From sequence record SRR31156797_1009: a stretch of DNA of 64,000 bases; one strand, written 5' to 3'. The notes below the pieces were generated by a model. The model had not been told where the DNA came from. It worked only from the letters and a program-made list of their open reading frames with translations, and ran no database searches. The position numbers and the translations under genes are program-made. This document shows positions 1 through 64,000 of the stretch, one piece after another (the stretch's first letter is position 1; every line of letters begins with the position of its first letter).

Positions 1-21
1 CAATCCTGCTCGTCAGCTCCA
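1..21 (+). tRNA. 3' end of a tRNA (probably tRNA-Thr), truncated by window start
   Basis: CAATCCTGCT-CGTCAGC-T-CCA reads as T-loop end, T-stem, acceptor 3' strand and encoded CCA, followed by a terminator. Anticodon is outside the window, so the isotype is a guess. Confidence 0.6.
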
Positions 22-31
22 TATATCGAAG

Positions 32-70
32 AAAATCGACTTTCTTACGAAAGTCGATTTTCTTTTTTTT
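32..70 (+). terminator. Rho-independent terminator (likely bidirectional)
   Basis: AAAATCGACTTTC-TTAC-GAAAGTCGATTTT perfect stem followed by a T-run. Confidence 0.8.
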
Positions 71-179
71 ACACGTCTGTCTCTTTCCCGATGCAGATAT
101 GATTGTACTATTCCCTCCTCCGCTCGACCTCTCCTTTCTTACAAAACGATAAGGCAACGACTCCAAATCACATAAAAAA

Positions 180-770
180 TCATGGCATCCAATCGATAAT
201 TTCTTGGGCCGGAGTTTGTTGTTTCCATTCTAAAAATTCCGCATAATCACGCACACCGTCACGAAGTACGGCCTGATAAACTTCGATGCTCATGACCTTC
301 TGATCTTCTGGGATATCGTTCTTTATTGCTAGGATTGACTGCCTCGTTTTGAATGTAAGCTTAGCGAGAATGGCATCCGCAACACGTTCGAAGTACCCAG
401 CATAAGGTGACTCCATGTGAATCTGAATCATATCGATTTGCCAAGTATCGCCATCGGGAGCTTCGTACCATGCATGCCACTCCAGACACTTATCCTCAGC
501 ATCCAAAAGATTCGTATATTCAATACGACGAATACGAGGATTATGGGCCAAACGAGTGACCGCTTCAAAACCAGCCGTCTGAGAAAAGGGCTCCGAATAC
601 ACATGCATATCTATATCCAAATGACGCATCAAAAGCCCCATGCGCATGGAACCTACCAATTCGACACGAAAGCCAAAAGCGGCCCAAATATCCAAAATAC
701 CGGTTTCATCAAGAACACAACGTGCGCGCTGTTGGTTATATTTTGAAAATGCATTAATATCTTTTATCAT
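180..770 (-). CDS. Nucleotidyltransferase-fold (Pol-beta-like) hypothetical protein
   Basis: 196 aa ORF with GS-x9-LDIDMH (GS...DxD) motif and later IDM. Confidence 0.6.
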   Translation of the reverse strand: MIKDINAFSKYNQQRARCVLDETGILDIWAAFGFRVELVGSMRMGLLMRHLDIDMHVYSEPFSQTAGFEAVTRLAHNPRIRRIEYTNLLDAEDKCLEWHAWYEAPDGDTWQIDMIQIHMESPYAGYFERVADAILAKLTFKTRQSILAIKNDIPEDQKVMSIEVYQAVLRDGVRDYAEFLEWKQQTPAQEIIDWMP

Positions 771-1049
771 AGCCTCTTACCCCCAATAATGACTTCGGTG
801 AGCCTCATGAATGACAAATTCAACGCCGTTCGCCGGCGTTGAATATATGTAAGTGCTCTTCCCATCTATTTAAAATAAAAAACAACGGCTCCGATTTACC
901 TAAGTAACCCAAAAAATGCTACCTGTTTTTTTGATTCTCTGTAATGACAACCACTTACAACAAACGACAGGTTAACTGGCTAACGAAACACCAATTACAC
1001 CCAATAAAAACCGTTGCCCTAAAGAATCTCGCGATTATTTTAGTTCCAC

Positions 1050-1083
1050 AAAAAAGACCAGTCAGAAAACTGACCGGCCTTTT
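1050..1083 (-). terminator. Terminator of flagellin-like gene
   Basis: Minus strand GGCCGGTCAG-TTTT-CTGACTGGTC (G-U pairs) followed by a T-run. Confidence 0.65.
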
Positions 1084-1107
1084 AAACTTTATCTTGTTAA
1101 CAACCTT

Positions 1108-1941
1108 CTATCCACTTCCGTCAAATAATGTTCCACTTTCCCTAATAATAAGGTCTGCTAAGAGCTGTTCCATTGAATAACTTGGATCAGAGGGTTTACG
1201 CATCTGTGCGGCCTGATCGAGAAGTTGCGCCTGACTTTGCAAGTGAAGTTCCTGCGCCTGCAAGCTGTCCTCTTTGTTGTTGTAGACGTCTTGAATGGCA
1301 TTCATATCAGACAAGTATGACTGGACAGACGCTAACTGAGTGGCTCTGTCGCCAGCATCCACAAGATCTGCGCTGTCAAAGACTGTCCAATCATAGCCAT
1401 CAACATTGTGAAACGTAACATCAAAACCACCGCTTTTGCTGGACTGAATGTGCACATTGCCAGAAGCGTCAATCTGGTCTGTTCCCCACTGAGAACCATC
1501 CAACAAGGCAATGCCGTTGTAATCAGAATTGGAGATTGTACCGGTTATTTTGTCCACGAGTGCATCATAGTCAGCCTTAACAACTGCACTATTTTCATCA
1601 AGCTCTCCGGTATTGATCTTGTCGATGATGTCTTCCATATCTTCCAAAGCATCAGCGATGGTCGCCATGTCGGTCCGTGCCACACCAACCATGGAGGCTG
1701 CTTCTCCAACATTCCGGGACGCCTGTCGAGTCGCTCCGGCATCAGACCGCAACTGCCCACTAATGGCTTCTTCAAAAGGATTGGTAAAGGTTTCTGCACG
1801 CACAGGCCCGCCAAGGACAAGGCTTCGAAGGTCCTGCCCGACCTTGGACGCACCAAACAACTGATTTGTCAGCATATCCTGCTGCAACAGTTGAGAGGAA
1901 TACGTATACATAAAATTCTTTTCGATATCAGACAGTGCCAT
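1108..1941 (-). CDS. Flagellin-related protein (flagellin N-terminal helical region, atypical termini)
   Basis: QASRNVGEAASMVGVA...IADALEDM and ISNSDYNGIALLDG resemble flagellin ND1 motifs; sigma-28 promoter upstream. Confidence 0.75.
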   Translation of the reverse strand: MALSDIEKNFMYTYSSQLLQQDMLTNQLFGASKVGQDLRSLVLGGPVRAETFTNPFEEAISGQLRSDAGATRQASRNVGEAASMVGVARTDMATIADALEDMEDIIDKINTGELDENSAVVKADYDALVDKITGTISNSDYNGIALLDGSQWGTDQIDASGNVHIQSSKSGGFDVTFHNVDGYDWTVFDSADLVDAGDRATQLASVQSYLSDMNAIQDVYNNKEDSLQAQELHLQSQAQLLDQAAQMRKPSDPSYSMEQLLADLIIRESGTLFDGSG

Positions 1942-1980
1942 GCCCTCTCCCGGGAATGCGGTTAAAGTCTTCCGAATGTG

Positions 1981-2007
1981 TTATCGGCGAGTTTCGCACT
2001 ATCTTTA
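1981..2007 (-). promoter_or_regulatory. Sigma-28 (FliA) promoter
   Basis: Minus strand TAAA-N15-GCCGATAA, exact consensus, 40 bp upstream of the flagellin-like start. Confidence 0.85.
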
Positions 2008-2030
2008 GGGGAACACATTTCATACACGAT

Positions 2031-2059
2031 AAAAAAAGGCCGACATTTTGTCGGCCTTT
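2031..2059 (-). terminator. Terminator of ilvBN
   Basis: AAAGGCCGACA-TT-TGTCGGCCTTT-type stem; A-run on + strand is the U-tract on - strand. Confidence 0.75.
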
Positions 2060-2083
2060 CACACAGAAACTCATATTCAATTT

Positions 2084-2362
2084 TTACTGTACAAATTCAG
2101 ACATTTTCATAAAGACTTCATGTCCGTGATCGTGACGCTCTACCCCTAAAACGTCTTCCAACTTATCTACCTGTTTAATCATTTGATCCAATCGATGATC
2201 CGCGTTGACAAGCAGCCATATTTTACTCTTGCCTCCACCATTGATCGGCATACAGGCGATTCCTTCGACATTATAGGCCCTACGGGCGAACAAGCCACAG
2301 ATATGGGACATCACACCGGGATGGTTGTTCACAGACAACTCAAGAACTGTTTGCTTACACAT
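2084..2362 (-). CDS. ilvN: Acetolactate synthase small (ACT) subunit
   Basis: [25 protein letters not shown] motif; start set at MCKQTV behind GGAGG, overlapping ilvB stop. Confidence 0.92.
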
Positions 2363-4031
2363 TTTTCTCACCTCCGATCATTTCAGAGTTCGCAGCGCCC
2401 GGAGGAACCATCGGATAAACAGGGTCATCAGGGCTAAGAGGCACGTGAATCAGGGACGGACCAGGCTCTGCCAAAGCTTCTTCCAGTGTTTTGGCTGGAT
2501 TACTGCTTGTACCCAAATCATGAGTATTGATACCAAAACCATCCGCAATTTTGATAAAATCGACGCTTTTTGAATAATCGGAAGCAAAATACCGCTTGCC
2601 GTAAAACAAATCCTGCTGCTGACGGACCAAACCAAGTGCATTATTGTTGGTCAAAATAATCTTGATCGGAATGTCGTATTCCATGGCTGTTGCCAAATCC
2701 TGAATATTCATCATGATCGAACCGTCACCGCTAAAACAGATCACCGGACGGTCGGGAGCGGCCAAAGCGGCTCCAATAGAAGCTGGCATGCCGAATCCCA
2801 TGGTACCAAGACCACCGGATGTCAGCCATTGACGCGGATGTTTAAAAGGATATGCCTGAGCGGTCCGCATCTGATGCTGACCGACATCCGTACATACAAT
2901 CGCAGTTTCTCCAGCCAATTCAGCGGCCTTCAACACAACTCCATACGCCGACGTTGGGTCCTCGGCGTGTTGTATCAACATTGGATGATCCTTTTTCAAC
3001 GCTTGAACCTGCGCGTTCCAAGCTTCACGTCCTTTCTCCTCAACCTGAGGGATTAAGGCTTGAAAGATATCAAGAATATCGCCAGAAACAGACGCTGTGG
3101 AGGTTTTAATCTTATCCAGTTCACTCGGATCGATATCCATGTGAATTACCTTGGCATTGGGACAAAATTCCGGGACCTTGCCGGTTGCACGGTCATCAAA
3201 ACGAACGCCCACGGCAACGAGCAGATCACACTCTTCCAAAGCCAAATTAGTATAACGAGCCGCATGCATACCCAACATTCCCAAACAGAGCGGATTATCC
3301 GTCGGAATAACCCCCAACCCCATAAGGGTCATTGCGGACGGGATACCTGCTTTCTCCGCCAAAGCAAGAGCCTCAGAAGCTGAATCGGATTGAATGACAC
3401 CACCACCGAGATACAAAACAGGCCTTTCCGCCTTGTTAATCATATCGGCAGCTCGTCTGATCTCGGCCGGAATCAATTCTTCAGTGGGCTCGCGTTCGCC
3501 AATTTTCGGCCACGCATCAAATTCACAGATGTCCATCTGCACATCTTTGGGAACATCAACAACCACAGGCCCCGGTCGACCACTTGACGCAATACGAAAT
3601 GCCGCAGGTATAACTTCGAGCAGGTCCTCGACGGAACGAACAAGAAAATTGTGTTTGGTGATGGGAACACTCAGGCCATACGTGTCAACTTCCTGAAAAG
3701 CATCAGTACCAATCATGGAAAGCGGCACCTGACCAGTAATACAGATGATGGGGATGGAATCAAGCTTAGCATCGGCAATAGCTGTCAAAGTATTGGTCGC
3801 CCCCGGCCCGGACGTAGCGAAAAAAACCGCCGGTTTGCCCGTAACACGAGCCATGCCCTGAGCAATAAAACCAGCTCCCTGTTCATGACGAGTCAAAATA
3901 TGCCGAATGGAGTCACTCTGTCCCAACGCATCATACATCGGCAGATTGGCACCGCCGGGGATACCGGCGATGGTATCTATTCCCTGCCGTTCCAGCAATT
4001 TGATAATAATTTCCGCACCACTCAATTTCAT
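2355..4031 (-). CDS. ilvB: Acetolactate synthase large subunit
   Basis: [34 protein letters not shown]-binding GDGSIMMN; start MKLSGAE behind GAGGAG. Confidence 0.95.
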
Positions 4032-4075
4032 TACGATTCTCCTCATGTATACCCCGGAACATTTGGCGGGGTTCA

Positions 4076-4112
4076 AAAGAAAAACCCCCGCCGGATGCAC
4101 CGACGGGGGTTT
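4076..4112 (-). terminator. Attenuator terminator upstream of ilvB
   Basis: Minus strand AAACCCCCGTCGG-TGCAT-CCGGCGGGGGTTTT followed by TCTTTT, between leader ORF and ilvB. Confidence 0.85.
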
Positions 4113-4136
4113 GAAAATTTGTTAAAAATGATCCCG

Positions 4137-4247
4137 TTATGGCGCGTCCTTTTTGACACCACATACTACTACGTCTACTACGACGCATACGCTGACCACT
4201 ACTAGGCTGGCGGGGATGTTGGAAATGGTGTTCAAATCACGCTGCAT
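4137..4247 (-). CDS. Val-rich ilvBN attenuator leader peptide (36 aa, MQRDLNTISNIPASLVVVSVCVVVDVVVCGVKKDAP)
   Basis: Translated by hand; 11 Val, 2 Leu, 2 Ile; AAGGA RBS; stop lies just upstream of the terminator hairpin. Not in the ORF track. Confidence 0.85.
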   Translation of the reverse strand: MQRDLNTISNIPASLVVVSVCVVVDVVVCGVKKDAP

Positions 4248-4579
4248 TGGGAAAATCCTTTTCGTTTCTAAAAAAGACAACTAGTCCTGTCCCTTGGAAA
4301 GGTCAAGCTGTTTTTAATTCTTCTCTGTTTTTCTCACTTCCAAGGGGTGATCGACCTGTTTTACAATCGGTCGACAGCCAACCAAAAGGCCGCTGCGCCC
4401 ACAAACAAACGGACGACATGACCTATATGGAAATGGTATCCCCAATCAATGGCAAACATGGCGACAACTGCCACCACAAATCCTGCCAGAATCATCTTTC
4501 GCCAAATATTCAGCCGCAACAAATTCATGCAAAGACTCCGGGACCTTCCGGTCTGTTGATCTTTTTCAAGAAAATCCGC

Positions 4580-4762
4580 TTACAAACTGCGGAATACGTT
4601 GGATACTGCCAGAACAATGAATCCGGTTGATACAAGCCAAAATGGCCGAATAACATCTTCTAAAGCAGGAACAGACATAACATCGATTTGAATGAGTATA
4701 CCGAGAAGGCCAATGAGGACTCCGATGATCCAGGTGATCAACTGCGGGGCACTGAGGTTCAT
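4580..4762 (-). CDS. Small two-TM membrane protein
   Basis: MNLSAPQLITWIIGVLIGLLGIL... two hydrophobic segments; GGAG RBS; follows the EAL gene. Confidence 0.65.
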   Translation of the reverse strand: MNLSAPQLITWIIGVLIGLLGILIQIDVMSVPALEDVIRPFWLVSTGFIVLAVSNVFRSL

Positions 4763-4796
4763 GAACAAAGCTCCAATTACTTTCTAGTCTTGCGAT

Positions 4797-6935
4797 TTAT
4801 TCAGAATTCTTAACAAAATCTTCAGCATCCGCTTCACATAGCGGCTTTGAATATAAATATCCCTGACCGTAATCGCATTGCAATGAATAAAGCAAGTCTC
4901 TTTGCCTCTCTGTTTCGATACCCTCTGCCACAACACGAAGACGTAAACTATGTGCCATATTCACAATGGCTCTAATAATTTCTATATTCTCTGGAGCCGA
5001 CTCCATCCGTTGCACAAAACTCAAATCAATTTTGAGCTGATCCGTAGGAAACTTCTGCAAATAGCTCATGGAGGAATAACCGGTACCAAAATCATCAATA
5101 GACAATAGAATTCCAAGATCTTTCAAAAGATTCAGCTGATTAACCGATTTCATGGCATCCAACATGACAACGGTTTCCGTGATTTCCAATTTGAGACAAC
5201 ACGAAGGCAACCCGGAACGCTCCAAGATGTTTGCCACATCAGTAGCCAACGAAGATTCTCCGAACTGCTTGGCTGAGATATTAACGGCAATGGTCAATTC
5301 CGAAGCAATCGGATGTTTCTTACGCCATGTGTTCATGACAACGCATGCCTGCTCAAGTATCTGCATTCCAAGCTCAACGATCAACCCAGTCTCTTCGGCA
5401 ACCGGAATGAATTCACCGGGATTGACCATCCCCCGCTCTGGGTGATTCCAACGCGCCAAGGCTTCAAATCCATAAAGTCTGCCATCCGCCAAATTCACAA
5501 TAGGTTGATAATACGCTTCAAACTCTCGAGCCTTCAAAGCCCTCTTAAGATCATTTTCAACAGCTAAAATATTGATCACGCCTTCACGCATGCTCTTATG
5601 ATAGGCTACATAACGATTCTTTCCGCTATCCTTGGCTTCATTCATAGCGACCTGTGCATTATGAACAAGCTCTTCCGATTCCATCTGTGCACCAGAGGCA
5701 ATATCATACCCTATACTAGCAGAAACATTAAATTTAATACCATCAACCTCAACTGACTTACCAAATGAATCGTGGATCTTTTTGATCAGGGCCCGCACAT
5801 CCAGCACGTCATCCATCTCATGAATCAATATCCCGAATTCATCTCCGCCAAAACGGGCAACCGTATCCAACGGACGAACGATCCCCTTCAAATTCTCACT
5901 GATACGCATCATCAACGTATCACCAACAGCATGACCATAATGGTCATTAACGGCTTGAAATCTATCAAGGTTGATAAATAAGACGGCGTAGTAATCACTA
6001 TCTTCAACGGATCTATCAACGGCTTGCCCCAGTCTATCCAAAAAAAGGACTCGATTCGGCAACCCTGTAAGCGTGTCGTGAAGAGCGCTATGCTTAAGTT
6101 GTTCTTCCATGCGCTTTCGATTGGTAATATCCCGCATGCTTATTCTGACGCCAAGGTTGGCCCCTTCTTCAGTCCTGATTGTATGCTTAATGAGGCTCAA
6201 CCATCGGACCTTGACGTTGGAATCATAAATTCTGAAATCAAGAGTCTCATCGCCCCCAACAGCTTCATCATTCATGAAACTCGACCAACCAGGATGGTCA
6301 TCAGGATGAACAATTTTTTCAAACAGGCTTGGATCCTGCACATAGGCATCGGGAGAATATCCGCTAATACGTTCGCATGACGGCGAAATATACCGAATAT
6401 TCCCTTCCGGGCCTATCCAGCACTCCCAATCATAATTATAATCAGCAACCAGCCGATATCGCTGCTCGGACTTTTCCAATGCAGCCTTGGAGGCCTCCAA
6501 TTGCTTCACCGTGGCCTCAAGGCGATGTGTCGTTTCTTCCAGATACCGTTTTTTTCGATGCAAATCGGCAAAGATATTCATCTTGCTCCGAAGCACCTCA
6601 GGCTCGACAGGCTTGAACAAATAATCGACCGCTCCAAGTTCGTATCCACGAAAAACATGTCGCTGGTCCTTGCTTATGGCCGTAATGAAAATTATGGGGA
6701 TATCACGAGTGGACTCGGAGCTACGAATCCGTTCGGCAAGTTCGAAACCATCCATACCGGGCATCATGACATCCAGTAGAGCTACTGCAAAATCATGATT
6801 GGACAGACACTCTAGGGCCTGCGCCCCAGACAATGCTGTTACAAGATTAAAGTCATACCCCTTGAGTATGCCTTCGACCAACTTGAGATTGATTCGTTCG
6901 TCATCTACGACGAGAACATCAACGATATCGCTCAT
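4797..6935 (-). CDS. REC-PAS-GGDEF-EAL diguanylate cyclase/phosphodiesterase
   Basis: LLDVMMPGMDG receiver, PAS (VHPDD), RFGGDEF, FEALARW, IDDFGTGYSS. Confidence 0.93.
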   Translation of the reverse strand: MSDIVDVLVVDDERINLKLVEGILKGYDFNLVTALSGAQALECLSNHDFAVALLDVMMPGMDGFELAERIRSSESTRDIPIIFITAISKDQRHVFRGYELGAVDYLFKPVEPEVLRSKMNIFADLHRKKRYLEETTHRLEATVKQLEASKAALEKSEQRYRLVADYNYDWECWIGPEGNIRYISPSCERISGYSPDAYVQDPSLFEKIVHPDDHPGWSSFMNDEAVGGDETLDFRIYDSNVKVRWLSLIKHTIRTEEGANLGVRISMRDITNRKRMEEQLKHSALHDTLTGLPNRVLFLDRLGQAVDRSVEDSDYYAVLFINLDRFQAVNDHYGHAVGDTLMMRISENLKGIVRPLDTVARFGGDEFGILIHEMDDVLDVRALIKKIHDSFGKSVEVDGIKFNVSASIGYDIASGAQMESEELVHNAQVAMNEAKDSGKNRYVAYHKSMREGVINILAVENDLKRALKAREFEAYYQPIVNLADGRLYGFEALARWNHPERGMVNPGEFIPVAEETGLIVELGMQILEQACVVMNTWRKKHPIASELTIAVNISAKQFGESSLATDVANILERSGLPSCCLKLEITETVVMLDAMKSVNQLNLLKDLGILLSIDDFGTGYSSMSYLQKFPTDQLKIDLSFVQRMESAPENIEIIRAIVNMAHSLRLRVVAEGIETERQRDLLYSLQCDYGQGYLYSKPLCEADAEDFVKNSE

Positions 6936-7145
6936 TTTTCCTCATTATTATCGCGTATTTCCATTTTGAAATCCGATGATAAAAACAGCATATTAAAACC
7001 CATTAGAAAATGATGTTATAATTTTACTTTAGTCTCATTGCATTTAACTTAAATATTTAGATCTTTGAAGGCAATCTTTCAACTTTTGACAGATTGAATA
7101 GATTTAATATAGACCGCTACCATCCAGTATAGATAGGAGAATTAT

Positions 7146-7406
7146 ATGACAGACAAGCGAGAACAATTCAAGCAAGCGTTGGATGGACACCATCAATGGC
7201 CCTGTCCATATGTATATAAATTTATAGTACCTGCAGACAATCTCGATCAGTTCAAAAAGTTATTTCCAAAAGAAGAACTGAAGCTCCGGCAATCGAAGAC
7301 AGGAAAATATACGAGCATTACCATGGTTTCCACCATGTGCTCCGCGGACCATGTTATGGAAGTCTATGAAAAAGCAGCTCAGGTTCCAGGACTTATGTCT
7401 CTGTAA
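7146..7406 (+). CDS. DUF493/YbeD-family protein
   Basis: WPCPYVYKFI, SKTGKYTSIT motifs. Confidence 0.8.
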   Translation: MTDKREQFKQALDGHHQWPCPYVYKFIVPADNLDQFKKLFPKEELKLRQSKTGKYTSITMVSTMCSADHVMEVYEKAAQVPGLMSL

Positions 7407-7473
7407 TTGACCTTTGGTGATTAATGATTATCACTGTCTGACGATTAAAATATCAGCAATATTGGAGACAATC

Positions 7474-8328
7474 ATGTGGGAATATACAGATAAGGTAAAA
7501 GACCATTTCCTCAATCCTCGGAATGTTGGAACAATTGATAATGCGGACGGAGTAGGAGAAGTTGGATCTCTGGCCTGCGGAGATGCCTTGACGCTCTACA
7601 TTCAGGTGGACGATGACGGCATCATCACAGATGCAAAATTTCAGACTTTCGGCTGTGCCAGTGCAATCGCATCCAGTTCTGCTCTTACAGAACTTCTCAT
7701 AGGCAAACCTGTTGAAGAGGCTGAAAAGCTGACCAATAAGGATATCGCTGAATATCTGGGTGGACTGCCCAGAGAGAAAATGCACTGTTCTGTCATGGGA
7801 CAAGAAGCTCTTGAACAAGCACTAAAAAACATGCGTGGCGAAGCTCCGCCTCAGGCAGAACACTCTCATGAAGGAGAACTGATCTGTGAATGTTTTGGTG
7901 TTTTTGATGAAGAAATTCTTCACGCCATCAAGGAAAATGATCTTCAGACAGTAGAAGATGTCACTAACTTCACCAAAGCCGGTGGAGGATGTGGTAAATG
8001 CATTGATGACCTGGAAAAACTTCTGGCTCAGGCTCATGGTGAATCCGTTTGTGAAACGCCTTCCTCTGAATCGGCGTTCCCGGCACAGGGCATGACCAAC
8101 ATCCAACGCATGCACCTCATCGAATCAGTCATTGATGATGACATTCGTCCCGCATTGCAAGCTGACGGTGGAGATATCAGACTGGTGGACATTGACGGCG
8201 GCATGGTCGTCGTTCAATTCATGGGCATGTGTTCCGGTTGCCCCTCCAGCCAAGCCACTTTGCACAATCTGGTGGAAGGCAAACTCAAAGAAAAAGTCGA
8301 CCCTGATCTTACGGTACGGGAGGCATAA
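7474..8328 (+). CDS. nifU: Fe-S cluster assembly scaffold NifU
   Basis: MWEYTDKVKDHFLNPRN, ACGD, FGCASAIASSS, KMHCS, BFD-like CECFGV/GGCGKC, C-terminal CSGCPSS. Confidence 0.95.
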   Translation: MWEYTDKVKDHFLNPRNVGTIDNADGVGEVGSLACGDALTLYIQVDDDGIITDAKFQTFGCASAIASSSALTELLIGKPVEEAEKLTNKDIAEYLGGLPREKMHCSVMGQEALEQALKNMRGEAPPQAEHSHEGELICECFGVFDEEILHAIKENDLQTVEDVTNFTKAGGGCGKCIDDLEKLLAQAHGESVCETPSSESAFPAQGMTNIQRMHLIESVIDDDIRPALQADGGDIRLVDIDGGMVVVQFMGMCSGCPSSQATLHNLVEGKLKEKVDPDLTVREA

Positions 8329-8330
8329 TC

Positions 8331-9509
8331 ATGAAAACCATCTATCTCGACAACAACGCGACCACTCAGGTTGATCCGGCAGTCTTCGAAGCCATCAAGC
8401 CGTATTTTTCTGAACTCTACGGGAATCCCTCGTCCATGCACCGCTTTGGTGGTCAAGTTGGAGTAGAAATCAAAAAAGCACGTGAATCAGTCGCCAACAT
8501 TCTCAATTGCCTGCCCGAAGAAATACTCTTCACTTCCTGCGGCTCGGAATCCGATAACACCGCTATCAGATCAGCTCTGACCGCCCAACCGAAAAAACGG
8601 CACATCGTCACCACTGCTGTTGAACATCCTGCCGTCCTGAGCTTTTGCAAATTCCTCGAAAAAAAGGACGGCTACGAAGTTACATATCTGGGTACAGATG
8701 AACACGGCCGTCTTAATATGGATGAATACAAAGCGGCTATCCGTCCTGATACAGCCATCATTTCCATCATGTGGGCCAATAACGAAACCGGCAATATTTA
8801 TCCGATTGAAGAAATGGCTAAAATTGCCAAGGACAACGACGTACTTTTCCACACTGACGCAGTTCAAGCGGTTGGCAAAGTTCCTATCGACCTCAAGAAC
8901 GTCCCGGTGGACATGCTCTCCTTATCCGGGCACAAGCTACACGCTCCCAAAGGCGTTGGGGCCCTGTTTGTCCGCAAAAAATTGCCCTTCCGTCCATTTC
9001 TCATTGGCGGTCATCAGGAAGGCAGCCGACGTGCAGGCACTGAAAACACCACAGGTATCATCGCGCTGGGTAAAGCGTGTGAGCTGGCCCATGAAAACAT
9101 GGACGCAGAAAACACCGAAGTTCGAACCTTGCGAGATAAACTGGAAAACGGCCTGCTTGCCGCTGTTCCCAATTCGATTCTCAACGGCGACAAAGACAAC
9201 CGCCTGCCCAACACGTCAAACATATCTTTCGGCTATGTCGAAGGTGAGGCCATCCTCTTGATGATCGACCAGGTAGGTATTGCAGCCAGTTCCGGTTCAG
9301 CCTGTACATCGGGCAGTCTGGAACCGTCTCATGTCCTTCGGGCAATGGATGTGCCGTTCACTTTTGCGCACGGTTCCATCAGGTTCAGCCTGAGTCGCTT
9401 CAATACGGAAGAAGAAATTGATTTTGTGATAAAGACGTTGCCTCCCATCATAGAAAACTTGAGAAAGCTCTCACCGTTTTCTCCTGAGAAACAAGGGCTT
9501 GGTCTCTAA
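8331..9509 (+). CDS. nifS: Cysteine desulfurase NifS
   Basis: YLDNNATT, HTDAVQ, SGHKLH, SSGSACTS. Confidence 0.95.
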   Translation: MKTIYLDNNATTQVDPAVFEAIKPYFSELYGNPSSMHRFGGQVGVEIKKARESVANILNCLPEEILFTSCGSESDNTAIRSALTAQPKKRHIVTTAVEHPAVLSFCKFLEKKDGYEVTYLGTDEHGRLNMDEYKAAIRPDTAIISIMWANNETGNIYPIEEMAKIAKDNDVLFHTDAVQAVGKVPIDLKNVPVDMLSLSGHKLHAPKGVGALFVRKKLPFRPFLIGGHQEGSRRAGTENTTGIIALGKACELAHENMDAENTEVRTLRDKLENGLLAAVPNSILNGDKDNRLPNTSNISFGYVEGEAILLMIDQVGIAASSGSACTSGSLEPSHVLRAMDVPFTFAHGSIRFSLSRFNTEEEIDFVIKTLPPIIENLRKLSPFSPEKQGLGL

Positions 9510-9530
9510 AGATATTCAAAGGAGTTTTCG

Positions 9531-10451
9531 ATGAAAGTAGCTCAAGACATGACAGAACTCGTCGGCAACACACCGCTGGTTCGCTTGAACAAACTCTCGG
9601 AAGGACTGAATGCGACTTTGGTTGCCAAGCTTGAGTTCAACAACCCGTGTGCTTCAGTCAAAGATCGTATCGCCAAGAACATGATCGAGGCCGCTTTAGA
9701 AAAAGGCACGATCACACCAGAAACCACTTTGGTAGAACCAACCAGTGGCAACACCGGCATTGGCTTGGCCTTTGTCTGTGCGGTCAAAGGTTTGAGACTG
9801 GTTCTGACCATGCCTGAAAGCATGAGTATTGAACGGCGCAAGTTGCTCAGAGGATTCGGCGCTGAACTGGTCCTTACCCCAGCAGCCAAAGGCATGCAGG
9901 GAGCCATTGATTGCGCTGAAGAGATTGTCCGGGAGACTGATAACGCTTTCATGCTCCAACAATTCGAAAACGCTGACAATCCTGCCATGCATCGCAAGAC
10001 AACCGCCCGAGAGATATGGGACGACACTGACGGCAAGATAGATATTTTCGTAGCCGGAGTCGGCACAGGTGGTTCTATTACCGGCGTCGGCGAGGCCCTC
10101 AAAGAAAAGAAACCGAAAATCAAGGCCATTGCCGTGGAACCACAAGCATCTCCTGTGCTTTCCGGCGGAAATCCAGGTCCACACATGATTCAAGGCATCG
10201 GTGCTGGCTTTGTTCCTAAAATATTAAATACCGATATCATTGATGAAGTTATACAGATTGATAACGACACGGCTTTGGAAACAGCCAAACAGATGATCAT
10301 GACGGAAGGGATTCTGTGCGGTATATCCTCTGGCGCCAACTGTGCGGCAGCCATTGAATTGGCCAAAAGACCTGAAAATGCCGGTAAACTGATCGTATTT
10401 ATCGTATGTGACACTGGCGAACGGTATCTGAGCACCCCGCTTTTCGAATAA
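9531..10451 (+). CDS. cysK: Cysteine synthase A
   Basis: [32 protein letters not shown]. Confidence 0.95.
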
Positions 10452-10459
10452 AGGAAGCC

Positions 10460-11380
10460 ATGAATAACACGACATATTCTCTTGCCGACGTTGTCGCACA
10501 GTTGGTCGAATCCGGCAGTAGCGGCCCTGCTTCACACAGATATACAGAAGAAGCTCCCATGCCATCTGTTGAAATCCTCTCCCAAATTGTCGAGGATCTC
10601 AGATCTGTTCTATTCCCCGGGTATTACGGGCCGTCCGAAATCACACCGGACACCATGCCCTATTATATAGGCTCCACACTCGATCAGTTGGTGCGGACAT
10701 TGGCAGATCAAATCAATCGAGGTTATTGTTTTGTTTGCGATTCGATCGAAAAGGACAAATGCAGTGATTGCGAAGCTCGGGCAAAACGTATTGCTCAGGA
10801 ATTCATAACAAAACTGCCAAAAATCAGAGAACTGCTTTTGGCCGATGTCGAAGCAGCCTACGATGGCGACCCTGCCGCAAAAACACACGGCGAAACCATT
10901 TTCTGCTACCCTTCTATCAGGGCTTTGACCAACCATCGTATCGCCCATGAACTATACCTTTTAGGTGTGGATATTATCCCGCGAATAATCGGAGAAATGG
11001 CCCATTCAAACACGGGTATAGATATCCATCCAGGAGCAACCATCGGGAAGAGTTTTTTTATCGACCACGGAACAGGCACAGTTATAGGAGAAACAACCAT
11101 TATTGGTGATAACGTCCGCATTTATCAGGGTGTCACTCTTGGTGCCAAAAGCTTCCCTAAAGGCGACGATGAACGTTTGATCAAGGGATTACCAAGACAC
11201 CCAATTGTTGAAGACGATGTCATCGTCTATGCGGGGTCAACTATTCTTGGCCGTGTTACCATCGGCAAAGGCGCTGTTATTGGTGGTAATGTCTGGATTA
11301 CACGCGATGTTCCGGCTGGCGCACAAATTGTCCAATCCAGGGCGACACAACAAGCCTTTGAAAATGGTGGCGGCATCTAA
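10460..11380 (+). CDS. cysE: Serine O-acetyltransferase (long/EpsC-type)
   Basis: GDPAA, TGIDIHPGATIG, FIDHGTGTVIGET, YQGVTLG. Confidence 0.93.
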   Translation: MNNTTYSLADVVAQLVESGSSGPASHRYTEEAPMPSVEILSQIVEDLRSVLFPGYYGPSEITPDTMPYYIGSTLDQLVRTLADQINRGYCFVCDSIEKDKCSDCEARAKRIAQEFITKLPKIRELLLADVEAAYDGDPAAKTHGETIFCYPSIRALTNHRIAHELYLLGVDIIPRIIGEMAHSNTGIDIHPGATIGKSFFIDHGTGTVIGETTIIGDNVRIYQGVTLGAKSFPKGDDERLIKGLPRHPIVEDDVIVYAGSTILGRVTIGKGAVIGGNVWITRDVPAGAQIVQSRATQQAFENGGGI

Positions 11381-11400
11381 TCAATCCAAAATCTCGACGC

Positions 11401-11439
11401 AAAAAAGGGAAGAATGGTGAACCATCCTTCCCTTTTTTT
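11401..11439. terminator. Bidirectional terminator
   Basis: AAAAAAGGGAAGAATGGT-GA-ACCATCCTTCCCTTTTTTTT between convergent genes. Confidence 0.8.
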
Positions 11440-11451
11440 ATAGCTATCCGA

Positions 11452-12075
11452 TTATTTTTCCAAATCGTTCACCATGGCTGCCAAACTCTCACCCGAAGGC
11501 GTTTTTGCATTTGGATCAATAGCCAATATACCCTTCCACACTTTGACGGCAGATGGCTGGTCGTTAAGATCATACATGTATACTATTCCCATATTAAACC
11601 GGGATGTAATATGTTGAGGATCCAAAGATGCAGCATGACCAAATGCTTCTACAGCTTTTTCATATTGTTTCGTACGCCTGTACATGACACCCAAATCAGA
11701 CCAGACATTGACCTGCATGGGAGCTAATTCCAAGGCCCTTTCATATGCAGTAACGGCTTGTGCAGACAAGTCATGGTCAAAACAAAAATTACCCAATTCA
11801 ATCCATTTATCAGCATTGGTTGGGTCATCCGCCGCTGCTTTTTCCAAATTCGCCAAAGCAACCGGATTGGCCTGATGAGGCTCGTCACTCTGCTGTTGTT
11901 GTGGAACAGCCCCCCCTGTCCGCGCCTGCTGCTGCCCCATATACACTGAGGTAACCGTGTTACCAATGAAAGCCCCTACAAGCAAAGCGACTACAGCCAA
12001 AAATATAGCCGAAGACTTTTTCATGTAATGTGCTTTCAACTCTTCCAATTCACGATTCTTTTTGTGAACACCCAT
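11452..12075 (-). CDS. Membrane-anchored TPR protein
   Basis: N-terminal TM, TPR repeats (WIELGN, WSDLGVMY, RFNMG); start MGVHKK behind GGAG. Confidence 0.85.
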   Translation of the reverse strand: MGVHKKNRELEELKAHYMKKSSAIFLAVVALLVGAFIGNTVTSVYMGQQQARTGGAVPQQQQSDEPHQANPVALANLEKAAADDPTNADKWIELGNFCFDHDLSAQAVTAYERALELAPMQVNVWSDLGVMYRRTKQYEKAVEAFGHAASLDPQHITSRFNMGIVYMYDLNDQPSAVKVWKGILAIDPNAKTPSGESLAAMVNDLEK

Positions 12076-12285
12076 ATATTCTCCAAATTCTAAAAGTATA
12101 ATTCCAGACTGGATTGGTCTATTTAACACAAAACATGTTTCCGCGGCCATGTAAACATTGTGCAATTGGCCGCAAAAAAGGCGCAACACTTGACTTACGG
12201 TCCGGCTTATACCAATCTACGCCGACTCATTTAAACACAGACTTTCATCTATAGAAATATACGGTTCCTGGAGGAAACGAAACCC

Positions 12286-15102
12286 ATGAGCGACTATAAA
12301 AAAACCCTGCTCCTGCCTAAGACCAAATTTCCCATGAAGGCCAACCTCAAGCAACGCGAGCCTGAAATGCTCAAGTTCTGGGAACAGAACAAATCATACG
12401 ACGCTATGGTTGCCGCTGGTGACGCAGACAATGAGTACGTGCTGCATGACGGCCCGCCTTACGCCAACGGCCACATTCATATGGGTACTGCTCTGAACAA
12501 AGTCCTCAAGGACATCGTCGTGAAATCCCGGAATATGCAAGGGCAAAAAGCTCAGTACGTTCCCGGTTGGGATTGTCATGGTCTGCCCATCGAGCACAAG
12601 GTTGAACAGGAACTCAAGAAAAAGAAAAAGGAACTCGACACCCTGACCATCCGCAAAATCTGTCGATCCTATGCCGCCAAATGGCTGGACACCCAACGCA
12701 AAGAATTCAAGCGTCTGGGCGTACTCGGCGTTTGGGACGATCCGTACATGACCATGAAGCCAGAATACGAAGCTGCCACAGCCCGTGAACTGGGTCGATT
12801 CATGGAGCGTGACGGTGTCGTGCGGGGCAAGAAGCCCATCTATTGGTGCTGCGATTGCCGCACAGCTCTGGCAGAAGCCGAGGTGGAATATGAGGACCAT
12901 ACATCCCCTTCCATCTATGTCCGCTTTCCCATGGCTGATGAAAATTTCAAAAAAATAGCTGATGTCGACATTAACAAATTGTTCATCCTTATCTGGACCA
13001 CGACGCCATGGACCATTCCCGACAACATGGGCGTGGCCGTGCACCCCGACTTCGATTACGTCTTGGTTGAAGCTGGAGGCGACTACTATGTTCTGGCCGA
13101 AGGATTGCTTGAAGAATGCACTGAAAAGTTTGGTTGGGAAGCTCCCAAAATCCTGAAAACCGTTCGCGGCGCTGAATTGGAAGGACTTCAAGCCAAGCAT
13201 CCCATATACGATCGCCCCTCTCCGGTTGTTCTTGCTGACTACGTCACGCTGGAAACCGGTACAGGTTGTGTTCATACTGCCCCCGGACATGGCCGTGAAG
13301 ACTTTGAAACCGGCCTCAAAAATGGGCTGGAAGTCTACTCCCCCATGAATGATCGAGGTGAATTCCTTCAGGAAGTCGAACACTTTGCAGGTCTGAATGT
13401 CTGGGACGCCAACCCCAAGGTCATCGAGAAACTGACCGAGGTCGGCAATCTCATGGCTTCCGAGAACATCACTCACTCCTACCCCCATTGCTGGCGCTGC
13501 AAGGAGCCGGTCATCTTCCGCGCAACCACCCAGTGGTTTGTCGGCATGGATGAAAACAACCTGCGCACAAAGGCGCTGGACGCCATCCGTAACGATGTTC
13601 AATGGGTCCCATCCTGGGGTGAAGAACGTATTTACAATATGGTTGAAAACAGACCTGACTGGTGTATCTCCCGTCAGCGCAACTGGGGTGTACCCATCTC
13701 CGCATTGATCTGCGAAGACTGCGACGAAACATGGTTCGATGCCAAGTGGGTTTACGACATCTGTGATAAATACGCACAGCATGAAACTGGTTGTGATTAC
13801 TGGTTCGAAGCTCCGCTGGAAGAAATCGTTCCTGAAGGCCTGACCTGCCCCAAATGCGGCGGAAATCACTGGAAACGTGAGACTGACATTCTGGATGTAT
13901 GGTTTGACTCCGGCACCAGCTTTGCTGCCGTGGTTGAACAACGCAATGAAACACGCTTCCCTGCTGACCTGTACCTTGAAGGTTCAGACCAACACCGTGG
14001 CTGGTTCCACAGCTCTTTGCTCGCCTCTGTCGGCACACGCGAAGTACCACCTTACAAGACCGTCCTCACTCACGGTTACGTAGTCGATGCCGAGGGCCGC
14101 AAAATGTCCAAATCCATTGGCAACGTCATCGCCCCGCAGGAAATCATCGACAAATTCGGCGCAGAAATCCTGCGCATGTGGGTTTCAGCTTCCAACTATC
14201 AGGAAGATATCCGCATCTCGGATGAAACCCTGAACAGACTCGTGGACGCGTACCGTCGTATCCGCAACACCTGCCGTTATCTGCTGTCCAACCTGAACGA
14301 CTTTGATCCCGCCAACAAGGTTGATGCAGCTGACATGATGCCGCTTGACCGTTACGCGCTGGACATGGTGTCCCGTCATCACGAGACAATTCAGGAAGCA
14401 TACAGAAACTTCGAATTCCATAAAGTTTACCACACCCTGCATAACCTGTGCGTGGTCGACTTGTCCGCTTTCTATCTGGATATCATCAAAGACCGTCTGT
14501 ACGTTGAAGAAGAAAATGGTTTGAAACGCCGCTCTGCTCAAACCGTACTGTGGCAAACCCTGCTTATGCTTTTACAGGACATGGCTCCGGTCCTCTCCTT
14601 CACAGCAGAAGAGGCCTTCCAAAACTTGCCGGAAGCCATCAAAAAGGCACTGCCGCAAGACAAAACGGTTTTCGCTCTCCGCTTCACTCCTGATGCCACC
14701 GGCATGGATGATTCGGAACGTGCCCGTTGGGAAAAACTGGCTCAGGTTCGCGCTGAAGTGAACAAGGCCATCGAACCCAAACGTAAAGACCGCGTCATCG
14801 GCAAATCTCTTGATGCACAGGTCACACTGTATGCAACCGAAGAAATCCGTACGCTTGTGGATTCCGAGGACATCGACCCGCGTGAATTCTTCATCGTTTC
14901 AAAATTGGTATTGGATGATACAGACAAGGCACCCGCTGATGCCTACCAAGGTGAAGACATGGAAGACCTCAAGGTCTCCGTCGAAGCTGCAACCGGCGAA
15001 AAATGCGAACGGTGCTGGCGTATCAGCGAAGACTTGGGAACAGACGAAGCATACCCGGACGCATGTCCTCGTTGTACCGCTGTCCTGAAAACTCTCGCCT
15101 AA
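12286..15102 (+). CDS. ileS: Isoleucine--tRNA ligase
   Basis: [14 protein letters not shown] (HIGH), KMSKS, WCISRQR, C-terminal KCERCW zinc finger. Confidence 0.98.
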
Positions 15103-15109
15103 GGCCAGA

Positions 15110-15595
15110 ATGAACCGGTATACTCTGGCAACCATATGGGCTGCGGCCACAGTCGCACTTGATCAGATCACCAAGTTATGGGTGCTCAACGCCATTGAAC
15201 CGTGGACCGGTTTCAAGGTAATTCCGGGCTTTTTCAACTTGGTACACGTCCTGAACAAGGGCGCGGCTTGGGGCTTTTTGGATGACGAAAATATTGACTG
15301 GCAACGACCGATGTTCATCGCAATATCGGTCGTTGCCGTTTTTGCCATCGGCTACATGCTCAAGTCGACCAAAGAAAAAGACACATGGATGATTGCCGGT
15401 TTGGGAATGATCGCCGGCGGAGCCATAGGCAACGCCATTGATCGCATATGGCTTGGTTCGGTGATTGATTTTCTGGACGTTTACGTGGGCACATATCACT
15501 GGCCCGCCTTCAACATTGCAGACAGTGCCCTCACGGTCGGTGCAGGCTGCATCATTTTGTCAATGCTTCTTCAGCGCAATTCGGAACAGGATTAA
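15110..15595 (+). CDS. lspA: Signal peptidase II
   Basis: LDQITK, NKGAAWG, GNAIDR, VIDFLD, WPAFNIAD; follows ileS. Confidence 0.95.
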   Translation: MNRYTLATIWAAATVALDQITKLWVLNAIEPWTGFKVIPGFFNLVHVLNKGAAWGFLDDENIDWQRPMFIAISVVAVFAIGYMLKSTKEKDTWMIAGLGMIAGGAIGNAIDRIWLGSVIDFLDVYVGTYHWPAFNIADSALTVGAGCIILSMLLQRNSEQD

Positions 15596-15622
15596 TCCCC
15601 TGCCGTCAAAGGAGAAATAATA

Positions 15623-15850
15623 ATGTTCGCGGACTTTTCATCCCTGACAACGACTCAATGGGCCGTTGTTTCCATTTCCGTTCTCATCTGCTTTTCCTTC
15701 AGTGTCTGGACCATACTTGATGTGTGGAAAAGAAACTTCGGGTCCTCCAACGAAAAGGCCCTCTGGATGCAGATATGCATTTTTATTCCCATTTTAGGCG
15801 CTCTGGCGTATCTTTTCCTCGGTAGAAAAAGAGGGAGCTTAATGAAATGA
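15623..15850 (+). CDS. PLDc N-terminal domain small membrane protein
   Basis: Two TMs with KALW...FIPILGALAYLFLGR pattern. Confidence 0.75.
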   Translation: MFADFSSLTTTQWAVVSISVLICFSFSVWTILDVWKRNFGSSNEKALWMQICIFIPILGALAYLFLGRKRGSLMK

Positions 15851-16773
15851 TAAAAATTGCAAAGAATTTCACTGTACTGCTGTTGGTCATATCCCTATTC
15901 TCACTCATCGGTTGTGCCAGCAAAACCGACATGGAAACGTTACAGGGAGAGCGGCAACAGGATTTGAACAGAATGAAGCAATTGGAATCTGAACTGGAAG
16001 AATCCAAGCAGCTTCTAAAAAACGAAATTGAAAAATCAAGTTCTCCCATCAGGGAGCGTTCTGCCGATATGTGGGCTGAAATTCAATCCCTGCGGGCAGA
16101 TTTCGCCAAACTTCGTGGAGAAATGGATGAAGTCAATATCCGTATGGACCGACAAGTCGGTGCAGCAGACTCCGCAACGACCATGGACGGCCTGGCCGAA
16201 CGGCTGGCTGAAATCGAATTTGCACTGGAAAACCAATTGCAGGTTGATTTACCTAAAGTTCGTGAGGAACGCGCAGCTACTCTGGCTCCAATAGCAACGA
16301 CTCAAGACGGTGCCACACCAGAAACAACGGAAGCCGTCACGTCAACGCCCAAGACAGGAACCACTCCTCCTGCCCAAATCACTCCACCTGCTGACACCGA
16401 TCCGGCAAAAGCTCTCTACGATAAGGCGTATGCCCTGTATAAAGAGAATAAATTCGAAAAAGCACGCTCATACTGGGCAGAATTCACGGATACCTTCAAA
16501 AAACATCCCTACACTCCCAGTGCTGTATTCTGGCAAGGCCAATGCTATTTCAAGCTTAAAGATTATGCTCGAGCAGTCATCCTTTTCGAAGATGTTATCG
16601 AAAAATACAAAAAGAGTTCCAAGTACAAGTCAGCTCTTCTCAAATCTGGTTATTCCTGGAATTATTTGAGTAAACCGGAGCTCGCAAAAATGCGCTTTGA
16701 AGAAATTATCAAGAAATTCCCCAAATCAGTTGAAGCCACACAGGCCAAACGCTCTTTGAGTAAAATGAAATAA
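15847..16773 (+). CDS. TPR lipoprotein, CpoB/YbgF-like
   Basis: Lipobox LIGC, coiled coil, C-terminal TPR (ALYDKAY, AVFWQGQCY, FPKSVEA). Confidence 0.8.
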   Translation: MIKIAKNFTVLLLVISLFSLIGCASKTDMETLQGERQQDLNRMKQLESELEESKQLLKNEIEKSSSPIRERSADMWAEIQSLRADFAKLRGEMDEVNIRMDRQVGAADSATTMDGLAERLAEIEFALENQLQVDLPKVREERAATLAPIATTQDGATPETTEAVTSTPKTGTTPPAQITPPADTDPAKALYDKAYALYKENKFEKARSYWAEFTDTFKKHPYTPSAVFWQGQCYFKLKDYARAVILFEDVIEKYKKSSKYKSALLKSGYSWNYLSKPELAKMRFEEIIKKFPKSVEATQAKRSLSKMK

Positions 16774-16822
16774 TTGCCGTCATCCTTCGGGGTGTGCGAA
16801 AGTCATCATTCAGGATAAATCA

Positions 16823-17266
16823 ATGAAAGAAATGATCAAAGGCTTCCGAAAAATCGTTTACCTGTCTTTTCCGCCGACTGTTTCCGGTCGTCCGGTAGTC
16901 TGCAACCTTCTGCGCAATTTCGATTTGAGTTTCAATATTCTCAAAGCGGACATCAGCCCTCGACACGAAGGCACAATGACGTTGGAATTATCTGGAATGG
17001 AAGAAGATTTCCATAAAGGTATTGGCTATCTCAAAGAAAACGGCGTTCGCATCACACCTGTTGCCCACAAGATTTTTCGCAACGAGGAATCCTGCATTCA
17101 TTGCGGTGTCTGTACAGCCATGTGCCCGACCGATGCCTTAATCTTGGAAAAAAGCGATAAGACCATCATCTTTGACGTTGAAAAATGTTCGGCTTGTGGC
17201 ATGTGTACAAGGGTCTGCCCGGTCAAGGCCATGACTCTCGATCTGGACGAAAACACCAGACAATAA
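16823..17266 (+). CDS. NIL-domain 2x[4Fe-4S] ferredoxin protein
   Basis: N-terminal NIL-like region (FNILKADI); CIHCGVCTAMCP and CSACGMCTRVCP. Confidence 0.88.
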   Translation: MKEMIKGFRKIVYLSFPPTVSGRPVVCNLLRNFDLSFNILKADISPRHEGTMTLELSGMEEDFHKGIGYLKENGVRITPVAHKIFRNEESCIHCGVCTAMCPTDALILEKSDKTIIFDVEKCSACGMCTRVCPVKAMTLDLDENTRQ

Positions 17267-17281
17267 CTATCCGGGGGCTTC

Positions 17282-17800
17282 ATGAGCGAAGAAAAACGAT
17301 CCTTTTCACGCATACCAGTTAGACTGAAGGGCCATGCACGTCCCATGCAGTCCATCGACTCTCCACAACTGTTCTCAGGCGATTCGGGGCATCAGTCTGC
17401 CTCCCGCGAGGCTTTGTTCAGAAACAGCAAACTCCCGGATGAATTAACGGCATTTCTAACCGAAATGGACCGAAAACTTGATCAGGTCATCGGCATACTC
17501 AGCAAAGACAGTGTCCGCTCAGACTTTTCCATTGATATTGAAATAATGGAGATATCAGGCGCAGGCGTTAAATTTCGTTCAAATCAACAATTCAAACCCG
17601 ATGATCCCTTGGAAATAATTCTGGTTCTCAGCCAAATGCCTGTCCAGATGGCTGGCTCCAAAGGCCGTATACTAAACAAGGAATCTGACACGGGACTCTA
17701 CAGGTTTGAATTTGTTGACATGCGTGGTTCAGACATGGAAACCATCGTTCAATTCGTCTTCAAACAACAGCGCGAACAAATCAGAAACTCAAAAATGTAG
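17282..17800 (+). CDS. PilZ-domain protein
   Basis: EKRSFSRIP, EISGAGVKF, IVQFVFKQQRE. Confidence 0.8.
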   Translation: MSEEKRSFSRIPVRLKGHARPMQSIDSPQLFSGDSGHQSASREALFRNSKLPDELTAFLTEMDRKLDQVIGILSKDSVRSDFSIDIEIMEISGAGVKFRSNQQFKPDDPLEIILVLSQMPVQMAGSKGRILNKESDTGLYRFEFVDMRGSDMETIVQFVFKQQREQIRNSKM

Positions 17801-17820
17801 CCCCTCTCAGGAGTTGATAT

Positions 17821-18558
17821 ATGACCAGCAATGACGCTCTGGTAAAAAAAATGATGGAACAGGTAACCGACCAACTTGTCGATAGCCTTAAAGATACCAT
17901 CAGAGCTTCTGTTGAGCGAGAAATCGCCACCAGCCTTTCCAAGGCTCTTCTTGAAGGGGAATTCTACCGAAGAGTCAATGACGACCTTCAAGAAGGCCTC
18001 AAACAAATTTATCAAGAAGTTAAAGTTGCCCGCGGTGGCAAGGAAATCAAAAGTATCGAAACCGATATTAATCCTGAAGAATTTTTTTCCGAAGCATCTG
18101 ACCAACTTGACGCTGTCATGCAGTCTACAGAAAAAGCCGCTGTAGAAATAATCGATATCGTTGAAAAACTCCAAGAGCTTCAAGGCTCCGTAGCCACCAT
18201 TGTAAAGGGCTTTGAATCCGGCGGCGTAACTAAATCAAATCGCAAAAAACTTGAAGAAATCAACCAAACTCTTGGCATGGACCTGTCAAACATCATGGTC
18301 TCTCTCAGTTTTCAGGATTTGACCGGCCAGCGTATCAAAAAAATCATCAATTCCATCAGACAGATTGAAAAAATCGTCCGCGAAGTCATGCTTTCCACAG
18401 GACTGATGATCCAACAGCGCGAAAAAGAACCGGAACAAGATATCGACTCTTTATCCGAATCTGCAAAGACCCAAGCAACTTCAAAATTACAGGGACCAAC
18501 CGAAGGCACCAACCAAGGAGATGTAGACGATCTGCTCGCTTCCCTCGGCCTCGATTAA
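17821..18558 (+). CDS. cheZ: CheZ-family phosphatase
   Basis: TEKAAVEI, FQDLTGQRIKK, QGDVDDLLASLG. Confidence 0.88.
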   Translation: MTSNDALVKKMMEQVTDQLVDSLKDTIRASVEREIATSLSKALLEGEFYRRVNDDLQEGLKQIYQEVKVARGGKEIKSIETDINPEEFFSEASDQLDAVMQSTEKAAVEIIDIVEKLQELQGSVATIVKGFESGGVTKSNRKKLEEINQTLGMDLSNIMVSLSFQDLTGQRIKKIINSIRQIEKIVREVMLSTGLMIQQREKEPEQDIDSLSESAKTQATSKLQGPTEGTNQGDVDDLLASLGLD

Positions 18559-18577
18559 TCCATTTCCATAAGTCTAA

Positions 18578-18613
18578 AAGAAGCCCGCTCTCCAAAAGGA
18601 AAGCGGGCTTCTT
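18578..18613. terminator. Bidirectional terminator
   Basis: AAGAAGCCCGCT...AGCGGGCTTCTT between convergent cheZ and mgtE. Confidence 0.75.
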
Positions 18614-18635
18614 ATTTCGTATGTGTCTTCTATGT

Positions 18636-19967
18636 CTACAACAACATAAAACCAGCCAGAGCCAAAAAGCTCCAAAAACCAGCGGCATCAGTGATCGTGG
18701 TCAAGAATATACTGGATGCCTGAGCTGGATCACGTCCAATTTCCTTCAAAATCAACGGAATGGCCGCACCGGAAAAAGCTCCTATCAACATATCAAAAAT
18801 CAAAGCTATTCCCATACAGGCCCCGAGTTTAAAATCTCCTGTAAAGGCTACGATAATACCCAAAACAAGGGCGGCAATCAGCGCGCCATTGATAACACCA
18901 ATTCTAAGTTCACGGAGAACAGCAAACCACGCTTTTTTACGATCGAACTTCTCCATCGCCAATTGTCGAATCATAACCGCCAAGGCCTGCTGTCCGGTAT
19001 TACCAGCCTGATTGGAAACAATATGCATAAGTGCAGCCAGAATGGCCATAGCACCAATAGTGTCGTCAAAAAGATGAATCACATATGCAGCTATAGCCGA
19101 ATTGACAACGTTGATTATAAGCCAGGGAAGCCGTTTCTTTACAGAAAAACCAACTGGAGAATCCGTGGTTTCATCCGCACCGGCACCAACCATGGTCTGC
19201 ATATCTTCACTGGCTTCTTCATGAATAATATCAATGACATCATCAACGGTGACAACGCCGAGAAGCCGATTGCCAAAATCGACGACAGGCAAAGCCAATA
19301 AATTATAGTGGGCAATGAGGTGCGCGACCTCTTCTTTGTCAATATTATATCCAACGGTGATCAAATTCTGAGTCTTGACCAATTCCTTGAGAATGACTCC
19401 CCGCTTGGCAAGCAGTAAATCACGCAAAGAAACAACACCTTCAAGACGATCTTTCTTATCCGTTAAATATGCGTAGTATGGAATTTCCTTGTCTTCGACT
19501 TCTTCTCGAATCTTGGCAATAGCCTCATCAGCAGTCAAATCCTGATCAAGAATAACCACCTCGGTGTTCATTACACCACCGGCCGTATCCGGATCAAAAG
19601 TCAAAAGAGTATTAAGCTCGGCTCGGTCTTCTGCCGCAACCATATTCAACAAAGCTCGACGCTGATCCTCTTCCAACCCTTCCAAAAGGTCAGTAGCATC
19701 ATCAGGAGCCATCTGTTCAACGATACGAGCTGCCAACCCTTTGTTAAGATTGACAATGAGTGCCTGTTGATCAAGGTCATCCATTTCTGCAATGGAGTCA
19801 GCAGCATCCTTGACAGGAAGTTGCTTGATAAATTTCACCTGATCGGAAATGTCGAGACCTTCAATGGTATCGGCAGCATCCGCAGGATGCTGGGCTTCAA
19901 TTTCAGCAGCGGTTAAGCCTTCGAAATTTTCATCCAGCAAAGTCTCATTTTTCTTGTCTACACTCAT
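18636..19967 (-). CDS. mgtE: Magnesium transporter MgtE
   Basis: DTAGGVMN, CBS pair, KRLPWL, GNTGQQ, DPAQAS..LTTITD. Confidence 0.93.
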   Translation of the reverse strand: MSVDKKNETLLDENFEGLTAAEIEAQHPADAADTIEGLDISDQVKFIKQLPVKDAADSIAEMDDLDQQALIVNLNKGLAARIVEQMAPDDATDLLEGLEEDQRRALLNMVAAEDRAELNTLLTFDPDTAGGVMNTEVVILDQDLTADEAIAKIREEVEDKEIPYYAYLTDKKDRLEGVVSLRDLLLAKRGVILKELVKTQNLITVGYNIDKEEVAHLIAHYNLLALPVVDFGNRLLGVVTVDDVIDIIHEEASEDMQTMVGAGADETTDSPVGFSVKKRLPWLIINVVNSAIAAYVIHLFDDTIGAMAILAALMHIVSNQAGNTGQQALAVMIRQLAMEKFDRKKAWFAVLRELRIGVINGALIAALVLGIIVAFTGDFKLGACMGIALIFDMLIGAFSGAAIPLILKEIGRDPAQASSIFLTTITDAAGFWSFLALAGFMLL

Positions 19968-20033
19968 GGGGACTTGACCTAGCCCAATTCACCCTCAAGG
20001 TCAAAGAAATACGCTATTTCCCACTTTATATAA

Positions 20034-20051
20034 TTGTGAAATATTTCATCA
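20034..20051. promoter_or_regulatory. Candidate Rex-type operator upstream of nadCAB
   Basis: TTGTGAA-ATAT-TTCATCA, two mismatches to TTGTGAA-N4-TTCACAA, just upstream of a TTGACG -35-like hexamer. Confidence 0.4.
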
Positions 20052-20123
20052 ACAGTCGTTCCCCTTGACGAAACAACATCCGTGCCTTAATTGCGTTCAT
20101 CTACCCTATTTACATTGGATAAA

Positions 20124-20996
20124 ATGATGCCCACCAACACTTTTGAAGATTTCTTTCAAGCCGAAGCCAAAATGTTCCTGCTGGCGACCATCCGTATTGC
20201 CCTCGCTGAGGATGCCTCGGATTTGACCAGTATGGGCTTGTTCACTGACAACGACACGGCACAAGCCATGATTGTGGCAAAACAAGAAACCGTTGTTGCC
20301 GGTCTGCCCTTGATACCGTTGATCCTCGAATTCGGTGGAGAAGAATGCCAAATCCACCTCAATGTGGATGAAGGCGACACCGTTTCTGAAGGGACCATGG
20401 TGGCAGCAATTCAGGGGCCGGCGCTCCAACTGCTCAAAGCAGAAAGAGTCATCATGAATTTCCTCTGTCATCTCTCCGGCATTGCCAACCTGACTGCGAA
20501 CTACGTCGAAGCTCTCAAGGGAACCAAGACCCAGCTTCTCGACACACGAAAGACGCTACCGGGTCTTCGATTTCCTGAAAAATACGCTGTACTCGCCGGA
20601 GGTGGAAAAAACCACCGCCTTACATTGTCTGACATGCTCATGCTCAAAGACAATCACATTGATCGAGCCGGATCTATTTCACAGGCAGTGACTCAGCTCC
20701 ACACGGTACATTCACCCTGCCCTCCAATCGAGGTCGAATGCCGTACTCTTGAAGAAGTTGAAGAAGCAAGTCAGTGCGACATCAAACGCATCATGCTCGA
20801 CAACATGGATGCAGAAACAGCGAAAACAGCTTTGGGTATCATCCCGAAAAATATTGAGACAGAAATCAGTGGCAATATCTCTTTGGATAACATCCGAAAG
20901 GTTGCCGAACTCGGCCCGGACTTCATCTCGGTGGGCAAATTGACGCACTCAGCGCCATCATCTGATTTCAGTATGAAATTTATACCTTTACCATAA
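20124..20996 (+). CDS. nadC: Nicotinate-nucleotide pyrophosphorylase (carboxylating)
   Basis: LDTRKTLPGLR, NHRLTLSDMLMLKDNH, IEVEC, IMLDN; start approximate. Confidence 0.95.
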   Translation: MMPTNTFEDFFQAEAKMFLLATIRIALAEDASDLTSMGLFTDNDTAQAMIVAKQETVVAGLPLIPLILEFGGEECQIHLNVDEGDTVSEGTMVAAIQGPALQLLKAERVIMNFLCHLSGIANLTANYVEALKGTKTQLLDTRKTLPGLRFPEKYAVLAGGGKNHRLTLSDMLMLKDNHIDRAGSISQAVTQLHTVHSPCPPIEVECRTLEEVEEASQCDIKRIMLDNMDAETAKTALGIIPKNIETEISGNISLDNIRKVAELGPDFISVGKLTHSAPSSDFSMKFIPLP

Positions 20997-21007
20997 AGAG
21001 GAACATT

Positions 21008-22048
21008 GTGGAAAACCCCAAGGACACCATTGATAGGATTAAGGAGGCCATGGGCGATTCCCTGTCCATTCTCGGTCATCATTATCAATCGGATGAAGTC
21101 ATCGCCTTCACCGACGTTCGTGGCGATTCTCTTGAGTTGGCCCGAAAGATTAACGACTTGAAAGCAAAGCACATCGTGTTTTGTGGTGTGTTTTTCATGG
21201 CTGAATCCGCTGCCATTCTTTGTCGCCCAGACCAAAAAATTCATATCCCGGACACCTCTGCGACCTGTCCCATGGCAGACATGGCAGAAGGAAAACGAGT
21301 TAGACAGGTTCTTGATATCCTCCAAGAAACGGGTCGAACAATTACTCCACTGACCTATGTGAACTCATCGGCAGCCGTCAAAGCCGTGGTGGGAGAATAT
21401 GGAGGTTCAGTCTGCACCTCTGCCAACGCTCAAACCATGCTCTCCTGGGCCATAAAACAAGGTGACGGTGTCCTCTTTCTTCCAGACAAACATCTGGCCC
21501 GCAATAGTGCCAATGCACTGGGCATCTCCGAAGAAAACCGTATTCTTCTGCCGGTCGATGTCATCGACGGTGATCCTGAATTGTATGTCACGCCATCCAT
21601 GACTGACGACAAGCAGTTCATCATTTGGCCAGGATATTGCCCAATTCATGAAGAATTTTCACTCGACACCATCGAGGCGATTCGTACCGCTGAACCGGAA
21701 GCTCGTATTGTGGTTCACCCTGAATGTGATCCGGCATTGGTTCACGCTTCCGATGGCAACGGATCGACCACCTTCTTGATAAAATATGCTGCCGAGGCTC
21801 CTCTGGGAGCAACTATTTACATCGGTACCGAAGTGAACCTCGTTAACCGATTGGCAGACCAGTACAAAGGCGAAAAGGCCATCAAGCCGCTCATTGCAAG
21901 TCAATGCGACGACATGGCCAAAATAACCGTAGAAAAACTGGCCCACACGCTTGATAACCTTGAAACCGCTACGCCTGTCACTGTGAGCGACTCCATCAAG
22001 GAACCAGCAAAACTGGCTCTTGAGCGTATGCTCAAAGTTTGCTCCTAG
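21008..22048 (+). CDS. nadA: Quinolinate synthase
   Basis: HHYQ, GDSLEL, FCGVFFMAES, CPMA, YVNS, HPEC. Confidence 0.95.
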   Translation: MENPKDTIDRIKEAMGDSLSILGHHYQSDEVIAFTDVRGDSLELARKINDLKAKHIVFCGVFFMAESAAILCRPDQKIHIPDTSATCPMADMAEGKRVRQVLDILQETGRTITPLTYVNSSAAVKAVVGEYGGSVCTSANAQTMLSWAIKQGDGVLFLPDKHLARNSANALGISEENRILLPVDVIDGDPELYVTPSMTDDKQFIIWPGYCPIHEEFSLDTIEAIRTAEPEARIVVHPECDPALVHASDGNGSTTFLIKYAAEAPLGATIYIGTEVNLVNRLADQYKGEKAIKPLIASQCDDMAKITVEKLAHTLDNLETATPVTVSDSIKEPAKLALERMLKVCS

Positions 22049-22075
22049 ACCGGCAGACGTGCTAAGGCCCTCGTC

Positions 22076-23665
22076 ATGAATAATTTCCGATTGCAAAGCG
22101 ATGCTCTTATTATCGGCTCCGGTATTGCCGGATCCATGGCAGCTCTTACCCTGGCCGACCAAGGGCATGATGTCATTATTATCACAGCCGGAGAAGATCT
22201 CGCCAACGGTAACACCTCGCTCGCACAGGGCGGTATCGTCTATCGCAATGAAAACGATGATCCAAAGTTATTGGAAAAGGATATCCTTACAGCCGGATGG
22301 AAGCACAATTTCACTCGTGCGGTACGTTTTCTGGCTCGTAAAGGCCCGGAAGTTCTTCAAGAAACCTTTCTTGAAAAATACAAAATCCCCTTCAACCAAC
22401 GCAAACCCGGCGATTGGTATCTGACTCGCGAAGGAGGACATGGGCTAGCACGTATTCTGTATTGTGATGACCATACAGGCCGAAACATCATGGAAGTCCT
22501 CAGCGAAGCTGTGACAGCTCATGAAAATATTCGTGTCCTGACCAAGCGAACAGCCATTGACCTCTTGACCACCCAACATCACGCCAAGCATCTTGATTTC
22601 AAATACAATCTTTCCAATCAATGCATTGGCGCCTATGTCTTCAATGAGGACTTGGGGAAAGTCGAAACTATCCTGTCCAAATTTACCATGTTGGCTACAG
22701 GTGGCATCGGACAAATTTTCCTGCACACAACAAACACTTCCAGCTCGATAGGCTCTGGTCTTGCAATGGCTCACAGAGCCGGTGCACGGCTTATGAACTG
22801 CGAATATGTCCAGTTCCACCCGACAGCCCTTTACGAAGGGTCAAGACGCGGAGAACGACGTTTCCTGGTGTCTGAGGCTGTACGAGGCGAAGGCGCGGTT
22901 CTTATCAACTCTAAAGGCGAACCGTTTATGCCCCGGTACGACACCCGCGCGGACCTCGCCCCACGTGACATTGTCACCCGTGCAATTATGGACGAAATGC
23001 TCCAGATAGACGATGACTGCGTGTACCTCGACACCTCCGGTATCAAAGAGGACGTCAACAAACGTTTCCCCACTATTTCCAATAAATGCAGAGAAATGGG
23101 CATAGATATCAGCAAAGATCCAGTCCCTGTCGTTCCTGCCGCACACTACTTCTGCGGCGGTATTCTCGTTGACAATCGAGGCCGATCCACACTCGAAAAA
23201 CTCTATGCCGCTGGCGAATGCAGTTGTACGGGGGTTCACGGAGCCAACCGATTGGCTAGCACATCACTACTGGAAGGGATGCTCTGGGGCTACAGCGCCG
23301 GACAGGACATAAGTTCTCGTATGAACCGTTCTGCCGCACTCAGTCGTAAACTGGATGAGTCCATCCCAGACTGGATCAGCATTGGTCACGAACACAACGA
23401 AGACCCGGCTTTGATCGCCCAGGATTGGTCCAACATCCGCAATACCATGTGGAATTATGTGGGCATCGCACGCACAAGCAACCGATTGGGCCGAGCTTTC
23501 TCCGACATGCGCAAATTGACAAAAAACCTTCAGGATTTCTATCGTGAAACTGAAGTCAGTAAAAACATCATCGACCTTTTCCACGGGTCACAAGCCGCAT
23601 ACATCATAACCCTTGCGGCCCTGAGAAACACAAAAACAAAAGGCTGTCATTACCGCATTGACTAA
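22076..23665 (+). CDS. nadB: L-aspartate oxidase
   Basis: IIGSGIAG, AQGGI, REGGH, QFHPT, SEAVRGEG, HGANRLASTSL. Confidence 0.95.
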   Translation: MNNFRLQSDALIIGSGIAGSMAALTLADQGHDVIIITAGEDLANGNTSLAQGGIVYRNENDDPKLLEKDILTAGWKHNFTRAVRFLARKGPEVLQETFLEKYKIPFNQRKPGDWYLTREGGHGLARILYCDDHTGRNIMEVLSEAVTAHENIRVLTKRTAIDLLTTQHHAKHLDFKYNLSNQCIGAYVFNEDLGKVETILSKFTMLATGGIGQIFLHTTNTSSSIGSGLAMAHRAGARLMNCEYVQFHPTALYEGSRRGERRFLVSEAVRGEGAVLINSKGEPFMPRYDTRADLAPRDIVTRAIMDEMLQIDDDCVYLDTSGIKEDVNKRFPTISNKCREMGIDISKDPVPVVPAAHYFCGGILVDNRGRSTLEKLYAAGECSCTGVHGANRLASTSLLEGMLWGYSAGQDISSRMNRSAALSRKLDESIPDWISIGHEHNEDPALIAQDWSNIRNTMWNYVGIARTSNRLGRAFSDMRKLTKNLQDFYRETEVSKNIIDLFHGSQAAYIITLAALRNTKTKGCHYRID

Positions 23666-23698
23666 ACCCGACAGACTTTTATCTCACACCAATTATGC

Positions 23699-23740
23699 GG
23701 GTGAAATTCATGATAACCATGAATTTCACCCTTCTTTTTT
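23699..23740 (+). terminator. Terminator after nadB
   Basis: GGGTGAAATTCATG-ATAAC-CATGAATTTCACCC followed by TTCTTTTTT. Confidence 0.75.
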
Positions 23741-23888
23741 GCTTTCACAGAGTACGAAGAATTTTCATGCTTTCTTAGGAAAGAAATCTGAAAGCATAAT
23801 ACGTAAAGCGACAGCCAGCAACAACTCTAAAAAAAATCTATAAAGTCTCTAGACAAATCAAAGCGTGTTTTTCAAATCAAAAATCTAC

Positions 23889-23928
23889 AAAAAAGAGCCC
23901 GGTAACGTATGTATTACCGGGCTTTTTT
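23889..23928. terminator. Terminator after trkH
   Basis: AGCCCGGTAA...TTACCGGGCT flanked by A- and T-runs. Confidence 0.75.
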
Positions 23929-23946
23929 ATCTCTTAAAAATATAGA

Positions 23947-25410
23947 TTACTTGCGCCAAAACTCCGGCACAAAGAGAATAATAACCGTATAAATTTCAAG
24001 CCTTCCTAAAACCATACAAAACGTCAGAACCCATTTTGCGATATCAGGAAGCCAAGCGAAATTGTCCGTTGGGCCAACGCCACCAATGCCTGGTCCTATA
24101 TTACCTATGCAAGCCAAGGCAGCGGCAAAGGACGTAACTACATCAACTCCAGTTGAAGCGACAATAAAGGCCGCAAGAACCAACAAACCGAGCCAAAGTA
24201 TAAAAAAGCCCCACACGCCACTGATGACGTCATCCTTGACTACGGTCTTCCCCATTTTGACATGACTTACAGACCGGGGATGTATGAGTCTGAACAATTC
24301 CTGATAGGACTGCTTGAATAGCAGCATGATGCGCATAACCTTCATGCCACCGCCAGTGGAGCCGGCACACCCACCTACGAACATACAAAACAGCAATATG
24401 GCCTGAGTAACTCCCGGCCACAATTCATAGTCTGCCGTGGCAAAACCGGTTGTGGTCAAGATCGAAGCGACTTGGAACGATGTATATCGTATGGAATCGG
24501 AAACAGTATCATAATTTCCTTCCGCATAAACAAATACAGTTATGATCGCGATAAAAATGGTAATCATAAAGGCAAAGACTCGAAATTCTGGGTCTTTGAC
24601 AAGGACTTTAAAACGCCCTTTCAACAAAAGATAATGCAAGGAGAAGTTAACACCGGCAATAACCATAAATATGGTAATGACATAGTCGATATATGCGCTG
24701 TCGAAAGAAGCAACCGAAGTATTTCTGGTAGAAAAACCACCAGTCGCCATGGTGCCGAAGGTATGACAAAGAGCGTCAAACAAATCCATGCCGCCAAACA
24801 TAAGCAACACGGTTTCCACGGCACTAAACAGTAAATAGACCTTCCACAAGGTCATAGCCGTATCCTTGATACGAGGCTTAAGCTTGTCAGGAGACGGTCC
24901 CGGAACTTCAGCCTTGTACAACTGCATACCACCAATGCCTAAGAAAGGCAGAATGGCTAAGGAAAAGACAATAATTCCCATCCCACCAAGCCAATGAGTT
25001 AGGCTTCGCCAGAATAACAGGCCACGAGGAACGCTTTCTATATCAACCAGTACCGATGATCCTGTTGTACTAAATCCAGACAAGGACTCGAAAACACAAT
25101 CCACCACAGATTCAAAGGTGCCGCCTAAATAAAATGGTAATCCTCCGAAAACTCCGGCCGCAAACCACCCCAAAGCAACGATGGCCATGCCCTCGCGGTG
25201 AGTCATAACAGACGATTTTTTCGAAGCCTCTGAATCACGGAAAAAAGCAAAAGCCAAACCACCAGCGATAACGGTAATCCCCATGGAAAGGCCGATGGGG
25301 TAGGCGGTGCCATCGCCGTAATACAACCCCCAACCAAAAGGCAATACCATGGTCAAACCAATACAGGCGACCAACGCACCAATGATGTGGAGGACATATT
25401 TCCAACGCAT
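23947..25410 (-). CDS. trkH: Trk potassium uptake membrane protein
   Basis: FESLSGFSTTGS, WLGGMG, ATGGFS, GGCAGSTGGG, GNIGPG, GRLE. Confidence 0.95.
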   Translation of the reverse strand: MRWKYVLHIIGALVACIGLTMVLPFGWGLYYGDGTAYPIGLSMGITVIAGGLAFAFFRDSEASKKSSVMTHREGMAIVALGWFAAGVFGGLPFYLGGTFESVVDCVFESLSGFSTTGSSVLVDIESVPRGLLFWRSLTHWLGGMGIIVFSLAILPFLGIGGMQLYKAEVPGPSPDKLKPRIKDTAMTLWKVYLLFSAVETVLLMFGGMDLFDALCHTFGTMATGGFSTRNTSVASFDSAYIDYVITIFMVIAGVNFSLHYLLLKGRFKVLVKDPEFRVFAFMITIFIAIITVFVYAEGNYDTVSDSIRYTSFQVASILTTTGFATADYELWPGVTQAILLFCMFVGGCAGSTGGGMKVMRIMLLFKQSYQELFRLIHPRSVSHVKMGKTVVKDDVISGVWGFFILWLGLLVLAAFIVASTGVDVVTSFAAALACIGNIGPGIGGVGPTDNFAWLPDIAKWVLTFCMVLGRLEIYTVIILFVPEFWRK

Positions 25411-26778
25411 CTAGAAGAACTCCACCGTCGTGGTCAGCACTTTTTCCACTTTGGGAATATTTTGTCTGGTAGAAATGATAATCAATCTGTCATTGGGTTC
25501 CACCACGGTATCACCGCGAGGAATGACAACGTCATCACCACGCTGGAAGCATAAGACAAGACATCCTCTGGGGAATTTAAGGTCTTTAACCTCTTTGCCC
25601 ACAATAGGAGAATCTTCTTGTGCAACAGCTTCAAGGGCTTCTGCAGCCTCTCCTTTGATGGATACAGAAGAAATAATCTTTCCGCGTCGAATAAAATGCA
25701 GCAATGTATTGATGGCCGACTGACGAGGGCAGACCACATAATCGATACCAATCGGCTCAATCAAAGGCATATATCCAAAATTATTCACACGAGTAACGGT
25801 GCTCTTGGCACCAAGGCTCTTGGCGAGAAGGCAGGACAAAATATTAGTCTCTTCATCACCAGTCACGGCAATGACCATATCCATATCTTGAATATTCTCT
25901 TCCCGAAGAATTTCCTGATCTGTTGAATCCCCCATGAGAACAATAGGACGATCCAAATGCTCAGAGAGATATTCACACCGCTTTTGCCTATTTTCGAGCA
26001 AACGGGTGTGATAGTATTTATTATCCAGAGCTTTGGCCAAACGGAAGCCGATGTTGCCGCCGCCAATAATCATTACCTTACGTACAGGTTCTGCGAAAAT
26101 TCCAAGTTGTCGAAGGATTTCATCCTGGTCGCGAATATCACAAACAAAATACACGAGATCGTCTTTCTCAATAACATCGAGGCCACTGGGAATAATCAAC
26201 TCGCCATCCCTGACCAATGCAGCGATAACAATACCGAGATCATCACCAATCTTCTCTCGCAAATTATACAGCTTGCTCCCGATAAGATGGCTGTCTTCTG
26301 GTAAATTGACACCGATCAGACGAATTTTACCATTGGCAAATTCATTGATTTCCACGGCTCCCGGCACACTCATAAGCCGTAAAACCGAGTTTACGACCTC
26401 TTCGTCCGGGTTAATAATCTTGGTGATTTCAGCGCCCTGTTCCGTAAGCAAATGTTTGTAATCCGTATACATTTCGCCACGAACACGAGCTAATTTCGTA
26501 ACACTCGGATTCAACAGATTGGCAAAAGAGCAGGCAAGAAGATTGATCTCATCGGAATCAGTCACAGCCAAAAAGATGTCAGCTTTGTCGACACCGGCTT
26601 CCTCAAGGATTTTCGGACTACTGCCCGACCCCTTGATGGTCTGCACATCTGAAGATTCAGCGATTTTTCTCAAAGCCTCGTCACTTGTATCAATAACGAC
26701 GACTTCTTTATTTTCTACCGCCAACCGCTGAGAGATATGAAATCCGACCTCGCCGGCTCCAATGATGATAACCCTCAA
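25411..26778 (-). CDS. trkA: Trk system NAD-binding protein TrkA
   Basis: IIGAGEVG and IIGGGNIG RCK-N domains, two RCK-C domains. Confidence 0.95.
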   Translation of the reverse strand: MRVIIIGAGEVGFHISQRLAVENKEVVVIDTSDEALRKIAESSDVQTIKGSGSSPKILEEAGVDKADIFLAVTDSDEINLLACSFANLLNPSVTKLARVRGEMYTDYKHLLTEQGAEITKIINPDEEVVNSVLRLMSVPGAVEINEFANGKIRLIGVNLPEDSHLIGSKLYNLREKIGDDLGIVIAALVRDGELIIPSGLDVIEKDDLVYFVCDIRDQDEILRQLGIFAEPVRKVMIIGGGNIGFRLAKALDNKYYHTRLLENRQKRCEYLSEHLDRPIVLMGDSTDQEILREENIQDMDMVIAVTGDEETNILSCLLAKSLGAKSTVTRVNNFGYMPLIEPIGIDYVVCPRQSAINTLLHFIRRGKIISSVSIKGEAAEALEAVAQEDSPIVGKEVKDLKFPRGCLVLCFQRGDDVVIPRGDTVVEPNDRLIIISTRQNIPKVEKVLTTTVEFF

Positions 26779-26942
26779 AAGACAACTCCTGTGTGGATGA
26801 GAGTAAAAACCCCATCCTTTCTACGCGTGTTTCTCATCCAGTGCAACATCGTGAAAAACTATACGAATCAATAATATCCGACCGTCAAAAACAGCAGCGG
26901 CCCTGATCTCTCAGAGCCGCATTCATATTTTTTTCAGCACGC

Positions 26943-27197
26943 CTATAATATGGCTTTCTTGACTTCGTCAATACCGACTTTATTCAACAAACGCGCAGAA
27001 CGACTACGTTTCCCAGCGTTATCACGATAATAATCAAGAAACCGTTTTACCAACTCGACAGCTTCTTGACGGGTTAGCTCTTCTGCCAGCACATCCGCAA
27101 TACGTGGCCTGCCAGAAGCATTGCCCCCAACAACCATAGTCCACCCTTTGGGCTTTCCAATAAGTCCCACATCACGCACATAGCTTTCAGCACAGCA
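26943..27197 (-). pseudogene. 3' half (CC-AESYVRDVG...KKAIL) of the interrupted nitrite/sulfite-reductase-type siroheme/4Fe-4S gene
   Basis: Reading frame begins abruptly at TGC TGT GCT GAA AGC; joins in frame to the 5' half at 57654-58064; colinear with the homolog at 48155-48808. Confidence 0.92.
27192..27197. repeat. Left att core / direct repeat ACAGCA
   Basis: Identical 6-mer at 57654-57659; both mark the exact breakpoints of the split gene. Confidence 0.85.
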
Positions 27198-27382
27198 TTA
27201 TATATACTATTTTTTTTGTCAAGTGTGTATGTAAATAATTAGTATAAAAAGAATTAATTTACTACGATAACAGCTTGTAGAACTATTTTGTAAAGAAGTT
27301 TATCAAGAAAGAACTTTTCCACTTAACAAATTAACAATTTCTTGCCCAAGAGAAACAACCAACACCAATTCGCATTATAGAC

Positions 27383-27423
27383 AACAAGAGCAGGCTAGCT
27401 TAGATAGCTAGCCTGCTCTTGTT
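27383..27423. terminator. 18-bp perfect hairpin ending the cus operon
   Basis: AACAAGAGCAGGCTAGCT-TAGAT-AGCTAGCCTGCTCTTGTT immediately after the Met-rich gene stop. Confidence 0.75.
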
Positions 27424-27424
27424 C

Positions 27425-27880
27425 TTACATCTTCTTCATTTTGCCCAAAGTCTTCTCCATCTTCATGATACTGCCTTCCATCATGGGGATGCCGCTTTTG
27501 GGGTCCTTCTTGGTCTTACCCATTCCTTTCATCAGGGTCATCATATCCTTGTCCAACTGTTTCATGTGGCCCTGTGTGGACTTGTCGCCCTTCTTCATGG
27601 CGTGGCCTTTAACGGCCTCCATGCCATGGTGCATTTCGGTCATATGCTTGTTCATAGGCCCCATATGCTTCTTGCGATTAGCGGGGTCCTTCTTCATGTT
27701 TGCGACATCCATTTTCATCATGTGCAGGTTGTCTTCCATCATTTTCATGCCGTCATGCATGGAGACGGATTTACCATCCATTTTCATGTTGTCGTGGTCC
27801 ATGTTGGAAGCGGCAGAGGCAATGCCTGCGACCATCAAAGTCAGGACAAAAACAAAAGCGAGTGTTGTCATTTTTTTCAT
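27425..27880 (-). CDS. Secreted Met/His/Lys-rich putative Cu(I)/Ag(I)-binding protein
   Basis: Signal peptide (…GIASA|A); 31 Met and 9 His in 151 aa; last gene of the cus operon; AAGGAG RBS. Confidence 0.8.
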   Translation of the reverse strand: MKKMTTLAFVFVLTLMVAGIASAASNMDHDNMKMDGKSVSMHDGMKMMEDNLHMMKMDVANMKKDPANRKKHMGPMNKHMTEMHHGMEAVKGHAMKKGDKSTQGHMKQLDKDMMTLMKGMGKTKKDPKSGIPMMEGSIMKMEKTLGKMKKM

Positions 27881-27896
27881 AATTAACTCCTTAAAG

Positions 27897-30800
27897 TTAG
27901 TTTACTGTCTTGTTTATCCGCCATGGGAAAATTTTTCTGCGCGGTGGACATCTGTCTGACCTGTGGAACTTGAATTCCTCCACCATGCAATAGAGTGTCG
28001 GCACAACGAACACGGTCAGAATCGCTATTGTCATTCCCCCAAATGAAGGGATTGCCATCGGTACCATGATATCGGCCCCGCGCCCCGTGGAAGTCAGTAC
28101 GGGAATGAGAGCAAGAATTGTTGTGGCCGAAGTCATCAAGGCCGGACGAATGCGGCGCTTGGCACCTTCAAGAATGGCCTTGCGAATGGCCGGGACACTA
28201 CTCATATCCCTGCTGTCACGGCTCTCATCAAGATAAGTGGCCATAATGACTCCGTCATCAGAGGCGATTCCGAAAAGTGCGAGGAAACCAACCCAAATGG
28301 CGACACTCAAATTGATGGGGCTCACTTGGAAGAGGTCACGCATACTTGATCCGAATACACTGAAGTTCAGGAACCAATCCTGGCCGTACAGCCAAATCAT
28401 CATGAAACCACCGGACCAAGCCACAAGGATACCAGAAAAGACCATCAGAGTTGTCGCCACAGACTTGAACTGGAGGTAAAGGATAAGCACGATGACCAGG
28501 AGAGCTAAGGGGAGGATAACCGCCAGCTTCTTCTGAGCGCGAACCTGATTCTCATAATTCCCAGCAAATTCGTAGGACACACCGCTTGGAATAACGAGTT
28601 CACCGGATGCGATCTTGCTATCAATGTATTGCCGTGCACTTTCAACGACATCCACTTCCGCAAAGCCTGGCTTCTTGTCGAACAGGACGTAACCGATAAG
28701 GAACGTGTCTTCACTCTTGATGACCTGGGGGCCGCGAACGTACCGCAAATTAGCCAATTGCTTCAGAGGGATTTGCTCACCGGAAGGCGCGGCAACAAGA
28801 ATGCTGTTGAGGGCTTCGATACTATCGCGAAGCTCACGCATGTAGCGCACCCTCATGGGATATCGCTCCCTTCCTTCAACAGTGGTGGAGAGCATCTTGC
28901 CGCCAACTGCGACTTCGATGACGTCCTGAACCTTCTTCAACCTGATTCCGTAACGGGATATGGCTTCACGGTCGATGACGATTTCCAGATATGGCTTGCC
29001 GACAATACGGTCGGCAATAACGGCTGCGGGTTCGATTGACGGGACATCCTTGAGAAGACGCTCCAACTGAAGACCGAACGATTCAATGGTGGGCAAATCC
29101 GGCCCCTTGACCTTGATGCCCATAGGGGCACGCATGCCGGATTGGAGCATCACGATACGGGCCGCAATGGGTTGCAACTTAGGAGCCGAAGTGGTTCCAG
29201 GAAGCTCTGCCGCCTTGGCAATGTCATCCCAGATGTCATTGGGATTCCGAACTCCCTTCCATGCGTCCCGACCAGGATTCAAATCAGGATCAAGCGAACT
29301 TCTCCATAAGCGAAAGGGCTTACCTTCTTCGTCAGGGATGAGCTTTCCTTCCTCTTCGCGGGGGTAAAAGCCCTGTACGATGTAGGGCAAGCCATCACCT
29401 GCGGGGAGAGGCTCACCTTCAGCTGAACGAAAGTAATCCTTCTGGCTTTCATCAAAGCTAAACCGGAGACGCTTCCCACTCTCATCCACAAGATACTCAG
29501 GCTTGTAGTTGATGACAGTTTCAATCATGGAAACCGGAGCCGGGTCCAAGGGCGTTTCTGCTCGTCCAAGCTTACCGACTGCGCTCTCCACTTCAGGAAT
29601 ACTCAGGATGGACATATCCTGCTTGGACAAAACGTCTTGCACTTCACCAATGGAAGCATGCGGCATGGTCGTGGGCATATACAAGAACGAGCCTTCATCC
29701 AGTGGAGGCATGAACTCCTTACCCAATCCCGGGAAGGCATGAATGATTGCCGCCACAGGGCGAGAAGCGCGAACAGAGTCCGGCAGCCAGCCAGTCATGA
29801 CGTTGCCGCCAAGCCAGATAAAACCGCCAAACAAAATCACAGCGACAGGCATGACTAAAAACAGAGTCTTGTGATCAAGAACCCATGCCAGCATCCGGGG
29901 ATAACCGCGTTGGAAAACCTGGAAGAACAACATCAGGCCACCAATCAGGCAAGCCACGAAGACGAAGTTCAGCACATCTCCCTTTTCCGGCCCCAGAGGC
30001 AGCCAGTGGGTCGCCAGCACGATGGCGACAGCCGTGACCACACCGATATTCATGACTCTGCTAATAAGGGCGTCCAGACGGGGATGCAGCGATTCAGAGA
30101 ATATCTTTTGAAGGCCCGGAATGAGCAGGATCACGCCGATCCACCACTTCACGAAAACAGCTATACCGATGCCGGCCAGAATATAGCTTCCGCCAATAAG
30201 AAAGTCCGCGCTACGTTTTGGGCACTCTCGGTCATCACGCTTGTAAATGAGATGCGCAATGGCCGGCAGGACGGTAAGAGCAACAATGATCGAGGCGACC
30301 AAGGCAAACGTCTTGGTATACGCAAGCGGCTTGAAGAGCTTGCCTTCAGGCCCTTCCATTGCAAACACGGGCAGAAAGCTGACAATGGTGGTTGCAACAG
30401 CCGTCATGATCGCGCTACCCACCTCGGAAGCCCCATCAAATATAAGCTTGAGCCTACTCTCGCCTGTTGCCCCCTGCTCAAATTTCTTGAGGATGTTCTC
30501 ACAGATGATGATTCCCATATCAACCATGGTTCCGATGGCGATGGCAATACCGGATAAGGCAACGATATTGGCATCCACGCGAAAGACCTTCATGCCGATG
30601 AAACACATCATTACAGCCATGGGGAGCAGTGAAGAAATCAACAGGGAACTCTTCAGGTGCATCACGGCTATCAGTACGACAATGATGGTGATGAGTATTT
30701 CTTCGGTTAGCGCCGTGTTCAGGGTACCCAGAGTTTCGTTGATAAGGCCTGACCTGTCATAGAAGGGAACAATGGTCACCTTGCTCACAGTTCCGTCAGG

Positions 30801-31847
30801 CAAGACCTTGCTGGGCAGACCCGGAGAAATTTCCTTGATGACTTCCTTGACGTTCTTAATGGCCTGTAAAGGGTTTTCGCCATAGCGAACAACAACGACA
30901 CCGCCGACGGCTTCGGTACCGCCCTTGTCCAGCACTCCTCGGCGCAGGGCCGGACCAAGCGTGACCTTGGCCACATCCTTCACTCGAATGGGAACATTGT
31001 TGACGATCTTGATGACAGACTTCTCAATGTCTGCAAGGTTCTTGACGAAGCCAATGCCTCGAATGAGATATTCAACGCTGTTGATTTCAATCGTACGGGC
31101 ACCGACATCGAGATTGGACATCTTGACCGCAGAGAACACGTCTTCCAGCTTGACCCCGGTGGTGCGCAGTGCATCCGGGTCCACGTCGATTTGGTATTCC
31201 TTGACGAAGCCGCCGACAGACGCCGTTTCGCTGACGCCTCCTGCTCCGAGCAGAGCATAGCGGACGTACCAATCCTGTATACTTCGCAATTCATCCGGGT
31301 CCCAGCCGCCAACAGGATTGCCGTTCTCGTCCCGCCCCTCAAGAGTGTACCAGAACACCTGCCCAAGCGCGGTTGCATCCGGCCCCAGAGTCGGCTTAAC
31401 CCCTTGGGGCAATGTTCCCGGAGGTAAGCTGCTTACCTTTTCAAGAAGCCTTGAACGAGACCAATAGAACTCCACGTCCTCATTAAAGATGACGTAGATG
31501 GTCGAAAAGCCGAACATGGAGTAGCTTCGAACCGTCTTGACGCCCGGAATGCCGAGCAGGGCCACCGTGAGCGGATACGTGACTTGATCCTCCATGTCCT
31601 GCGGAGAACGGCCCATCCACTCGGTAAAGACAATCTGTTGATTCTCACCAATGTCAGGGATGGCGTCCACGGGGACGGGATCACGGGGAAGACCGTCGAT
31701 GCGCCAATCAAACGGGGCAACGACAAGCCCCCATCCCATGGCCATGCCAACGAGCAGGAAGACCACCAGCTTATTTTGCAGGCAAAACCTGATGAGCTTG
31801 TCTGTCAGCGTAGTCGCTCCTATGGGAGTCTCTTGTTCGTTAGCCAT
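27897..31847 (-). CDS. cusA: CusA/SilA-family heavy-metal RND permease (long form)
   Basis: PVDAIPDIGENQ, GPDATALG, GIAIAIGTMVD, EFMPPLDEG, RIRPALMT. Confidence 0.92.
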   Translation of the reverse strand: MANEQETPIGATTLTDKLIRFCLQNKLVVFLLVGMAMGWGLVVAPFDWRIDGLPRDPVPVDAIPDIGENQQIVFTEWMGRSPQDMEDQVTYPLTVALLGIPGVKTVRSYSMFGFSTIYVIFNEDVEFYWSRSRLLEKVSSLPPGTLPQGVKPTLGPDATALGQVFWYTLEGRDENGNPVGGWDPDELRSIQDWYVRYALLGAGGVSETASVGGFVKEYQIDVDPDALRTTGVKLEDVFSAVKMSNLDVGARTIEINSVEYLIRGIGFVKNLADIEKSVIKIVNNVPIRVKDVAKVTLGPALRRGVLDKGGTEAVGGVVVVRYGENPLQAIKNVKEVIKEISPGLPSKVLPDGTVSKVTIVPFYDRSGLINETLGTLNTALTEEILITIIVVLIAVMHLKSSLLISSLLPMAVMMCFIGMKVFRVDANIVALSGIAIAIGTMVDMGIIICENILKKFEQGATGESRLKLIFDGASEVGSAIMTAVATTIVSFLPVFAMEGPEGKLFKPLAYTKTFALVASIIVALTVLPAIAHLIYKRDDRECPKRSADFLIGGSYILAGIGIAVFVKWWIGVILLIPGLQKIFSESLHPRLDALISRVMNIGVVTAVAIVLATHWLPLGPEKGDVLNFVFVACLIGGLMLFFQVFQRGYPRMLAWVLDHKTLFLVMPVAVILFGGFIWLGGNVMTGWLPDSVRASRPVAAIIHAFPGLGKEFMPPLDEGSFLYMPTTMPHASIGEVQDVLSKQDMSILSIPEVESAVGKLGRAETPLDPAPVSMIETVINYKPEYLVDESGKRLRFSFDESQKDYFRSAEGEPLPAGDGLPYIVQGFYPREEEGKLIPDEEGKPFRLWRSSLDPDLNPGRDAWKGVRNPNDIWDDIAKAAELPGTTSAPKLQPIAARIVMLQSGMRAPMGIKVKGPDLPTIESFGLQLERLLKDVPSIEPAAVIADRIVGKPYLEIVIDREAISRYGIRLKKVQDVIEVAVGGKMLSTTVEGRERYPMRVRYMRELRDSIEALNSILVAAPSGEQIPLKQLANLRYVRGPQVIKSEDTFLIGYVLFDKKPGFAEVDVVESARQYIDSKIASGELVIPSGVSYEFAGNYENQVRAQKKLAVILPLALLVIVLILYLQFKSVATTLMVFSGILVAWSGGFMMIWLYGQDWFLNFSVFGSSMRDLFQVSPINLSVAIWVGFLALFGIASDDGVIMATYLDESRDSRDMSSVPAIRKAILEGAKRRIRPALMTSATTILALIPVLTSTGRGADIMVPMAIPSFGGMTIAILTVFVVPTLYCMVEEFKFHRSDRCPPRRKIFPWRINKTVN

Positions 31848-31859
31848 GTGACACCCCGG

Positions 31860-33986
31860 TTATTGCTTGAGCTGCTGGTTGGTTTCACCGCAGGTCAGCA
31901 TCGCACTCCCCATATACGGGTTGCGAACACTCTCATCCCGCTGAAGCCAGGTGGCACCTTCGTAGTCGAATGCCATTGGGCAGAATATCTCATACAAGGG
32001 ACCGCTGGTCTCAACGCCAAGCTTGAGGATTGCTTCGGAGAGCCCCACGGAAATCGGCTCAAATCCGGCCCTGACCGCGACGATGTCTTCGGCCTCATTC
32101 ACTGCCTCAAGCCCGTCGTTTATCTTCTTCAAAGCAGGCATCCAGACGTTATGGGCGGGGCCATTCAGAATGCTCATGTCCACCTTCTGCAAAGCGGCTG
32201 CAACCTGTATTGCCGCCAGCTTCGCTGCCTGCAAATTGTCTGCGGCCAATGCTTCGGACATGGGCTCATATTCGGCAAAGACCACACCGAGCTGCTTCTT
32301 GAATTCTTCCGGAGCAGTCAGTTCTGCCGCAGGAGCATCCAGCTTGAAGGCAGAGCGGAGTGTTGCGTAATGCCTTTCCATCTCAGCAAAAATTTCGTTC
32401 AACCGCTTTTCGTTGGGAGCTTCTGCACCGATCATGGCGTCATTACTCAATAGCATGGAGTATTCGCGCCACCTCAGGGCTGATTCCCCTGTCAGAGAAG
32501 ATCCATCTATAAGCCGCAGTTCCTTGTTGAACTGCCCAAAAGCAAGATGAGTCTTTGCCAATTCGGCGGTAGCGACTTCTGTGGCAAGGCTTTGGAATGT
32601 CGCATCAAGAAGTCGGATCTTGGACAGGAACAACGGCGGCAATTCATCTTCAACGGGAGTGGTTGAAGTGGCAGGATTCATCATGCTCGGCTTGGCAACG
32701 ATCTGAACCGCGCTGTCGATCTTGAAATTGCCCTTGGTGACAACCTCGTCGCTCTCCTCAAGGCCACTTCGGACGATGTAGTAGTTGTTGGCCTTGGCGC
32801 CGAGTACAATCTCACGACCTTCGTACTTGCCTGGGTTGTCGGGATCAACGACGTAGACAATGGCTCGCTTGCCAGTCAGCAAAGGAGCTGATGCCGGAAT
32901 GACCAATGGAAGCTCAGTCTGTTGCTTGCTGTCGCCTCCCTTCTTCTGGGAGGCACGAACCAACATGCCGGGCTTCAGACTACCGTCCTTATTCGGGACT
33001 TCAAGCCGAACCCGAACAGTACGGGTCTTCTCAGTTACTATGGGGTCAATGTAGACAACCTTGCCCTTAAACGTCTTGCCTGGATATGCCTCAGTCTGAA
33101 ACTCTATCTGCTGGCCGAGTTCGATCCACGGCAGATCAGATTCATAGGCCTCCAACATCACCCACAACGAGGAAAGATCAGCGATGGAGTAAATTGAAGC
33201 GCCCGTCTTGACGTACTGGCCCTCGTTGACATTCTTGGCCAGGATCACGCCCCCTTGGGGGGCGTAGAGCGTAATGTGGTCGGAAGCCTTGCCGTCACGC
33301 ACAACCCTGTCGACCTGGCTCTTCTTCAACCCCAGAAGACGCAGCTTCTCTCTGGCAGCTTCTTCAGTCCGCTTCGCCGTATTCTTAACGATCTCCAACT
33401 TGCTGTCCTTGAGGTCTCGCAACGTGCGAATGGATTCAATCAGCTCGGCTTGTGCCGTCAAAAGTTCGGGACTGTATATCGAGACCATGGGCTGGCCCTT
33501 CTTTACCAGGCCGCCGGTGTAATCTACATATATCTTGTCCACTCGCCCACCAGTCCACGCCGTTATCGCTCGGACTCGTGTCTCGTCATAATCAACCTTG
33601 CCGACCATGCGAATTTCGACATTCACATCCAACCTTTGCACCGGTTCAGTGACAATGCCTGCCAACTTGCGCGCACTTTCGGACAGTTCAATTTCTCGTA
33701 GACTCGTCTGCTCGGAAGTGTCCTTCTTCTCCAGAGGGATCAGTTCCATAAAACAGATGGGACAATTGCCCGGCTCGGGGAGTTGGATTTGGGGATGCAT
33801 GGAACATGTCCAGATGATGTTGCCAGACTCGTCAACCTTGCTCTCAAGGCCGTGCTCGGCATGCTCATCCAGAACGGTTTCAGTGGTCGGAGAACTCGTG
33901 TCCTTCACAAGATACCCTACGGAGAATGCGATAACACTGACCAGTATGATAATTATGACCAGCTTGGTGCTTCTGAACCTGCTCAT
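31860..33986 (-). CDS. cusB: CusB-family RND periplasmic adaptor with extra metal-binding domains
   Basis: WTCSMHPQI...CPICFMEL, YSPEL, LKPGM, C-terminal FCPMA...NPYMGSAMLTCG (DUF3347-like). Confidence 0.9.
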   Translation of the reverse strand: MSRFRSTKLVIIIILVSVIAFSVGYLVKDTSSPTTETVLDEHAEHGLESKVDESGNIIWTCSMHPQIQLPEPGNCPICFMELIPLEKKDTSEQTSLREIELSESARKLAGIVTEPVQRLDVNVEIRMVGKVDYDETRVRAITAWTGGRVDKIYVDYTGGLVKKGQPMVSIYSPELLTAQAELIESIRTLRDLKDSKLEIVKNTAKRTEEAAREKLRLLGLKKSQVDRVVRDGKASDHITLYAPQGGVILAKNVNEGQYVKTGASIYSIADLSSLWVMLEAYESDLPWIELGQQIEFQTEAYPGKTFKGKVVYIDPIVTEKTRTVRVRLEVPNKDGSLKPGMLVRASQKKGGDSKQQTELPLVIPASAPLLTGKRAIVYVVDPDNPGKYEGREIVLGAKANNYYIVRSGLEESDEVVTKGNFKIDSAVQIVAKPSMMNPATSTTPVEDELPPLFLSKIRLLDATFQSLATEVATAELAKTHLAFGQFNKELRLIDGSSLTGESALRWREYSMLLSNDAMIGAEAPNEKRLNEIFAEMERHYATLRSAFKLDAPAAELTAPEEFKKQLGVVFAEYEPMSEALAADNLQAAKLAAIQVAAALQKVDMSILNGPAHNVWMPALKKINDGLEAVNEAEDIVAVRAGFEPISVGLSEAILKLGVETSGPLYEIFCPMAFDYEGATWLQRDESVRNPYMGSAMLTCGETNQQLKQ

Positions 33987-34038
33987 GGTATCCCCTACTT
34001 CAACTTATATCGTTCATGGTCGGCTCATGATGCGAACA

Positions 34039-34302
34039 TCACGCCGAGACTTCTTCCAGGACAACGCCGTCGCGGCGCATCTTTTCCATGTAGAAATCAG
34101 GCTGCTTCTTAAAATCGCCTGGACAGGCCGAACAGCAGAAATAAATACGCCTAGCCTGGTAATCTGTGAACAAATCGCGGCTGACATCAAAGCCCATGAC
34201 AGGACATTTTTTCTGGTTGCCGGGAGCCGCATGGGCGATGCCGGCGACGAGCATAAAAACAACCATGAAAATGAATGGAGTAAATATCCCGTCAATTCGC
34301 AT
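34039..34302 (-). CDS. Secreted YHS-domain protein
   Basis: Signal peptide; CPVMG...IYFCCSAC..DFKKQPDFY. Confidence 0.82.
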   Translation of the reverse strand: MRIDGIFTPFIFMVVFMLVAGIAHAAPGNQKKCPVMGFDVSRDLFTDYQARRIYFCCSACPGDFKKQPDFYMEKMRRDGVVLEEVSA

Positions 34303-34305
34303 AAT

Positions 34306-35712
34306 TTACTTATCCTTCTTCAAAAGCGACCCATGGAACTCGCACGGAAGTTCGCGTCCCACCAGAGTTTCAATCTCAGCCAGACGCTGGGCCTGATCAG
34401 TCAGCGCCCGGTAGTAGGCGAGCTGTAATTCCAACAAAGTCTTTTCGGCATCAATCATATCAAGCGAGGTGCCCTGGCCGGTCATGAATGCTTCCACGGT
34501 CACACCAAGCGCCTGTTCTGCCTTGGGAACAAGCGTGTCCCGATACAGATTTATTTTCCTGCCAGCGTCGCGATACTTGTAGAGAGCCAATTCCAGGCTT
34601 GCGCGAAGTTTCTGCTCCAGACCGATACGACTCCGTCTGGCTGCCAATATTTTTGCCTGACTTTCGTCCACGGCAGCCTCTCGCGCTCCAAGCCAAATCG
34701 GAATATTGAAAGACATGGAGGTCATGACGGGATTCTGCCCATCGCCGATCACTCCAGAATTGCGAGCGTCATCCACTTCCGTGACGTCCACCCCGAAGGT
34801 GAAATCAGGATAATAGTTCCTCTCGGCCAATCTTTTGCCAGCCTCTTCCTTCTTCACAACCGTTTCCCAGTACAACAGGTTAGGATTCGCCGCCTGAAGC
34901 TCAGCGTCAAGATCATCGGGCGAATCGGTCATCGTCATGATCGGAATGGAAGGAGGAAACGCAATTTCCGTCTTGACCGGACGGTCCAACAAGGCATTGA
35001 GCTGGGCTGCCAGTGGATACTTGAGATCATTGAGAGAATTGAGCCGATCTTCCAGCTTGCCGAGCTCGACCTGTGGACGAATGACATCAGCATGCTTGGC
35101 CGACCCCGTGGTATATCGGGCAGTAGCTATCTTCTCCAAGTACTTCATCAACTCGATGTTTTCCTCGGTAATGTCGATGGCACGGGCAAGGTAAGCGTAT
35201 TCGTAATACACTCGCTTGACCTGATAGAATGTCGTAAGCTTGAGACCATTGAGCTTTGCTTTAAGGCCATCCGCTTCCCGAAGTGCCATCTGCTCCTTAT
35301 AGTCCAGCTTGCCGAAAAACGGTAGTGTCTGTGCCAGGCCATACTTGTACCTGGCCGGGCCGCCACGTGTCTCAAGAGGAGTCGTGTAGTACCCGAAATT
35401 GAATTTGGGATCGGGTAGCACATCAGCCCGGTCGGAACGCTTTATCGCCGCCTGCCACTTCTGAAATGCGGCTCGGAGTTCATTGTTGCTTTCGGCTGCC
35501 CGCTGCAAAAAAAGCTTCAACTCACCCAACTCAGCCCTGGCACCAAGATAGCTGCCTGGGATATTTCCTGACAGGTTCTCCTGTTCTTGAGCATGCGAGT
35601 TGGGGGCGACACAAAGCACAGTCGCAACCAACGAAACAATGAAAAATGAGGCTTTTACCAACTTCATCCAAACTCCATCCGTTTGTTCAAATACAATCAA
35701 TCTACGTGCCAT
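34306..35712 (-). CDS. TolC/CusC-family outer membrane efflux protein
   Basis: LPDPKF, QTLPFFGKL, YYPDF; first gene of the RND operon; true start may be 35667. Confidence 0.88.
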   Translation of the reverse strand: MARRLIVFEQTDGVWMKLVKASFFIVSLVATVLCVAPNSHAQEQENLSGNIPGSYLGARAELGELKLFLQRAAESNNELRAAFQKWQAAIKRSDRADVLPDPKFNFGYYTTPLETRGGPARYKYGLAQTLPFFGKLDYKEQMALREADGLKAKLNGLKLTTFYQVKRVYYEYAYLARAIDITEENIELMKYLEKIATARYTTGSAKHADVIRPQVELGKLEDRLNSLNDLKYPLAAQLNALLDRPVKTEIAFPPSIPIMTMTDSPDDLDAELQAANPNLLYWETVVKKEEAGKRLAERNYYPDFTFGVDVTEVDDARNSGVIGDGQNPVMTSMSFNIPIWLGAREAAVDESQAKILAARRSRIGLEQKLRASLELALYKYRDAGRKINLYRDTLVPKAEQALGVTVEAFMTGQGTSLDMIDAEKTLLELQLAYYRALTDQAQRLAEIETLVGRELPCEFHGSLLKKDK

Positions 35713-35988
35713 CCGCTTGAAGCCCTTTTATTATTGCCAGTTAGAGAGATATCCAATCATTAATTCCGATCAATTTAGTATGATTTAGCGCACACCCATT
35801 CACAATATTTGTGCGTATGTGCAAAAAACGTCATCATTCATGAAAAACAACGCCTCATGCCATAACGATGGGCTATTCTTGTTCACAAGATAGCCGTGCC
35901 AGTCATTATGGTATACTGACCTCATATACTGTACACCTTTCTGTGCCAATATGATACGGTTTCATATGATAAATCGCCACTCAACGGA

Positions 35989-38091
35989 GTGTTTATGGGC
36001 ATCCGCTACAAACTGCTAATCCTTCTACTCCTGATTTCTCTTGCCCCCCTGCTGGTTGTCCGGACAGGGGTACAGAAAGATTTGCTCCAACTGGGAGAAA
36101 GCCTCGCGGTCCGCAGTTCCAACACCCTGGTTCACAAAGCCAGCACTGGACTAAAGCGAATAGTTGAAGACCATGCACGCGTTCTCAAGCGAGAAAAGCA
36201 GCTCCTGGAAAGCAGCACCCTATTTCTTGCCTCAAAAATCGAAGGAGTATTATACGGCCATTCACATACGATGCCTGACCAATCATACCAACCGCCCACA
36301 GCACAAATCCCGGAAGCACAGGCAGACTATTATTCACTCCACATGAGAGGCCGCCGGGAGCTTCTCGTAGATTTCACATCCATAAAAACACAAGGAGCCA
36401 AAGGAAGTACCAAAGCTCCTGATGTTGCACATCTAAACTCAATGCTGTTGCCTCTTTTGGGACAAGTGAAATTTGAATACCCCAAACTGACTCTATGGAT
36501 TGAGGTTCGCCTCCCTGACGGGAATACGGTCATATACCCAAAGCCTTCGGACACAATGCCGATGATGCGAGGGCGCAACAACGAACGGCAGCCACTGGCC
36601 CAGACTTTGAGCTGGTCTCCCCCGACCATCGACTCCCGAACCCGAAGAATCGCTTTCCGAGTCACCGCCCCCATCCGTGATGCCAAAGGCGGACTGCAAG
36701 GAAGCGCAAGCATTGTGATTCCTGTTGGTGCCTTGTTGCACAAGAGTCATCATGTCTCCATATTTTCCGAACAGGCAATCTCAATTCTTGTCGCACCAGA
36801 GGTCGACCCCAAAACCAATGAAAGTCGACTCAAAGTCATAGCTAGGGAAATAGCCCAGAACGGCATGCGCAACCACTGGATCGTCCCGGAAGAAGACGCT
36901 TGGCTTATTTCTACGGATAAAGAGCAATACGGAATCATGATGAATGCGCTTCGGGCACTCACGCCGGGTGTCACGGAAATGCCGTATGAAGGCAATGACG
37001 CTCTCTGGGCATACGCCCCCATTGATCAGGGTGGCGCAGCTCTCATGATTATCGTCCCCAAGACCGACATCGTGCGTGAAGCTCTCACGGCAAAGGAATT
37101 CATCCTGACACAGGTAGGAAAGCACGATCAGACAATGAGTTATGTCGTCCTTGGCGTTGCCTTGCTCGTCATCGTACTCGCCTTCCTTTCATCCAAACTG
37201 GTAACAAGAAATGTTTCAGCTCTCGCAACTGCTGTCGGGAGAGTGGCCAAAGGCGATTTTTCCGCGCGGGCTGACGTCCGAGGCAAAGACGAAATAGGTC
37301 AACTGGGACAATCGTTTAACAAAATGGTCCCCGAACTGGAGGAAAGAGTCGCACTGAAGAATTCACTGGAAATGGCGCAACAGGTTCAGCAGGACCTGCT
37401 TCCTTCGGAAGTGCCCCATTTCCGAGGAGCGGATATAGCGGCAACAAGCATGTACTGCGACGAAACGGGCGGCGACTACTTCGGATTCATTCCTCGGCGG
37501 GAGGGTGGCGAAGTCAGTCTCGTAGTGGCTGTTGGAGACGTCAGTGGACACGGCGTACCTGCCGCGTTGATGATGTCATCTGCACGCGCATACCTCCGCA
37601 GCCATATCGGCGCAGGAGAGCCTCTTCATGTGGCAGTCCAAAATGCAAACCGCTTGATCAGCGAAGACGTGGATCAGTCGGGTCGCTTCATGACCCTCTT
37701 CCTTTTGGAACTCACGCAAACACAAACCATACGCTGGGTAAGAGCAGGACACGACCCCGCTCTTGTTTACAGCCTGACAACAGATGACTTTGAAGAACTG
37801 GGCGGAGATGGCCTGCCGCTTGGTGTTATTAACGATGTCGAGTTCGAACTCAACGAACGATCAGACCTGAAAAGTGGTCAACTTGTTATCGTCGGCACCG
37901 ATGGAATCTGGGAGATGACTTCCCCCGACGGCGAGATGTTCGGCAAGGACAGGTTGAAAGCTCTCATCAGGGACAACAAAAAAGCTTCGGCTGCCAAGCT
38001 GATCGAAATACTCACCCAAACGCTGAATCGTTTCCGAGGGGAGATCATGCAGGAAGATGACATCACGATAGCAATCGTTCGCCTTCCGTAG
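35989..38091 (+). CDS. Membrane sensor with HAMP and SpoIIE/PP2C phosphatase domain
   Basis: Two TMs, HAMP (DEIGQLGQSFNKM), GGDYF, GDVSGHG, AGH, TDGIWE, QEDDIT. Confidence 0.9.
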   Translation: MFMGIRYKLLILLLLISLAPLLVVRTGVQKDLLQLGESLAVRSSNTLVHKASTGLKRIVEDHARVLKREKQLLESSTLFLASKIEGVLYGHSHTMPDQSYQPPTAQIPEAQADYYSLHMRGRRELLVDFTSIKTQGAKGSTKAPDVAHLNSMLLPLLGQVKFEYPKLTLWIEVRLPDGNTVIYPKPSDTMPMMRGRNNERQPLAQTLSWSPPTIDSRTRRIAFRVTAPIRDAKGGLQGSASIVIPVGALLHKSHHVSIFSEQAISILVAPEVDPKTNESRLKVIAREIAQNGMRNHWIVPEEDAWLISTDKEQYGIMMNALRALTPGVTEMPYEGNDALWAYAPIDQGGAALMIIVPKTDIVREALTAKEFILTQVGKHDQTMSYVVLGVALLVIVLAFLSSKLVTRNVSALATAVGRVAKGDFSARADVRGKDEIGQLGQSFNKMVPELEERVALKNSLEMAQQVQQDLLPSEVPHFRGADIAATSMYCDETGGDYFGFIPRREGGEVSLVVAVGDVSGHGVPAALMMSSARAYLRSHIGAGEPLHVAVQNANRLISEDVDQSGRFMTLFLLELTQTQTIRWVRAGHDPALVYSLTTDDFEELGGDGLPLGVINDVEFELNERSDLKSGQLVIVGTDGIWEMTSPDGEMFGKDRLKALIRDNKKASAAKLIEILTQTLNRFRGEIMQEDDITIAIVRLP

Positions 38092-38106
38092 CACTCCATG
38101 AGAAAG

Positions 38107-38111
38107 TTATA
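38107..38111. repeat. 5-bp target-site duplication TTATA (left)
   Basis: Same 5-mer at 46212-46216, each directly abutting an IR. Confidence 0.88.
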
Positions 38112-38149
38112 GGGGACACTCCATAGAAAGGGAAAAAACGCACGCTTAG
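38112..38149 (+). repeat. Left 38-bp inverted repeat
   Basis: GGGGACACTCCATAGAAAGGGAAAAAACGCACGCTTAG; Tn3-type GGGG...ACG(C/T)T(T/A)AG. Confidence 0.9.
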
Positions 38150-38238
38150 AAAGCGCCCCAAGTGGTTCCCCCTCCTCTTAAATGTCTGACTGTTGTAATA
38201 ATAATTTCTAATTGCGAGACAGTAAAAAAACGCGATCG

Positions 38239-39609
38239 TTATTTCTTAATAAATATTTCATACTTCTTGATCTTATTGTCCAACGTCGTGCGCGTGATGC
38301 CCAGCAACTTTGCCGCCTCGCTTTTGTTGCCTTCCGTCTGTGTCAGCGTTTCTTCGATGGCAACCTTTTCGATCTCTTGCAGCGACTTGCCGCCGACGTG
38401 ATGCTGGCTTCCATTGGAGCCACAAACGTTTTCGAAATGCTGCGTGAGTGCTGGAGGCAAATCCTTTTCAGACACATATTCACCAGCGGAAAGAATGACT
38501 GCTCTTTCCACTGCGTTTTCCAGTTCACGAACATTTCCGGGCCAATCGTATTTCACGAGCACATCCATTGCCATGGGGGTAAATCCCTTCAACTGCTTTC
38601 TGTTGAACTCGGAGAAACGTTTCAAGAAAAATGTAGCCAACAGCGGCGTATCCTCTCCACGCTCCTTCAAAGACGGAATCCAGAGGTTCACCACGTTCAG
38701 CCTGTAATAAAGGTCTTCTCGGAAAGTCCCTTTTTCGACTTCAACCAAGAGGTCTCTGTTAGTCGCTGCGATGATTCGGACATCAACCTTTAAGACTTTG
38801 TCACTGCCGACTCGTTGGATTTCTCGCTCTTGAATAGCTCGGAGCAACTTGGCCTGCATGGGCATCGGTATTTCACCAACCTCATCCAAGAATATGGAGC
38901 CACCGTTGGCCTGCATGAAACGGCCATCCCTTTTCTTGTCTGCTCCAGTGAACGCACCTTTTTCGTGACCAAACAGCTCGGACTCCAAAAGGGTGTCAGT
39001 CAGGGCTGCGCAATTGACAGTCACAAGCGGTGCCTTCTTCCGGTTGCTGTTTGCGTGGATCGCTTTGGCAAACAACTCCTTCCCGGTACCGCTCTCGCCG
39101 GAGATCAAAATCGTGGCCTCCGTCGAGGCAACTGTTTTCACCATGCTGACAAGCTCATTCATGGGCTTGCTGTTGCCGATAATGTCCGTCAGGCTTGAGT
39201 CTTCCGATATTCTCTCTTTGAGGGATTGGTTTTCCTTGATGAGCGTCATGTGGTCCAGAGAACGCTCCAAAGTCATTTTGAGTTCATCAAAGTTCAGGGG
39301 CTTGGTCAGGTAATCGTACGCCCCCAACTTCATCGCCTCCACGGCTGTGTCGACGGAAGAGTATGCGGTCATGATCACAACTGGAATGGCGGGGTTATAA
39401 TCCTTGATCTGGCTCAGGGCTTCAATGCCACCGATTCTTGCCATTCTGACGTCCATCAGAACAGCGTCAAAGGGAGCCTTCTTCACTTTCTCAATGGCGT
39501 CTCCACCATCTTCCACGCCCACAACTGCGTACGCCCACCCCGTGAGCATAGTTTTGAGCATTGAGAGGTGTGCTTTGTCGTCGTCTACAACTAAAATCTT
39601 GGCACTCAT
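38239..39609 (-). CDS. Sigma-54-dependent response regulator, ZraR/HydG-like
   Basis: REC (LMDVRM), GESGTGKE, GAFTGA, FLDEVG, WPGNVRELEN, Fis HTH. Confidence 0.9.
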   Translation of the reverse strand: MSAKILVVDDDKAHLSMLKTMLTGWAYAVVGVEDGGDAIEKVKKAPFDAVLMDVRMARIGGIEALSQIKDYNPAIPVVIMTAYSSVDTAVEAMKLGAYDYLTKPLNFDELKMTLERSLDHMTLIKENQSLKERISEDSSLTDIIGNSKPMNELVSMVKTVASTEATILISGESGTGKELFAKAIHANSNRKKAPLVTVNCAALTDTLLESELFGHEKGAFTGADKKRDGRFMQANGGSIFLDEVGEIPMPMQAKLLRAIQEREIQRVGSDKVLKVDVRIIAATNRDLLVEVEKGTFREDLYYRLNVVNLWIPSLKERGEDTPLLATFFLKRFSEFNRKQLKGFTPMAMDVLVKYDWPGNVRELENAVERAVILSAGEYVSEKDLPPALTQHFENVCGSNGSQHHVGGKSLQEIEKVAIEETLTQTEGNKSEAAKLLGITRTTLDNKIKKYEIFIKK

Positions 39610-39611
39610 AT

Positions 39612-41453
39612 TTACGCCGTTCCTTTTGATTCTATCGGAATGAGAATGGTAAAAGCTGTTCCATTTGGCCCGGTATATTCAACTGTGATTTCGCCGGAAT
39701 GGGCTTCGACAATCTTGCTCACGATGGCAAGGCCCAACCCTGTTCCGGTCTGTTTGGTCGTGAAGTACGGATCAAATATGCGCGACACGTCAGCGTCAGG
39801 AAGACCTGCACCTGTATCTGAAACCGTCAACTGCAAGGAAGCCTCTTGTCTGCTGGCATTGACTGCAAGTGAGCCTCCATCCGGCATGGCCTGAATGGCA
39901 TTGACATAGAGGTTGATCATGGCTTGTGTCATTCGATCCGGGTCGAGGGTGACATTTCCTATGTCTTTGGCTGCCTCCAAGGACACGGACACGCCCGCGC
40001 TTTCGGCTTCCTGTTTAACCAAGCGCAGAGAGCTTTCAAGAAGCGTTGAGACATCCGTGTCGCGCAGTTTGACGTCAGCCGGACGAGCCATTTCAAGGAG
40101 TTCGGATATGACTCGGTTCAGTCGATCAACTTCAGAGGTCATGACCTCTGCTGCCTTTCGATTGTCGCTGCCTTCATCAAAAAGGGAGCCGAAGTAGGTT
40201 GCATAGCCCTTGATGGAACTCAGAGGGTTGCGCACCTCATGAGCAACACCTGCGGCAAGATGACCAATAGCTGCCATCCTATCGGCTTTGCGAACCTCTT
40301 CTTGGAGTTCTTTGACCTGACTCAGGTCGCGAACCATAAACAACTGGCCGACATTGACTCCCTCTTCGGTGATGATGTCAGTAACAACCGCCGCTATAGG
40401 CAACTTACGTCCGTCATTCAACGCAAGTTCCATTTCTTTCTCAACTACCTGCTGTTCGGTATTTACTGAGGAGCGAAGCACCCAGAGTTCATCGGGCAAG
40501 AACGTTTTGGCCTGTTGTCCCACAATCCGTGTGATATCATCATAATCACGCGCCAACAGAGCAAGGGCAATGTCGTTTGCATAGGTGATTCGTCCATCAG
40601 GATCACATACAACCAGACCTTCTGGGATGTTCGCTACCATCTCTGCGGTCAACGCTTGAGAGTCCTGCAAAAGTTTCTTGGACCGTGTGTGGCTTTGCAT
40701 CCAGAACAAGGACACCACGCCACCAAGGCCCAAGAGCAGCAGGATACCTGACATGGTCAATGTTAATGAAACGTCTTCGGCAATGGCCTCCTCGAACGGA
40801 GCTACGTCCATACCGATAAATATGGCAGGTCGTTCGGCTGGGTCTAATATCCTGTCCTGTTTAAGTCCACTCATCCAGCCCGGTTGGCACCAATCATCGG
40901 ACATGTCTCCTGACTGTCTGCCCATCATGCGCTGCATCATTTGGCTTCTTCTTTGCTGCATTGTGGCAGGTTGGTCAGATTGTGTGCGCTGTGCCAAAAC
41001 AGGGAGGAATCGCTTGTACACCTCGAAAGACTTTGTGCCTTCGGATTCACCTACGACACGCCACTGAGAATCCTTGGTGACAGCCAACTCGGTCATATCC
41101 TTTTCGGAAATAAACTGCTGACCGATTTCAACCTCATTACTATGTGCAAGAATTTCTCCGGAGGAGTCTACCACGGCAATGTAGAGGATGTCGGGTTGGG
41201 TCGCGATCTCTTGCATCAACACCTGCAGGTTGGGTCCCTCACCGAGCATGCCCATCATTCCAGTACGTGTTCCTGCTTCAAAGGCTTTGATCAAGGCCGA
41301 GCCTTTCTCACTGAGCACCCGTCCCATATATTGTTTTTCGCGATTGTAATTCATGAATGCCAAAACGAGCACCACGATTACAAGGATAAGGCTCATTCCG
41401 ATAACAGCCCAAGGCGACATATTTCCCAAAAAAATGTTGATTCTTTTCTTCAT
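39612..41453 (-). CDS. Sensor histidine kinase with PAS, ZraS/HydH-like
   Basis: EKGSALIKAFEAGTRTGM periplasmic motif; VAHEVRNPLSSIKG; GTGLGL. Confidence 0.88.
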   Translation of the reverse strand: MKKRINIFLGNMSPWAVIGMSLILVIVVLVLAFMNYNREKQYMGRVLSEKGSALIKAFEAGTRTGMMGMLGEGPNLQVLMQEIATQPDILYIAVVDSSGEILAHSNEVEIGQQFISEKDMTELAVTKDSQWRVVGESEGTKSFEVYKRFLPVLAQRTQSDQPATMQQRRSQMMQRMMGRQSGDMSDDWCQPGWMSGLKQDRILDPAERPAIFIGMDVAPFEEAIAEDVSLTLTMSGILLLLGLGGVVSLFWMQSHTRSKKLLQDSQALTAEMVANIPEGLVVCDPDGRITYANDIALALLARDYDDITRIVGQQAKTFLPDELWVLRSSVNTEQQVVEKEMELALNDGRKLPIAAVVTDIITEEGVNVGQLFMVRDLSQVKELQEEVRKADRMAAIGHLAAGVAHEVRNPLSSIKGYATYFGSLFDEGSDNRKAAEVMTSEVDRLNRVISELLEMARPADVKLRDTDVSTLLESSLRLVKQEAESAGVSVSLEAAKDIGNVTLDPDRMTQAMINLYVNAIQAMPDGGSLAVNASRQEASLQLTVSDTGAGLPDADVSRIFDPYFTTKQTGTGLGLAIVSKIVEAHSGEITVEYTGPNGTAFTILIPIESKGTA

Positions 41454-41486
41454 TATTCGGCTTTCCTTTTTCAGATCGAGACAGCC

Positions 41487-41503
41487 TGTCTAAAATTTAG
41501 ACA
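41487..41503. promoter_or_regulatory. Palindrome, candidate enhancer (UAS) for the ZraR-like activator
   Basis: TGTCTAAA-A-TTTAGACA about 130 bp upstream of the sigma-54 promoter. Confidence 0.5.
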
Positions 41504-41633
41504 CTCTGCATGTCTCATGTGTACACTTTTTAAGCACTCACGCCTACCTTCGCAATCCAGATTACGCGGCGGATTCCGCTGGAAAATACTTTTCTCCAAT
41601 ATTAAGTGCGGCTTGTAGGTTTTTGTCATTCTT

Positions 41634-41648
41634 TGGCATCAGTCTTGC
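41634..41648 (+). promoter_or_regulatory. Sigma-54 -24/-12 promoter
   Basis: TGGCAT-CAGTC-TTGC, 50 bp upstream of the zraP-like start, divergent from the EBP/HK pair. Confidence 0.8.
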
Positions 41649-41698
41649 CTTAGTCATTGCAAAGCTTGTTCACAAAACACTCAATAGGAGAAATTATC

Positions 41699-42130
41699 AT
41701 GAAGAAGAACATTATCGCTTTGGCACTGGTTATGGCTGTTGGTCTCGCTTTCGTCGCAACCGATGCAATGGCATGGGGATACGGCAACTGCGGAGGCTGG
41801 AATGGCAATGGATACAATGCACAATCCTTCGACACCAACAACAAGGCGTATCAGGACTTCCTGAACTCCACCGCCAAGCTGAGGGCAGAGATTGATGCAG
41901 ACCGCGCTGAACTGGCCGCTATCATGGCCAGTCCTAATCCTGATGCAAAGAAGGTCCGCAGCCTGACAGAGCAGATCAATGAGGGCATCACCACCCTCAA
42001 TGAAAAGGCTGCTGCTCAGAATCTCCCGACCAATGGCATGATGGGTCCCGGCATGATGGGGCGTGGTATGGGCCGAGGCATGGGACGCGGCATGATGGGT
42101 TTCAATAGCTACAACTGCCCCCGTTGGTAG
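41699..42130 (+). CDS. ZraP/Spy/CpxP-family periplasmic protein
   Basis: Signal peptide, TAKLRAEI...ELAAIMASPNPDAKKVRSL, Gly/Met-rich tail; AGGAG RBS before MKKNII. Confidence 0.82.
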   Translation: MKKNIIALALVMAVGLAFVATDAMAWGYGNCGGWNGNGYNAQSFDTNNKAYQDFLNSTAKLRAEIDADRAELAAIMASPNPDAKKVRSLTEQINEGITTLNEKAAAQNLPTNGMMGPGMMGRGMGRGMGRGMMGFNSYNCPRW

Positions 42131-42199
42131 GTCTGAATCTCGAATTCGATGGGGGAGGAAACTCCCCCTCACCTCTCATGCTCATAAGGAGATTAAATC

Positions 42200-42463
42200 A
42201 TGTGGAGTTGTAATTTTGGAATATTGAATGGCGGTGGCCCCGGCTGGTTCATGGGAGGCGGCATGTTTGGATTCATTTGGATGATACTTTTCGCATTGAT
42301 TGCGGTGTACCTCATCTCCAAACTCTTTCAAGCCTTCACCTCCCGACAAGGTGGACGACCAGACAGGGATGACTCCCTGAACATCATCAAGGAAAAATTC
42401 GCAAAGGGAGAACTCACTGCGGATGAATACCAACGAATGAAGGAAGTGCTGACAAGACAATAA
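42200..42463 (+). CDS. SHOCT-domain membrane protein
   Basis: One TM; IIKEKFAKGELTADEYQRMKEVL. Confidence 0.82.
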   Translation: MWSCNFGILNGGGPGWFMGGGMFGFIWMILFALIAVYLISKLFQAFTSRQGGRPDRDDSLNIIKEKFAKGELTADEYQRMKEVLTRQ

Positions 42464-42490
42464 GATATCGCAATAAATGAAGTTGACGAC

Positions 42491-43117
42491 TTATGCATGT
42501 GGGGCATGTGGATTTAAAACCTGTATGCCATGCCCCCTTAACGCACCACTTGGACTTACATACCTATAAAGGGTGACCCGTGTTACCCCAAGCTCTTTAC
42601 AGAGATTCCTCACGCTAGTTGTCTTGTTTTTCATTGCAGCTTGCGCCATTTGTACTTGGGTCTTGTTTAGAGCGAATCGCCGTCCTCCCTTGCGACCGCG
42701 AGCGCGGGCGGCTTCAAGCCCTGCCATGGTTCGCTCTCTGATCAATTCACGCTCGAACTCGGCAAGGGCTGCGAAGATGCCAAAAATCAGCTTGCCACTT
42801 GCAGAGGTTGTGTCGATATCTGCCCCACGCCCTGTGAGGACTTTAAAGCCAATATCCTTCTCAGCAAGTTCTTGCACCACGCATACAAGGTGCTTGAGAT
42901 CTCGCCCTAGGCGATCAAGCTTCCAAATCAACAGAATGTCTCCTTGGCGTAGAGCTTTTAGGCAAGCGTCCAAACCTGGACGTTTGCCTTTCTTGCCGGA
43001 AGCCATGTCTTCATAAATGCGCTCAGCAGGAACTCCTGCCTTCAGCAAAGCATCTCGTTGGAGATCTAAATTTTGTGAGCCATCAGCTTTTGACACTCGT
43101 GCGTAACCAATTTTCAT
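42491..43117 (-). CDS. tnpR: Serine resolvase
   Basis: IGYARVSKADGSQ, WKLDRLGR, AEFERELIRERT, C-terminal HTH. Confidence 0.93.
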   Translation of the reverse strand: MKIGYARVSKADGSQNLDLQRDALLKAGVPAERIYEDMASGKKGKRPGLDACLKALRQGDILLIWKLDRLGRDLKHLVCVVQELAEKDIGFKVLTGRGADIDTTSASGKLIFGIFAALAEFERELIRERTMAGLEAARARGRKGGRRFALNKTQVQMAQAAMKNKTTSVRNLCKELGVTRVTLYRYVSPSGALRGHGIQVLNPHAPHA

Positions 43118-43253
43118 AGGCTGTTCACAAACCCTCGTTTGAGTTACATGTCCAATATAGTTCAGGTAGGTACGATATCCTGTACCTTATTCCGTATCAC
43201 AAACTATGTTAACAATACGTTATTGATTCTAGAAAAGATACAAGTGGGTTCAA
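43118..43253. other. Probable res site and divergent promoters
   Basis: Intergenic region between divergent tnpR and tnpA with imperfect palindromes; subsites not resolved. Confidence 0.5.
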
Positions 43254-46178
43254 ATGCCTCGCAGAACAGTCCTTTCCTCTTCCCAGAGAACCGTTTTTGA
43301 AGTCTTACCAAGCGTTCCGGATTTACTCACACGGTACTACGTTTTGGACGAAGACGAACTTGCACTTATTTCCAAATGTAGACGGCCACGCAATCGGCTC
43401 GGATTTGCTTTACAACTCTGTCTCATCAAATTCCCTGGAAGGGCCTTACGACCCGATGATGAAATTCCCGATTCCTTGGTCGAATTCATTGCAGAGCAAA
43501 TAGGAGAAGAGTCGGAAGTCTTCTGTGGCTACGCGGACAGAGACCAGACGCGCAGAGAGCATTTTAAGACCTTGATAGAGTTTTTCCGGCTTTCAAGATT
43601 TGGAGATAGTCACTATCAAGAGATGGTGCGCTGGCTGACGCCAATTGCTGTAGACAATCCAAAGAGTACTTTCCTTGTAGGTGCAACCCTAAATGAATTG
43701 AGACGTCGCAAAATTCTGCATCCTGCTTTGACAGTTGTGGAACGCCTCGTTGCCCAGGTGAAGATCCAAGCAGATCGCAGAGTCTACAATGAAGTGACCG
43801 GCCTGTTGTCCGACAGGCACCAGGCTGATCTTGAATTTTGGCTTAATCCACGAGGCGAGAAATCACAGAGTAGACTTTCATGGATTCGTCAACCTGCTGG
43901 CCGTCCTTCTCCTATAAATGTGATTTTGATAATGGAAAAGTTGGCCGCTATCCGGTTGCTTGATCTTCCTTCCGAGGTCTTGGACGCAGTACCGACAATT
44001 CGCCGCAAGCAACTTGCCCAAGAAGGTAATCGAATTGCTGTGCATAATCTGCGAATGTTGAATGAACAAAGACGGTATACGATCATGACCGTATGCTTGC
44101 TTGAAATTCAACGCTCCTTAATGGATGAGGTCGTCAACATGCATGACCGCATCATTGGCTCCCTAATGCGGCGTAGCCAACGAAAACAGGCTACTCAGCT
44201 ACAAGATGATGCAAAGAACATCAAAACAACCGTCAACGTTTTCTCAAAGCTTGGCCAAGCCTTAATCAAAGCGCGTGAGGAGCATTTAGACCCTTGGGAG
44301 CTAATCGAGGCTGAACTGTCCTGGGATGATTTTCGTGCAACGGTTGAAGCTGCTGAAAACCTGTCTCAACCTCAGCGGTTCGATTATCTCCATTATGTTG
44401 ACACGAGTTTCAATCAGATTCGGCGGTATGCTCCAACCATGTTGGAGCATTTTGACTTCCGTGCAAGCTCTGGTGGACGGGATGTTCTTACAGCTATTGA
44501 TATCATCCGTGACATGAACAAAACGGGCAAACGCAAATTGCCCGACCAAGTTCCTACTTCATTTATCCCAAAACGCTGGCAACCATTTATTTTCGAAACT
44601 GATGGCCTGAACCGTAGGTACTATGAACTGTGCGCTTTAAGCGAACTCCGTAACCGACTCCGTTCTGGCGATGTATGGGTACCAGGCAGCCGTCAATTCG
44701 AAGATTTCAACGAATACCTCATGGGCCCTTCCGCTTTTCGTCAGCTTCAGGAGTCTCGTGAAATACCTGTAGCGGTCGAAACGGATTGCACAAGATACAT
44801 CTCAGAGCGGAAAGAACTCCTTGAAAGTCAGTTGGAAGAATTCCAAAGGCTTCTCAGAAGCAATGATTTGGATACGGTTTGTCTCAAGAATGGTAGGCTT
44901 TCAATGCAACCATATAGGGGTAACTCTGTTCCCGATGAAGCCAAGCAATTCAGCCGGCGCGTATATGCAGAGCTTCCTCGCATTAAAATTACCGATCTCC
45001 TCATTGAAGTAGATCAATGGACAGGTTTCACCGAACAATTCACTCATTTGAGAACTGGCCAACCATCTCAAGACAAGGAATCTCTTTTGTCAGTGATTCT
45101 CTCAGATGGGATTAATCTTGGACTGACAAGGATGGCAGAGGCTAGTTCCGGGGCCTCGTATAAACAGTTGTCTTGGGTTTCGGATTGGTATGTCAGAAGC
45201 GAATGCTATTCCAGAGGGTTGGCTGAGATAACCAATTACCACCACATAATTCCACTTGCAGGACAGTGGGGCGATGGCTCCACCTCGTCTTCAGACGGGC
45301 AGCACTTTCCTCTTGGCAGTGTTGGTCGAGGCCTCGGAGATGTAAATGCTCGATATGGGCGAGATCCCGGTGTGATTTTCTACACCCACATCTCGGATCA
45401 ATACACCCCATTTCACAGCCAGCTCATCAACGCAACAGCACGCGATGCAACCTATGTCCTGGACGGCTTGCTTTACCATGAAAGCAATCTCAATATTGAA
45501 GAACACTACACTGACACCGCAGGTTTTACGGACCATGTGTTTGCTCTTTGCCATTTGCTCGGATTTCGTTTTGCTCCCCGAATTCGCAACATAGGTGACG
45601 TAAAACTATACACCTTTGGCAGCGCAAAACGCTGGGCTGACCTGGAGCCGTTGATAGGATCAAAGATCAAGCAAAAGGACATTGAGAACCAATGGGAAGA
45701 GATATTGAGGCTGGCAAGCTCAATTCGATTGGGAACCGTTACGGCATCCCTCATAATTCGTAAGTTGGCCTCCTATCCACGGCAAAACAAATTGGCTTTG
45801 GCCATACGCGAGCTTGGGCGTTTGGAAAGGACTCTTTTCCTATTGGATTGGGTCAAAAAGCCAGAACTCCGTTCTCGTGTTCAAGCCGGTCTGAACAAAG
45901 GGGAGTCCAGAAACGCACTTGCTCGTGCAGTGTTTTTCAATCGACTCGGAGAAGTCCGAGATCGTTCTTTTGAAAGCCAGTGCTATAGGACTTCTGGTCT
46001 AAACCTTGTCGTAGCTACGATAATCCTCTGGAACACGGTCTATCTGGAAAAGGCCGTGAAAAAAGTACGAGAGGAAATGGATGTTCCGGAGGAGTTTCAG
46101 AGCTACCTTTCTCCGCTTGGATGGGAGCACATCAATCTCACAGGAGATTATATCTGGAATCTTGGCCAAACGCCTTAA
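43254..46178 (+). CDS. tnpA: Tn3-family transposase
   Basis: 974 aa; NRLGFALQL, SSSDGQ, HYTDTAG, LNKGESRNALAR, LSPLGWEHINLTGDY; stop overlaps the right IR. Confidence 0.96.
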   Translation: MPRRTVLSSSQRTVFEVLPSVPDLLTRYYVLDEDELALISKCRRPRNRLGFALQLCLIKFPGRALRPDDEIPDSLVEFIAEQIGEESEVFCGYADRDQTRREHFKTLIEFFRLSRFGDSHYQEMVRWLTPIAVDNPKSTFLVGATLNELRRRKILHPALTVVERLVAQVKIQADRRVYNEVTGLLSDRHQADLEFWLNPRGEKSQSRLSWIRQPAGRPSPINVILIMEKLAAIRLLDLPSEVLDAVPTIRRKQLAQEGNRIAVHNLRMLNEQRRYTIMTVCLLEIQRSLMDEVVNMHDRIIGSLMRRSQRKQATQLQDDAKNIKTTVNVFSKLGQALIKAREEHLDPWELIEAELSWDDFRATVEAAENLSQPQRFDYLHYVDTSFNQIRRYAPTMLEHFDFRASSGGRDVLTAIDIIRDMNKTGKRKLPDQVPTSFIPKRWQPFIFETDGLNRRYYELCALSELRNRLRSGDVWVPGSRQFEDFNEYLMGPSAFRQLQESREIPVAVETDCTRYISERKELLESQLEEFQRLLRSNDLDTVCLKNGRLSMQPYRGNSVPDEAKQFSRRVYAELPRIKITDLLIEVDQWTGFTEQFTHLRTGQPSQDKESLLSVILSDGINLGLTRMAEASSGASYKQLSWVSDWYVRSECYSRGLAEITNYHHIIPLAGQWGDGSTSSSDGQHFPLGSVGRGLGDVNARYGRDPGVIFYTHISDQYTPFHSQLINATARDATYVLDGLLYHESNLNIEEHYTDTAGFTDHVFALCHLLGFRFAPRIRNIGDVKLYTFGSAKRWADLEPLIGSKIKQKDIENQWEEILRLASSIRLGTVTASLIIRKLASYPRQNKLALAIRELGRLERTLFLLDWVKKPELRSRVQAGLNKGESRNALARAVFFNRLGEVRDRSFESQCYRTSGLNLVVATIILWNTVYLEKAVKKVREEMDVPEEFQSYLSPLGWEHINLTGDYIWNLGQTP

Positions 46179-46211
46179 CGTGCAACTTTGTCCGCTCTAT
46201 GGAGTGCCCCC
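46174..46211 (-). repeat. Right 38-bp inverted repeat
   Basis: Reverse complement GGGGGCACTCCATAGAGCGGACAAAGTTGCACGTTAAG; followed by TTATA. Confidence 0.9.
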
Positions 46212-46294
46212 TTATAAGGCATAGCTGCGCCCCGTCTGTTTACAAATAAAACTGAATGCAGATATTATTGTAGGGTCTCAACGAAGGAGTTGTC

Positions 46295-47296
46295 ATGAAT
46301 AAGATAGCGAAGCATGGGATCAAAATGTACGTCCTGATTTTTAGTATCGTCGCCATAGCAGGACTTCACTTCAGCGGCCTCCACGGCAGCCTCGGACTTC
46401 ATGGAGTCCATCGGGAACTTTTTTTCATCCCGATCCTCCTTGCTGCATTCTGGTTCGGCCTTAAGTCCGGCGTAGTGACAGCTATAATTGTGTCCGCTCT
46501 TTTTATCCTCGGAATGGTGGCAGACAGTGCCCACATGCCTGCCGCCCTCATGATTTCCCAGGTCGCGGTTTTCATCTTCTCAGCAGCCCTCCTCGGTTGG
46601 CTCTCCGACAACCAACGCAAGAAGACCCAGGAACTCATCAATGCCGAAAAGCTCGCCACTCTAGGCGAAACAGTCGGGGTCATCAGCTGGGAAGTCAAGG
46701 ATAATATTGACGCGCTAAAAAGGCTTTTCAATAAGAGCGACGGATTGGCAAAGGCTGAGCTTAATAAGGATTTCAGAGCAGAATTGGATACCATAGATTC
46801 GTTAAGCCGCTCAATGACCCAATATGCAGCCAAGGAAACCCTCAATCTATCAACTATCGACATAAACGATGCAGTTCTGGAGTTGGTAAAGCTATACAAA
46901 ATTCACTACCGAGAAAAAGGAATCAACCTCGAAGTAAGAAAAGACCTCAGTGGTTGCCCGACAAAGGTTTCCAAAAATTCTGTATTATGGGTGTTATCCA
47001 AGCTGCTCGATAACGCCAAGGACGCCTCCAAGGCAGGTGCCAGTGTATTTATTACAACTCGTAGACATGGTGATCACTGTACGCTGGATGTGGAAGATCA
47101 AGGTTCCGGCATAGCTGAAGAGCATGTAAACAAGCTTTTCACCCCCTTCTTTACCACCAAGGAGGGGGGGACGGGCATCAGCCTTGCTGCCTGCAAGAAG
47201 ACCCTAAAAGAATTGGGTGGTGATATCACAGCCCGTAGTGTCGTCGGGAAGGGGTCGGTATTTACAGTTACTATCCCACGAGAAATGGAAAAGTAA
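46295..47296 (+). CDS. Membrane histidine-kinase-like ATPase with degenerate H-box
   Basis: N-terminal TMs; HATPase N/G1/F/G2 boxes (LLDNAKDA, DQGSGI, FTPFFTTK, GGTG); ISWEVKDN where AHE(I/V)RNP is expected. Confidence 0.8.
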   Translation: MNKIAKHGIKMYVLIFSIVAIAGLHFSGLHGSLGLHGVHRELFFIPILLAAFWFGLKSGVVTAIIVSALFILGMVADSAHMPAALMISQVAVFIFSAALLGWLSDNQRKKTQELINAEKLATLGETVGVISWEVKDNIDALKRLFNKSDGLAKAELNKDFRAELDTIDSLSRSMTQYAAKETLNLSTIDINDAVLELVKLYKIHYREKGINLEVRKDLSGCPTKVSKNSVLWVLSKLLDNAKDASKAGASVFITTRRHGDHCTLDVEDQGSGIAEEHVNKLFTPFFTTKEGGTGISLAACKKTLKELGGDITARSVVGKGSVFTVTIPREMEK

Positions 47297-47312
47297 TCAA
47301 CCTTCAAGAAAC

Positions 47313-47343
47313 AAGAAAGGCCGTCCAATGAACGGCCTTTCTT
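47313..47343. terminator. Bidirectional terminator
   Basis: AAGAAAGGCCGT...ACGGCCTTTCTT between convergent genes. Confidence 0.75.
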
Positions 47344-47368
47344 AATTTAAGCAAAGAAAGCCCAGCTC

Positions 47369-47839
47369 TTAAGGCTTCTCATTCTGCAAAGAGTAGATGA
47401 TATAATTCACCAGCGCCCACCGTTCCTCAGGCGAGAATTCCGGAAAAGCAGGCATCTCCAAAGCATCCACTCCATTTTGAATGATCCAGTATTTTTCACC
47501 TGGCCCATACATCTCACTGTGCTTTTTGTCCCTAAAGCTAGCTATGGACAACTCCATATCCGAAATAAGCTCTCCCTTGCCATCTCCCTTTTCACCGTGG
47601 CACATGCTGCAATTCTCATTGAATAGAGCTTTGCCCTTCTCTATTGATGCAACATCAGGAGTAACAGGAGTCCTATCCATCACCTTGTACTCATTAGGGA
47701 TAGCTTTTTGAGTCCGCATCATCGCTGAAGCGTGCTTTGTAGGTTCTTCGTGGTTAAGCCCTTGGTGAGCAGCCACATGAACAGACACCCCCAATAAGAT
47801 CAAAATAACCATCACACACAGACGACACAGCTTATTCAT
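47369..47839 (-). CDS. Monoheme cytochrome c
   Basis: Signal peptide, CSMCHGEKGDGKG, MPAF, ERWALVNYI; GGAGG RBS before MNKLCR. Confidence 0.88.
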   Translation of the reverse strand: MNKLCRLCVMVILILLGVSVHVAAHQGLNHEEPTKHASAMMRTQKAIPNEYKVMDRTPVTPDVASIEKGKALFNENCSMCHGEKGDGKGELISDMELSIASFRDKKHSEMYGPGEKYWIIQNGVDALEMPAFPEFSPEERWALVNYIIYSLQNEKP

Positions 47840-47880
47840 ACAACCTCCAAAACATGAGACAGCCAATACCAAGCAATATG

Positions 47881-48055
47881 CAGAAACGTTGTCCCCTCCT
47901 TGAACTCAAGCAAGTTGGTTTGCTGCTTGAAGCTGTCAAAGAGGTGGTGATAATCGGGCAACACACCAGCCGGGCCACGGTAAGTTGAGCGGAACGCTCA
48001 TCAAGCTCTCACAGCTAGGATAAAGAAGACACCTTCACCTTCTCCTTGGTAAGAG
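47881..48055 (-). pseudogene. Decayed internal fragment of a RecD2-like helicase gene
   Basis: Colinear similarity to 52418-52655, e.g. CACACCAGCCGGGCCACGGT(A/T)AGTTGAG and AGACACCTTCACCTT; frameshifted with a ~57-bp deletion. Confidence 0.8.
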
Positions 48056-48154
48056 GAAGACAAAATTGATGCGAAAGTATAAATCCCAGCTCTATTTTTG
48101 CTGTTCAATACAACATCAAGGAAGAGCTGGAATTACAATGTATTCGACAGCTTT

Positions 48155-48808
48155 CTAAAGTAATTTTTCCTTGACGTTGTCTATACCAACCCGGTCGACG
48201 AAGCGAGCAGTACGCTCTCGTTTTTTCGCGTTGGAATTATAGTATTCCAAAAATTGCTTCGTTAATGCCAGCACACTGTCTTTATCCAGATCTTCAGCCA
48301 GAATATCACCAATGCGAGGACGACGGGCCGAACTTCCGCCTATAACCAAAGTCCAACCCGATTTCTTACCAAAAAGGCCAATGTCACGCACAAAGCTCTC
48401 ACCGCAGCATAGAGGACACCCAGACACCCCTATTTTGGCTTTGGCAGGAAGATCCAGGGAGGTAAAAAAAGCTTCCAACTCTATGCCAAGTCCCAGAGAG
48501 TCCTGCACTCCAAATTTACAAACTGCCGTACCAGGACAAGCTTGAACGTAATGCACACACAATTCAGTAGCTTTTCCTATGTCTAACCCCAAGTCAGACC
48601 AAATAGGGTCCACATCTTCACCTTTCATACCCACTAAGGCGAACCGTTGTCCCGAAGTGATTTTGATGACCGGGATCTCATATTTTCTGGCAACTCCAGC
48701 TATACGCTCCAAGTCATCTGGGGTCACAATTCCCACAGGAGTCCGAGGAACAATGGCATAAGTACATTTATCACGTTGTAAGATTGCACCTTTGGGAGTG
48801 TCGGTCAT
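48155..48808 (-). CDS. Intact element-borne homolog of the disrupted nitrite/sulfite-reductase-type siroheme/4Fe-4S protein (217 aa)
   Basis: KITSGQR, ACPGTAVC, GVSGCPLCC motifs; gap-free alignment to the rejoined host gene; AAGGAG RBS before MTDTPKG. Confidence 0.92.
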   Translation of the reverse strand: MTDTPKGAILQRDKCTYAIVPRTPVGIVTPDDLERIAGVARKYEIPVIKITSGQRFALVGMKGEDVDPIWSDLGLDIGKATELCVHYVQACPGTAVCKFGVQDSLGLGIELEAFFTSLDLPAKAKIGVSGCPLCCGESFVRDIGLFGKKSGWTLVIGGSSARRPRIGDILAEDLDKDSVLALTKQFLEYYNSNAKKRERTARFVDRVGIDNVKEKLL

Positions 48809-48860
48809 TGCGGATTTCTCCTTGGTATTTTTAAGATTCATTACCCTTACAGAATGCCAA

Positions 48861-49262
48861 TCAACGTCGCTCAGTAGGAGGCATGGGCTTTTCGAGATCG
48901 GCCTTTGTCAGATTTCTTGATGCAGCGTTGTAGGCCCATTTTACAAGTTGGGCGGCCTGAGTGGATACCATCAGCTTGAGTTTAGCATTTTCATCTTCAA
49001 GCGCACTAATTCGATCTTGCTTTTTTTTCATCTCTTGAGGTGAAAATGAAATCTTATGCCCTTGGGATTCGCTGTTATGATCTTTTTTAGCGTAATATGC
49101 ACTCTTGATATCGTCATATTTCTGAAGGGTTTGCCTAGAATACTTAATACCAATAGATCGAGCAGACTTTTCAACAATGTTATCCCATGTAATCTTGCCC
49201 GTTAGGTCATTGATAACAGAAACTATCGCTTTTATACGATCTGGAGTTAAACGCTCAGGCAT
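48861..49262 (-). CDS. Small recombinase-partner protein (GinD/TnpC-like)
   Basis: 133 aa, HTH-like GKITWDNI..YSRQTL plus coiled coil; overlaps the third recombinase stop. Confidence 0.7.
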   Translation of the reverse strand: MPERLTPDRIKAIVSVINDLTGKITWDNIVEKSARSIGIKYSRQTLQKYDDIKSAYYAKKDHNSESQGHKISFSPQEMKKKQDRISALEDENAKLKLMVSTQAAQLVKWAYNAASRNLTKADLEKPMPPTERR

Positions 49263-51298
49263 AGCTCACCTACCTTCAATAAAGGGAAAGAGCTGTCTTG
49301 CCCTTCTTCCAAGTATTCTTGCCCCCTTTCATAATGGGCAACTATAATTTGTGAAAAGTCTTTGCCAGGTATGAGTTTGACAAAACTATTATCTGGGATA
49401 TCAGGATTTTCATTAATTGCATTTAATCCCTTAAGAACTGACAAGACCTGTTTGTGATGTATCAGAGAAGGATCAATTCCGACTATGGGATGCGCCTCTT
49501 GGCAATCAGCAATTTCCTTCTCCATCTTATTTATCAACGGCAGCAACGATTGGGAGAACCGACTGTCTCCTTTCACAAAAAGAGAGTTGGAACATAGAAA
49601 ATGGTCACCAATCTTTGGACAGATTTGACCGTCACCTAATGTACAGAACCCAACATCAATGACGTTAACCATCTCATTAAGCTGTCGCTCTAGGTACTCT
49701 GCCAACAAAGCTGGCTGGTTATAAATTTCATTCGTAAAATTAGTATTGCTTGGAGAAGCATCGCTTTGATCATTTATGGTTAAGGCTTTCTCAGCCAGAA
49801 CGACCTTATCAGCATGAGAGTAAGCCTGATTGTGTCTTATGTCTTTTCGACCAGCAAAATAAGCACGAGTCTGCTGAGCAATTCCACCATATTCACTCAC
49901 CGTATCTTGATAATGACGGAAGTTATGCGTTGAAATCTTTATTGGACTACCATCCTCTTCAGTAAGTCCGTGTCTGGCAAAGATAGTATTAGCGTAAGAA
50001 GCTGATCCAAACAATCTACAAACCGTACTCATGCTAACAGGCTGGATCATGACATTCTCATATGCCTTAGTATAATCTTTGAACCAATGAAGAGGGAAGA
50101 CTAACAAGCAATCTGAGTATTTCAATCCAGATTCTTTATGAAAATACGGGAAGTTATCCGGTAACAACGACAAAACATATTTCTCAATGTCTTTAAATCG
50201 AACCCGGTAGCTATTTTTGTTTTTATAAATAGGTTCAATACCAAACCCTTTAAAAATCTTGTGGTAAATATGAGCCCTTCCACAATTCAACAATCCCTTC
50301 AAAGCGACATGGTCAATATACTCTTCACTTCTAAGATAACTATACTCTTGAGGGAGATACATTTCTCCAGGGTTGTCTTCGTACCATAGAGCAATTTCTC
50401 TTGCTTTTTCGGTAACGTTCAGAATTTTACCAAGCGCTTCTAGAGTAAGCTCCTTCCACCCTCTGGGGACAGGCTTAGTTAATGGTGTCCCACCTTTTGC
50501 GGGGAACCAACGCAAACCAATAGCTCCTTCTATGCCTTCATGATTATAAACCACACAGTCAGTGCGCATAGACAAAACTTCACTAATTCTACAAGGATTT
50601 GAGAGAAGTATAACCCCAATAGAGGAAATAACTTTACAGATTTGATCTTTAGGATCGTTATAAATCTCACCCAACGCATACAGTGAACGATCTGTGGGCA
50701 GCTTGTCTGACCGATGTTCTAAATAGGCTTTCCCCGGCTCACGACCCGGACTGTTCTGCCGCACAGATCGAACCCACCGCATGGGAGGAATCTTCAATAA
50801 AGAGTTATCATTCAGGAACTTGGAAAGGACTTCTAACTTAGCACAGACGCTTGCTGCATTGTTGTGACAATAATAATCAACTGCCAACCTTTGGGCTTCA
50901 TTTAGCACATTTATATCTATGTTAGTAACACACGGAACACTGTGTACATTTACCAAGGCTTGTCCAAGAGCTTTAAGAGCACCCATTTGTGAAGCTAAAT
51001 CTTTAACATGCTTCATCCCATAAGAGTACCGCAAATAGGCTTTAGCAAAATCAACGAATGGCTTTTCCATTTTTACCGGATTATCATCTCTTGAGTCATC
51101 TCCAAAACGATACCAATACTGATTTCCACTCTTCCTAGATCGAAGTTCAATAGTCTTCGAAATTGGCCACTTCACATCACCCCAATCCAGATTAGCGCCA
51201 AAGACGGTCAACTCATTCTTGGCCATTGCGATAAAAGCGTTAACGTTCTCAATCGCGTCTACCTCACGCTTAGGTTTAAAATGTATGATTTGCGCCAT
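49247..51298 (-). CDS. Tyrosine recombinase 3 (GinC-like, 683 aa)
   Basis: CRISEVL, WFPAKGG, THNFRH, AGRKD..HNQAYSH; start reset to MAQIIHFKPK behind GAGG. Confidence 0.85.
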   Translation of the reverse strand: MAQIIHFKPKREVDAIENVNAFIAMAKNELTVFGANLDWGDVKWPISKTIELRSRKSGNQYWYRFGDDSRDDNPVKMEKPFVDFAKAYLRYSYGMKHVKDLASQMGALKALGQALVNVHSVPCVTNIDINVLNEAQRLAVDYYCHNNAASVCAKLEVLSKFLNDNSLLKIPPMRWVRSVRQNSPGREPGKAYLEHRSDKLPTDRSLYALGEIYNDPKDQICKVISSIGVILLSNPCRISEVLSMRTDCVVYNHEGIEGAIGLRWFPAKGGTPLTKPVPRGWKELTLEALGKILNVTEKAREIALWYEDNPGEMYLPQEYSYLRSEEYIDHVALKGLLNCGRAHIYHKIFKGFGIEPIYKNKNSYRVRFKDIEKYVLSLLPDNFPYFHKESGLKYSDCLLVFPLHWFKDYTKAYENVMIQPVSMSTVCRLFGSASYANTIFARHGLTEEDGSPIKISTHNFRHYQDTVSEYGGIAQQTRAYFAGRKDIRHNQAYSHADKVVLAEKALTINDQSDASPSNTNFTNEIYNQPALLAEYLERQLNEMVNVIDVGFCTLGDGQICPKIGDHFLCSNSLFVKGDSRFSQSLLPLINKMEKEIADCQEAHPIVGIDPSLIHHKQVLSVLKGLNAINENPDIPDNSFVKLIPGKDFSQIIVAHYERGQEYLEEGQDSSFPLLKVGELCLSV

Positions 51299-51323
51299 AG
51301 TTTTCCTCGTTCTATTGCTCCAA

Positions 51324-52034
51324 TTAGTCCCCCAGTTCTGCCCACCATTGTTCGCCGTCTTCCATTGGCATGGCCAGTGCGGTCCATTTAGTTCCTGTTT
51401 CTTCATATTGCCCAATCTGGTGCATGTGGAAGTGCCCAAAGTACCAATGCTTCGGTTTATAGCGATGAAGGATTGTGTCCAAAATCTGGCGAGTCTTCTC
51501 ACTGTGCTTTGCAAGCCAAGGAGCAGAGGCATACCCTTTGGGGGGTGGGCCTTCACGCAGCTTGAAACTTTGAGGGGCAGTATGTGAGATTACAATATCG
51601 ATCTCGATGTCATCAGGAATTTTAGCGATATCTGCAGCAGAAGGGATTTCATTTTGAAACCAATCCAATCCTTCGATTCTTCTCCACTGATCGCCTGAAG
51701 AAGCTCCACCAAAGAACAAAATATTCTGACCATTGGGAAGCGCCAAAACTGATCCACGAGGCTGGTAGTAGACGTTAGGCAGGACTTCGGTATTTCCCGT
51801 AGCCGCTATCTTGGATAGAGAGTAATGGTCCTCATGGTTGCCATCGATCCAGCGGATAACAACACCTTCATTATGAAGAGAAGGGTTCTCAGGCGGCCAG
51901 CCGTGATCTGGCAAACGAGGCCAATAGCCAAAATCCCCAACCTGTATTATTTGATTGGGTTGTTGTGTTTCACAGAGCCAATTAAGGACCTGAAAATCAC
52001 CGTGGATATCGCCGCAGATCAGGATTTTTTTCAT
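51324..52034 (-). CDS. Calcineurin-like metallophosphoesterase
   Basis: GDIHGD, GDFG, DGNHE, SHTAP, FGHFH. Confidence 0.88.
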   Translation of the reverse strand: MKKILICGDIHGDFQVLNWLCETQQPNQIIQVGDFGYWPRLPDHGWPPENPSLHNEGVVIRWIDGNHEDHYSLSKIAATGNTEVLPNVYYQPRGSVLALPNGQNILFFGGASSGDQWRRIEGLDWFQNEIPSAADIAKIPDDIEIDIVISHTAPQSFKLREGPPPKGYASAPWLAKHSEKTRQILDTILHRYKPKHWYFGHFHMHQIGQYEETGTKWTALAMPMEDGEQWWAELGD

Positions 52035-52035
52035 T

Positions 52036-54168
52036 CTACCACCTAAGCCCTACATTGCGACAATCAGCCGCGAATTTCCGTTCTAAGGCCCGTTCAAACT
52101 CTTTTTTGTCACCCGTAAGCACGACTTGCTTTTCGGCCCTTGTAATGGCCGTATACAACCATGAGGGGTCGAGCAACCTAGTCTGGTAAATCGGGACAAT
52201 GACTCGCTTCACCTGAGAACCTTGGCACTTGTGGCAAGTAATCGCATAGGCCAAAGAGAGATCGATGATCTGCCTCGCGTCGAACCTGACGACTTTATCA
52301 TCAAGGTTTGCCGTAAGGTCATATTCGCCACGATCGACGTCCAAAATATGCCCCAGACTGCCGTTGTAGACTCCACGCTGGTAGTCGTTCTTAAGGTGAA
52401 TCACCGGCTCGCCTGGACAGAAGTATTGCCCCAAGCTGCCCTTGAGTTCGGGCAAGTTGTTTTGCTGCTTATACTTGTCATGGAACTGGCGATTGAGCTG
52501 CCCCACACCAGCCGGGCCACGGTTAGTTGAGGTAATGATCATCAAGTCCTCGAAGCCGCCAAAGTCGTTCACGACCTGTTCAATGATTGCCGGGATTGAT
52601 TCCAGTGAAGCCGGGATGAAGGAGACACCTTCACCTTTTCCCTGATACTGAGAAAAAGTGGGCATACGCCTATCGCGCAAAGCCTTTGCCACCAAGGGGA
52701 TGCCGCTGTCTGCGGCCTGTCGATAAATCTTGTTGAGCCTAACCGTGATAGAATCGTCCTTCACAAGCTCATGGAAAACAAGGCCGAAGCCAATTGGGGG
52801 AAGCTGTGCAGGATCACCCGACAGAAGCAACCGGGACTCTTTTTTCATATGCTTCATCAACGCATGAAAAGTAGCCAGATCAACCATACTGGCCTCATCA
52901 ATAACAACTAATGTCCTTTCGTTGATCTCAGCCAGGTCGTTCTCTTCTTCGAGTTCGGCCAAGGTACGGGTTAACGTCTTTGCCTGCAGGCCCGTGCTTT
53001 GACTCAGTTTCAATGCAGCTTTACCCGAAAGGGTTGCCATGAGGGCGTTGCCGCCAAGCCTGTGCCAGAGCCGTACGACGTAACGCAGGATCGTGGTCTT
53101 ACCAGTTCCTGCGCCGCCTACCAGACAAGAAAGAGGCGAGCGCAAAATCTGAAGCATGGCCTGAAACTGTTCCTCGTCGGGCCTGATGTGACCAGCACTA
53201 AGCGTTGTGAGTATGTTCCTGACGTTTTGCTCATCGACTTTGATCTGGCCATCGTCCTCAAGCTGTCGCAAAGCTCCGATAACAGATCGTTCCATGAAGG
53301 CTGATCCAGGCGGCATCCACTTGCCGTCACGGTGGAGGACTGCACCGAATTCAAGCCCGAGCTGTACGGCATCGCACACTAGCTTAGAATCATCCAATTT
53401 AGCCATTAGCAGTGCTTCCAGATCAAAGAGACCAACTGAGGTAGAACCGGACGCTAGAATATCTCTGACAGCAGAATCAACGGCCCCAAGAAGTCGTTTG
53501 TTTGAAGCCTGAGGTGCAGCCGATCCAATTTCAAAAAGCACCTTGAGACCCAACGCATCGCATTGTTCCCAGCTCATCATTGACGCCATACACCAAGGAT
53601 TGTTGCGGAGCCGATTCACAACATCTGTTCCAAATGTGGTGGAACAGATTTTCAAAAGCCGGGGAGAGTCTATCCCATAAGATTGGAACCATGCAGCTAA
53701 GTCGGATTCTGCTTCCAGCCGTTTCCATTCACGGCAGACTAGAGAAGCAAGCCGAATAGAGAGAAGAGGACGGCTGGGCGCAATCACTTGGGCTATTTCA
53801 GACACGCTTCCACTGGACAGAACATTGGGCAGATTGTTGCCCCACATATCCCACAAACGATTTGCTCGGGTCGGGCCCACACCCGGGCAAGTATTGGACA
53901 GGAAATTAATCAGAAGCTTGCCTGTGGGCTTCTGACGGTATGCGTATTCAGCCTCCATCTGATCACCCCACTTCGTGTGCTTGATCGGTCCGGATACTTC
54001 CCATGTTTCACCCAATGAGGGAACGCCCACAATACGCGCAGCAATGACTTTGACCTGGATTTGATCGCAGGCCCGTTCATCATTGAGAATTTTCCCAGCG
54101 AAGATAGTACCGTAAGCCTTCTGGCTGACTATGCGCTTAACCTGAATCTGCACTGTTACTCCGGCCAT
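52036..54168 (-). CDS. RecD2/TraA-like SF1B DNA helicase
   Basis: HhH (PGVGPTRA), GGAGTGKTT, IDEASMVD, GDPAQLPPIG, YAITCHKCQGS, YTAITRA. Confidence 0.9.
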   Translation of the reverse strand: MAGVTVQIQVKRIVSQKAYGTIFAGKILNDERACDQIQVKVIAARIVGVPSLGETWEVSGPIKHTKWGDQMEAEYAYRQKPTGKLLINFLSNTCPGVGPTRANRLWDMWGNNLPNVLSSGSVSEIAQVIAPSRPLLSIRLASLVCREWKRLEAESDLAAWFQSYGIDSPRLLKICSTTFGTDVVNRLRNNPWCMASMMSWEQCDALGLKVLFEIGSAAPQASNKRLLGAVDSAVRDILASGSTSVGLFDLEALLMAKLDDSKLVCDAVQLGLEFGAVLHRDGKWMPPGSAFMERSVIGALRQLEDDGQIKVDEQNVRNILTTLSAGHIRPDEEQFQAMLQILRSPLSCLVGGAGTGKTTILRYVVRLWHRLGGNALMATLSGKAALKLSQSTGLQAKTLTRTLAELEEENDLAEINERTLVVIDEASMVDLATFHALMKHMKKESRLLLSGDPAQLPPIGFGLVFHELVKDDSITVRLNKIYRQAADSGIPLVAKALRDRRMPTFSQYQGKGEGVSFIPASLESIPAIIEQVVNDFGGFEDLMIITSTNRGPAGVGQLNRQFHDKYKQQNNLPELKGSLGQYFCPGEPVIHLKNDYQRGVYNGSLGHILDVDRGEYDLTANLDDKVVRFDARQIIDLSLAYAITCHKCQGSQVKRVIVPIYQTRLLDPSWLYTAITRAEKQVVLTGDKKEFERALERKFAADCRNVGLRW

Positions 54169-54617
54169 TCGGTGCGGAGAGAAGTCCCAGTGGATTCGAT
54201 TTGCGCCAACCTTGAAAGAAGCATGGCATTCTCTTCGCGTAAGGATTCGATCTCAGCCTCTTTTTCTGCGAGAACGCGGGCAAGGTTGTTCTTTTCGGTT
54301 GTGGTCCTTGCTAGGCGATCTGCGGCGGCTTTGTCGCTTTGATCTGCGAGCACACGAGAGCCAATTGATTTGACCCCTTGGACCAAACACAGTGCATTTA
54401 CGGGAGTAGCTAGCTCTGGTTTGCGATAGAAATGTTGCTCCTGGCTCTGGCGTAGACCAATAGCCTTTGCAATGGCCCGCACATTAACCTTGCCATCAGG
54501 TGTGATTGGCAATGTGGGCTGGCGCAGACTTTCAGATTGGGCATCCCAAGACGCATCAAGCTGCTCGAGATACGGCTCAAGTTTGGCGAGAATTTCAGGA
54601 GTAATGTTTTTGGGCAT
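54156..54617 (-). CDS. Small HTH and coiled-coil protein (TnpC/GmtX-like)
   Basis: GKVNVRAIAKAIG HTH-like segment, C-terminal coiled coil; coupled to the helicase. Confidence 0.6.
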   Translation of the reverse strand: MPKNITPEILAKLEPYLEQLDASWDAQSESLRQPTLPITPDGKVNVRAIAKAIGLRQSQEQHFYRKPELATPVNALCLVQGVKSIGSRVLADQSDKAAADRLARTTTEKNNLARVLAEKEAEIESLREENAMLLSRLAQIESTGTSLRTEWPE

Positions 54618-54625
54618 ACGAGTCC

Positions 54626-56230
54626 TCAGAAAGAGTCAACCATGTCGTCTTCAAGGTCGAGTTCTACAACTTCACCCTGTTGTATTTTTATAATAACCCT
54701 CTCGATTGCATGAATGGTCAAATCAAAAGACATGGCTAAACTGGGTTGAATGGCCTGCCCTCTTTCTTCGAAGGCTCTCAAATGAAGATCGCGCTCTCGC
54801 TTCAGAATCTTCAAATGCTCTTCATGAGTTTCGATGTCATTCCAGGCATTGAAGGAAAGACAGGTGTAGCAACTAAAAGGAATACGGGAGAGATAAGTTT
54901 CTGGCTCTAAAGAGTCTGCTAAATAAACTCCGCATCCAGTAGGTTTCACGCACACCCCTGTTTCTTTGGAGAGGTCTGAGGTTCTAACGGGGGTGTATGT
55001 TTGCCTTGTGCCCACCAGATTAGGCTTATCAAAAACTTTGCCTTTAAATGAGTCTATCAGGGGGGCGTAGTATTGGGCTACCCCTTTCTCAATGATATCG
55101 GCCATTTCTTGCCCCAAACGAACATACGCTCGGCATGTGACTGTATTTGAATGGTCCAACATTTGAGCTATAATATTAGGCCCATACCCCTGCAAAGCCA
55201 ACGAAGTACCTAAATAGTACCGTGCTCTACGAGATGAAATGCTAAGCTGTTTTCCTGTCCTAGATGGAATATGAACTTTTCTTGAGGCGTGACATCTAAA
55301 ACGAGAATTAAGAGCTGTCACCAAGGGATGATATTTCAAAGGACCATTTTCATTTTTGTCCCACTTGGAGTAGACCAAAGGTAACTGGCTTAAATCATAA
55401 TTTTCATCATAATATAGCGAAGAATATTCATTTTTTACGGTCTCAATTCTTCTTTGAATCAAGAAAGCTAAGTCTGAAGTGACTGTTCTATCCCGAAATT
55501 CCACACGAGGTTCAACATGGCCTTGCTTATCTCTTGGGACAGAAAGGATATATTTCGAGACAACTCCATCAACAATAACTTGTTTAAAGTCACATACTTT
55601 TAACCACGAAATCTGCCTAGGTCTGCACCCAAGCAAGTGCATCAGCAAAAACATCAGACAGAATGAATCATCCACTTTTCCAGCAGCGTACAATTCAAAT
55701 ACGTCTTTAAAGAGGCTTTGATATTCTTGCACTGTGTATGGCCCTTTTTCAGGGTCACAGGTCATGACAGCCTGATAACCAACCTCTGTAAATTTTTTAC
55801 TCTTAACAAAAAAATAGACATCATCTTCAACACCATCTAGTTTCAATTCATAGAACTTTTCAACATAGGCCTTCAGTGATCGACAATGTGACTTACGTGA
55901 TTTGTCAAAAAAGTTGACAAGTCTTGAGAATGAGAATTGATTTATTGAGCTATCTGCATCTACACAATCACGAAAAAAACTCTCAACAGCCTTATGATAC
56001 ATAAAAGCTGTCGAGAGACTATTCACTTCCACAAAATGAATCGTAACCCTTTTTATATTCCGAAAGAAATTAGCTGTAGCCTTACTCTGAATATCATCAA
56101 AATAAAAATGCCGCCGGTAAGATCCATCTGAAAGCTCCCAATGGTTGGGGCTGGGATCAAACACAATCCCCTGAAGACTGATGGTTTCATTTGGAAGGGT
56201 GTACTCTATATTTGGAGCAACACTGCTCAT
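54626..56230 (-). CDS. Tyrosine recombinase 2 (GinB-like)
   Basis: LGCRPRQI, PRDKQ, SRRARYYLGT, LDHS, RAYV, C-terminal CYTC; ATGA overlap with recombinase 1. Confidence 0.85.
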   Translation of the reverse strand: MSSVAPNIEYTLPNETISLQGIVFDPSPNHWELSDGSYRRHFYFDDIQSKATANFFRNIKRVTIHFVEVNSLSTAFMYHKAVESFFRDCVDADSSINQFSFSRLVNFFDKSRKSHCRSLKAYVEKFYELKLDGVEDDVYFFVKSKKFTEVGYQAVMTCDPEKGPYTVQEYQSLFKDVFELYAAGKVDDSFCLMFLLMHLLGCRPRQISWLKVCDFKQVIVDGVVSKYILSVPRDKQGHVEPRVEFRDRTVTSDLAFLIQRRIETVKNEYSSLYYDENYDLSQLPLVYSKWDKNENGPLKYHPLVTALNSRFRCHASRKVHIPSRTGKQLSISSRRARYYLGTSLALQGYGPNIIAQMLDHSNTVTCRAYVRLGQEMADIIEKGVAQYYAPLIDSFKGKVFDKPNLVGTRQTYTPVRTSDLSKETGVCVKPTGCGVYLADSLEPETYLSRIPFSCYTCLSFNAWNDIETHEEHLKILKRERDLHLRAFEERGQAIQPSLAMSFDLTIHAIERVIIKIQQGEVVELDLEDDMVDSF

Positions 56231-57513
56231 GTAGGCCAATCCTCTAACATTTGTTCCTGCATCAGAACTGATATTTCATCTGTTTTTCTTTGGATGAATC
56301 TTTGATTATACTTTTCAGGCATAACAGAACTAACGCTCCACCCCATTGCTTCTCTTCGTATTTCACGAACATCATCTGCTGACACCCCAGAAGCATCAGC
56401 ATATTCAGAAAACCGCTCGTTCCACGCATGCCTAATCACATGCTGTGTCAAATCATTTGGCAATTGACTGTGCTTATCCCTCAAGGTCGTAAAAATCTTG
56501 CAAGCAGAGCTATAGGCCAGAGGGGTGCCTGTTCTTGAAACAAACAGATAAGGATGCTTCTTGGCTCCTCGAAGACGCCTTCGATATTTCAAATACAGTG
56601 GTAACAGTTTCACCCAAGAAGAGCCAAGAGCTAGTGAACGCTCCAAAGTTTTTACTTTCGGAGCTGGGATACGACTTTCATCAGGATCATCTGGCCTTCT
56701 GACAATATCAATTCTAGGGCGATCACCCATCAGATAGACATCTTCTAATTTCAAACTTAGAGATTCACCCATTCTCAGACCAAGCATCACACACATAGTG
56801 ATATAGAGCTGATTCCTGATCCTTACAAACTTGTTTTTCCAAGGGTTATTAACATTGGCAGACTCAACAAGATCGAGAATTATGTCCTGTACTTCCTTCT
56901 CAAAACCACGTGGAGGAGATAACCGACTTTGACTTCTTGCCATATGCCTCGGAATTCTGTGCCTTATCCAACCTATGACTCTATTTGTAGCTTCAACTCT
57001 ATTTTCATACTCAGGATTTGCTCGATCCAAATTTTTCATCAGCTCAAAACTCATCCATTGTAGATACTTAGCAATACTATCCAAACGCCTTGCTTGAGTT
57101 GAATGGTTTACAAAAATTTCACTCGAGTCACCCAGCTTCGGAGGCTGCTCACCTATTCGCACTATGCCGACGTCTTTGGGAGAAACTGTATTTGAAGCAT
57201 AAGTATATTCCGCTTTCAAACTCTTCATACGCAGTCGACAGACATAAACTAAACTATCGATCTCTCTAGACGACAACATTTCAGAACTTTCAAAACGCCT
57301 TTCAAGGTCAAAGCCACATATCTTTGTCCACTCATACAAGAACTTAATATTATTAAGCTTTATAGTTATTGTCGAAGAAGAATCTCTAGGACGACAAATA
57401 CTTGCCACATAGTACGCGGGCAAAAATGGAACCCCCCCATCTGGAGCCAGAAGAACAGGAAGACGCTCTCCGTCTAAACCAATATTTTCGACAACAGTAT
57501 ACGACATGATCAC
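56227..57513 (-). CDS. Tyrosine recombinase 1 (GinA-like)
   Basis: Full R-K-HxxR-W-Y set: GLRMGE, KVKT, HVIRH, MGW, EKY; N-terminal GERLPVL. Confidence 0.9.
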   Translation of the reverse strand: MIMSYTVVENIGLDGERLPVLLAPDGGVPFLPAYYVASICRPRDSSSTITIKLNNIKFLYEWTKICGFDLERRFESSEMLSSREIDSLVYVCRLRMKSLKAEYTYASNTVSPKDVGIVRIGEQPPKLGDSSEIFVNHSTQARRLDSIAKYLQWMSFELMKNLDRANPEYENRVEATNRVIGWIRHRIPRHMARSQSRLSPPRGFEKEVQDIILDLVESANVNNPWKNKFVRIRNQLYITMCVMLGLRMGESLSLKLEDVYLMGDRPRIDIVRRPDDPDESRIPAPKVKTLERSLALGSSWVKLLPLYLKYRRRLRGAKKHPYLFVSRTGTPLAYSSACKIFTTLRDKHSQLPNDLTQHVIRHAWNERFSEYADASGVSADDVREIRREAMGWSVSSVMPEKYNQRFIQRKTDEISVLMQEQMLEDWPT

Positions 57514-57563
57514 ACCATTTGTTTACAAAATATTTTATTACAGTTTACATGAAATCACAACTC

Positions 57564-57593
57564 AAAAAAAAAGATAGGGTGTCAATCCCTATC
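57564..57593 (-). terminator. Terminator inside the element end, upstream of recombinase 1
   Basis: Minus strand GATAGGG-ATTGACA-CCCTATC-TTTTTTTTT. Confidence 0.7.
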
Positions 57594-57653
57594 CTTCTAT
57601 TAAAAAAAGATAAAAGTCGTCTAAGTTTACATAGTAAAGTGCGGTGTAAAGCA

Positions 57654-57659
57654 ACAGCA
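57654..57659. repeat. Right att core / direct repeat ACAGCA
   Basis: Matches 27192-27197. Confidence 0.85.
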
Positions 57660-58064
57660 CATAGGGCAACCAGATACGCCAACTTTGAGTTTGGCAGGCA
57701 GTTCCTTACCTACAAACATCTCTTCGAGTTCCATACCAAGCCCCAAAGAATCACGGATACCGAGCTTGCAGACTTCAGTACCTGGACACGCCTGCACATA
57801 GTGCACACACAACCCCACAGCCGGCCCAATGTCCATCTTAAGATCTTCCCAGACTTCGTCCACCTGCTCTTCTTCAAGACCAACAAGAGCAATTCGCTGC
57901 CCCGATGTGATTTTCATAATCGGAATTTCAAATTTCCGACCAACCCGGGCCAAAGCCTCAAGGACATCTGGCGTGACCAATCCTACGGGCGTTCTGGGAA
58001 CAATGGCATAAGTTTTCTTGTCGCGTTGAAGTATTGCGCCTTTGGGTGTCTCTTTCTGAGCCAT
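57654..58064 (-). pseudogene. 5' half (MAQKETPKG...GVSGCPMCC, 137 aa) of the interrupted gene
   Basis: Homology to 48155-48808 stops right after CC; the frame runs 8 unrelated codons into the element and stops at 57627. Confidence 0.92.
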
Positions 58065-58092
58065 GACTATAAACTCCAAATATAATAATCAG

Positions 58093-58758
58093 TTATTCGC
58101 CAAAAATTACTTTTTTAATCACGTCCACACCGACACGCTCTGCAAATCGCGCAGTGCGTTCTTTAACCTTGGCGTTTTCCGCATAAAAATCAAGAGCCTT
58201 TCCGACAATCTCAAAGGCTTCGGCTTCAGTAACATCCTGCGCAAGGACATCTCCCTGACGAACACGTTTTCCCCCATTTCCACCAAAGGAAACGGTCCAG
58301 CCCGTCTTACGCCCAATCAATCCAATATCGCGAATCATGGACTCCGCGCAGCACATGGAACAGCCGGAGACACTGGACTTGAGCTTGGTAGGCAAAGAGT
58401 AATCCTTCAAAAACTCCTCCATCCTTGCAGCCAATCCCATGGAATCCTGCATTGCAAGCCTGCACCCGATCGTGCCCAAACAAGATTGGACCTTATGTTT
58501 GAATACATCACCGACCGGCCCCACCTTTTCCACGACATCCTTCAAGATATCTGCGGACACGCCATCAATCATGATACGCTGTCCTGCCGTAACACGAATT
58601 CCCGGCAACCCGTATTCTTCCACAACACGCTGAATGGCTGCCAACTGCATGGCAGAGACCTGCCCCTGACTCATCTGAGGCACCACAGTAAACGAGCCGT
58701 CACCTCGGGGTTTGACGGCTCGCATTGGGAGTTCTTTTATATATTCTTTAATATCCAT
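58093..58758 (-). CDS. Nitrite/sulfite-reductase-type siroheme/4Fe-4S protein (upstream paralog)
   Basis: RVTAGQR, SCLGTIGC, VSGCSMCCAES, RDIGLIG. Confidence 0.88.
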   Translation of the reverse strand: MDIKEYIKELPMRAVKPRGDGSFTVVPQMSQGQVSAMQLAAIQRVVEEYGLPGIRVTAGQRIMIDGVSADILKDVVEKVGPVGDVFKHKVQSCLGTIGCRLAMQDSMGLAARMEEFLKDYSLPTKLKSSVSGCSMCCAESMIRDIGLIGRKTGWTVSFGGNGGKRVRQGDVLAQDVTEAEAFEIVGKALDFYAENAKVKERTARFAERVGVDVIKKVIFGE

Positions 58759-58759
58759 T

Positions 58760-59077
58760 TCAAATAGGGGGAGCTATGGTTACAAGAACACGCATGTCGG
58801 TCGTGGCCCTCACGCCGTGGGGTTCTGCAATTTCCGACACCAGTATATCACCGGTATGAGCAGGCATGGTCGCGCCATCCGCTGCAAGAAATTCGCCTTC
58901 GCCTTCAAGAATCGTCAAAGTCAATTCCCCTTCCAGTTCATGAGAATGCACAGGAAGTTGCTGCCCGGCCCGAAAGTTGAAATTAATCACCTTCATGAAT
59001 TCTGATTCGTGCACCAAGAAATTGGAAAACGTCAAGTCCTTAAAACCATGCTCATTGAATAATTCAGTCTTCTTCAT
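58760..59077 (-). CDS. Cupin-domain protein
   Basis: GQQLPVHSH, ILEGEGEF, EPHGVRA; AAGGAG RBS. Confidence 0.85.
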   Translation of the reverse strand: MKKTELFNEHGFKDLTFSNFLVHESEFMKVINFNFRAGQQLPVHSHELEGELTLTILEGEGEFLAADGATMPAHTGDILVSEIAEPHGVRATTDMRVLVTIAPPI

Positions 59078-59092
59078 GAGATACACTCCTTG

Positions 59093-59881
59093 CTAAAATT
59101 CCAGAGGAACAGTTTCCAGAACGTTACCATTTCTACCGACTGTCAGTCGAACAGTATCGACCTTTTTCCCGGCACGCTTCACGGCTTCACGCAAAATTAC
59201 TGACATAGAGGAGCAACACGGCACTTCCATTTCCAAAACCGTGATGGACTTCAAATCGTTCTCAGTCAAAATGTCGGCCAACTTTTCCACGTACTCCATC
59301 TGATTATCAAATTTGGGACAACCCAAAACAACTACACGCCCGGCAACATATTCACTATGATAGGACGGCATGGCCACCGGTACACAGTCTGCTGTCAAAA
59401 GCAGGTCTGCACCTTTGAGAAACGGTGCAGTCGGCGGCACAAGACGCAACTGTACTGGCCAATGAGACAATGCAGAGCCACCAGCAGGTGACGCCATGGG
59501 GATATTGGCCTGCTCACAGGGTGACATGGTGTGCATGGCCGCACCGGGACAACCGCCCATAGGCTTGGGAGAACCGGCAGGCTTATCCAGACGCAAACTT
59601 TCCGGGGAAGGCATGTGATCCGGCACTTCACGCCCTTGTGCCTTCAAATGCTCCGTAACTGCTTCCGGGTTGAAGTCTTCAGCCTCACGGACTTCAACTT
59701 TGAGGGCACCAGTTGGGCAATCGCCCAGACAGGCGCCCAATCCATCGCAATAAATTTCCTTAACCAATCGGGCCTTGCCATCAACGATAGCCAATGCACC
59801 CTCTTCACAGGACGGGACACATTCACCACAACCGTTGCACAATTCCTCATCAATGGTGATCATCTTTCTTGTACTCAACAT
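59093..59881 (-). CDS. Fe-S cluster-binding protein (FrdX-like, Cys-rich C-terminal domain)
   Basis: CNGCGECVPSC, CDGLGACLGDCP, WPVQL, ADC, CPKFD, MEVPCC. Confidence 0.85.
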   Translation of the reverse strand: MLSTRKMITIDEELCNGCGECVPSCEEGALAIVDGKARLVKEIYCDGLGACLGDCPTGALKVEVREAEDFNPEAVTEHLKAQGREVPDHMPSPESLRLDKPAGSPKPMGGCPGAAMHTMSPCEQANIPMASPAGGSALSHWPVQLRLVPPTAPFLKGADLLLTADCVPVAMPSYHSEYVAGRVVVLGCPKFDNQMEYVEKLADILTENDLKSITVLEMEVPCCSSMSVILREAVKRAGKKVDTVRLTVGRNGNVLETVPLEF

Positions 59882-59909
59882 GATAATATCCTCTCTTTTT
59901 CTCTTGTAT

Positions 59910-61226
59910 TTACATTCGTGCCACGCCAAGAAATATGGCGTGTAGGGTGACAACCAAAACAATAAACAATGTTCTGGCATTCTCACTGGATAATCCCGGA
60001 AAACTATATCCTATCTGCTTATGTGCGCAGGCAGACACACAATCACCGCACAGAGTACAGGAAAGGGCCGGACGTCCCAATTCCATCCTGCTTTCATCCA
60101 GCGCATTGTAGCGACACCTCGTGTAACAGGCCCCACACTTGGTACAATCTGAATCAATACGGATACGCCACGGTGATACTTTACCAATAATGTTAGCAAC
60201 CAGTCCCATGGGACAAAACGTGGTACAATGAGTCATCATGCCAGCCTTACGCGAAACAAATGCCATTATTCCCACGCCAACCAGGCCGAAAAGAACAGCG
60301 AATAAGACGGCCGAAGTCCCCGGCATTCCCATAAACCGCAAAATTAATGCTGTAGCAACTGTCAAAAGTAAGGTTGCCCCACGTCCGACAATGCTCAAAC
60401 GCTTCAGGACATCACTGTGCGCAGGACGTGGCCCAAGCCGACTCATGGCGTCATCCCATGCACCAATATAACAAAGATGACTACACCACGCCGGACCGAC
60501 CAAAAAGATCGTGACAGAGAACAAGATAAGCATAAAGAACCCACCGCCTCTGAACACAGGCCCACCAAGAATCAAGGCCGGAACCGGCAAATGAAGATCC
60601 CCGGTCATGAGCATCTGTTCCATGCCCAGCAGTCCCAGGCTCAATTGCAGAAAAAACAGTGCTGAAAACAATCCCCATATGCGTGGTCGAAGCGAATGAT
60701 GCCCGCGAGGTTGCATCATGCGCCCACCAATCCACTGAGCATACACACCCAGAGCAAAAATCTCTGTCCATCCCCATCCGGGCAGATAACGGTCAGCCAA
60801 CAATAGAGGGAATGGAGCCTTGGTTCGAGCCAGAAACAACCCCAAAATCGTCAAAGTAAAGATGGCCCCTCGTGCTACGGACTTCTCAGAAGCAACATAG
60901 AAATAATCCTTGGCGCGCTGACTCAACATGATCATCAAAGCAAAACCGTCAAACACGATAACACCCGCCATTATGGCGGTCAGTCGCTTCCATGGCAGAT
61001 CAAACGCCTGCCGAAAACTGATAAAATTCACAGTGGCGTCTGCCCAGATAAATCCACCCCACAAAAGAGCGGCAACGACACCCCAGCGAACCCACGCCTG
61101 ACGAGTAAACATAAATCCGGCCAAAATGACAAAAGAAACCATCAGGCCAAACTCACCCTGTCTGAGCGAATGAGCTGCCAGCAAAAGCAAGGCGAGCAAA
61201 GGTATGATCCAAAAAAACTTCTTCAC
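59910..61226 (-). CDS. Polytopic membrane 4Fe-4S protein (NapH/MauN-like C-terminus)
   Basis: Multiple TMs; WCSHLC, HCTTFCP, CTKCGACYTRC, CTLCGDCVSAC; GTG start behind GGAG. Confidence 0.82.
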   Translation of the reverse strand: MKKFFWIIPLLALLLLAAHSLRQGEFGLMVSFVILAGFMFTRQAWVRWGVVAALLWGGFIWADATVNFISFRQAFDLPWKRLTAIMAGVIVFDGFALMIMLSQRAKDYFYVASEKSVARGAIFTLTILGLFLARTKAPFPLLLADRYLPGWGWTEIFALGVYAQWIGGRMMQPRGHHSLRPRIWGLFSALFFLQLSLGLLGMEQMLMTGDLHLPVPALILGGPVFRGGGFFMLILFSVTIFLVGPAWCSHLCYIGAWDDAMSRLGPRPAHSDVLKRLSIVGRGATLLLTVATALILRFMGMPGTSAVLFAVLFGLVGVGIMAFVSRKAGMMTHCTTFCPMGLVANIIGKVSPWRIRIDSDCTKCGACYTRCRYNALDESRMELGRPALSCTLCGDCVSACAHKQIGYSFPGLSSENARTLFIVLVVTLHAIFLGVARM

Positions 61227-61275
61227 TGTTTCGTTCTCCGTGCCCAGACAATGAACATTTTTTTTGACGGGAACC

Positions 61276-61289
61276 ATGACTTAGGTCAA
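61276..61289. promoter_or_regulatory. Crp/Fnr-type box between regulator and divergent operon
   Basis: ATGAC-TTAG-GTCAA (minus strand TTGAC-N4-GTCAT), FNR-box geometry. Confidence 0.6.
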
Positions 61290-61327
61290 ATTACCGTATC
61301 ATAAAGAAAAATGGAGCAAATTATTTC

Positions 61328-62002
61328 ATGGATAAACTTGCAGCAGTCAAAGCCATAGCCTTCTTCGAAGGACTCCCCGAAGAAAAATTCACCAAGCTTG
61401 CAGATATTGCCGTTATAAAAAAATTCAAGAAGGGAGAGACCTTGTTCCTTGGCGATGTGCCAGCCCACGGATTCTTTGCGCCTGTCATTGGCAGGGTAAA
61501 GATTTTTCGAACATCCCCGGCTGGCAAGGAACAAATACTTCACATTTTTGGCCCGGGTGAGGCTGTGGGCGAGGTACCGGTTTTTCAAGGTGGCACATTC
61601 CCGGCCAATGGTCAGGCTCTGGAAAAACTGGAAACATTGTTTTTCCCACGCAACGATTTTGAACGCATTATCCGAGAGGACCCGGATTTAGCCATGAAAA
61701 TGATGGCCATGCTCTCTCAACGTCTTCGTATTCTGGTCAACAAAATTGATGACTTGAGCCTCAAGGAAACACCTGCACGTGTTGCATCGTACCTCCTGCT
61801 GCTGCGCTCCTCACAGGAATCAGCCTCCTTCAAGCTTGACCTCCCAAAAGGACAGATCGCACACTATCTCGGCACAATACAAGAAACATTATCCCGCATT
61901 TTCAAACGCTTTGCCGAAGATGAAATCATAAAAGTCAGCGGCAAGGAAATAACTATTCTGGATGAAATTGCTCTTCAGGAAATAGCTGACCAAGGACGAT
62001 AA
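61328..62002 (+). CDS. Crp/Fnr-family regulator, HcpR/Dnr-like
   Basis: cNMP-binding domain (GRVKIF, GKEQILH, GEVPVF), HTH LGTIQETLSRIF; no Fe-S cysteines. Confidence 0.88.
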   Translation: MDKLAAVKAIAFFEGLPEEKFTKLADIAVIKKFKKGETLFLGDVPAHGFFAPVIGRVKIFRTSPAGKEQILHIFGPGEAVGEVPVFQGGTFPANGQALEKLETLFFPRNDFERIIREDPDLAMKMMAMLSQRLRILVNKIDDLSLKETPARVASYLLLLRSSQESASFKLDLPKGQIAHYLGTIQETLSRIFKRFAEDEIIKVSGKEITILDEIALQEIADQGR

Positions 62003-62027
62003 AACGTCAAATTGAAACTCCAACCGC

Positions 62028-62064
62028 AAAAAGCCCGCTGTACAAGTGTACAGCGGGCTACTTT
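62028..62064. terminator. Bidirectional terminator
   Basis: AGCCCGCTGTACA-AG-TGTACAGCGGGCT between convergent genes. Confidence 0.75.
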
Positions 62065-62083
62065 CATAGCAACTAAAAAAAGA

Positions 62084-62350
62084 CTATTCTGCGATCTTGT
62101 TGATTGCCACCTGAAGGCGGGCAATACGGCGCTGAGCCTGACGCTGATGAATAATCTTTTTACGGGCGGCTCTGTCCAAAATGGACGTAGCGTCCTTCAG
62201 GGCCTCCAGTGCCTTTGCAACATCCTTCTCCTCAATGGCCACGCGAACAGCCTTGACGGTGTTCTTGATACGGGTCTTGGAAATGCGGTTGCGGGCGCGA
62301 CGCTTCAAGCTCTGACGGTGCCTCTTCAAGGCGGACTTGTGATTAGCCAA
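62084..62350 (-). CDS. rpsT: 30S ribosomal protein S20
   Basis: MANHKSALKRHRQSLKRRARN. Confidence 0.97.
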   Translation of the reverse strand: MANHKSALKRHRQSLKRRARNRISKTRIKNTVKAVRVAIEEKDVAKALEALKDATSILDRAARKKIIHQRQAQRRIARLQVAINKIAE

Positions 62351-62469
62351 GGTAATTTCTCCTGATCAATTTATTATCGTAGTAAAATGCTATTGCTTGT
62401 TATTATCCCCAAAGGGAGAGCCTTTTATATGGACTCTTCCTCTGATGTCAAGTGTTTTCTAAATAGAAA

Positions 62470-64000
62470 CTAGACTTGCAATGCGTTAAAATCAGCCAAA
62501 CGACTCAAGCGGTCAACCAGTGCTTTCAACAGATTCAACCGATTCAACCGGATATCCGCATCATCACACATAACCATAACGTTGTCGAAGAAACCATCCA
62601 CAGAAGGACGTAACTCTCCGAGAAGTCCGAACAACCCACCGAACTCACCGCTTTCCCACAGATCGTCGAAGCGAGGTGCGATCTCTTCCAGCTTGCTGCC
62701 GAAAGCCTGCTCATGCTCACCTTCAAACAAATCCGCATCATAGGAACCAGTCAGGGTCTGCCCTGCTTCATCCCCCTGCTTACGAATAATATTTGAAGCA
62801 CGTTTAAATGTGAGTACAGCCTGCTCGAAATCAGCTTCTTTACTAAACTCGCTCAACGCCTTCAGACGGGCCTTCAATGTACGGATGTCATTAAATCCGG
62901 CCCCCAAAGCGGCATCAACCACACGGGTTTCAAAACCGTGTCCGATAAACAAGGCGCGGAGACGCTGTCCAAAGAAATCCTTGAGCTTAACAAAAGCTTC
63001 CGGTTGCTCAACCTTCCATTTAACATCAGCATAGGCCCCCTGAGCTTCGCGGAGAAGCACATCAAGGTCCACATCAAGCTCATGCTCCATAATGATGCGG
63101 GAAATGCCGAGAGCGCAACGTCTGAGGGCGTAGGGGTCATTGGCGCCAGTAGGCACCTTGCCCAAACCGAAACAACCGGCCATGGTATCCACTTTATCCG
63201 CCATGGACACAAGTGCCCCCGCCAAACTGGACGGCACCGGAGTATCCGGGCCAGCCGGGAGATATTGCTCATAGATTCCCTGGGACACGATATCGCCCTT
63301 TCCGGCACGTTCAGCGTATATGCCACCCATCTTACCTTGCAAGCTGTCGAACTCGATGACCATTTCCGACACGAGGTCGGCCTTGGCCAAACGCCCGGCC
63401 ATGGCATACTTTTCAATTTCACCCGGCACTATGGACTTGGATTCGCCAAGAACTTCAGCCAGCTTGCCACACAGGGTTTCGATACGACGGGACTTGTCGC
63501 CTACGGAACCAAGAGGACCGAGAAAAACAACGTTTTCCAACTTGTCCAACCATGTTTCGAATTCAACCTTGCAGTCGGCTTCCCAGAAGAAACGCGCGTC
63601 TTCCAGGCGAGCCTTGAGCACACGCTCCCATCCTTTCTTGACCAAAGCCACATCCAGCGGCTCAATGTTCAAAGTCGTCAGGAAATGCGGCATCAATTTG
63701 CCATCCGGTCCTTGCACTCCAAAACTTTTCTGGTGTGACTGCATGGACGTCAACAATACCTCGCGCGGCAATTCAAGATACAAGGCGTCAATGTCACCAA
63801 TAAGCGGCTTGGGATATTCAACGAGATTGGCAACTTCTTCAAGCAATCCGTCGTGCCAAACGATCTCTCCGCCAAGTTCCTTGGCCAAACGATCGCCCTC
63901 TGCAATGATGGTCTTCTTCCGTTCTTCCGGGTCGATGACAACCTTGCAATCATTCTTGATGACAGAAAAATAATCGGCAGTAGAATTGACCACATGAGGA
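62470..64000 (-). CDS. glyS: Glycine--tRNA ligase beta subunit (5' end outside window)
   Basis: LVEYP, ARLEDARFF, KADLVSEMV.EF..LQG.MG, DPYALRR, FFDNVMV, NRLNLL. Confidence 0.95.
   Translation of the reverse strand, partial: PHVVNSTADYFSVIKNDCKVVIDPEERKKTIIAEGDRLAKELGGEIVWHDGLLEEVANLVEYPKPLIGDIDALYLELPREVLLTSMQSHQKSFGVQGPDGKLMPHFLTTLNIEPLDVALVKKGWERVLKARLEDARFFWEADCKVEFETWLDKLENVVFLGPLGSVGDKSRRIETLCGKLAEVLGESKSIVPGEIEKYAMAGRLAKADLVSEMVIEFDSLQGKMGGIYAERAGKGDIVSQGIYEQYLPAGPDTPVPSSLAGALVSMADKVDTMAGCFGLGKVPTGANDPYALRRCALGISRIIMEHELDVDLDVLLREAQGAYADVKWKVEQPEAFVKLKDFFGQRLRALFIGHGFETRVVDAALGAGFNDIRTLKARLKALSEFSKEADFEQAVLTFKRASNIIRKQGDEAGQTLTGSYDADLFEGEHEQAFGSKLEEIAPRFDDLWESGEFGGLFGLLGELRPSVDGFFDNVMVMCDDADIRLNRLNLLKALVDRLSRLADFNALQV

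Follow-up and report, generated by a model that had tools for sequence, protein, structure and literature searches.

The window, a stretch of 64,000 nucleotides from sequence record SRR31156797_1009, very probably (at a rough probability of 0.8) carries an intact GInt-type integrative element of 30,456 bp plus one junction hexamer, inserted site-specifically at the Cys-Cys codons of its target gene. GInts are genomic islands with three integrases and the gene set ginABCD, also known as the Tn6571 family (Bardaji et al., 2017, PMC5385486). The predicted target is the TGC-TGT codon pair in the C-x3-C ligand motif encoded by a small siroheme/[4Fe-4S] sulfite-reductase-like gene, and the host is probably a Pseudodesulfovibrio (Desulfovibrionales). 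The host gene is cut by an insert of 30,462 bp (27198-57659) with TGCTGT at each junction, and the site, flanked by trkA (25411-26778) and trkH, is laid out as follows:

26943..27197, minus strand: C-terminal fragment of the split small NIR_SIR (alSiR-like) gene, 84 aa plus stop, from translation
27192..27197: attR junction hexamer on the Cys-Cys codons, ACAGCA on the plus strand and TGCTGT in gene orientation
27198..27424, minus strand: AT-rich right (3') end, GC 0.30 vs 0.47-0.49 in the flanks
57514..57653, minus strand: AT-rich left (5') end, GC 0.29
57654..57659: attL junction hexamer, TGCTGT in gene orientation (in a second host TGTTGC, that host's own codons)
57654..58064, minus strand: N-terminal fragment of the host gene, 137 aa, with Pfam NIR_SIR_ferr and a truncated NIR_SIR
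58093..58758, minus strand: intact tandem paralogue of the host gene, 221 aa, in host DNA outside the element

Read on the minus strand, 58064 to 57654 translates as MAQKETPKG...KLKVGVSGCPMCC, after which the frame continues for eight codons into the element (CFTPHFTM) and stops at 57627-57629, while 27197 to 26943 translates as CC-AESYVRDVG...KKAIL followed by a stop. The nearest genome compared (G001) holds at locus L001 one contiguous ORF (...KLKVGVSGCPMCCAESYVRDVGLIGKPKG..., 219 aa from ATG), which reads ...GVSGCPMCCAESYVRDVG... uninterrupted across the site and to whose matching part the C-terminal fragment is 100% identical. By blastn, L001 1-1914 aligns with window positions 59563-57650 at 96.7% identity and L001 1906-3414 with 27197-25689 at 95.6%; since the match ends at 57650 on one side and resumes from 27197 on the other, 30,462 bp were inserted. 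The corresponding locus L002 of G019 is likewise contiguous across the site, the split gene has a match in 33 of 41 related genomes, and among the matches listed all 55 places fall within an open frame, 217 aa or longer, without an internal stop, with the island absent from the representative genomes of the host species. The original prediction that a host gene is cut into 57654-58064 and 26943-27197 is thus borne out by the translations and by the contiguous gene in L001 and L002, and an intact gene at this site in relatives was found in G001 and G019. Deletion of 27198-57659 also restores, as had been claimed, a 219-aa frame, which agrees with the 219-aa gene of G001.

The junction repeat had been described as ACAGCA (TGCTGT) and as the only repeat at the junctions; the hexamer does occur at both, and an imperfect extension runs past it (TGCTGT-TGCT at attL, TGCTGT-GCTG at attR). 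The hexamer is likely a crossover core rather than a duplication. At the right end, a box (TTTACATACACACTTGAC) is followed by 20 nt and the hexamer, and this box is common to the right ends of two elements in genome G302 (three elements in all); the last cargo gene is followed by a perfect 18-nt hairpin (I8) at 27383-27423. The left end holds three direct TGTAAAC repeats (3 of the 8 TGTAAAC sites of the window), a hairpin resembling a terminator (57598-57568), and, ahead of ginA, a site resembling a promoter (57560-57532). A terminal inverted repeat for the whole element was not found among the 25 listed of 37 repeat pairs. Element 1 of G302, the other mid-gene element, interrupts the gene of an ABM-domain protein between aa 52 and 53 without bringing a spare ABM gene along, and is bounded by differing hexamers (TATCTC left, GCCAGT right).

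Behind the left end lie the recombination genes, in the order A-B-C-D on one strand near the 5' end and within 8.8 kb of it, together with a helicase module and, farther in, the remnant of a second helicase gene:

56227..57513, minus strand: ginA, tyrosine recombinase, 428 aa, Pfam Phage_integrase E 1.4e-11
54626..56239, minus strand: ginB, large tyrosine recombinase, 537 aa, with a C-terminal Cys cluster, NCBIfam NF041502 E 7e-73
54156..54617, minus strand: small coiled-coil protein paired with the helicase, 153 aa, 80-84% identical in sister elements
52036..54168, minus strand: RecD2-like SF1B helicase, 710 aa, Pfam AAA_30, UvrD_C_2, SH3_13 and HHH_RecD2, TIGR01448 E 6e-105
51324..52034, minus strand: calcineurin-like metallophosphoesterase
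49247..51298, minus strand: ginC, third tyrosine recombinase, 683 aa, by conserved residues and fold (the longest ORF starts upstream at 51556)
48861..49262, minus strand: ginD, 133 aa, C-terminal part coiled-coil, 36% identity (E 1e-24) with the fourth gene in the ssb-site element of plasmid pTROUS1
47899..48057, minus strand: decayed fragment, with stops, of a second RecD2-like helicase, matching aa 506-576 (repeats D1 and D3; tblastn 41%, E 2.4e-6)

In GinA, R247, H358, R361, H362, W392, and Y402 are invariant in alignment A3, and GinB, the product of the second gene, has the recombinase residues R, R, H, and Y with profile matches to XerC-like 4a8e (E 3.4e-6) and XerD. For GinC, alignments A1 and A4 (63 sequences) show R237, E240, K268, R461, H462, and Y493 as invariant and H458 at no less than 90%; its AlphaFold2 model has a pLDDT of 83.4, and all Foldseek matches listed are tyrosine recombinases (Cre, IntI4, XerH, Tn1549 Int, and lambda Int). 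GinC is therefore a tyrosine recombinase as judged by its predicted fold and its conserved R-K-HxxR-Y. All four gin ORFs are full length against homologues, and all 17 elements compared keep ginC and ginD after A and B. The three tyrosine recombinases and small gene of the original prediction are present, but their grouping at one end applies only in part, with ginC and ginD standing after three other genes (54156-54617, 52036-54168, and 51324-52034) so that ginABCD is not contiguous. The same interruption between B and C occurs in three sister elements, which lack the phosphoesterase and whose helicases are 79-82% identical to the present one; a phosphoesterase match was not found in loci L021-L028, and this gene is unique to the present element among those compared. 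The pair of 153-aa protein and helicase occurs in just 8 of the 17 elements, at changing positions, and the 153-aa protein is weakly similar (E 1.4e-5) to the small gene that stands before the helicase in locus L026.

Kinship with GInts is drawn from the sites at which relatives are found. GinA, GinB, GinC, and GinD show 33, 27, 32, and 36% identity with the products of four genes clustered immediately after ssb on plasmid pTROUS1, and 25-36% identity with those of ssb-site clusters on two plasmids. The tail of ssb was the neighbour at 5 of 8 places in the order, at 5 of 6 genome loci, in 2 of the 2 plasmid records inspected (out of 68 matches), and at 10 of 13 metagenome loci, the other three having too little flank to judge. 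A GinC-profile match occurs in 26 of 121 genomes sampled from the single genus Pseudomonas; among 20 Pseudomonas upstream regions, two adjoin the 5' end of an ABC-F gene (E 1e-115 and 7e-114 for the clusters there) and two the 3' end of nrdA (E 7e-154 and 5e-151). The sites of relatives thus comprise ssb, HU, ABM, ABC, and nrdA, of which ssb, an ABC transporter, and nrdA are published GInt sites (PMC5385486). The island is, as far as sequence similarity can tell, a GInt and kin to elements at these sites, a kinship drawn from relatives identified by published location rather than from the type GInts (Pht-PAI of strain 1448A and P. stutzeri DSM 4166). The earlier proposal of a GInt-like family accordingly finds agreement in the relatives of A-D at ssb, ABC-F, and nrdA, and the suggested tabulation of recombinase homologues gave these same recurrent sites.

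Several further traits are shared with the GInts as described in PMC5385486, namely a 5'-proximal set of three tyrosine recombinases and a small fourth protein, cargo directly behind ginD, a short AT-rich 3' end (poorly conserved in GInts), metal-resistance cargo, and short imperfect direct repeats with strict site specificity and a 6-nt crossover (6-7 nt in GInts). In contrast, a small protein, a RecD2-like helicase, and a phosphoesterase stand here between ginB and ginC, where the GInts described there have an uninterrupted operon; the target lies mid-gene at a cofactor-ligand motif rather than at a gene end or intergenic spot; the target has an intact homologue among the cargo genes; the first arginine (R237), which the described GinC lacks, is retained in GinC here; and the host belongs to the Desulfovibrionales, a group not named in the main text (PMC5385486). 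GInts are further characterized by excision through a circular intermediate for which all four gin genes are needed. A mid-gene redox-gene target is absent from the sites given in that main text, which supports the original prediction of a new target class relative to those sites (PMC5385486). A literature search returned no co-mention of "ginABCD" and "Desulfo".

The same element was found in run X2, a marine metagenome from another study, where one contig shows 0 differences over 44100-56076 and a second contig spanning 56047-63018 shows 575 differences, the first of them exactly at 57654. Identity to the window is thus complete up to 57653 and gives way to a divergence of ∼10.7% from the first hexamer base, and the element is joined at the identical base to the target gene of a different species; among the 40 rows listed, 37 of 38 X2 variants equal the G019 sequence. 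The ginA-side junction in X2 reads TGTTGC, the hexamer of the second host itself, with no donor flank on that side. An undiffering element joined to the same base in a different species indicates recent site-specific transfer between species. Pieces of the element also occur at no less than 99% identity in run X3. A GinA homologue above 34% identity was not found in the two collections searched, and target recurrence therefore rests on the strain of the window and one metagenome.

The cargo is, by its predicted products, an RND efflux system of Cu/Ag type accompanied by regulators and by a nested Tn3-family transposon, headed by a homologue of the target gene itself (tgl):

48155..48841, minus strand: tgl, intact homologue of the split target gene and first cargo gene behind ginD, Pfam NIR_SIR_ferr and NIR_SIR
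47369..47872, minus strand: c-type cytochrome, 167 aa
46295..47296, plus strand: membrane HATPase_c sensor-kinase-like protein
38112..46211: nested Tn3-family transposon, 8,100 bp, with ∼39-nt terminal inverted repeats
43254-46178, plus strand: TnpA of the transposon
42491-43117, minus strand: resolvase of the transposon
39612-41453, minus strand: histidine kinase in the transposon
38239-39609, minus strand: sigma-54 response regulator in the transposon
35989..38091, plus strand: HAMP-SpoIIE phosphatase
27897..35712, minus strand: RND efflux cargo overall, sharing 74% DNA identity with G302 element 2 along 8.1 kb
34306-35712, minus strand: outer-membrane factor of the RND system, Pfam OEP
31860-33986, minus strand: CusB-like fusion protein with a heavy-metal-binding domain (HlyD_D23, HMBD, and DUF3347)
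27897-31847, minus strand: CusA-like pump, ACR_tran
27425..27880, minus strand: Met/His-rich secreted protein, 151 aa, with a homologue at the same place in G302 element 2

The Met/His-rich protein is probably a metal-binding accessory of the efflux cargo. The transposon is flanked by a 5-bp target duplication (TTATA, 38107-38111 and 46212-46216), and a contig of run X4 stops matching at 46212, where the element match ends, and continues into unrelated sequence.

Other families of multi-recombinase elements resemble the island in part. Three tyrosine recombinase genes in a row also characterize RIT elements, but RIT elements carry 34-bp terminal inverted repeats and encode proteins of 315-410 aa (PMC10214605), whereas the present proteins have 428, 537, and 683 aa; RIT membership was rejected on these sizes and on the lack of a terminal inverted repeat among the 25 listed of 37 pairs. 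SEs have the gene order intA-tfp-intB-srap, with Tfp second and without RHRY, and share with the island one ordinary and one large recombinase with a coiled-coil auxiliary protein, the lack of conjugation genes, and the placing of the 6 bp of the target at attL and of the donor site at attR (PMC10214605). In the present element, however, the third protein follows B and keeps R-K-HxxR-Y, while the SE Tfp is catalytically dead and second, and no BLAST similarity between SE and GInt proteins is reported in the SE paper (PMC10214605); SE membership was rejected on the recombinase in second place, which has R, R, H, and Y, and on the catalytic type of the third large protein. The Tn554 family, which includes "Tn552-II" with a target-gene-like (tgl) gene, likewise has two recombinases and a small protein at one end, inserts within a coding gene, and shows at the junction a sequence "brought in" from its former site, and the authors suggest that the target-gene homologue of Tn552-II may make up for the function lost through the disruption (Wan et al., 2025, PMC12486829). 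Compared by description only, Tn554 differs in having no third recombinase or GinD-type gene, a 7-bp site, a length of ∼9 kb, and staphylococcal hosts (PMC12486829), and membership with tnpA, tnpB, and tnpC alone was rejected since all 17 elements have C and D after A and B.

The island could still be read as a Tn554/SE-type element rather than a GInt, with two active recombinases and a TnpC/Srap-like small protein, the third large protein and GinD (133 aa) being cargo or regulators; A, B, and the 153-aa gene do stand in Tn554 order at the end, and a target hexamer kept at attL beside the unlike hexamers of G302 element 1 resembles the SE "footprint" (PMC10214605). This reading is improbable, since C and D follow A and B in every one of the 17 elements, whereas the 153-aa gene and helicase accompany them in 8 at varying positions, since GinC has a predicted recombinase fold with catalytic residues, and since Tfp of SEs is second and without RHRY (PMC10214605) and Tn554 has no third recombinase. 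About equally improbable is a fixed, immobile island whose presence in two species would stem from homologous recombination that moved a chromosome segment. Assembled contigs, in which rare variants drop out, showed neither a circle nor an empty-site variant, the sister element 2 of G302 has ginB in two ORFs, and the helicase remnant and nested transposon are marks of decay; yet the abrupt passage in X2 from identity to divergence at the first hexamer base, without donor flank, speaks against segment transfer, as do the four intact gin ORFs against immobility. The element is thus possibly still excisable, a possibility strengthened by the full-length gin ORFs and by the same site in a second species. 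Programmed excision is known from the sigK and nifD elements to rebuild a gene, and precise removal would here restore the frame, the target being a functional core motif, so that the island might be a regulated intervening element rebuilding the sulfite-reductase gene under some condition; this is the least probable reading, given the large accessory cargo and nested transposon, relatives at ssb, HU, ABM, ABC, and nrdA sites, representative species genomes without the island, and a spare gene that makes restoration unnecessary.

For the preferred reading of a site-specific GInt-type element, GinA, GinB, and GinC with GinD would recombine a circular element with the target across the 6-bp core. 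The hexamer of the target would remain at the ginA-side junction and that at the far junction would be carried in from the previous site, a carry-over that we infer from a single relative (G302 element 1); the two hexamers would be identical here because, as we propose, the element stems from this same gene in a different host. The helicase and small-protein module may help to form or copy the circular intermediate, and tgl directly behind ginD may replace the function of the destroyed gene. A more far-reaching possibility, which we consider doubtful, is a self-compensating, gene-splitting GInt lineage in which tgl, probably co-transcribed, would make a selection-locked Cys-Cys hexamer (siroheme/[4Fe-4S] ligands) a cross-species landing pad without cost to host function, and in which replicative copy-out, driven by the RecD2-like helicase and its partner, would leave no empty site behind. 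The intact tandem paralogue remaining beside the split gene counts against a rescue role of tgl, as does G302 element 1, which also lands mid-gene yet lacks a spare copy of its ABM target. The start of tgl lies 19-52 nt past ginD's stop codon and is likely the second ATG at 48808, with AAGGAG 8 nt upstream; tgl shares 64% identity with its uninterrupted counterpart in G001 and 37% with the tandem paralogue, and its best genomic match (73%) is in another genus.

The small NIR_SIR gene, a siroheme/[4Fe-4S] sulfite-reductase-like gene, lies in the window as two pieces on the minus strand, both of which match Pfam NIR_SIR_ferr/NIR_SIR. The upstream piece (58064 to 57654) ends in ...KLKVGVSGCPMCC and continues through eight element-encoded codons to a stop, and the downstream piece (27197 to 26943) begins with the residues CC-AESYVRDVG, the cut falling at the C-x3-C motif of the gene. 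Translations and junction sequences agree with the positions originally predicted for the two pieces and for the junction hexamer TGCTGT, which supplies the Cys-Cys codons. In the nearest genome (G001) the site is empty and the gene forms a single ORF (...GVSGCPMCCAESYVRDVGLIGKPKG..., 219 aa from the ATG), with DNA that aligns to window 59563-57650 (96.7% identity) and then straight on to 27197-25689 (95.6%); given this empty site and the alignment of both flanks, the insert therefore comprises 30,456 bp (27198-57653) and one copy of TGCTGT. The contiguous gene expected from a comparison with relatives is thus found in G001 and also in a second genome, G019, where the site is likewise uninterrupted, and a match occurs in 33 of 41 related genomes, with an open frame free of internal stops at all 55 places among the matches listed. 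The splitting of the gene is confirmed. In the host, probably a Pseudodesulfovibrio, the split gene is the last of a conserved run (window 58093-59986) that encodes a ferredoxin-like protein of 297 aa, a cupin of 108 aa, and a tandem pair of small NIR_SIR paralogues with a mutual identity of only 37%; their pairing suggests that the two paralogues may work together, so the loss of one could matter.

Contigs of four public sequencing runs (X1-X4) were compared over 44100-64000; X1 is possibly the sample from which the window comes, and no RNA data set was among the runs listed. The marine metagenome X2, from another study, contains a contig with no differences over 44100-56076 and a second contig (56047-63018) with 575 differences and 4 gaps, in which divergence begins at 57654, where the hexamer starts; the depths of the two contigs are alike (46 and 40). 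Among the 40 rows of variants listed, 37/38 X2 variants correspond to the G019 sequence vs. 1/38 to G001, and the hexamer at attL (the left, ginA-side end) is TGTTGC, as in the intact gene of G019. A second species therefore carries this element, inserted at exactly the same base; the reference genome of that species has the site empty, and no donor flank accompanies the element on the attL side there. The two uninterrupted sites (attB) are 34/42 identical around the hexamer. Natural site-specific transfer between species is supported by this unusually direct evidence. In a third study, the sediment metagenome X3 contains pieces of the element at ≥99% identity. No loose end at 57653/57654 was present in the assembled contigs of any run, a form of data that cannot show circles or other rare forms such as scarce empty sites.

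The recombination genes lie at the left end of the element in the following order.

Recombination genes, in order inward from the left end
First gene, minus strand, A (ginA): 428 aa; Pfam Phage_integrase, E 1.4e-11
Second, minus strand, B (ginB): 537 aa; NCBIfam NF041502 "site-specific integrase", E 7e-73, under its curated cut-off
Third, minus strand: 153-aa coiled-coil protein
Fourth, minus strand: RecD2-like helicase, 710 aa
Fifth, minus strand: metallophosphoesterase
Sixth, minus strand, C (ginC): 769-aa ORF; homologues begin at its Met87, giving 683 aa
Last of the set, minus strand, D (ginD): 133 aa

A profile of B and its relatives matched XerC-like and XerD chains among PDB sequences; TAL-effector repeat proteins were the top matches of this profile and were rejected as spurious, being made of many sub-threshold stretches. 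C matched nothing in Pfam, NCBIfam, or the PDB sequences, and its profile likewise gave 0 matches against PDB sequences. The 63 homologues of C all share R237, E240, K268, R461, H462, and Y493, and at least 90% of them have H458. The AlphaFold2 model of C (mean pLDDT 83.4) retrieved 18 matches with E ≤0.001 from the PDB by Foldseek, and those listed are tyrosine recombinases throughout (Cre, IntI4, XerH, Tn1549 Int, and lambda Int). Profile alignment with hhalign links the C-terminal catalytic and Cys-rich part of C to the corresponding part of B (E 1.3e-4), and the alignment of C with A is weak (probability 1.8%). The invariant residues, the fold, and the link to B therefore bear out the original prediction of three tyrosine recombinases and a small partner, with A, B, and C of catalytic type and D as the partner, but the four genes are not adjacent, since three others lie between B and C. 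A Tn554-like arrangement of two recombinases plus TnpC was rejected once C was recognized as a conserved third recombinase. A conserved Cys cluster was also observed behind the catalytic tyrosine in alignments of GinB and GinC (A2 and A4), with the form G-C-x5-C...C-Y-x-C in B and C552, C560, and C569 in C. By its residue pattern this cluster could be a zinc-binding module, and it does not appear in the accessible text of the papers on GInts (PMC5385486) and on SE elements (PMC10214605).

GInts, genomic islands with three integrases, are characterized in the accessible text of PMC5385486 by an operon, ginABCD, at the 5' end, with the cargo starting at the ginD stop, by a 3' end that is short and AT-rich, by imperfect flanking repeats of 10-17 nt, and by staggered cuts of 6-7 nt. 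Homologues of B were detected in 7 of 401 genomes of the host's order, at 8 places. The order A-B-small gene-helicase-C-D recurs at three of these, two in G302 and one in G232, which both belong to the host's genus; the other five have A-B-C-D, with a small gene and a helicase coming next in two of the five. Immediately upstream of A, the tail of ssb (…D[DE]xxPF*) is found at 5/8 places in the order, 5/6 genome loci, and 10/13 metagenome loci, the other 3 having <100 nt of flank. Homologues of C occur on 68 plasmid records, and in the two inspected A-B-C-D lies directly behind an annotated ssb, with identities to A/B/C/D of the window of 33/27/32/36% (P. aeruginosa) and 30/25/29/30% (K. oxytoca). 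In a sample of one Pseudomonas genus, 26/121 genomes matched the GinC profile; the regions upstream at 20 of 30 places all contain an A or B homologue, two adjoining a divergent ABC-F gene at its 5' end and two adjoining nrdA at its 3' end. All three target sites in the accessible text of PMC5385486 (ssb, ABC, and nrdA) therefore recur among the relatives, and on this ground the element is filed as a GInt. This classification is supported by sequence kinship through relatives at published locations, the type sequences not being compared. Tabulation of the recombinase homologues by insertion site, which the original prediction had proposed, has thus yielded recurrent ssb, ABC-F, and nrdA locations in favor of its GInt reading. 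The GinC-type family comprises 1,061 clusters (E ≤1e-30) among 1.84 billion representative proteins. No further case of the NIR_SIR target was found by single-protein scans at 6 genome loci and 13 metagenome loci, where the relatives have ≤34% identity.

According to the accessible text of PMC5385486, GInts occupy gene ends and intergenic sites and complete inactivation of the target is not expected, whereas the window element lies mid-gene. The redox target had been proposed to be unlike those described, and it is indeed not among the sites in the main text of that paper, supplementary lists aside. Sister elements in G302 use different targets; element 1 (25,222 bp) cuts an ABM-domain gene between residues 52 and 53, and element 2 (40,130 bp) lies at the 3' end of a HU gene, the last codons of which are rebuilt from its own left end (KEAVR* for KDAVK*). 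The flank of the G232 element has no counterpart in 40 other genomes of the genus.

Both ends of the window element are AT-rich (GC 0.29-0.30). The left end contains three of the eight TGTAAAC sites in the window, all in gin orientation, and a predicted terminator-like hairpin and promoter-like site ahead of ginA. The right end (attR) contains the box TACATACA(C/T)ACT(T/C)(G/A)AC, followed by 19-20 nt and the hexamer, a layout shared with both G302 elements. For G302 element 1, the host sequences of both sides are directly contiguous in empty sites, and its hexamer slots are unlike (TATCTC left, GCCAGT right). This matches the behavior reported for Tn554/SE, where the 6 bp of the target stay at attL and the 6 bp of the donor come to attR (PMC10214605, accessible text), and is compatible with the variable 6 nt of excised GInts in the accessible text of PMC5385486. 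The window element would likewise keep the target's 6 bp at attL and bring the donor's 6 bp to attR; if that mechanism is true, its identical hexamers imply that it came from a TGCTGT Cys-Cys pair as well.

The first cargo gene (48155-48841), which begins 19-52 nt downstream of the ginD stop behind an AAGGAG sequence, is an intact homologue of the split gene (217/228 aa) in the same orthologous group; its identity to the intact G001 gene is 64%, against 37% to the tandem paralogue. The best match among genomes (73%) comes from a different genus of the family, so the gene was imported. Next to its best genomic homologues, no cytochrome c or gin genes were present within the short flanks. A single report, on a Tn554-like staphylococcal element, describes a "target-gene-like" gene and proposes a rescue role for it (PMC12486829, accessible text). 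No spare ABM gene was detected inside G302 element 1 at E <0.1, so a spare gene is not a rule of the lineage. The spare gene was also considered as a chimera of target halves (identity to the host gene 71% in the N part and 55% in the C part), which was rejected as the homologous loci L031-L042 also have a higher N than C identity. Its Cys-Cys site is 33/42 identical to the G001 attB, the figure for the G019-type attB, the one actually used, being 34/42; on this resemblance it could be a secondary attachment site.

The small-protein/helicase pair, which in the window sits between ginB and ginC, is present in 8/17 elements compared, between B and C in four and after D in four. In three sister elements, the pair is 79-84% identical at the protein level and A, B, C, and D only 33-53%. 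The word "helicase" does not occur in the accessible text of the 2017 GInt paper (PMC5385486) or of a 2024 preprint, and PADLOC gave generic RecD-type matches only for the helicase.

Further cargo
CusCBA-like RND efflux system and Met/His-rich secreted protein
SpoIIE-type phosphatase, kinase-like protein, and cytochrome c
38107-46216: complete Tn3-family transposon, 8,100 bp, with ~39-nt inverted repeats and a 5-bp TTATA duplication; passengers are a histidine kinase and a sigma-54 response regulator

In run X4, the end of the nested transposon (46211/46212) is joined to unrelated DNA, so the transposon also occurs elsewhere. G302 element 2 has the right end and a large share of the cargo in common with the window element (65-78% DNA identity) and combines them with different A/B genes and another target, a pattern suggestive of modular exchange, with the recombinase module and the remainder of the element as the exchanged units.

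GInts are common but little understood. The movement between species provides a concrete attB/attP and a donor/recipient pair for testing the 6-bp carry-over model, and the element extends GInts to the Desulfovibrionales and to mid-gene targets, with the helicase module and the spare target gene as two testable accessories. For the host, one of two tandem small sulfite-reductase-like genes is replaced by a foreign version and a metal-efflux system is gained. No paper in the library searched mentions both ginABCD and Desulfo-; the element adds a new phylogenetic range, mid-gene targets, a helicase module, and a spare target gene to the GInts described, the supplementary GInt and SE target lists aside.

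Several further loci were recorded. Between the spare gene and the gene for cytochrome c is the decayed remnant of another RecD2-like helicase gene (47899-48057; 41% identity over aa 506-576, interrupted by stops), which may be the scar of an older A-B-C-D-small-helicase order or of recombination between two GInts. In G302 element 2, ginB is split into two ORFs of 132 and 396 aa (L023, 9535-11159), which may disable this copy. P. rhodesiae (G499, contig 10) has a second distant A-B-C-D cluster (L084, 7461-12796; 412/490/720/148 aa) adjoining a Glu/Leu/Phe/Val dehydrogenase gene, in addition to its L063 cluster. In six genomes of one Pseudomonas genus (L120-L125), a similar 250-270-aa ORF ending ...LWTQL.EA... 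lies just upstream of ginA, divergently oriented, in six GinC-bearing clusters and may be another recurrent GInt target.

Follow-up and report, generated by a model that had tools for sequence, protein, structure and literature searches.

A GInt-type island that splits a siroheme reductase gene carries a foreign, full-length homolog of that gene behind its recombinase operon

Why does an island that splits a host gene carry a complete homolog of the same gene at the end of its recombinase operon, and could this copy make up for the disruption? This question is raised by a 64,000-nt stretch of DNA (sequence record SRR31156797_1009; hereafter, the window), the features of which are listed in Table 1. 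The earlier note on this DNA had proposed that the homolog may be a long-standing backbone gene of the island family that marks the target specificity of the island.

Table 1. Features of the island, its insertion site and its relatives (window coordinates unless a locus is named).
Feature	Position	Strand	Basis or remark
Island-borne full-length NIR_SIR homolog	48155..48808	-	translation, domain search, tblastn, tree, conservation
Spacer with AGGAG ribosome-binding site, 52 nt	48809..48860	-	AGGAG 8 nt before ATG
Hairpin 3' of the copy	48085..48131	-	folding vs shuffles
5' part (codons 1-137) of the split host NIR_SIR gene, with the Cys-Cys codons at its end	57654..58064	-	tblastn, G001
3' fragment of split host NIR_SIR gene	26943..27197	-	4 nucleotide and 0 amino-acid differences vs G001
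attL copy of the 6-nt repeat TGCTGT (Cys-Cys codons)	57654..57659	-	junction sequence
attR copy of TGCTGT	27192..27197	-	junction sequence
Host paralog, 221 aa, 38% identical to the copy	58093..58758	-	directly upstream of split gene, tblastn
GInt-type island, 30,456 bp between the TGCTGT copies	27198..57653	-	absent from G001 site
ginA-like tyrosine recombinase, 428 aa	56227..57513	-	Pfam Phage_integrase 1.4e-11
ginB-like large recombinase, 537 aa	54626..56239	-	NCBIfam NF041502 site-specific integrase 7.3e-73
orf153	54156..54617	-	80-86% identical in 6 related loci, travels with helicase
RecD2-like SF1 helicase between ginB and ginC	52036..54168	-	78-83% identical in related loci
Metallophosphoesterase	51324..52034	-	Pfam Metallophos 4.8e-12
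ginC-like protein, 683 aa as called in database	49247..51298	-	match to pTROUS1 GInt third gene
ginD-like small protein, 133 aa	48861..49262	-	match to pTROUS1 GInt fourth gene
AT-rich 3' island end	27198..27420	-	G+C 0.20 in last 103 bp, 0.30 over 223 bp
Cytochrome c, next cargo gene	47369..47872	-	62% identical to one beside CopA/CopB in L102
Nested Tn3-family transposase and resolvase in cargo	42491..46178	.	family search
CusCBA-like RND efflux genes, cargo	27897..35712	-	family search
HU genes upstream of related islands	L093 4877-5149, L102 4110-4388, L104 2916-3185, L105 4120-4389		

The open reading frame behind ginD translates into a 217-aa siroheme NIR_SIR protein with matches to the Pfam families NIR_SIR_ferr (6.2e-14) and NIR_SIR (2.4e-26), i.e. 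a ferredoxin-like half domain and a 4Fe-4S/siroheme domain. The CX5C and CX3C cysteines are both kept, as previously claimed, and the best solved relatives of the protein are chains of the F420-dependent sulfite reductase Fsr (E = 1e-14). In length, domain content and CX5C...CX3C pattern, the protein resembles the small siroheme sulfite/nitrite reductases and the C-terminal half of Fsr. Small stand-alone siroheme sulfite/nitrite reductases are named alSiR, and the D. vulgaris enzyme has 218 aa.

When the copy was compared with the window by tblastn, the host gene was found in two gap-free pieces ~30 kb apart: copy residues 3-135 match 58052-57654 (95/133 identical, E = 7e-63) and residues 134-217 match 27197-26946 (46/84 identical, E = 9e-30). 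These E-values exclude a chance match. Counted with the two-residue overlap, ~141/217 residues are identical between the copy and the rejoined host protein, in agreement with the gap-free, full-length alignment and the hand count of 139 in the earlier note. The 5' fragment is 71% identical to the copy, while the identity to the host gene overall is 64-65%.

As the reference for the empty site we used G001, the nearest relative genome available for comparison. In G001, the gene is intact (its product is 64% identical to the copy), the island is absent, and the flanks are 96-97% identical to the window, i.e. 59551-57650 aligns at 96.7% and 27197-25449 at 95.8%, and the two alignments overlap by 9 nt. 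Relative to the G001 gene, the halves carry ~24 nucleotide differences and one amino-acid change, the latter in the 5' fragment; they have thus not decayed, and the insertion is recent. The target consists of the Cys-Cys codons of the [4Fe-4S]/siroheme-binding CX3C motif in a small stand-alone siroheme reductase gene, and the two island junctions have no similarity beyond the exact 6-nt TGCTGT.

A host operon ends with the split gene. Its other members (window 58093-62002) encode the 221-aa NIR_SIR paralog, a cupin and two Fe-S proteins, with a Crp/Fnr-type regulator encoded divergently. This paralog is the only one seen in the window besides the split gene and the copy; in G001, two NIR_SIR paralogs that are 38% identical to the copy are present in addition to the intact gene, and the one in the window corresponds to one of these two. 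Among 80 homolog loci, a tandem NIR_SIR pair is present in three, all from Pseudodesulfovibrio or Salidesulfovibrio, while 77 have no tandem partner; thus, members of the family mostly work without a partner, and one copy by itself might in principle take over from the split gene.

Read from attL on the minus strand, the island has the gene order ginA-ginB-[orf153-recD2-phosphoesterase]-ginC-ginD followed by cargo and an AT-rich end. The four gin genes are collinear with those of the pTROUS1 block, a canonical four-gene GInt at the end of ssb on a P. aeruginosa plasmid (identity/E of 33%/7e-54, 27%/7e-37, 32%/4e-96 and 36%/3e-21). Together with the tblastn matches and the empty G001 site, this collinearity bears out the claim that a GInt-type island disrupts the gene and carries the homolog straight after ginD. 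The ginB-like protein scores 246 bits against NF041502, which is under the 350-bit cut-off. For the ginC-like protein, we found no Pfam match, and no PDB match with a profile built from a 5-sequence alignment; its homologs carry the name integrase from their sources, and the GinC alignment contains invariant H458, R461 and Y493 residues, which by our reading of the motif fit an HxxR...Y pattern. The orf153 product had no family match at E <= 0.001 in Pfam or PADLOC, and its marginal matches were to GvpT in NCBIfam (E 0.0069) and phrog_2658 in PHROGs (E 0.00057). None of the three inserted genes, for orf153, the helicase and the phosphoesterase, could be assigned to a system with PADLOC or PHROGs. 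The metallophosphoesterase had no match in any related locus examined, and recD2 abuts ginC in those loci.

GInts are defined by a ginABCD block at one end, cargo starting from ginD and an AT-rich other end; their GinA and GinB are tyrosine recombinases, and GinC has a recombinase fold with an incomplete catalytic motif. Moreover, GInts insert site-specifically, excise as a circle and have imperfect direct repeats of 10-17 nt on either side (Bardaji et al. 2017, PMC5385486). The island in the window shares the ginABCD order, the start of the cargo at ginD and the AT-rich end with the GInts in the part of that paper used here; it also has short flanking repeats, and its insertion is apparently site-specific. 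By contrast, it has three extra genes, for orf153, the RecD2 helicase and the phosphoesterase, between ginB and ginC, and its repeat is exact and only 6 nt long, a length that fits the 6-7-nt staggered cut proposed for GInts (PMC5385486). Also, its host, which from the tree described below appears to belong to the Desulfovibrionaceae, lies outside the Proteobacteria, Bacteroidetes, Firmicutes and Verrucomicrobia named as GInt hosts in that part of PMC5385486.

Several observations suggest that the copy is apparently functional. In the family alignment, 68 columns are conserved to at least 95% across the other 81 members, and the copy retains the conserved residue in 67 of them; the median row deviates at 0.5 of these columns, the most divergent row at 4 and the G001 ortholog at 2. 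Moreover, the copy starts 52 nt after the ginD-like gene (end of the latter at 48861, ATG of the copy at 48808), on the same strand and with a ribosome-binding site, and it is followed by a hairpin, a placement that matches the earlier description. The hairpin has a 12-bp stem and a folding energy of -24.8 kcal/mol (z = -2.8 vs shuffles); it was not reported by a simple terminator scan, which found a cleaner terminator at 47344-47312, after the gene next to the copy. A promoter scan identified no promoter-like site in the spacer, and around the copy such sites occur at a frequency no higher than in shuffled sequence. Only 41/81 homologs have Cys as the first residue of the Cys-Cys pair and, therefore, the first Cys is not a ligand.

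Altogether, we suggest, with about even confidence, that a GInt inserted into this gene together with a foreign copy that replaces the lost activity, as a trait of one lineage. The island has inserted, apparently by site-specific recombination, at the Cys-Cys codons of the host siroheme reductase gene. In the scenario that we suggest, the copy, which is the first cargo gene and is co-oriented with the gin operon and the host operon, would be transcribed with the gin operon, or by read-through from it, and would provide the activity lost with the split gene. With such a spare, a site in the middle of a gene would be open to the island at little cost, and the pairing of target and spare would be specific to this island lineage and not an old trait of the wider island family. 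Transcription of GInts enters from the host side and continues into the cargo (PMC5385486, in the part used here).

Among species-representative genomes, the copy is 61-74% identical to its 80 nearest homologs, and none of these NIR_SIR loci has a gin gene or a counterpart of the island helicase or cytochrome c in its flanks (up to 10 kb). We calculated a quick maximum-likelihood tree of 83 rows, in which the 80 loci were joined by G001 and the copy, with the host paralog as the outgroup; one duplicate locus (L002) and the third paralog (L003) were left out. In this tree, the G001 ortholog groups with Pseudodesulfovibrio and Salidesulfovibrio in a Desulfovibrionaceae clade (SH-aLRT 97), while the copy is in a separate 3-row clade (SH-aLRT 98), the other two members of which come from a Spirochaetota MAG and a Deltaproteobacteria MAG. 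As judged from this position outside the Desulfovibrionaceae clade, the copy is a xenolog, foreign to the host, and does not derive from the allele of this host, in line with the earlier note, which held that it is not a recent copy of that allele. In a set of 5.8 billion proteins, the nearest non-self proteins are 88, 87, 86 and 85% identical to the copy (P0027-P0030) and are followed by a crowd at 74-80%. On plasmids, the copy matches only nirB-type genes that are at most 44% identical, and viral contigs contained no relative of the copy or of GinC.

The foreign origin also bears on a purely historical explanation. A minimal ancestor that was located upstream of a NIR_SIR gene in a Desulfobacterales-like donor could have captured this gene behind ginD when it was excised using a downstream pseudo-site, and the same-family target would then have arisen separately. 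The copy is foreign, co-oriented and 52 nt away from ginD, where GInt cargo begins (PMC5385486, in the part used here), and many of the proteins that are 74-88% identical to it come from Deltaproteobacteria or Desulfobacterales MAGs. However, this scenario leaves unexplained that the new target is of the same family; moreover, by eye, we recognised no trace of an old core in the spacer, and tblastn identified no NIR_SIR fragment at the right end of the island. We consider a by-product of this kind improbable.

If the copy were a long-standing backbone gene that marks target specificity, as the earlier note had it, related islands would be the place to find it. The position of the copy at the end of the gin operon is compatible with this idea, and so is the observation that tmk-splitting islands keep a dNMP kinase beside their recombinase core (PMC10653934, in the part used here). 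We examined 19 GInt-like loci (L093-L101, L102-L106, L107, L112-L115), some of which are probably the same element twice. In 0/19, a NIR_SIR match at E <= 1e-3 was found either upstream of ginA or after ginD. The Gin proteins of the closest relatives are 35-51% identical to those in the window (GinD, 47-51%), and in four of them (L093, L102, L104 and L105) an HU (Bac_DNA_binding) gene immediately precedes the island, the target being the 3' flank of this gene. Their cargo includes either a P-type ATPase or a porin together with cytochrome c, CopA and CopB, and they also carry the orf153-recD2 insert between ginB and ginC. In addition, the G+C content of the copy is 0.47 and cargo-like, while that of the four gin genes is 0.41.

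Searches for further islands showed that GinC homologs are rare. They were present in 0/401 genomes of a host-phylum sample and in 0/5 chosen genomes (query, the 769-aa ORF), in 8/401 genomes in the family of a Pseudodesulfovibrio genome, in 3/401 genomes in the class of the MAG with the nearest homolog of the copy, in 5 metagenome loci, and as 25 of the 7999 candidate proteins scored in the 5.8-billion-protein set; plasmid GinC matches occurred in 66 records and were at most 32.5% identical. For GinD, the same protein set returned only the query itself in an insensitive search that missed the 47-51% identical GinDs of the related loci. One of the 85-88% identical homologs of the copy sits on a 670-kb contig, and we found no GinC match on contigs sized like those of these homologs, which is a weak check. 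Among the loci sampled, no diverged island was found at a NIR_SIR target. At the depth sampled, a long-standing backbone gene is not supported, because of the 0/19 loci, the relatives at HU sites and the cargo-like G+C content; with 0/80 of the nearest NIR_SIR loci having gin genes in addition, we regard this reading as highly improbable.

The island itself was found in a second host. Sequence from the window was detected in four public sequencing runs, none of them listed as an RNA run, and one metatranscriptome gave no contig, a blank that has no bearing on expression. A contig from one of the runs (X2) is identical to window 56047-57653 and then differs from 57654 to 60332 by 287 differences and 4 gaps. 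The first differences in the flank are spaced by threes and correspond to third codon positions of the host gene. Because junction-spanning k-mers in X2 must derive from real reads, the island occupies the same codons in a ~10% diverged host, and this identical island is the only other element that we found at the NIR_SIR target. G001, which is much closer to the host in the window than the X2 host is, has an empty site. Occupation of the same codons in the diverged host together with the empty site in G001 indicates, at the level of contigs, recent horizontal spread and strict site choice. The attL core of the X2 host is TGTTGC, as compared to TGCTGT in the window (57654-57659), and integration, therefore, tolerates a change at two of the six core positions. 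In the 41 homologs that have a Cys-Cys pair, it is encoded as TGCTGC (28), TGCTGT (8), TGTTGT (4) or TGTTGC (1). In a third run from another study (X3), pieces at least 99% identical to the island are present. One contig of this run follows the window from 48607 upward and is unlike it below this position, which is inside the NIR_SIR copy; the diverging letters do not continue the reading frame of the copy, and the contig may represent a rearranged variant, an insertion or a chimera.

The core sequences also relate to the possibility that the copy serves the island, as a decoy, an immunity site or an aid in finding the target, rather than host metabolism. The homologous Cys-Cys codons are present in the copy, as TGCTGC where the host has TGCTGT. 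However, the island integrated into a host with a TGTTGC core, and a one-base difference gives no evident immunity. Moreover, tyrosine recombinases do not use long homology, and the conservation of the whole protein points to selection on the enzyme. A role for the copy in the life of the island is, thus, barely credible. Self-immunity by means of the TGCTGC core in the copy was rejected, the core of the second host being TGTTGC.

That the copy offsets the disruption is plausible on the sequence evidence, with the chances about evenly balanced. For an island with ~20 cargo genes and a pool of some 3000 families, the chance that one cargo gene matches the family of the target is ~1%, a rough estimate rather than a computed value; such a match is unlikely to arise by chance, though it was noticed after the fact. 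This post hoc character and the restriction to a single island lineage argue against compensation. In addition, a copy with 64% identity and different regulation need not replace the host protein, given that the operon of the latter includes Fe-S proteins and a paralog. Because other NIR_SIR paralogs are present, loss of the split gene may also cost little.

These considerations lend some weight to the alternative that the NIR_SIR gene is ordinary cargo, i.e. an accessory gene of a metal- or stress-resistance island that matches the family of the target by coincidence and compensates for nothing. Related islands carry varied cargo without a NIR_SIR gene, the G+C content of the copy is like that of cargo, and paralogs of the split gene remain, one beside it in the window and a further one in G001. 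On the other hand, the match of ~1% by our rough estimate speaks against coincidence, a siroheme reductase is outside the copper and efflux theme of the remaining cargo, and the copy takes the first cargo position in the orientation of the gin genes. We judge ordinary cargo to be unlikely, and favour replacement of the lost activity by the copy.

Apart from the genes in Table 1, the cargo includes sensor kinases, a sigma-54 regulator and a SpoIIE phosphatase, and, judging from its cytochrome c, it may keep the remnant of a copper-resistance cluster. In L102 (14467-17616), genes for a multicopper oxidase (CopA) and CopB lie beside the gene for the cytochrome c related to that in the window. The Tn3-family pair adjoins a gene for a 333-aa sensor kinase.

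Islands in tRNA and tmRNA genes, dusA, prfC and guaA repair their target by means of a fragment that they place at the att site. If the copy is active, the island in the window would, like such att-fragment islands (Islander, in the part used here), limit the damage of its own insertion; however, those islands bring a short duplicated end at the junction, while here the junction is unrestored and a whole gene starts 8.8 kb inside the island, as counted from the ginA end. A closer parallel is the 65-kb island that splits tmk in P. putida KT2440 and supplies an essential dNMP kinase (Wirth et al. 2023, PMC10653934). In this island family, the kinase gene is kept beside a TetR gene, the genes for two tyrosine recombinases and one for a protein of unknown function (PMC10653934). 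As far as the part of that paper used here goes, both islands split a gene and encode near their tyrosine recombinases a protein of the same function, which for the copy is predicted from sequence, and both were recently acquired and are absent from close relatives. By contrast, the replacement in the tmk island is a phage-type analog that is essential by experiment and kept in all islands of the family described there, whereas the copy is a true homolog (64%) with a predicted function and is present in a single lineage (0/19 related loci). Also, the island in the window is a GInt in a sulfate reducer. By this analogy, a self-replacing island is a rare strategy that has already been described, and the present one is not new in kind. 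The tmk case is the only precedent found in the literature searched, and the supplementary tables of PMC5385486 and PMC10653934 may contain parallels.

The targets of GInts are intergenic sites, the ends of genes, or 5' ends that receive an outward promoter, and P. aeruginosa islands at a duplicated nrdA are among the GInts; insertion probably leaves the targets not fully inactivated (PMC5385486, in the part used here). The island in the window is inserted mid-gene and destroys the reading frame and is, therefore, an exception to this statement of Bardaji et al.: while GInts have been described as target-sparing, here the target is destroyed and a complete homolog of foreign origin comes along. 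It is possible, though we are inclined to doubt it, that the spare allowed a GInt lineage to shift from harmless gene-end targets such as HU and ssb to mid-gene cysteine codons of a metalloenzyme. If so, cargo would decide which targets an island can afford, and replacement-bearing islands could colonise conserved coding sequence across distant hosts. If the spare works, the island would be the second case of landing in a gene and replacing it, the first with a true homolog, and would tie cargo content to target choice. Independently of this, a GInt with a built-in helicase module is now moving between marine sulfate reducers and carries metal-efflux genes.

The helicase module differs from its surroundings. 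The orf153-recD2 segment (52036-54617) is 78-86% identical to the corresponding segments in L093, L094, L095, L102, L104 and L105, as compared to 35-51% for the Gin proteins, and its G+C content is 0.515, as compared to 0.41 for the gin genes. More distant GInts have a 29-32% identical RecD2 after ginD instead. The module seems to have been exchanged between island backbones or to be far more constrained than they are. Among the related loci, L096, L098, L099 and L100 have another conserved upstream gene order in common; ginB is apparently split into two ORFs in L093 (6535-8159) and L102 (5775-7402); and L095 has a second, partial ginD-like fragment (5027-5161) ~2 kb after ginD. Finally, the left ends of the island in the window (57514-57653) and of its relatives at HU sites (L093 ~5150-5225) share a GCACTTTA motif ~15-25 nt from the junction as well as a G+C-rich hairpin ~60-90 nt in, and the shared GCACTTTA motif and hairpin may represent the architecture to which the recombinases bind.

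Follow-up and report, generated by a model that had tools for sequence, protein, structure and literature searches.

A RecD2-like helicase and its small partner protein inside the gin operon of a GInt-type island: a candidate mobility accessory

We found a RecD2-like helicase gene and the gene of a small partner protein between the recombinase genes ginB and ginC of a GInt-type island. The island is located in a 64,000-nucleotide stretch of sequence record SRR31156797_1009 (the whole stretch is called the window here). The two genes belong to one operon with the gin genes. In other genomes the same pairing recurs in linkage with recombinase operons. The ATPase motifs of the helicase are intact, and a predicted complex of the two proteins passed its controls. 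We lean toward the explanation that the pair is a portable mobility accessory, in which an adaptor-recruited 5'-3' helicase would act on the recombinase-nicked or excised island.

The island is 30,456 bp long (window positions 27198-57653) with the recombinase operon at its 5' end. It splits a NIR_SIR gene that is intact in the relative G001 (224 aa). The 5' remnant of this chromosomal target (57627..58079, minus strand; 150 aa frame) is cut at the CPMCC motif and is 96% identical to G001. The attL junction was mapped to 57648..57660 (minus strand), with the last host position at 57654 and a 6-bp core (TGCTGT) common to attR and attB. In a blastn alignment of the empty site (L001), positions 1-2948 correspond to 60601-57654 and positions 2943-4448 to 27197-25692, with a 6-bp overlap. 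Site-specific insertion, a GInt property, is thus documented by the G001 empty site, by the TGCTGT core with imperfect flanks, and by the same junction in a diverged host from run X2. The X2 contig is identical to the island through 57653 and shows 241 differences in the host flank beginning exactly at 57654, indicating that the island moved recently. Contigs from another study (X3) carry the same island, phosphoesterase gene included, with 0 differences. GInts are characterized by excision as a circle dependent on all four gin genes; for the assembled contigs of the runs no joints were reported. Cargo starts directly after ginD (+19 bp) with a full-length NIR_SIR homologue (48155..48841, minus strand; 228 aa; PF01077 and PF03460), which shares 71% identity over 136 aa with the target remnant and is probably a replacement for the split gene. 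Its C-terminal part is unlike the G001 gene, so the entire gene is island DNA. The remaining cargo (27425..47872) consists of Cus/Czc-like RND efflux genes, a sigma-54 two-component system, SpoIIE phosphatase and cytochrome c genes, with a nested Tn3-family resolvase and transposase. The short AT-rich 3' end typical of GInts (27198..27382, minus strand; last 185 bp, GC 0.26) terminates in attR. Between the NIR_SIR homologue and this cargo, at 47899..48057 (minus strand), lies what remains of a second helicase gene: a decayed stretch for aa 506-576 that contains stops and a deletion, detected as direct repeats D1 and D3 (75-82% identical to 52440-52647; tblastn E 7e-05).

Eight minus-strand genes follow each other in one direction: ginA, ginB, the small protein, the RecD2-like helicase, a metallophosphoesterase, ginC, ginD and the NIR_SIR homologue. 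The junctions are -13, +8, -13, +1, +28, -16 and +19 bp. An earlier note on this DNA had found this order consistent with one operon, with overlaps or gaps of at most 52 bp; the order was confirmed and the spacing is tighter (28 bp or less). GinA (56227..57513, minus strand; 428 aa) is a tyrosine recombinase (PF00589, E 1.4e-11) with 41-56% identity to the first gene product of the related elements L029-L031. GinB (54626..56239, minus strand; 537 aa) is a second recombinase that matches NF041502 "site-specific integrase" (245.9 bits, residues 24-517) below the cut-off of 350, with a weak PF00589 match (E 0.0047). The ginC gene (49247..51295, minus strand) was assigned the ATG behind GAGGAA; its longest ORF extends to 51556, a start that would overlap the phosphoesterase gene. 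The recombinase-related GinC (682 aa) found no match among Pfam, NCBIfam or integrase HMMs and shares 32.5% identity over 97% of its length with the third gene product of a plasmid-borne, ssb-inserted set of four genes from Pseudomonas. The catalytic RHRHY residue set is incomplete in the GinC of GInts. GinD (48861..49262, minus strand; 133 aa; family alignment A2) is a small HTH/coiled-coil protein whose relatives match DUF6262 weakly. Three recombinase-type genes and a small HLH gene, co-directional at the 5' end, make up a ginABCD-type set. This set is not contiguous: 3,294 bp with three genes separate ginB and ginC, and the same break, minus the phosphoesterase gene, is found in L029-L031.

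A terminator-like hairpin with a T run (57568..57598, minus strand) is present inside the left end of the island, and promoter-like sites (57560-57532 and 57525-57496) lie between this hairpin and ginA. GC-rich hairpins also occur immediately upstream of ginA in L029, L042 and L044. In a consensus scan of the operon strand from 57513 to 48861, terminator-like sites were weak (stems of 5-7 pairs) and mostly intragenic; the strong hairpins (57598-57568 and 47344-47312) are outside the operon. Site counts were near shuffle expectation (promoter-like, 16 vs 16.8; terminator-like, 17 vs 10.9). The search for a promoter or terminator separating the inserted genes from the recombinases detected no strong internal terminator.

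The inserted genes had appeared GC-richer than the recombinases by eye, and per-gene values and a sliding profile bore this out (0.48-0.52 vs 0.41). The GC content is 0.415 for ginA, 0.405 for ginB, 0.407 for ginC and 0.410 for ginD, and 0.515, 0.514 and 0.475 for the small protein, helicase and phosphoesterase genes, respectively. GC3 is 0.35-0.37 in the gin genes vs 0.49-0.55 in the inserted genes. The GC step recurs in L029-L031, in hosts of very different GC, and is absent from distant loci. Recent capture was rejected as its source, since it recurs in L029-L031 regardless of host GC; the step has been conserved in this lineage of elements. The GC3 step shows a history unlike that of the gin genes, a point that we counted against the mobility-accessory explanation.

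The helicase (52036..54168, minus strand; 710 aa) is a RecD2-like SF1B enzyme with the full RecD2 domain order (AAA_30, E 3.6e-41). Its residues 48-699 align to positions 35-701 of 713 in the TIGR01448 RecD2 model with 351.9 bits, below the equivalog cut-off of 500; it is RecD2-like by domain order and motifs and stays outside the equivalog. The closest solved relative is RecD2 (3e1s, E 2.2e-37). Walker A, Walker B and the later helicase motifs are invariant across 17 sequences. The protein also matches generic helicase models of PADLOC (typeIV_RecD with 195 bits, PDC-S68 and RecD_like) as well as relaxase-helicases, among them TraA_Ti in its helicase domain (165.7 bits).

The small partner (54156..54617, minus strand; 153 aa) has an N-terminal helical HTH-like domain, a long coiled-coil helix (residues 88-142) and a conserved C-terminal tail. 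It matched no Pfam family at E<=0.01 and no PADLOC model. Its family comprises 63 clusters and 198 representatives. The whole AF2 model (pLDDT 87.7) found no Foldseek match at E<=0.001, and VIA-align matched the coiled coil alone (Z about 6). The N-terminal domain (model pLDDT 89.7) found no significant solved fold (Foldseek best E 2.5, VIA best Z 4.8), so the label "HTH" reflects the helix pattern and weak HTH-family matches in relatives. The partner of the window does not match DUF6262 (PF19776) at E<=1. The divergent L044 partner does, with 33.1 bits against a cut-off of 29, and GinD-type proteins match DUF6262 weakly. By hhalign, the L044 partner aligned to the partner family with 94.8%, and the GinD family aligned to the partner family with 43.5%, collinear over 111 columns. 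An atlas search returned VPA1267/DUF6262 clusters at 0.90-0.93. By these sequence comparisons, the partner appears to be a distant relative of GinD-type (DUF6262-like) proteins. GmtX was rejected as its identity (no GmtX match at E<=0.01).

The modeled partner-helicase complex scored 0.68 in three runs, and the best of three controls scored 0.02. This score is the model's own confidence and not a measurement; the 0.68 mark was attained by 51 of 78 solved complexes and by 2 of 108 mismatched pairs. The partner had a pLDDT of at least 76 in the complex, and the runs shared at least 92% of the contacts. The predicted interface involves the partner tail, including the invariant G144, and helicase residues including the invariant G180, N190, G228 and G288. 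The partner is thus predicted to dock on the helicase. A search among longer proteins revealed no partner-helicase fusion, a result of little weight.

In each of the 23 other loci (all 16 from a genome scan, plus L029-L032, L042, L044 and L047), the helicase gene comes directly downstream of the partner gene. In 22 of these the pair is beside or inside a multi-recombinase gene set; the exception, L016, has IS elements on its flanks. The surrounding recombinase sets belong to families unrelated in sequence: a GInt-like one whose ginB is of the NF041502 type, gamma-mobile-trio (GMT; GmtY/GmtZ HMM matches) and two unnamed A-B-C-D families. The Gin proteins of the window found no blastp match to the unnamed A-B-C-D families at E<=1e-3. 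The pair lies between ginB and ginC in the window and in L029, L030 and L031; in L009 the helicase gene is followed directly by ginC. The earlier note had placed a GmtX-type small protein followed by a RecD-like helicase in gamma-mobile-trio islands. The pair does occur inside or behind GMT operons (L047, L024 and L013; in L047 between gmtZ and gmtX), and only the assignment of the small protein to GmtX had to be dropped. In the helicase tree the recombinase classes are not monophyletic, and the starred branches require at least two changes per class; the module therefore moves between systems. Among four elements the pair is 77-84% identical and the Gin proteins are 33-58% identical. Ten GInt-like elements with ginC were compared (the one in the window and nine from 401 genomes of the order), and three (L043, L045 and L046) lack the pair. 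In canonical ssb-inserted gin sets on plasmids the genes are contiguous, with no helicase gene. Partner homologues were absent from a viral contig scan and from 50,697 phage records, and one was found among 72,556 plasmids, in a GMT element. In 12 loci inspected downstream of the helicase gene, a hairpin (arms of at least 12 nt, at least 85% complementary) was present in L023, L017 and L013; four have no inverted repeat and five have weak or short ones, so the hairpin is not constant. HsdM, DUF6079 and KAP NTPase genes are among the cargo next to the pair elsewhere. We found no description of the pair in the literature searched.

The metallophosphoesterase (51324..52034, minus strand; 236 aa) is seen in this island only. 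It belongs to the calcineurin-like family (PF00149 with 47.1 bits, cut-off 21.5), and 18 sequences all retain the metal ligands D9, H11, D34, N66, H151, H201 and H203. It had been described as an Mre11-fold enzyme; no Mre11/SbcD model matched at E<=0.01. PdeM scored 15.5 bits vs a cut-off of 150, a sequence search of PDB gave weak Dbr1 matches alone (E about 0.0014-0.0019), and the PADLOC match to PDC-S10 is weak (E 6e-4). It matches phrog_1649 (E 1.7e-25), and relatives occur in 315 phage records. The gene is absent from all 23 other partner-helicase loci, including the closest elements (L009 and L029-L031). In 80 metagenomic loci with phosphoesterase homologues (the best 42% identical), none had the partner or gin genes and one had a weak helicase match. 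In a genome with two such islands, a distance of about 1.7 Mb or more separates the sole homologue from each island. Two database proteins, P0012 (82% identical to the partner) and P0067 (68% identical to the phosphoesterase), are both listed with a longest contig of 80,324 and may represent a second three-gene island. We concluded that the phosphoesterase gene is a later, lineage-specific insertion, of a type common in phages, outside the conserved module. The suggestion that all three genes form a DNA-processing accessory is supported for two of them, the small protein and the helicase, whose conserved pairing goes with multi-recombinase operons, and not for the phosphoesterase.

In the mobility-accessory explanation, the small partner would dimerize via its coiled coil, its N-terminal domain would bind element DNA, and its conserved C-terminal tail would hold the helicase. 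The helicase would then unwind the island 5'-3' starting at the strand break made by a recombinase, and unwinding would support replicative copy-out or the replication and maintenance of the excised circle. We infer DNA binding by the partner, the helicase substrate and the step at which unwinding acts. Models for strand-biased circularizing integrative elements (SE) and GInts, in the portions of PMC10214605 and PMC5385486 considered here, propose replicative copy-out following single-strand exchange. The latter source also describes, in its Results, a synthetic mini-GInt that integrated and excised with the four gin genes alone, so GInt recombination, in that description, does not require the pair.

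The helicase could also aid transfer. It would play the part of the RecD-like domain in TraI/TraA relaxases and, after nicking by a tyrosine recombinase, unwind the island so that a single strand can pass through a co-resident conjugation pore. The TraA_Ti and other relaxase-helicase matches fit this idea, as does the identical island in a diverged host, and GInt movement between cells is called unclear in the part of the literature considered. We regard it as quite unlikely, because the island showed neither a relaxase or coupling protein nor an oriT-like feature, and the TraA/TraI matches span the generic SF1B core only, whereas the architecture is that of RecD2 (TIGR01448, residues 48-699). 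It is distinctly unlikely that the pair, or all three genes, form an anti-phage or anti-plasmid system occupying a privileged slot by the recombinases. PADLOC matches of the helicase and the weak one of the phosphoesterase point that way, as do the HsdM, DUF6079 and KAP NTPase neighbors and the standing of GInts and GMT islands as defence carriers (for GMT: abstract of bioRxiv 10.1101/2023.03.28.534373). However, the helicase models are generic and the partner matches none, the only copy of the pair found outside the setting of recombinase operons is one IS-flanked remnant, and the pair sits inside the operon in two element families, whereas true cargo differs by locus.

We consider it very doubtful that the helicase and the calcineurin-fold phosphoesterase act as part of a three-gene unit that processes DNA ends or adducts, e.g., by removing covalent recombinase so that copy-out primes. 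The 1 bp between the two genes, the intact metal ligands, the unchanged X3 islands and the SE model, which in the part of PMC10214605 considered requires removal of covalently linked integrase before replication, are in its favor. The phosphoesterase evidence speaks against it: the gene is missing from the other 23 loci, none of the 80 homologue loci has partner or gin genes, the two-island genome keeps its homologue far from the islands, relatives occur in phage records, and the protein itself matches no Mre11/SbcD family model. Assembly from two recombinase systems, with ginA-ginB from one element and ginC-ginD and the helicase genes from another, had also been suggested. The composition changes at each border of the inserted genes and the pair is shared with GMT and other systems, which could be read in this way. 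However, single contiguous canonical sets contain collinear homologues of all four Gin proteins, and the ginA/B and ginC/D genes match in GC (0.41) and diverge to a similar degree among the four elements, making a hybrid highly improbable. A broader form of the mobility-accessory explanation, in our view rather unlikely, is a helicase-dependent transposition route in multi-tyrosine-recombinase elements (GInt, GMT and unnamed relatives). After single-strand exchange, a GinD-like adaptor would load the element-encoded 5'-3' SF1B helicase and the island would be peeled or copied out, in mechanistic convergence with relaxase-helicases and Helitron Rep-Hel; here the phosphoesterase would clear covalent recombinase so that replication primes.

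The island resembles described GInts (PMC5385486) in the ginA-D order at the 5' end, cargo after ginD, the AT-rich 3' end, site-specific insertion, a short imperfect repeat, the 6-bp core and an adaptive cargo cluster. It differs in the 3.3 kb break between ginB and ginC, and in its insertion mid-gene with a full replacement copy as first cargo gene. No helicase is mentioned in the main text of PMC5385486, and in one supplement "helicase" refers to a target gene only. In GMT islands, too, the tyrosine-recombinase system consists of several proteins, the third of them small and DNA-binding, and some of these islands have the same pair; the main text of the GMT preprint (bioRxiv 10.1101/2023.03.28.534373) contains neither "helicase" nor "RecD". 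The island itself falls outside GMT, since GinA scored 25.8 bits vs the GmtY cut-off of 340 and no GmtZ match was found. SE (intA-tfp-intB-srap; PMC10214605) and Tn554 (tnpABC), compared by description only, are four- and three-gene tyrosine-recombinase sets with a Srap/GinD/TnpC-type small protein and a proposed copy-out route needing unwinding and replication; the portion of the SE paper considered describes no helicase. The helicase shares the SF1B core and RecD2 domain order with Deinococcus radiodurans RecD2 (PDB 3e1s) and the RecD-like domains of TraI/TraA. It differs from RecD2 in its sub-cut-off score (351.9 vs 500) and in being always paired with the partner on mobile elements. In ICEBs1 (NicK/HelP/PcrA), rolling-circle replication of the element after nicking and excision involves unwinding by a helicase that is assisted by a small accessory protein encoded on the element. 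The helicase is there an SF1A enzyme of the host and the relaxase is of the HUH type, whereas the SF1B helicase in the window is element-encoded and tyrosine recombinases are the putative nicking enzymes. The two systems are not known to be related in sequence.

How GInt, SE, GMT and Tn554-type elements exit from the chromosome, by copy-out or not, is unsettled in the portions of PMC5385486 and PMC10214605 considered here. An element-encoded helicase with a dedicated adaptor is common to several unrelated recombinase sets and is sometimes embedded in their operons, and the pair gives a concrete handle on whether unwinding belongs to the pathway. It also forms a link between GMT and GInt-like systems, which have this accessory and a class of small DNA-binding proteins (DUF6262/VPA1267-like) in common. 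Islands of this kind bring metal resistance in the present case and defence, virulence and drug-resistance genes in others, which makes their transfer route practically relevant.

The recombinase operon of the island was found to be a run of eight ORFs on the minus strand, from 57513 down to 48155, with ginA first and a NIR_SIR gene last. The products are GinA (428 aa, Phage_integrase), GinB (537 aa, NF041502 integrase at 245.9 bits, under the cut-off of 350), a small protein of 153 aa without a family match (54156-54617, termed the partner), a RecD2-like helicase (710 aa, 52036-54168), a calcineurin-like phosphoesterase (236 aa, 51324-52034), GinC (682 aa, starting at the ATG at 51295), GinD (133 aa) and a NIR_SIR protein (228 aa). 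The helicase matches AAA_30 and UvrD_C_2, and HHH_RecD2 and SH3_13 weakly. It scores 351.9 bits against TIGR01448 RecD2 (under the cut-off of 500) with residues 48-699 covered, and among solved structures its best relative is RecD2 of Deinococcus (3e1s, E 2.2e-37). The seven junctions measure, in order, -13, +8, -13, +1, +28, -16 and +19 bp, and a scan of the operon strand found no strong terminator within the run; strong hairpins are located at 57598-57568 (upstream of ginA) and 47344-47312. The single operon proposed in the earlier note is borne out by a co-directional run with junctions of -16 to +28 bp and without a strong internal terminator. Its by-eye impression of base composition also held: the gin genes have a GC content of 0.405-0.415 (GC3 0.35-0.37), as against 0.515 for the partner, 0.514 for the helicase (GC3 0.49 and 0.55, respectively) and 0.475 for the phosphoesterase. 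A GC-rich hairpin between the left end and ginA is present in the window (57568-57598, minus strand) and in three other islands (L029, 4189-4219; L042, 10689-10725; L044, 5280-5305), flanked in the window and L042 by a T run (A on the listed strand). It could insulate the operon against read-through from the host gene, or serve as a recombinase site.

Homologues of the partner fall in 63 clusters; among 1.84 billion proteins, a separate search gave 198 representatives at E<=0.001, nearly all of 140-180 aa. By tblastn, a helicase homologue lies directly downstream of the partner in 16/16 loci from a scan that took one genome for each species. In the host's order the partner is found in 3 of 401 genomes, one of them with two copies (L029 and L031; the others are L030 and L032), each with the helicase. 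Two further loci located via ginC (L042 and L044) carry a divergent small protein plus helicase after ginD; the L044 protein matches the partner family profile at 94.8% probability. The helicase motifs are invariant across 17 sequences. A hairpin downstream of the helicase is not constant: of 12 loci, three (L023, L017 and L013) have one whose arms measure at least 12 nt with complementarity of at least 85%, five have weak or short inverted repeats and four have none. We found no description of the partner-helicase pair in the literature searched, which took in the main text of the GMT (gamma-mobile-trio) preprint, and in the GInt supplement 'helicase' appears solely as a target-gene name (PMC5385486). 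The helicase and small-protein module embedded in the recombinase operon, as first noticed, is confirmed. Partner and helicase were found together in 23/23 other loci, the phosphoesterase in none of them.

The pair is tied to recombinase sets in 22 of 23 loci, in several arrangements. Among GInt-like operons it sits between ginB and ginC in the window, L029, L030 and L031, directly behind ginA-ginB-ginC in L017 and L020, and after ginD in L042 and L044; on a short contig (L009) it precedes ginC, at which the contig ends. Two unnamed families have the order A-B-C-D-pair, the first with L010, L011, L014 and L032 and the second with L012, L018, L019, L021, L022 and L023. Each of these families has a Phage_integrase match in an ORF of at least one member, the other members being joined by collinear tblastn matches, and the window Gin proteins gave no blastp match to them at E<=1e-3. 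In GMT operons the pair follows GmtY, GmtZ and a 267-aa protein (L013), or GmtY and GmtZ directly with the contig ending behind it (L024). In an Acidiphilium plasmid (L047, NZ_CP041717.1, 253783-263012), RefSeq annotation gives the order recombinase, VPA1269 family, pair, GmtX, RecA; recA follows this operon directly, and then a DUF1778/GNAT toxin-antitoxin-like pair. Two loci are degenerate. L015 (10453-16947) has two integrase-type ORFs and IS insertions, one of which, of IS21 type, splits the helicase gene. In L016 (8207-9558) the upstream genes are IS genes only, and the recombinases of the pair have been lost to IS elements. The recombinase classes are not monophyletic in the helicase tree, and the two GMT-linked helicases in it fall in different starred clades.

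In its AlphaFold model (pLDDT 87.7) the partner consists of a helix at the N terminus, a small helical domain patterned like a helix-turn-helix (residues 46-80), and a 55-residue helix. Neither the full-length partner nor its N-terminal domain, modelled separately (pLDDT 89.7), gave a significant match to a solved fold. The L044 partner reaches 33.1 bits against DUF6262 (cut-off 29); weak matches to this model also come from several GinD proteins, from class-II 'D' proteins and from the partners of L042 and L047. When the family profiles are compared, GinD and partner align collinearly (probability 43.5%, E 2.4e-4), which is only suggestive of kinship. In a language-model atlas, VPA1267/DUF6262 clusters lie near the partner at 0.90-0.93, a lead and not an alignment. 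In L017 and L020 the partner occupies the expected ginD position directly behind ginC. Judged from such sequence comparisons, the partner appears to be linked to the GinD class. A two-chain model of partner and helicase, computed without the supplied alignments, was run three times and scored 0.68 every time (best of three controls, 0.02); 51 of 78 solved complexes reached the mark, as did 2 of 108 mismatched pairs. The pLDDT of the partner was at least 76 and the contacts agreed at least 92% between runs. They place the last 14 residues and the coiled-coil end of the partner on helicase residues 122-292, and include the family-invariant partner residue G144 and helicase residues G180, N190, G228 and G288. 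The model supports predicted binding of the partner to the helicase.

When 31 related genomes were searched at the DNA level, the right flank alone found matches, from 57654 onward. In the nearest genome (G001), the empty site lies in locus L001, where the NIR_SIR gene (224 aa) is unbroken and a TrkA-type gene comes next. By blastn, L001 1-2948 equals window 60601-57654 at 96.3% and L001 2943-4448 equals 27197-25692 at 95.5%; the island is therefore 27198-57653 (30,456 bp). Of two NIR_SIR genes in tandem, the second is the target, split at its CPMCC motif, and the insertion junctions share the 6-bp core TGCTGT with imperfect flanks. The two pieces, cut in mid-frame, lie at 57627-58079 and about 26950-27197. 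The first cargo gene (48155-48841) encodes a full-length NIR_SIR homologue, which shares 71% identity over 136 aa with the 5' part of the disrupted gene, and is probably a built-in replacement for it. The gin genes form the 5' end of the island, about 21 kb of cargo follows ginD, and the 3' end is 185 bp with a GC content of 0.26; the overall layout agrees with the published GInt description (PMC5385486). Besides the NIR_SIR copy, the cargo comprises cytochrome c, a nested Tn3-type transposase and resolvase (42491-46178), a sigma-54 two-component system, SpoIIE and Cus/Czc-like RND efflux. The RND genes (27897-35712: a 1316-aa AcrB-family protein, a membrane-fusion protein with a heavy-metal-binding domain and an outer-membrane factor) are probably the adaptive cargo. 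A histidine-kinase ORF adjoining the Tn3-family genes (46295-47296) has only a detectable ATPase domain. Behind the last cargo ORF, on the inner edge of the AT-rich 3' end, is an inverted repeat with perfect 18-bp arms and a loop of 5 nt (27383-27423).

Contigs of four public sequencing runs (X1-X4) were compared with window 44000-60000. X1 covers this interval without any difference and is a candidate source of the window. One X2 contig is identical to the window across 44000-56076; a second (56047-60000) has 241 differences, of which those listed start at the island border, 57654. X2 therefore has the same island at the same site in a diverged host flank, a sign that it recently moved horizontally into a diverged host. 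Pieces of the island also occur in X3 and X4, which come from another study; one of them, 50968-51990 across the phosphoesterase gene, has 0 differences. No joints were reported among these contigs on 44000-60000, which are unable to show circles.

Three ginC-bearing loci of the host's order (L043, L045 and L046) have contiguous ginABCD without a helicase. A Pseudomonas plasmid carries a contiguous set of four genes inserted behind ssb, and GinC shares 32.5% identity with the third of them over 97% of the GinC length; a similar set on a Klebsiella plasmid is also contiguous, and the helicase is absent from both. The GInt paper reports that the four gin genes alone are enough to integrate and excise a synthetic mini-GInt (PMC5385486). 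Taken with the helicase-free GInts, this makes the pair an accessory and not a core recombination requirement. The interpretation in the earlier note, which gave a DNA-processing accessory as one of two options, is supported in part. In the four full window-type elements the partner is 77-84% and the helicase 77-82% identical, as against 33-58% for GinA-D. The GC step is present in all four, with flanking host DNA ranging from 0.47-0.49 (window) to about 0.65-0.71 (L029 and L031), and absent from distant loci. Recent capture was rejected as its cause: since the step recurs whatever the host GC, it is an old property retained in the lineage. It fits a single event in an ancestor that placed a foreign pair between ginB and ginC. 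The two window-type elements that share a genome (L029 and L031) have helicases only 78% identical, with no sign of gene conversion between them. The NIR_SIR copy and the gene for cytochrome c are separated by a decayed relic, 160 bp long, of a second RecD2-like helicase gene (47899-48057, minus strand); it corresponds to aa 506-576, with stops and a deletion, and is 75-82% identical in DNA to the live copy. It is left from an earlier module or element in the cargo and shows further turnover of such modules.

One rival reading takes the three inserted genes as a single end-processing unit. The phosphoesterase has intact metal ligands, and it had been called an Mre11-fold enzyme; no Mre11/SbcD family match was found. 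It matches the phage family phrog_1649 and 315 phage records, all below 60% identity; for the ten listed the range is 27-31%. L009 and L029-L031, in which ginC comes directly after the helicase, lack it, as does every other pair locus, and it is not part of the conserved module. The four relatives searched contain one homologue, at 3.74 Mb in a genome whose two islands are at about 1.39 and 2.03 Mb, and 80 metagenomic loci with homologues contained no partner or gin genes (0/80) and one weak helicase match (1/80). We read the phosphoesterase as a later, lineage-specific insertion into the operon.

Other rival readings, of low probability, take the pair as a transfer aid or as defence cargo; a hybrid of two recombinase systems is not supported. 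Among 72,556 plasmids one has a partner homologue, adjoining a 'RecD-like helicase'; none was found in a viral contig scan or in phage records. In favour of a hybrid are the compositional step at both borders of the inserted genes and the presence of the pair with GInt-like, GMT and unnamed sets alike; against it, all four Gin proteins are collinear homologues of single contiguous sets, and ginA/B and ginC/D have the same GC content and similar divergence. As regards replication, the paper on SEs (strand-biased circularizing integrative elements) proposes exit by single-strand exchange followed by replication (copy-out), with the covalently bound integrase removed first (PMC10214605), and the GInt paper raises replicative excision as a possibility (PMC5385486). 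A GinD-like adaptor would bring a 5'-3' helicase to element DNA, and the recruited helicase would serve the copy-out replication step or replication of the excised circle. We infer that an adaptor-recruited 5'-3' helicase fits either role. The GInt kind of island is already known; what none of the papers searched describes is the embedded, widely shared partner-helicase module, which a lineage-specific phosphoesterase accompanies here.
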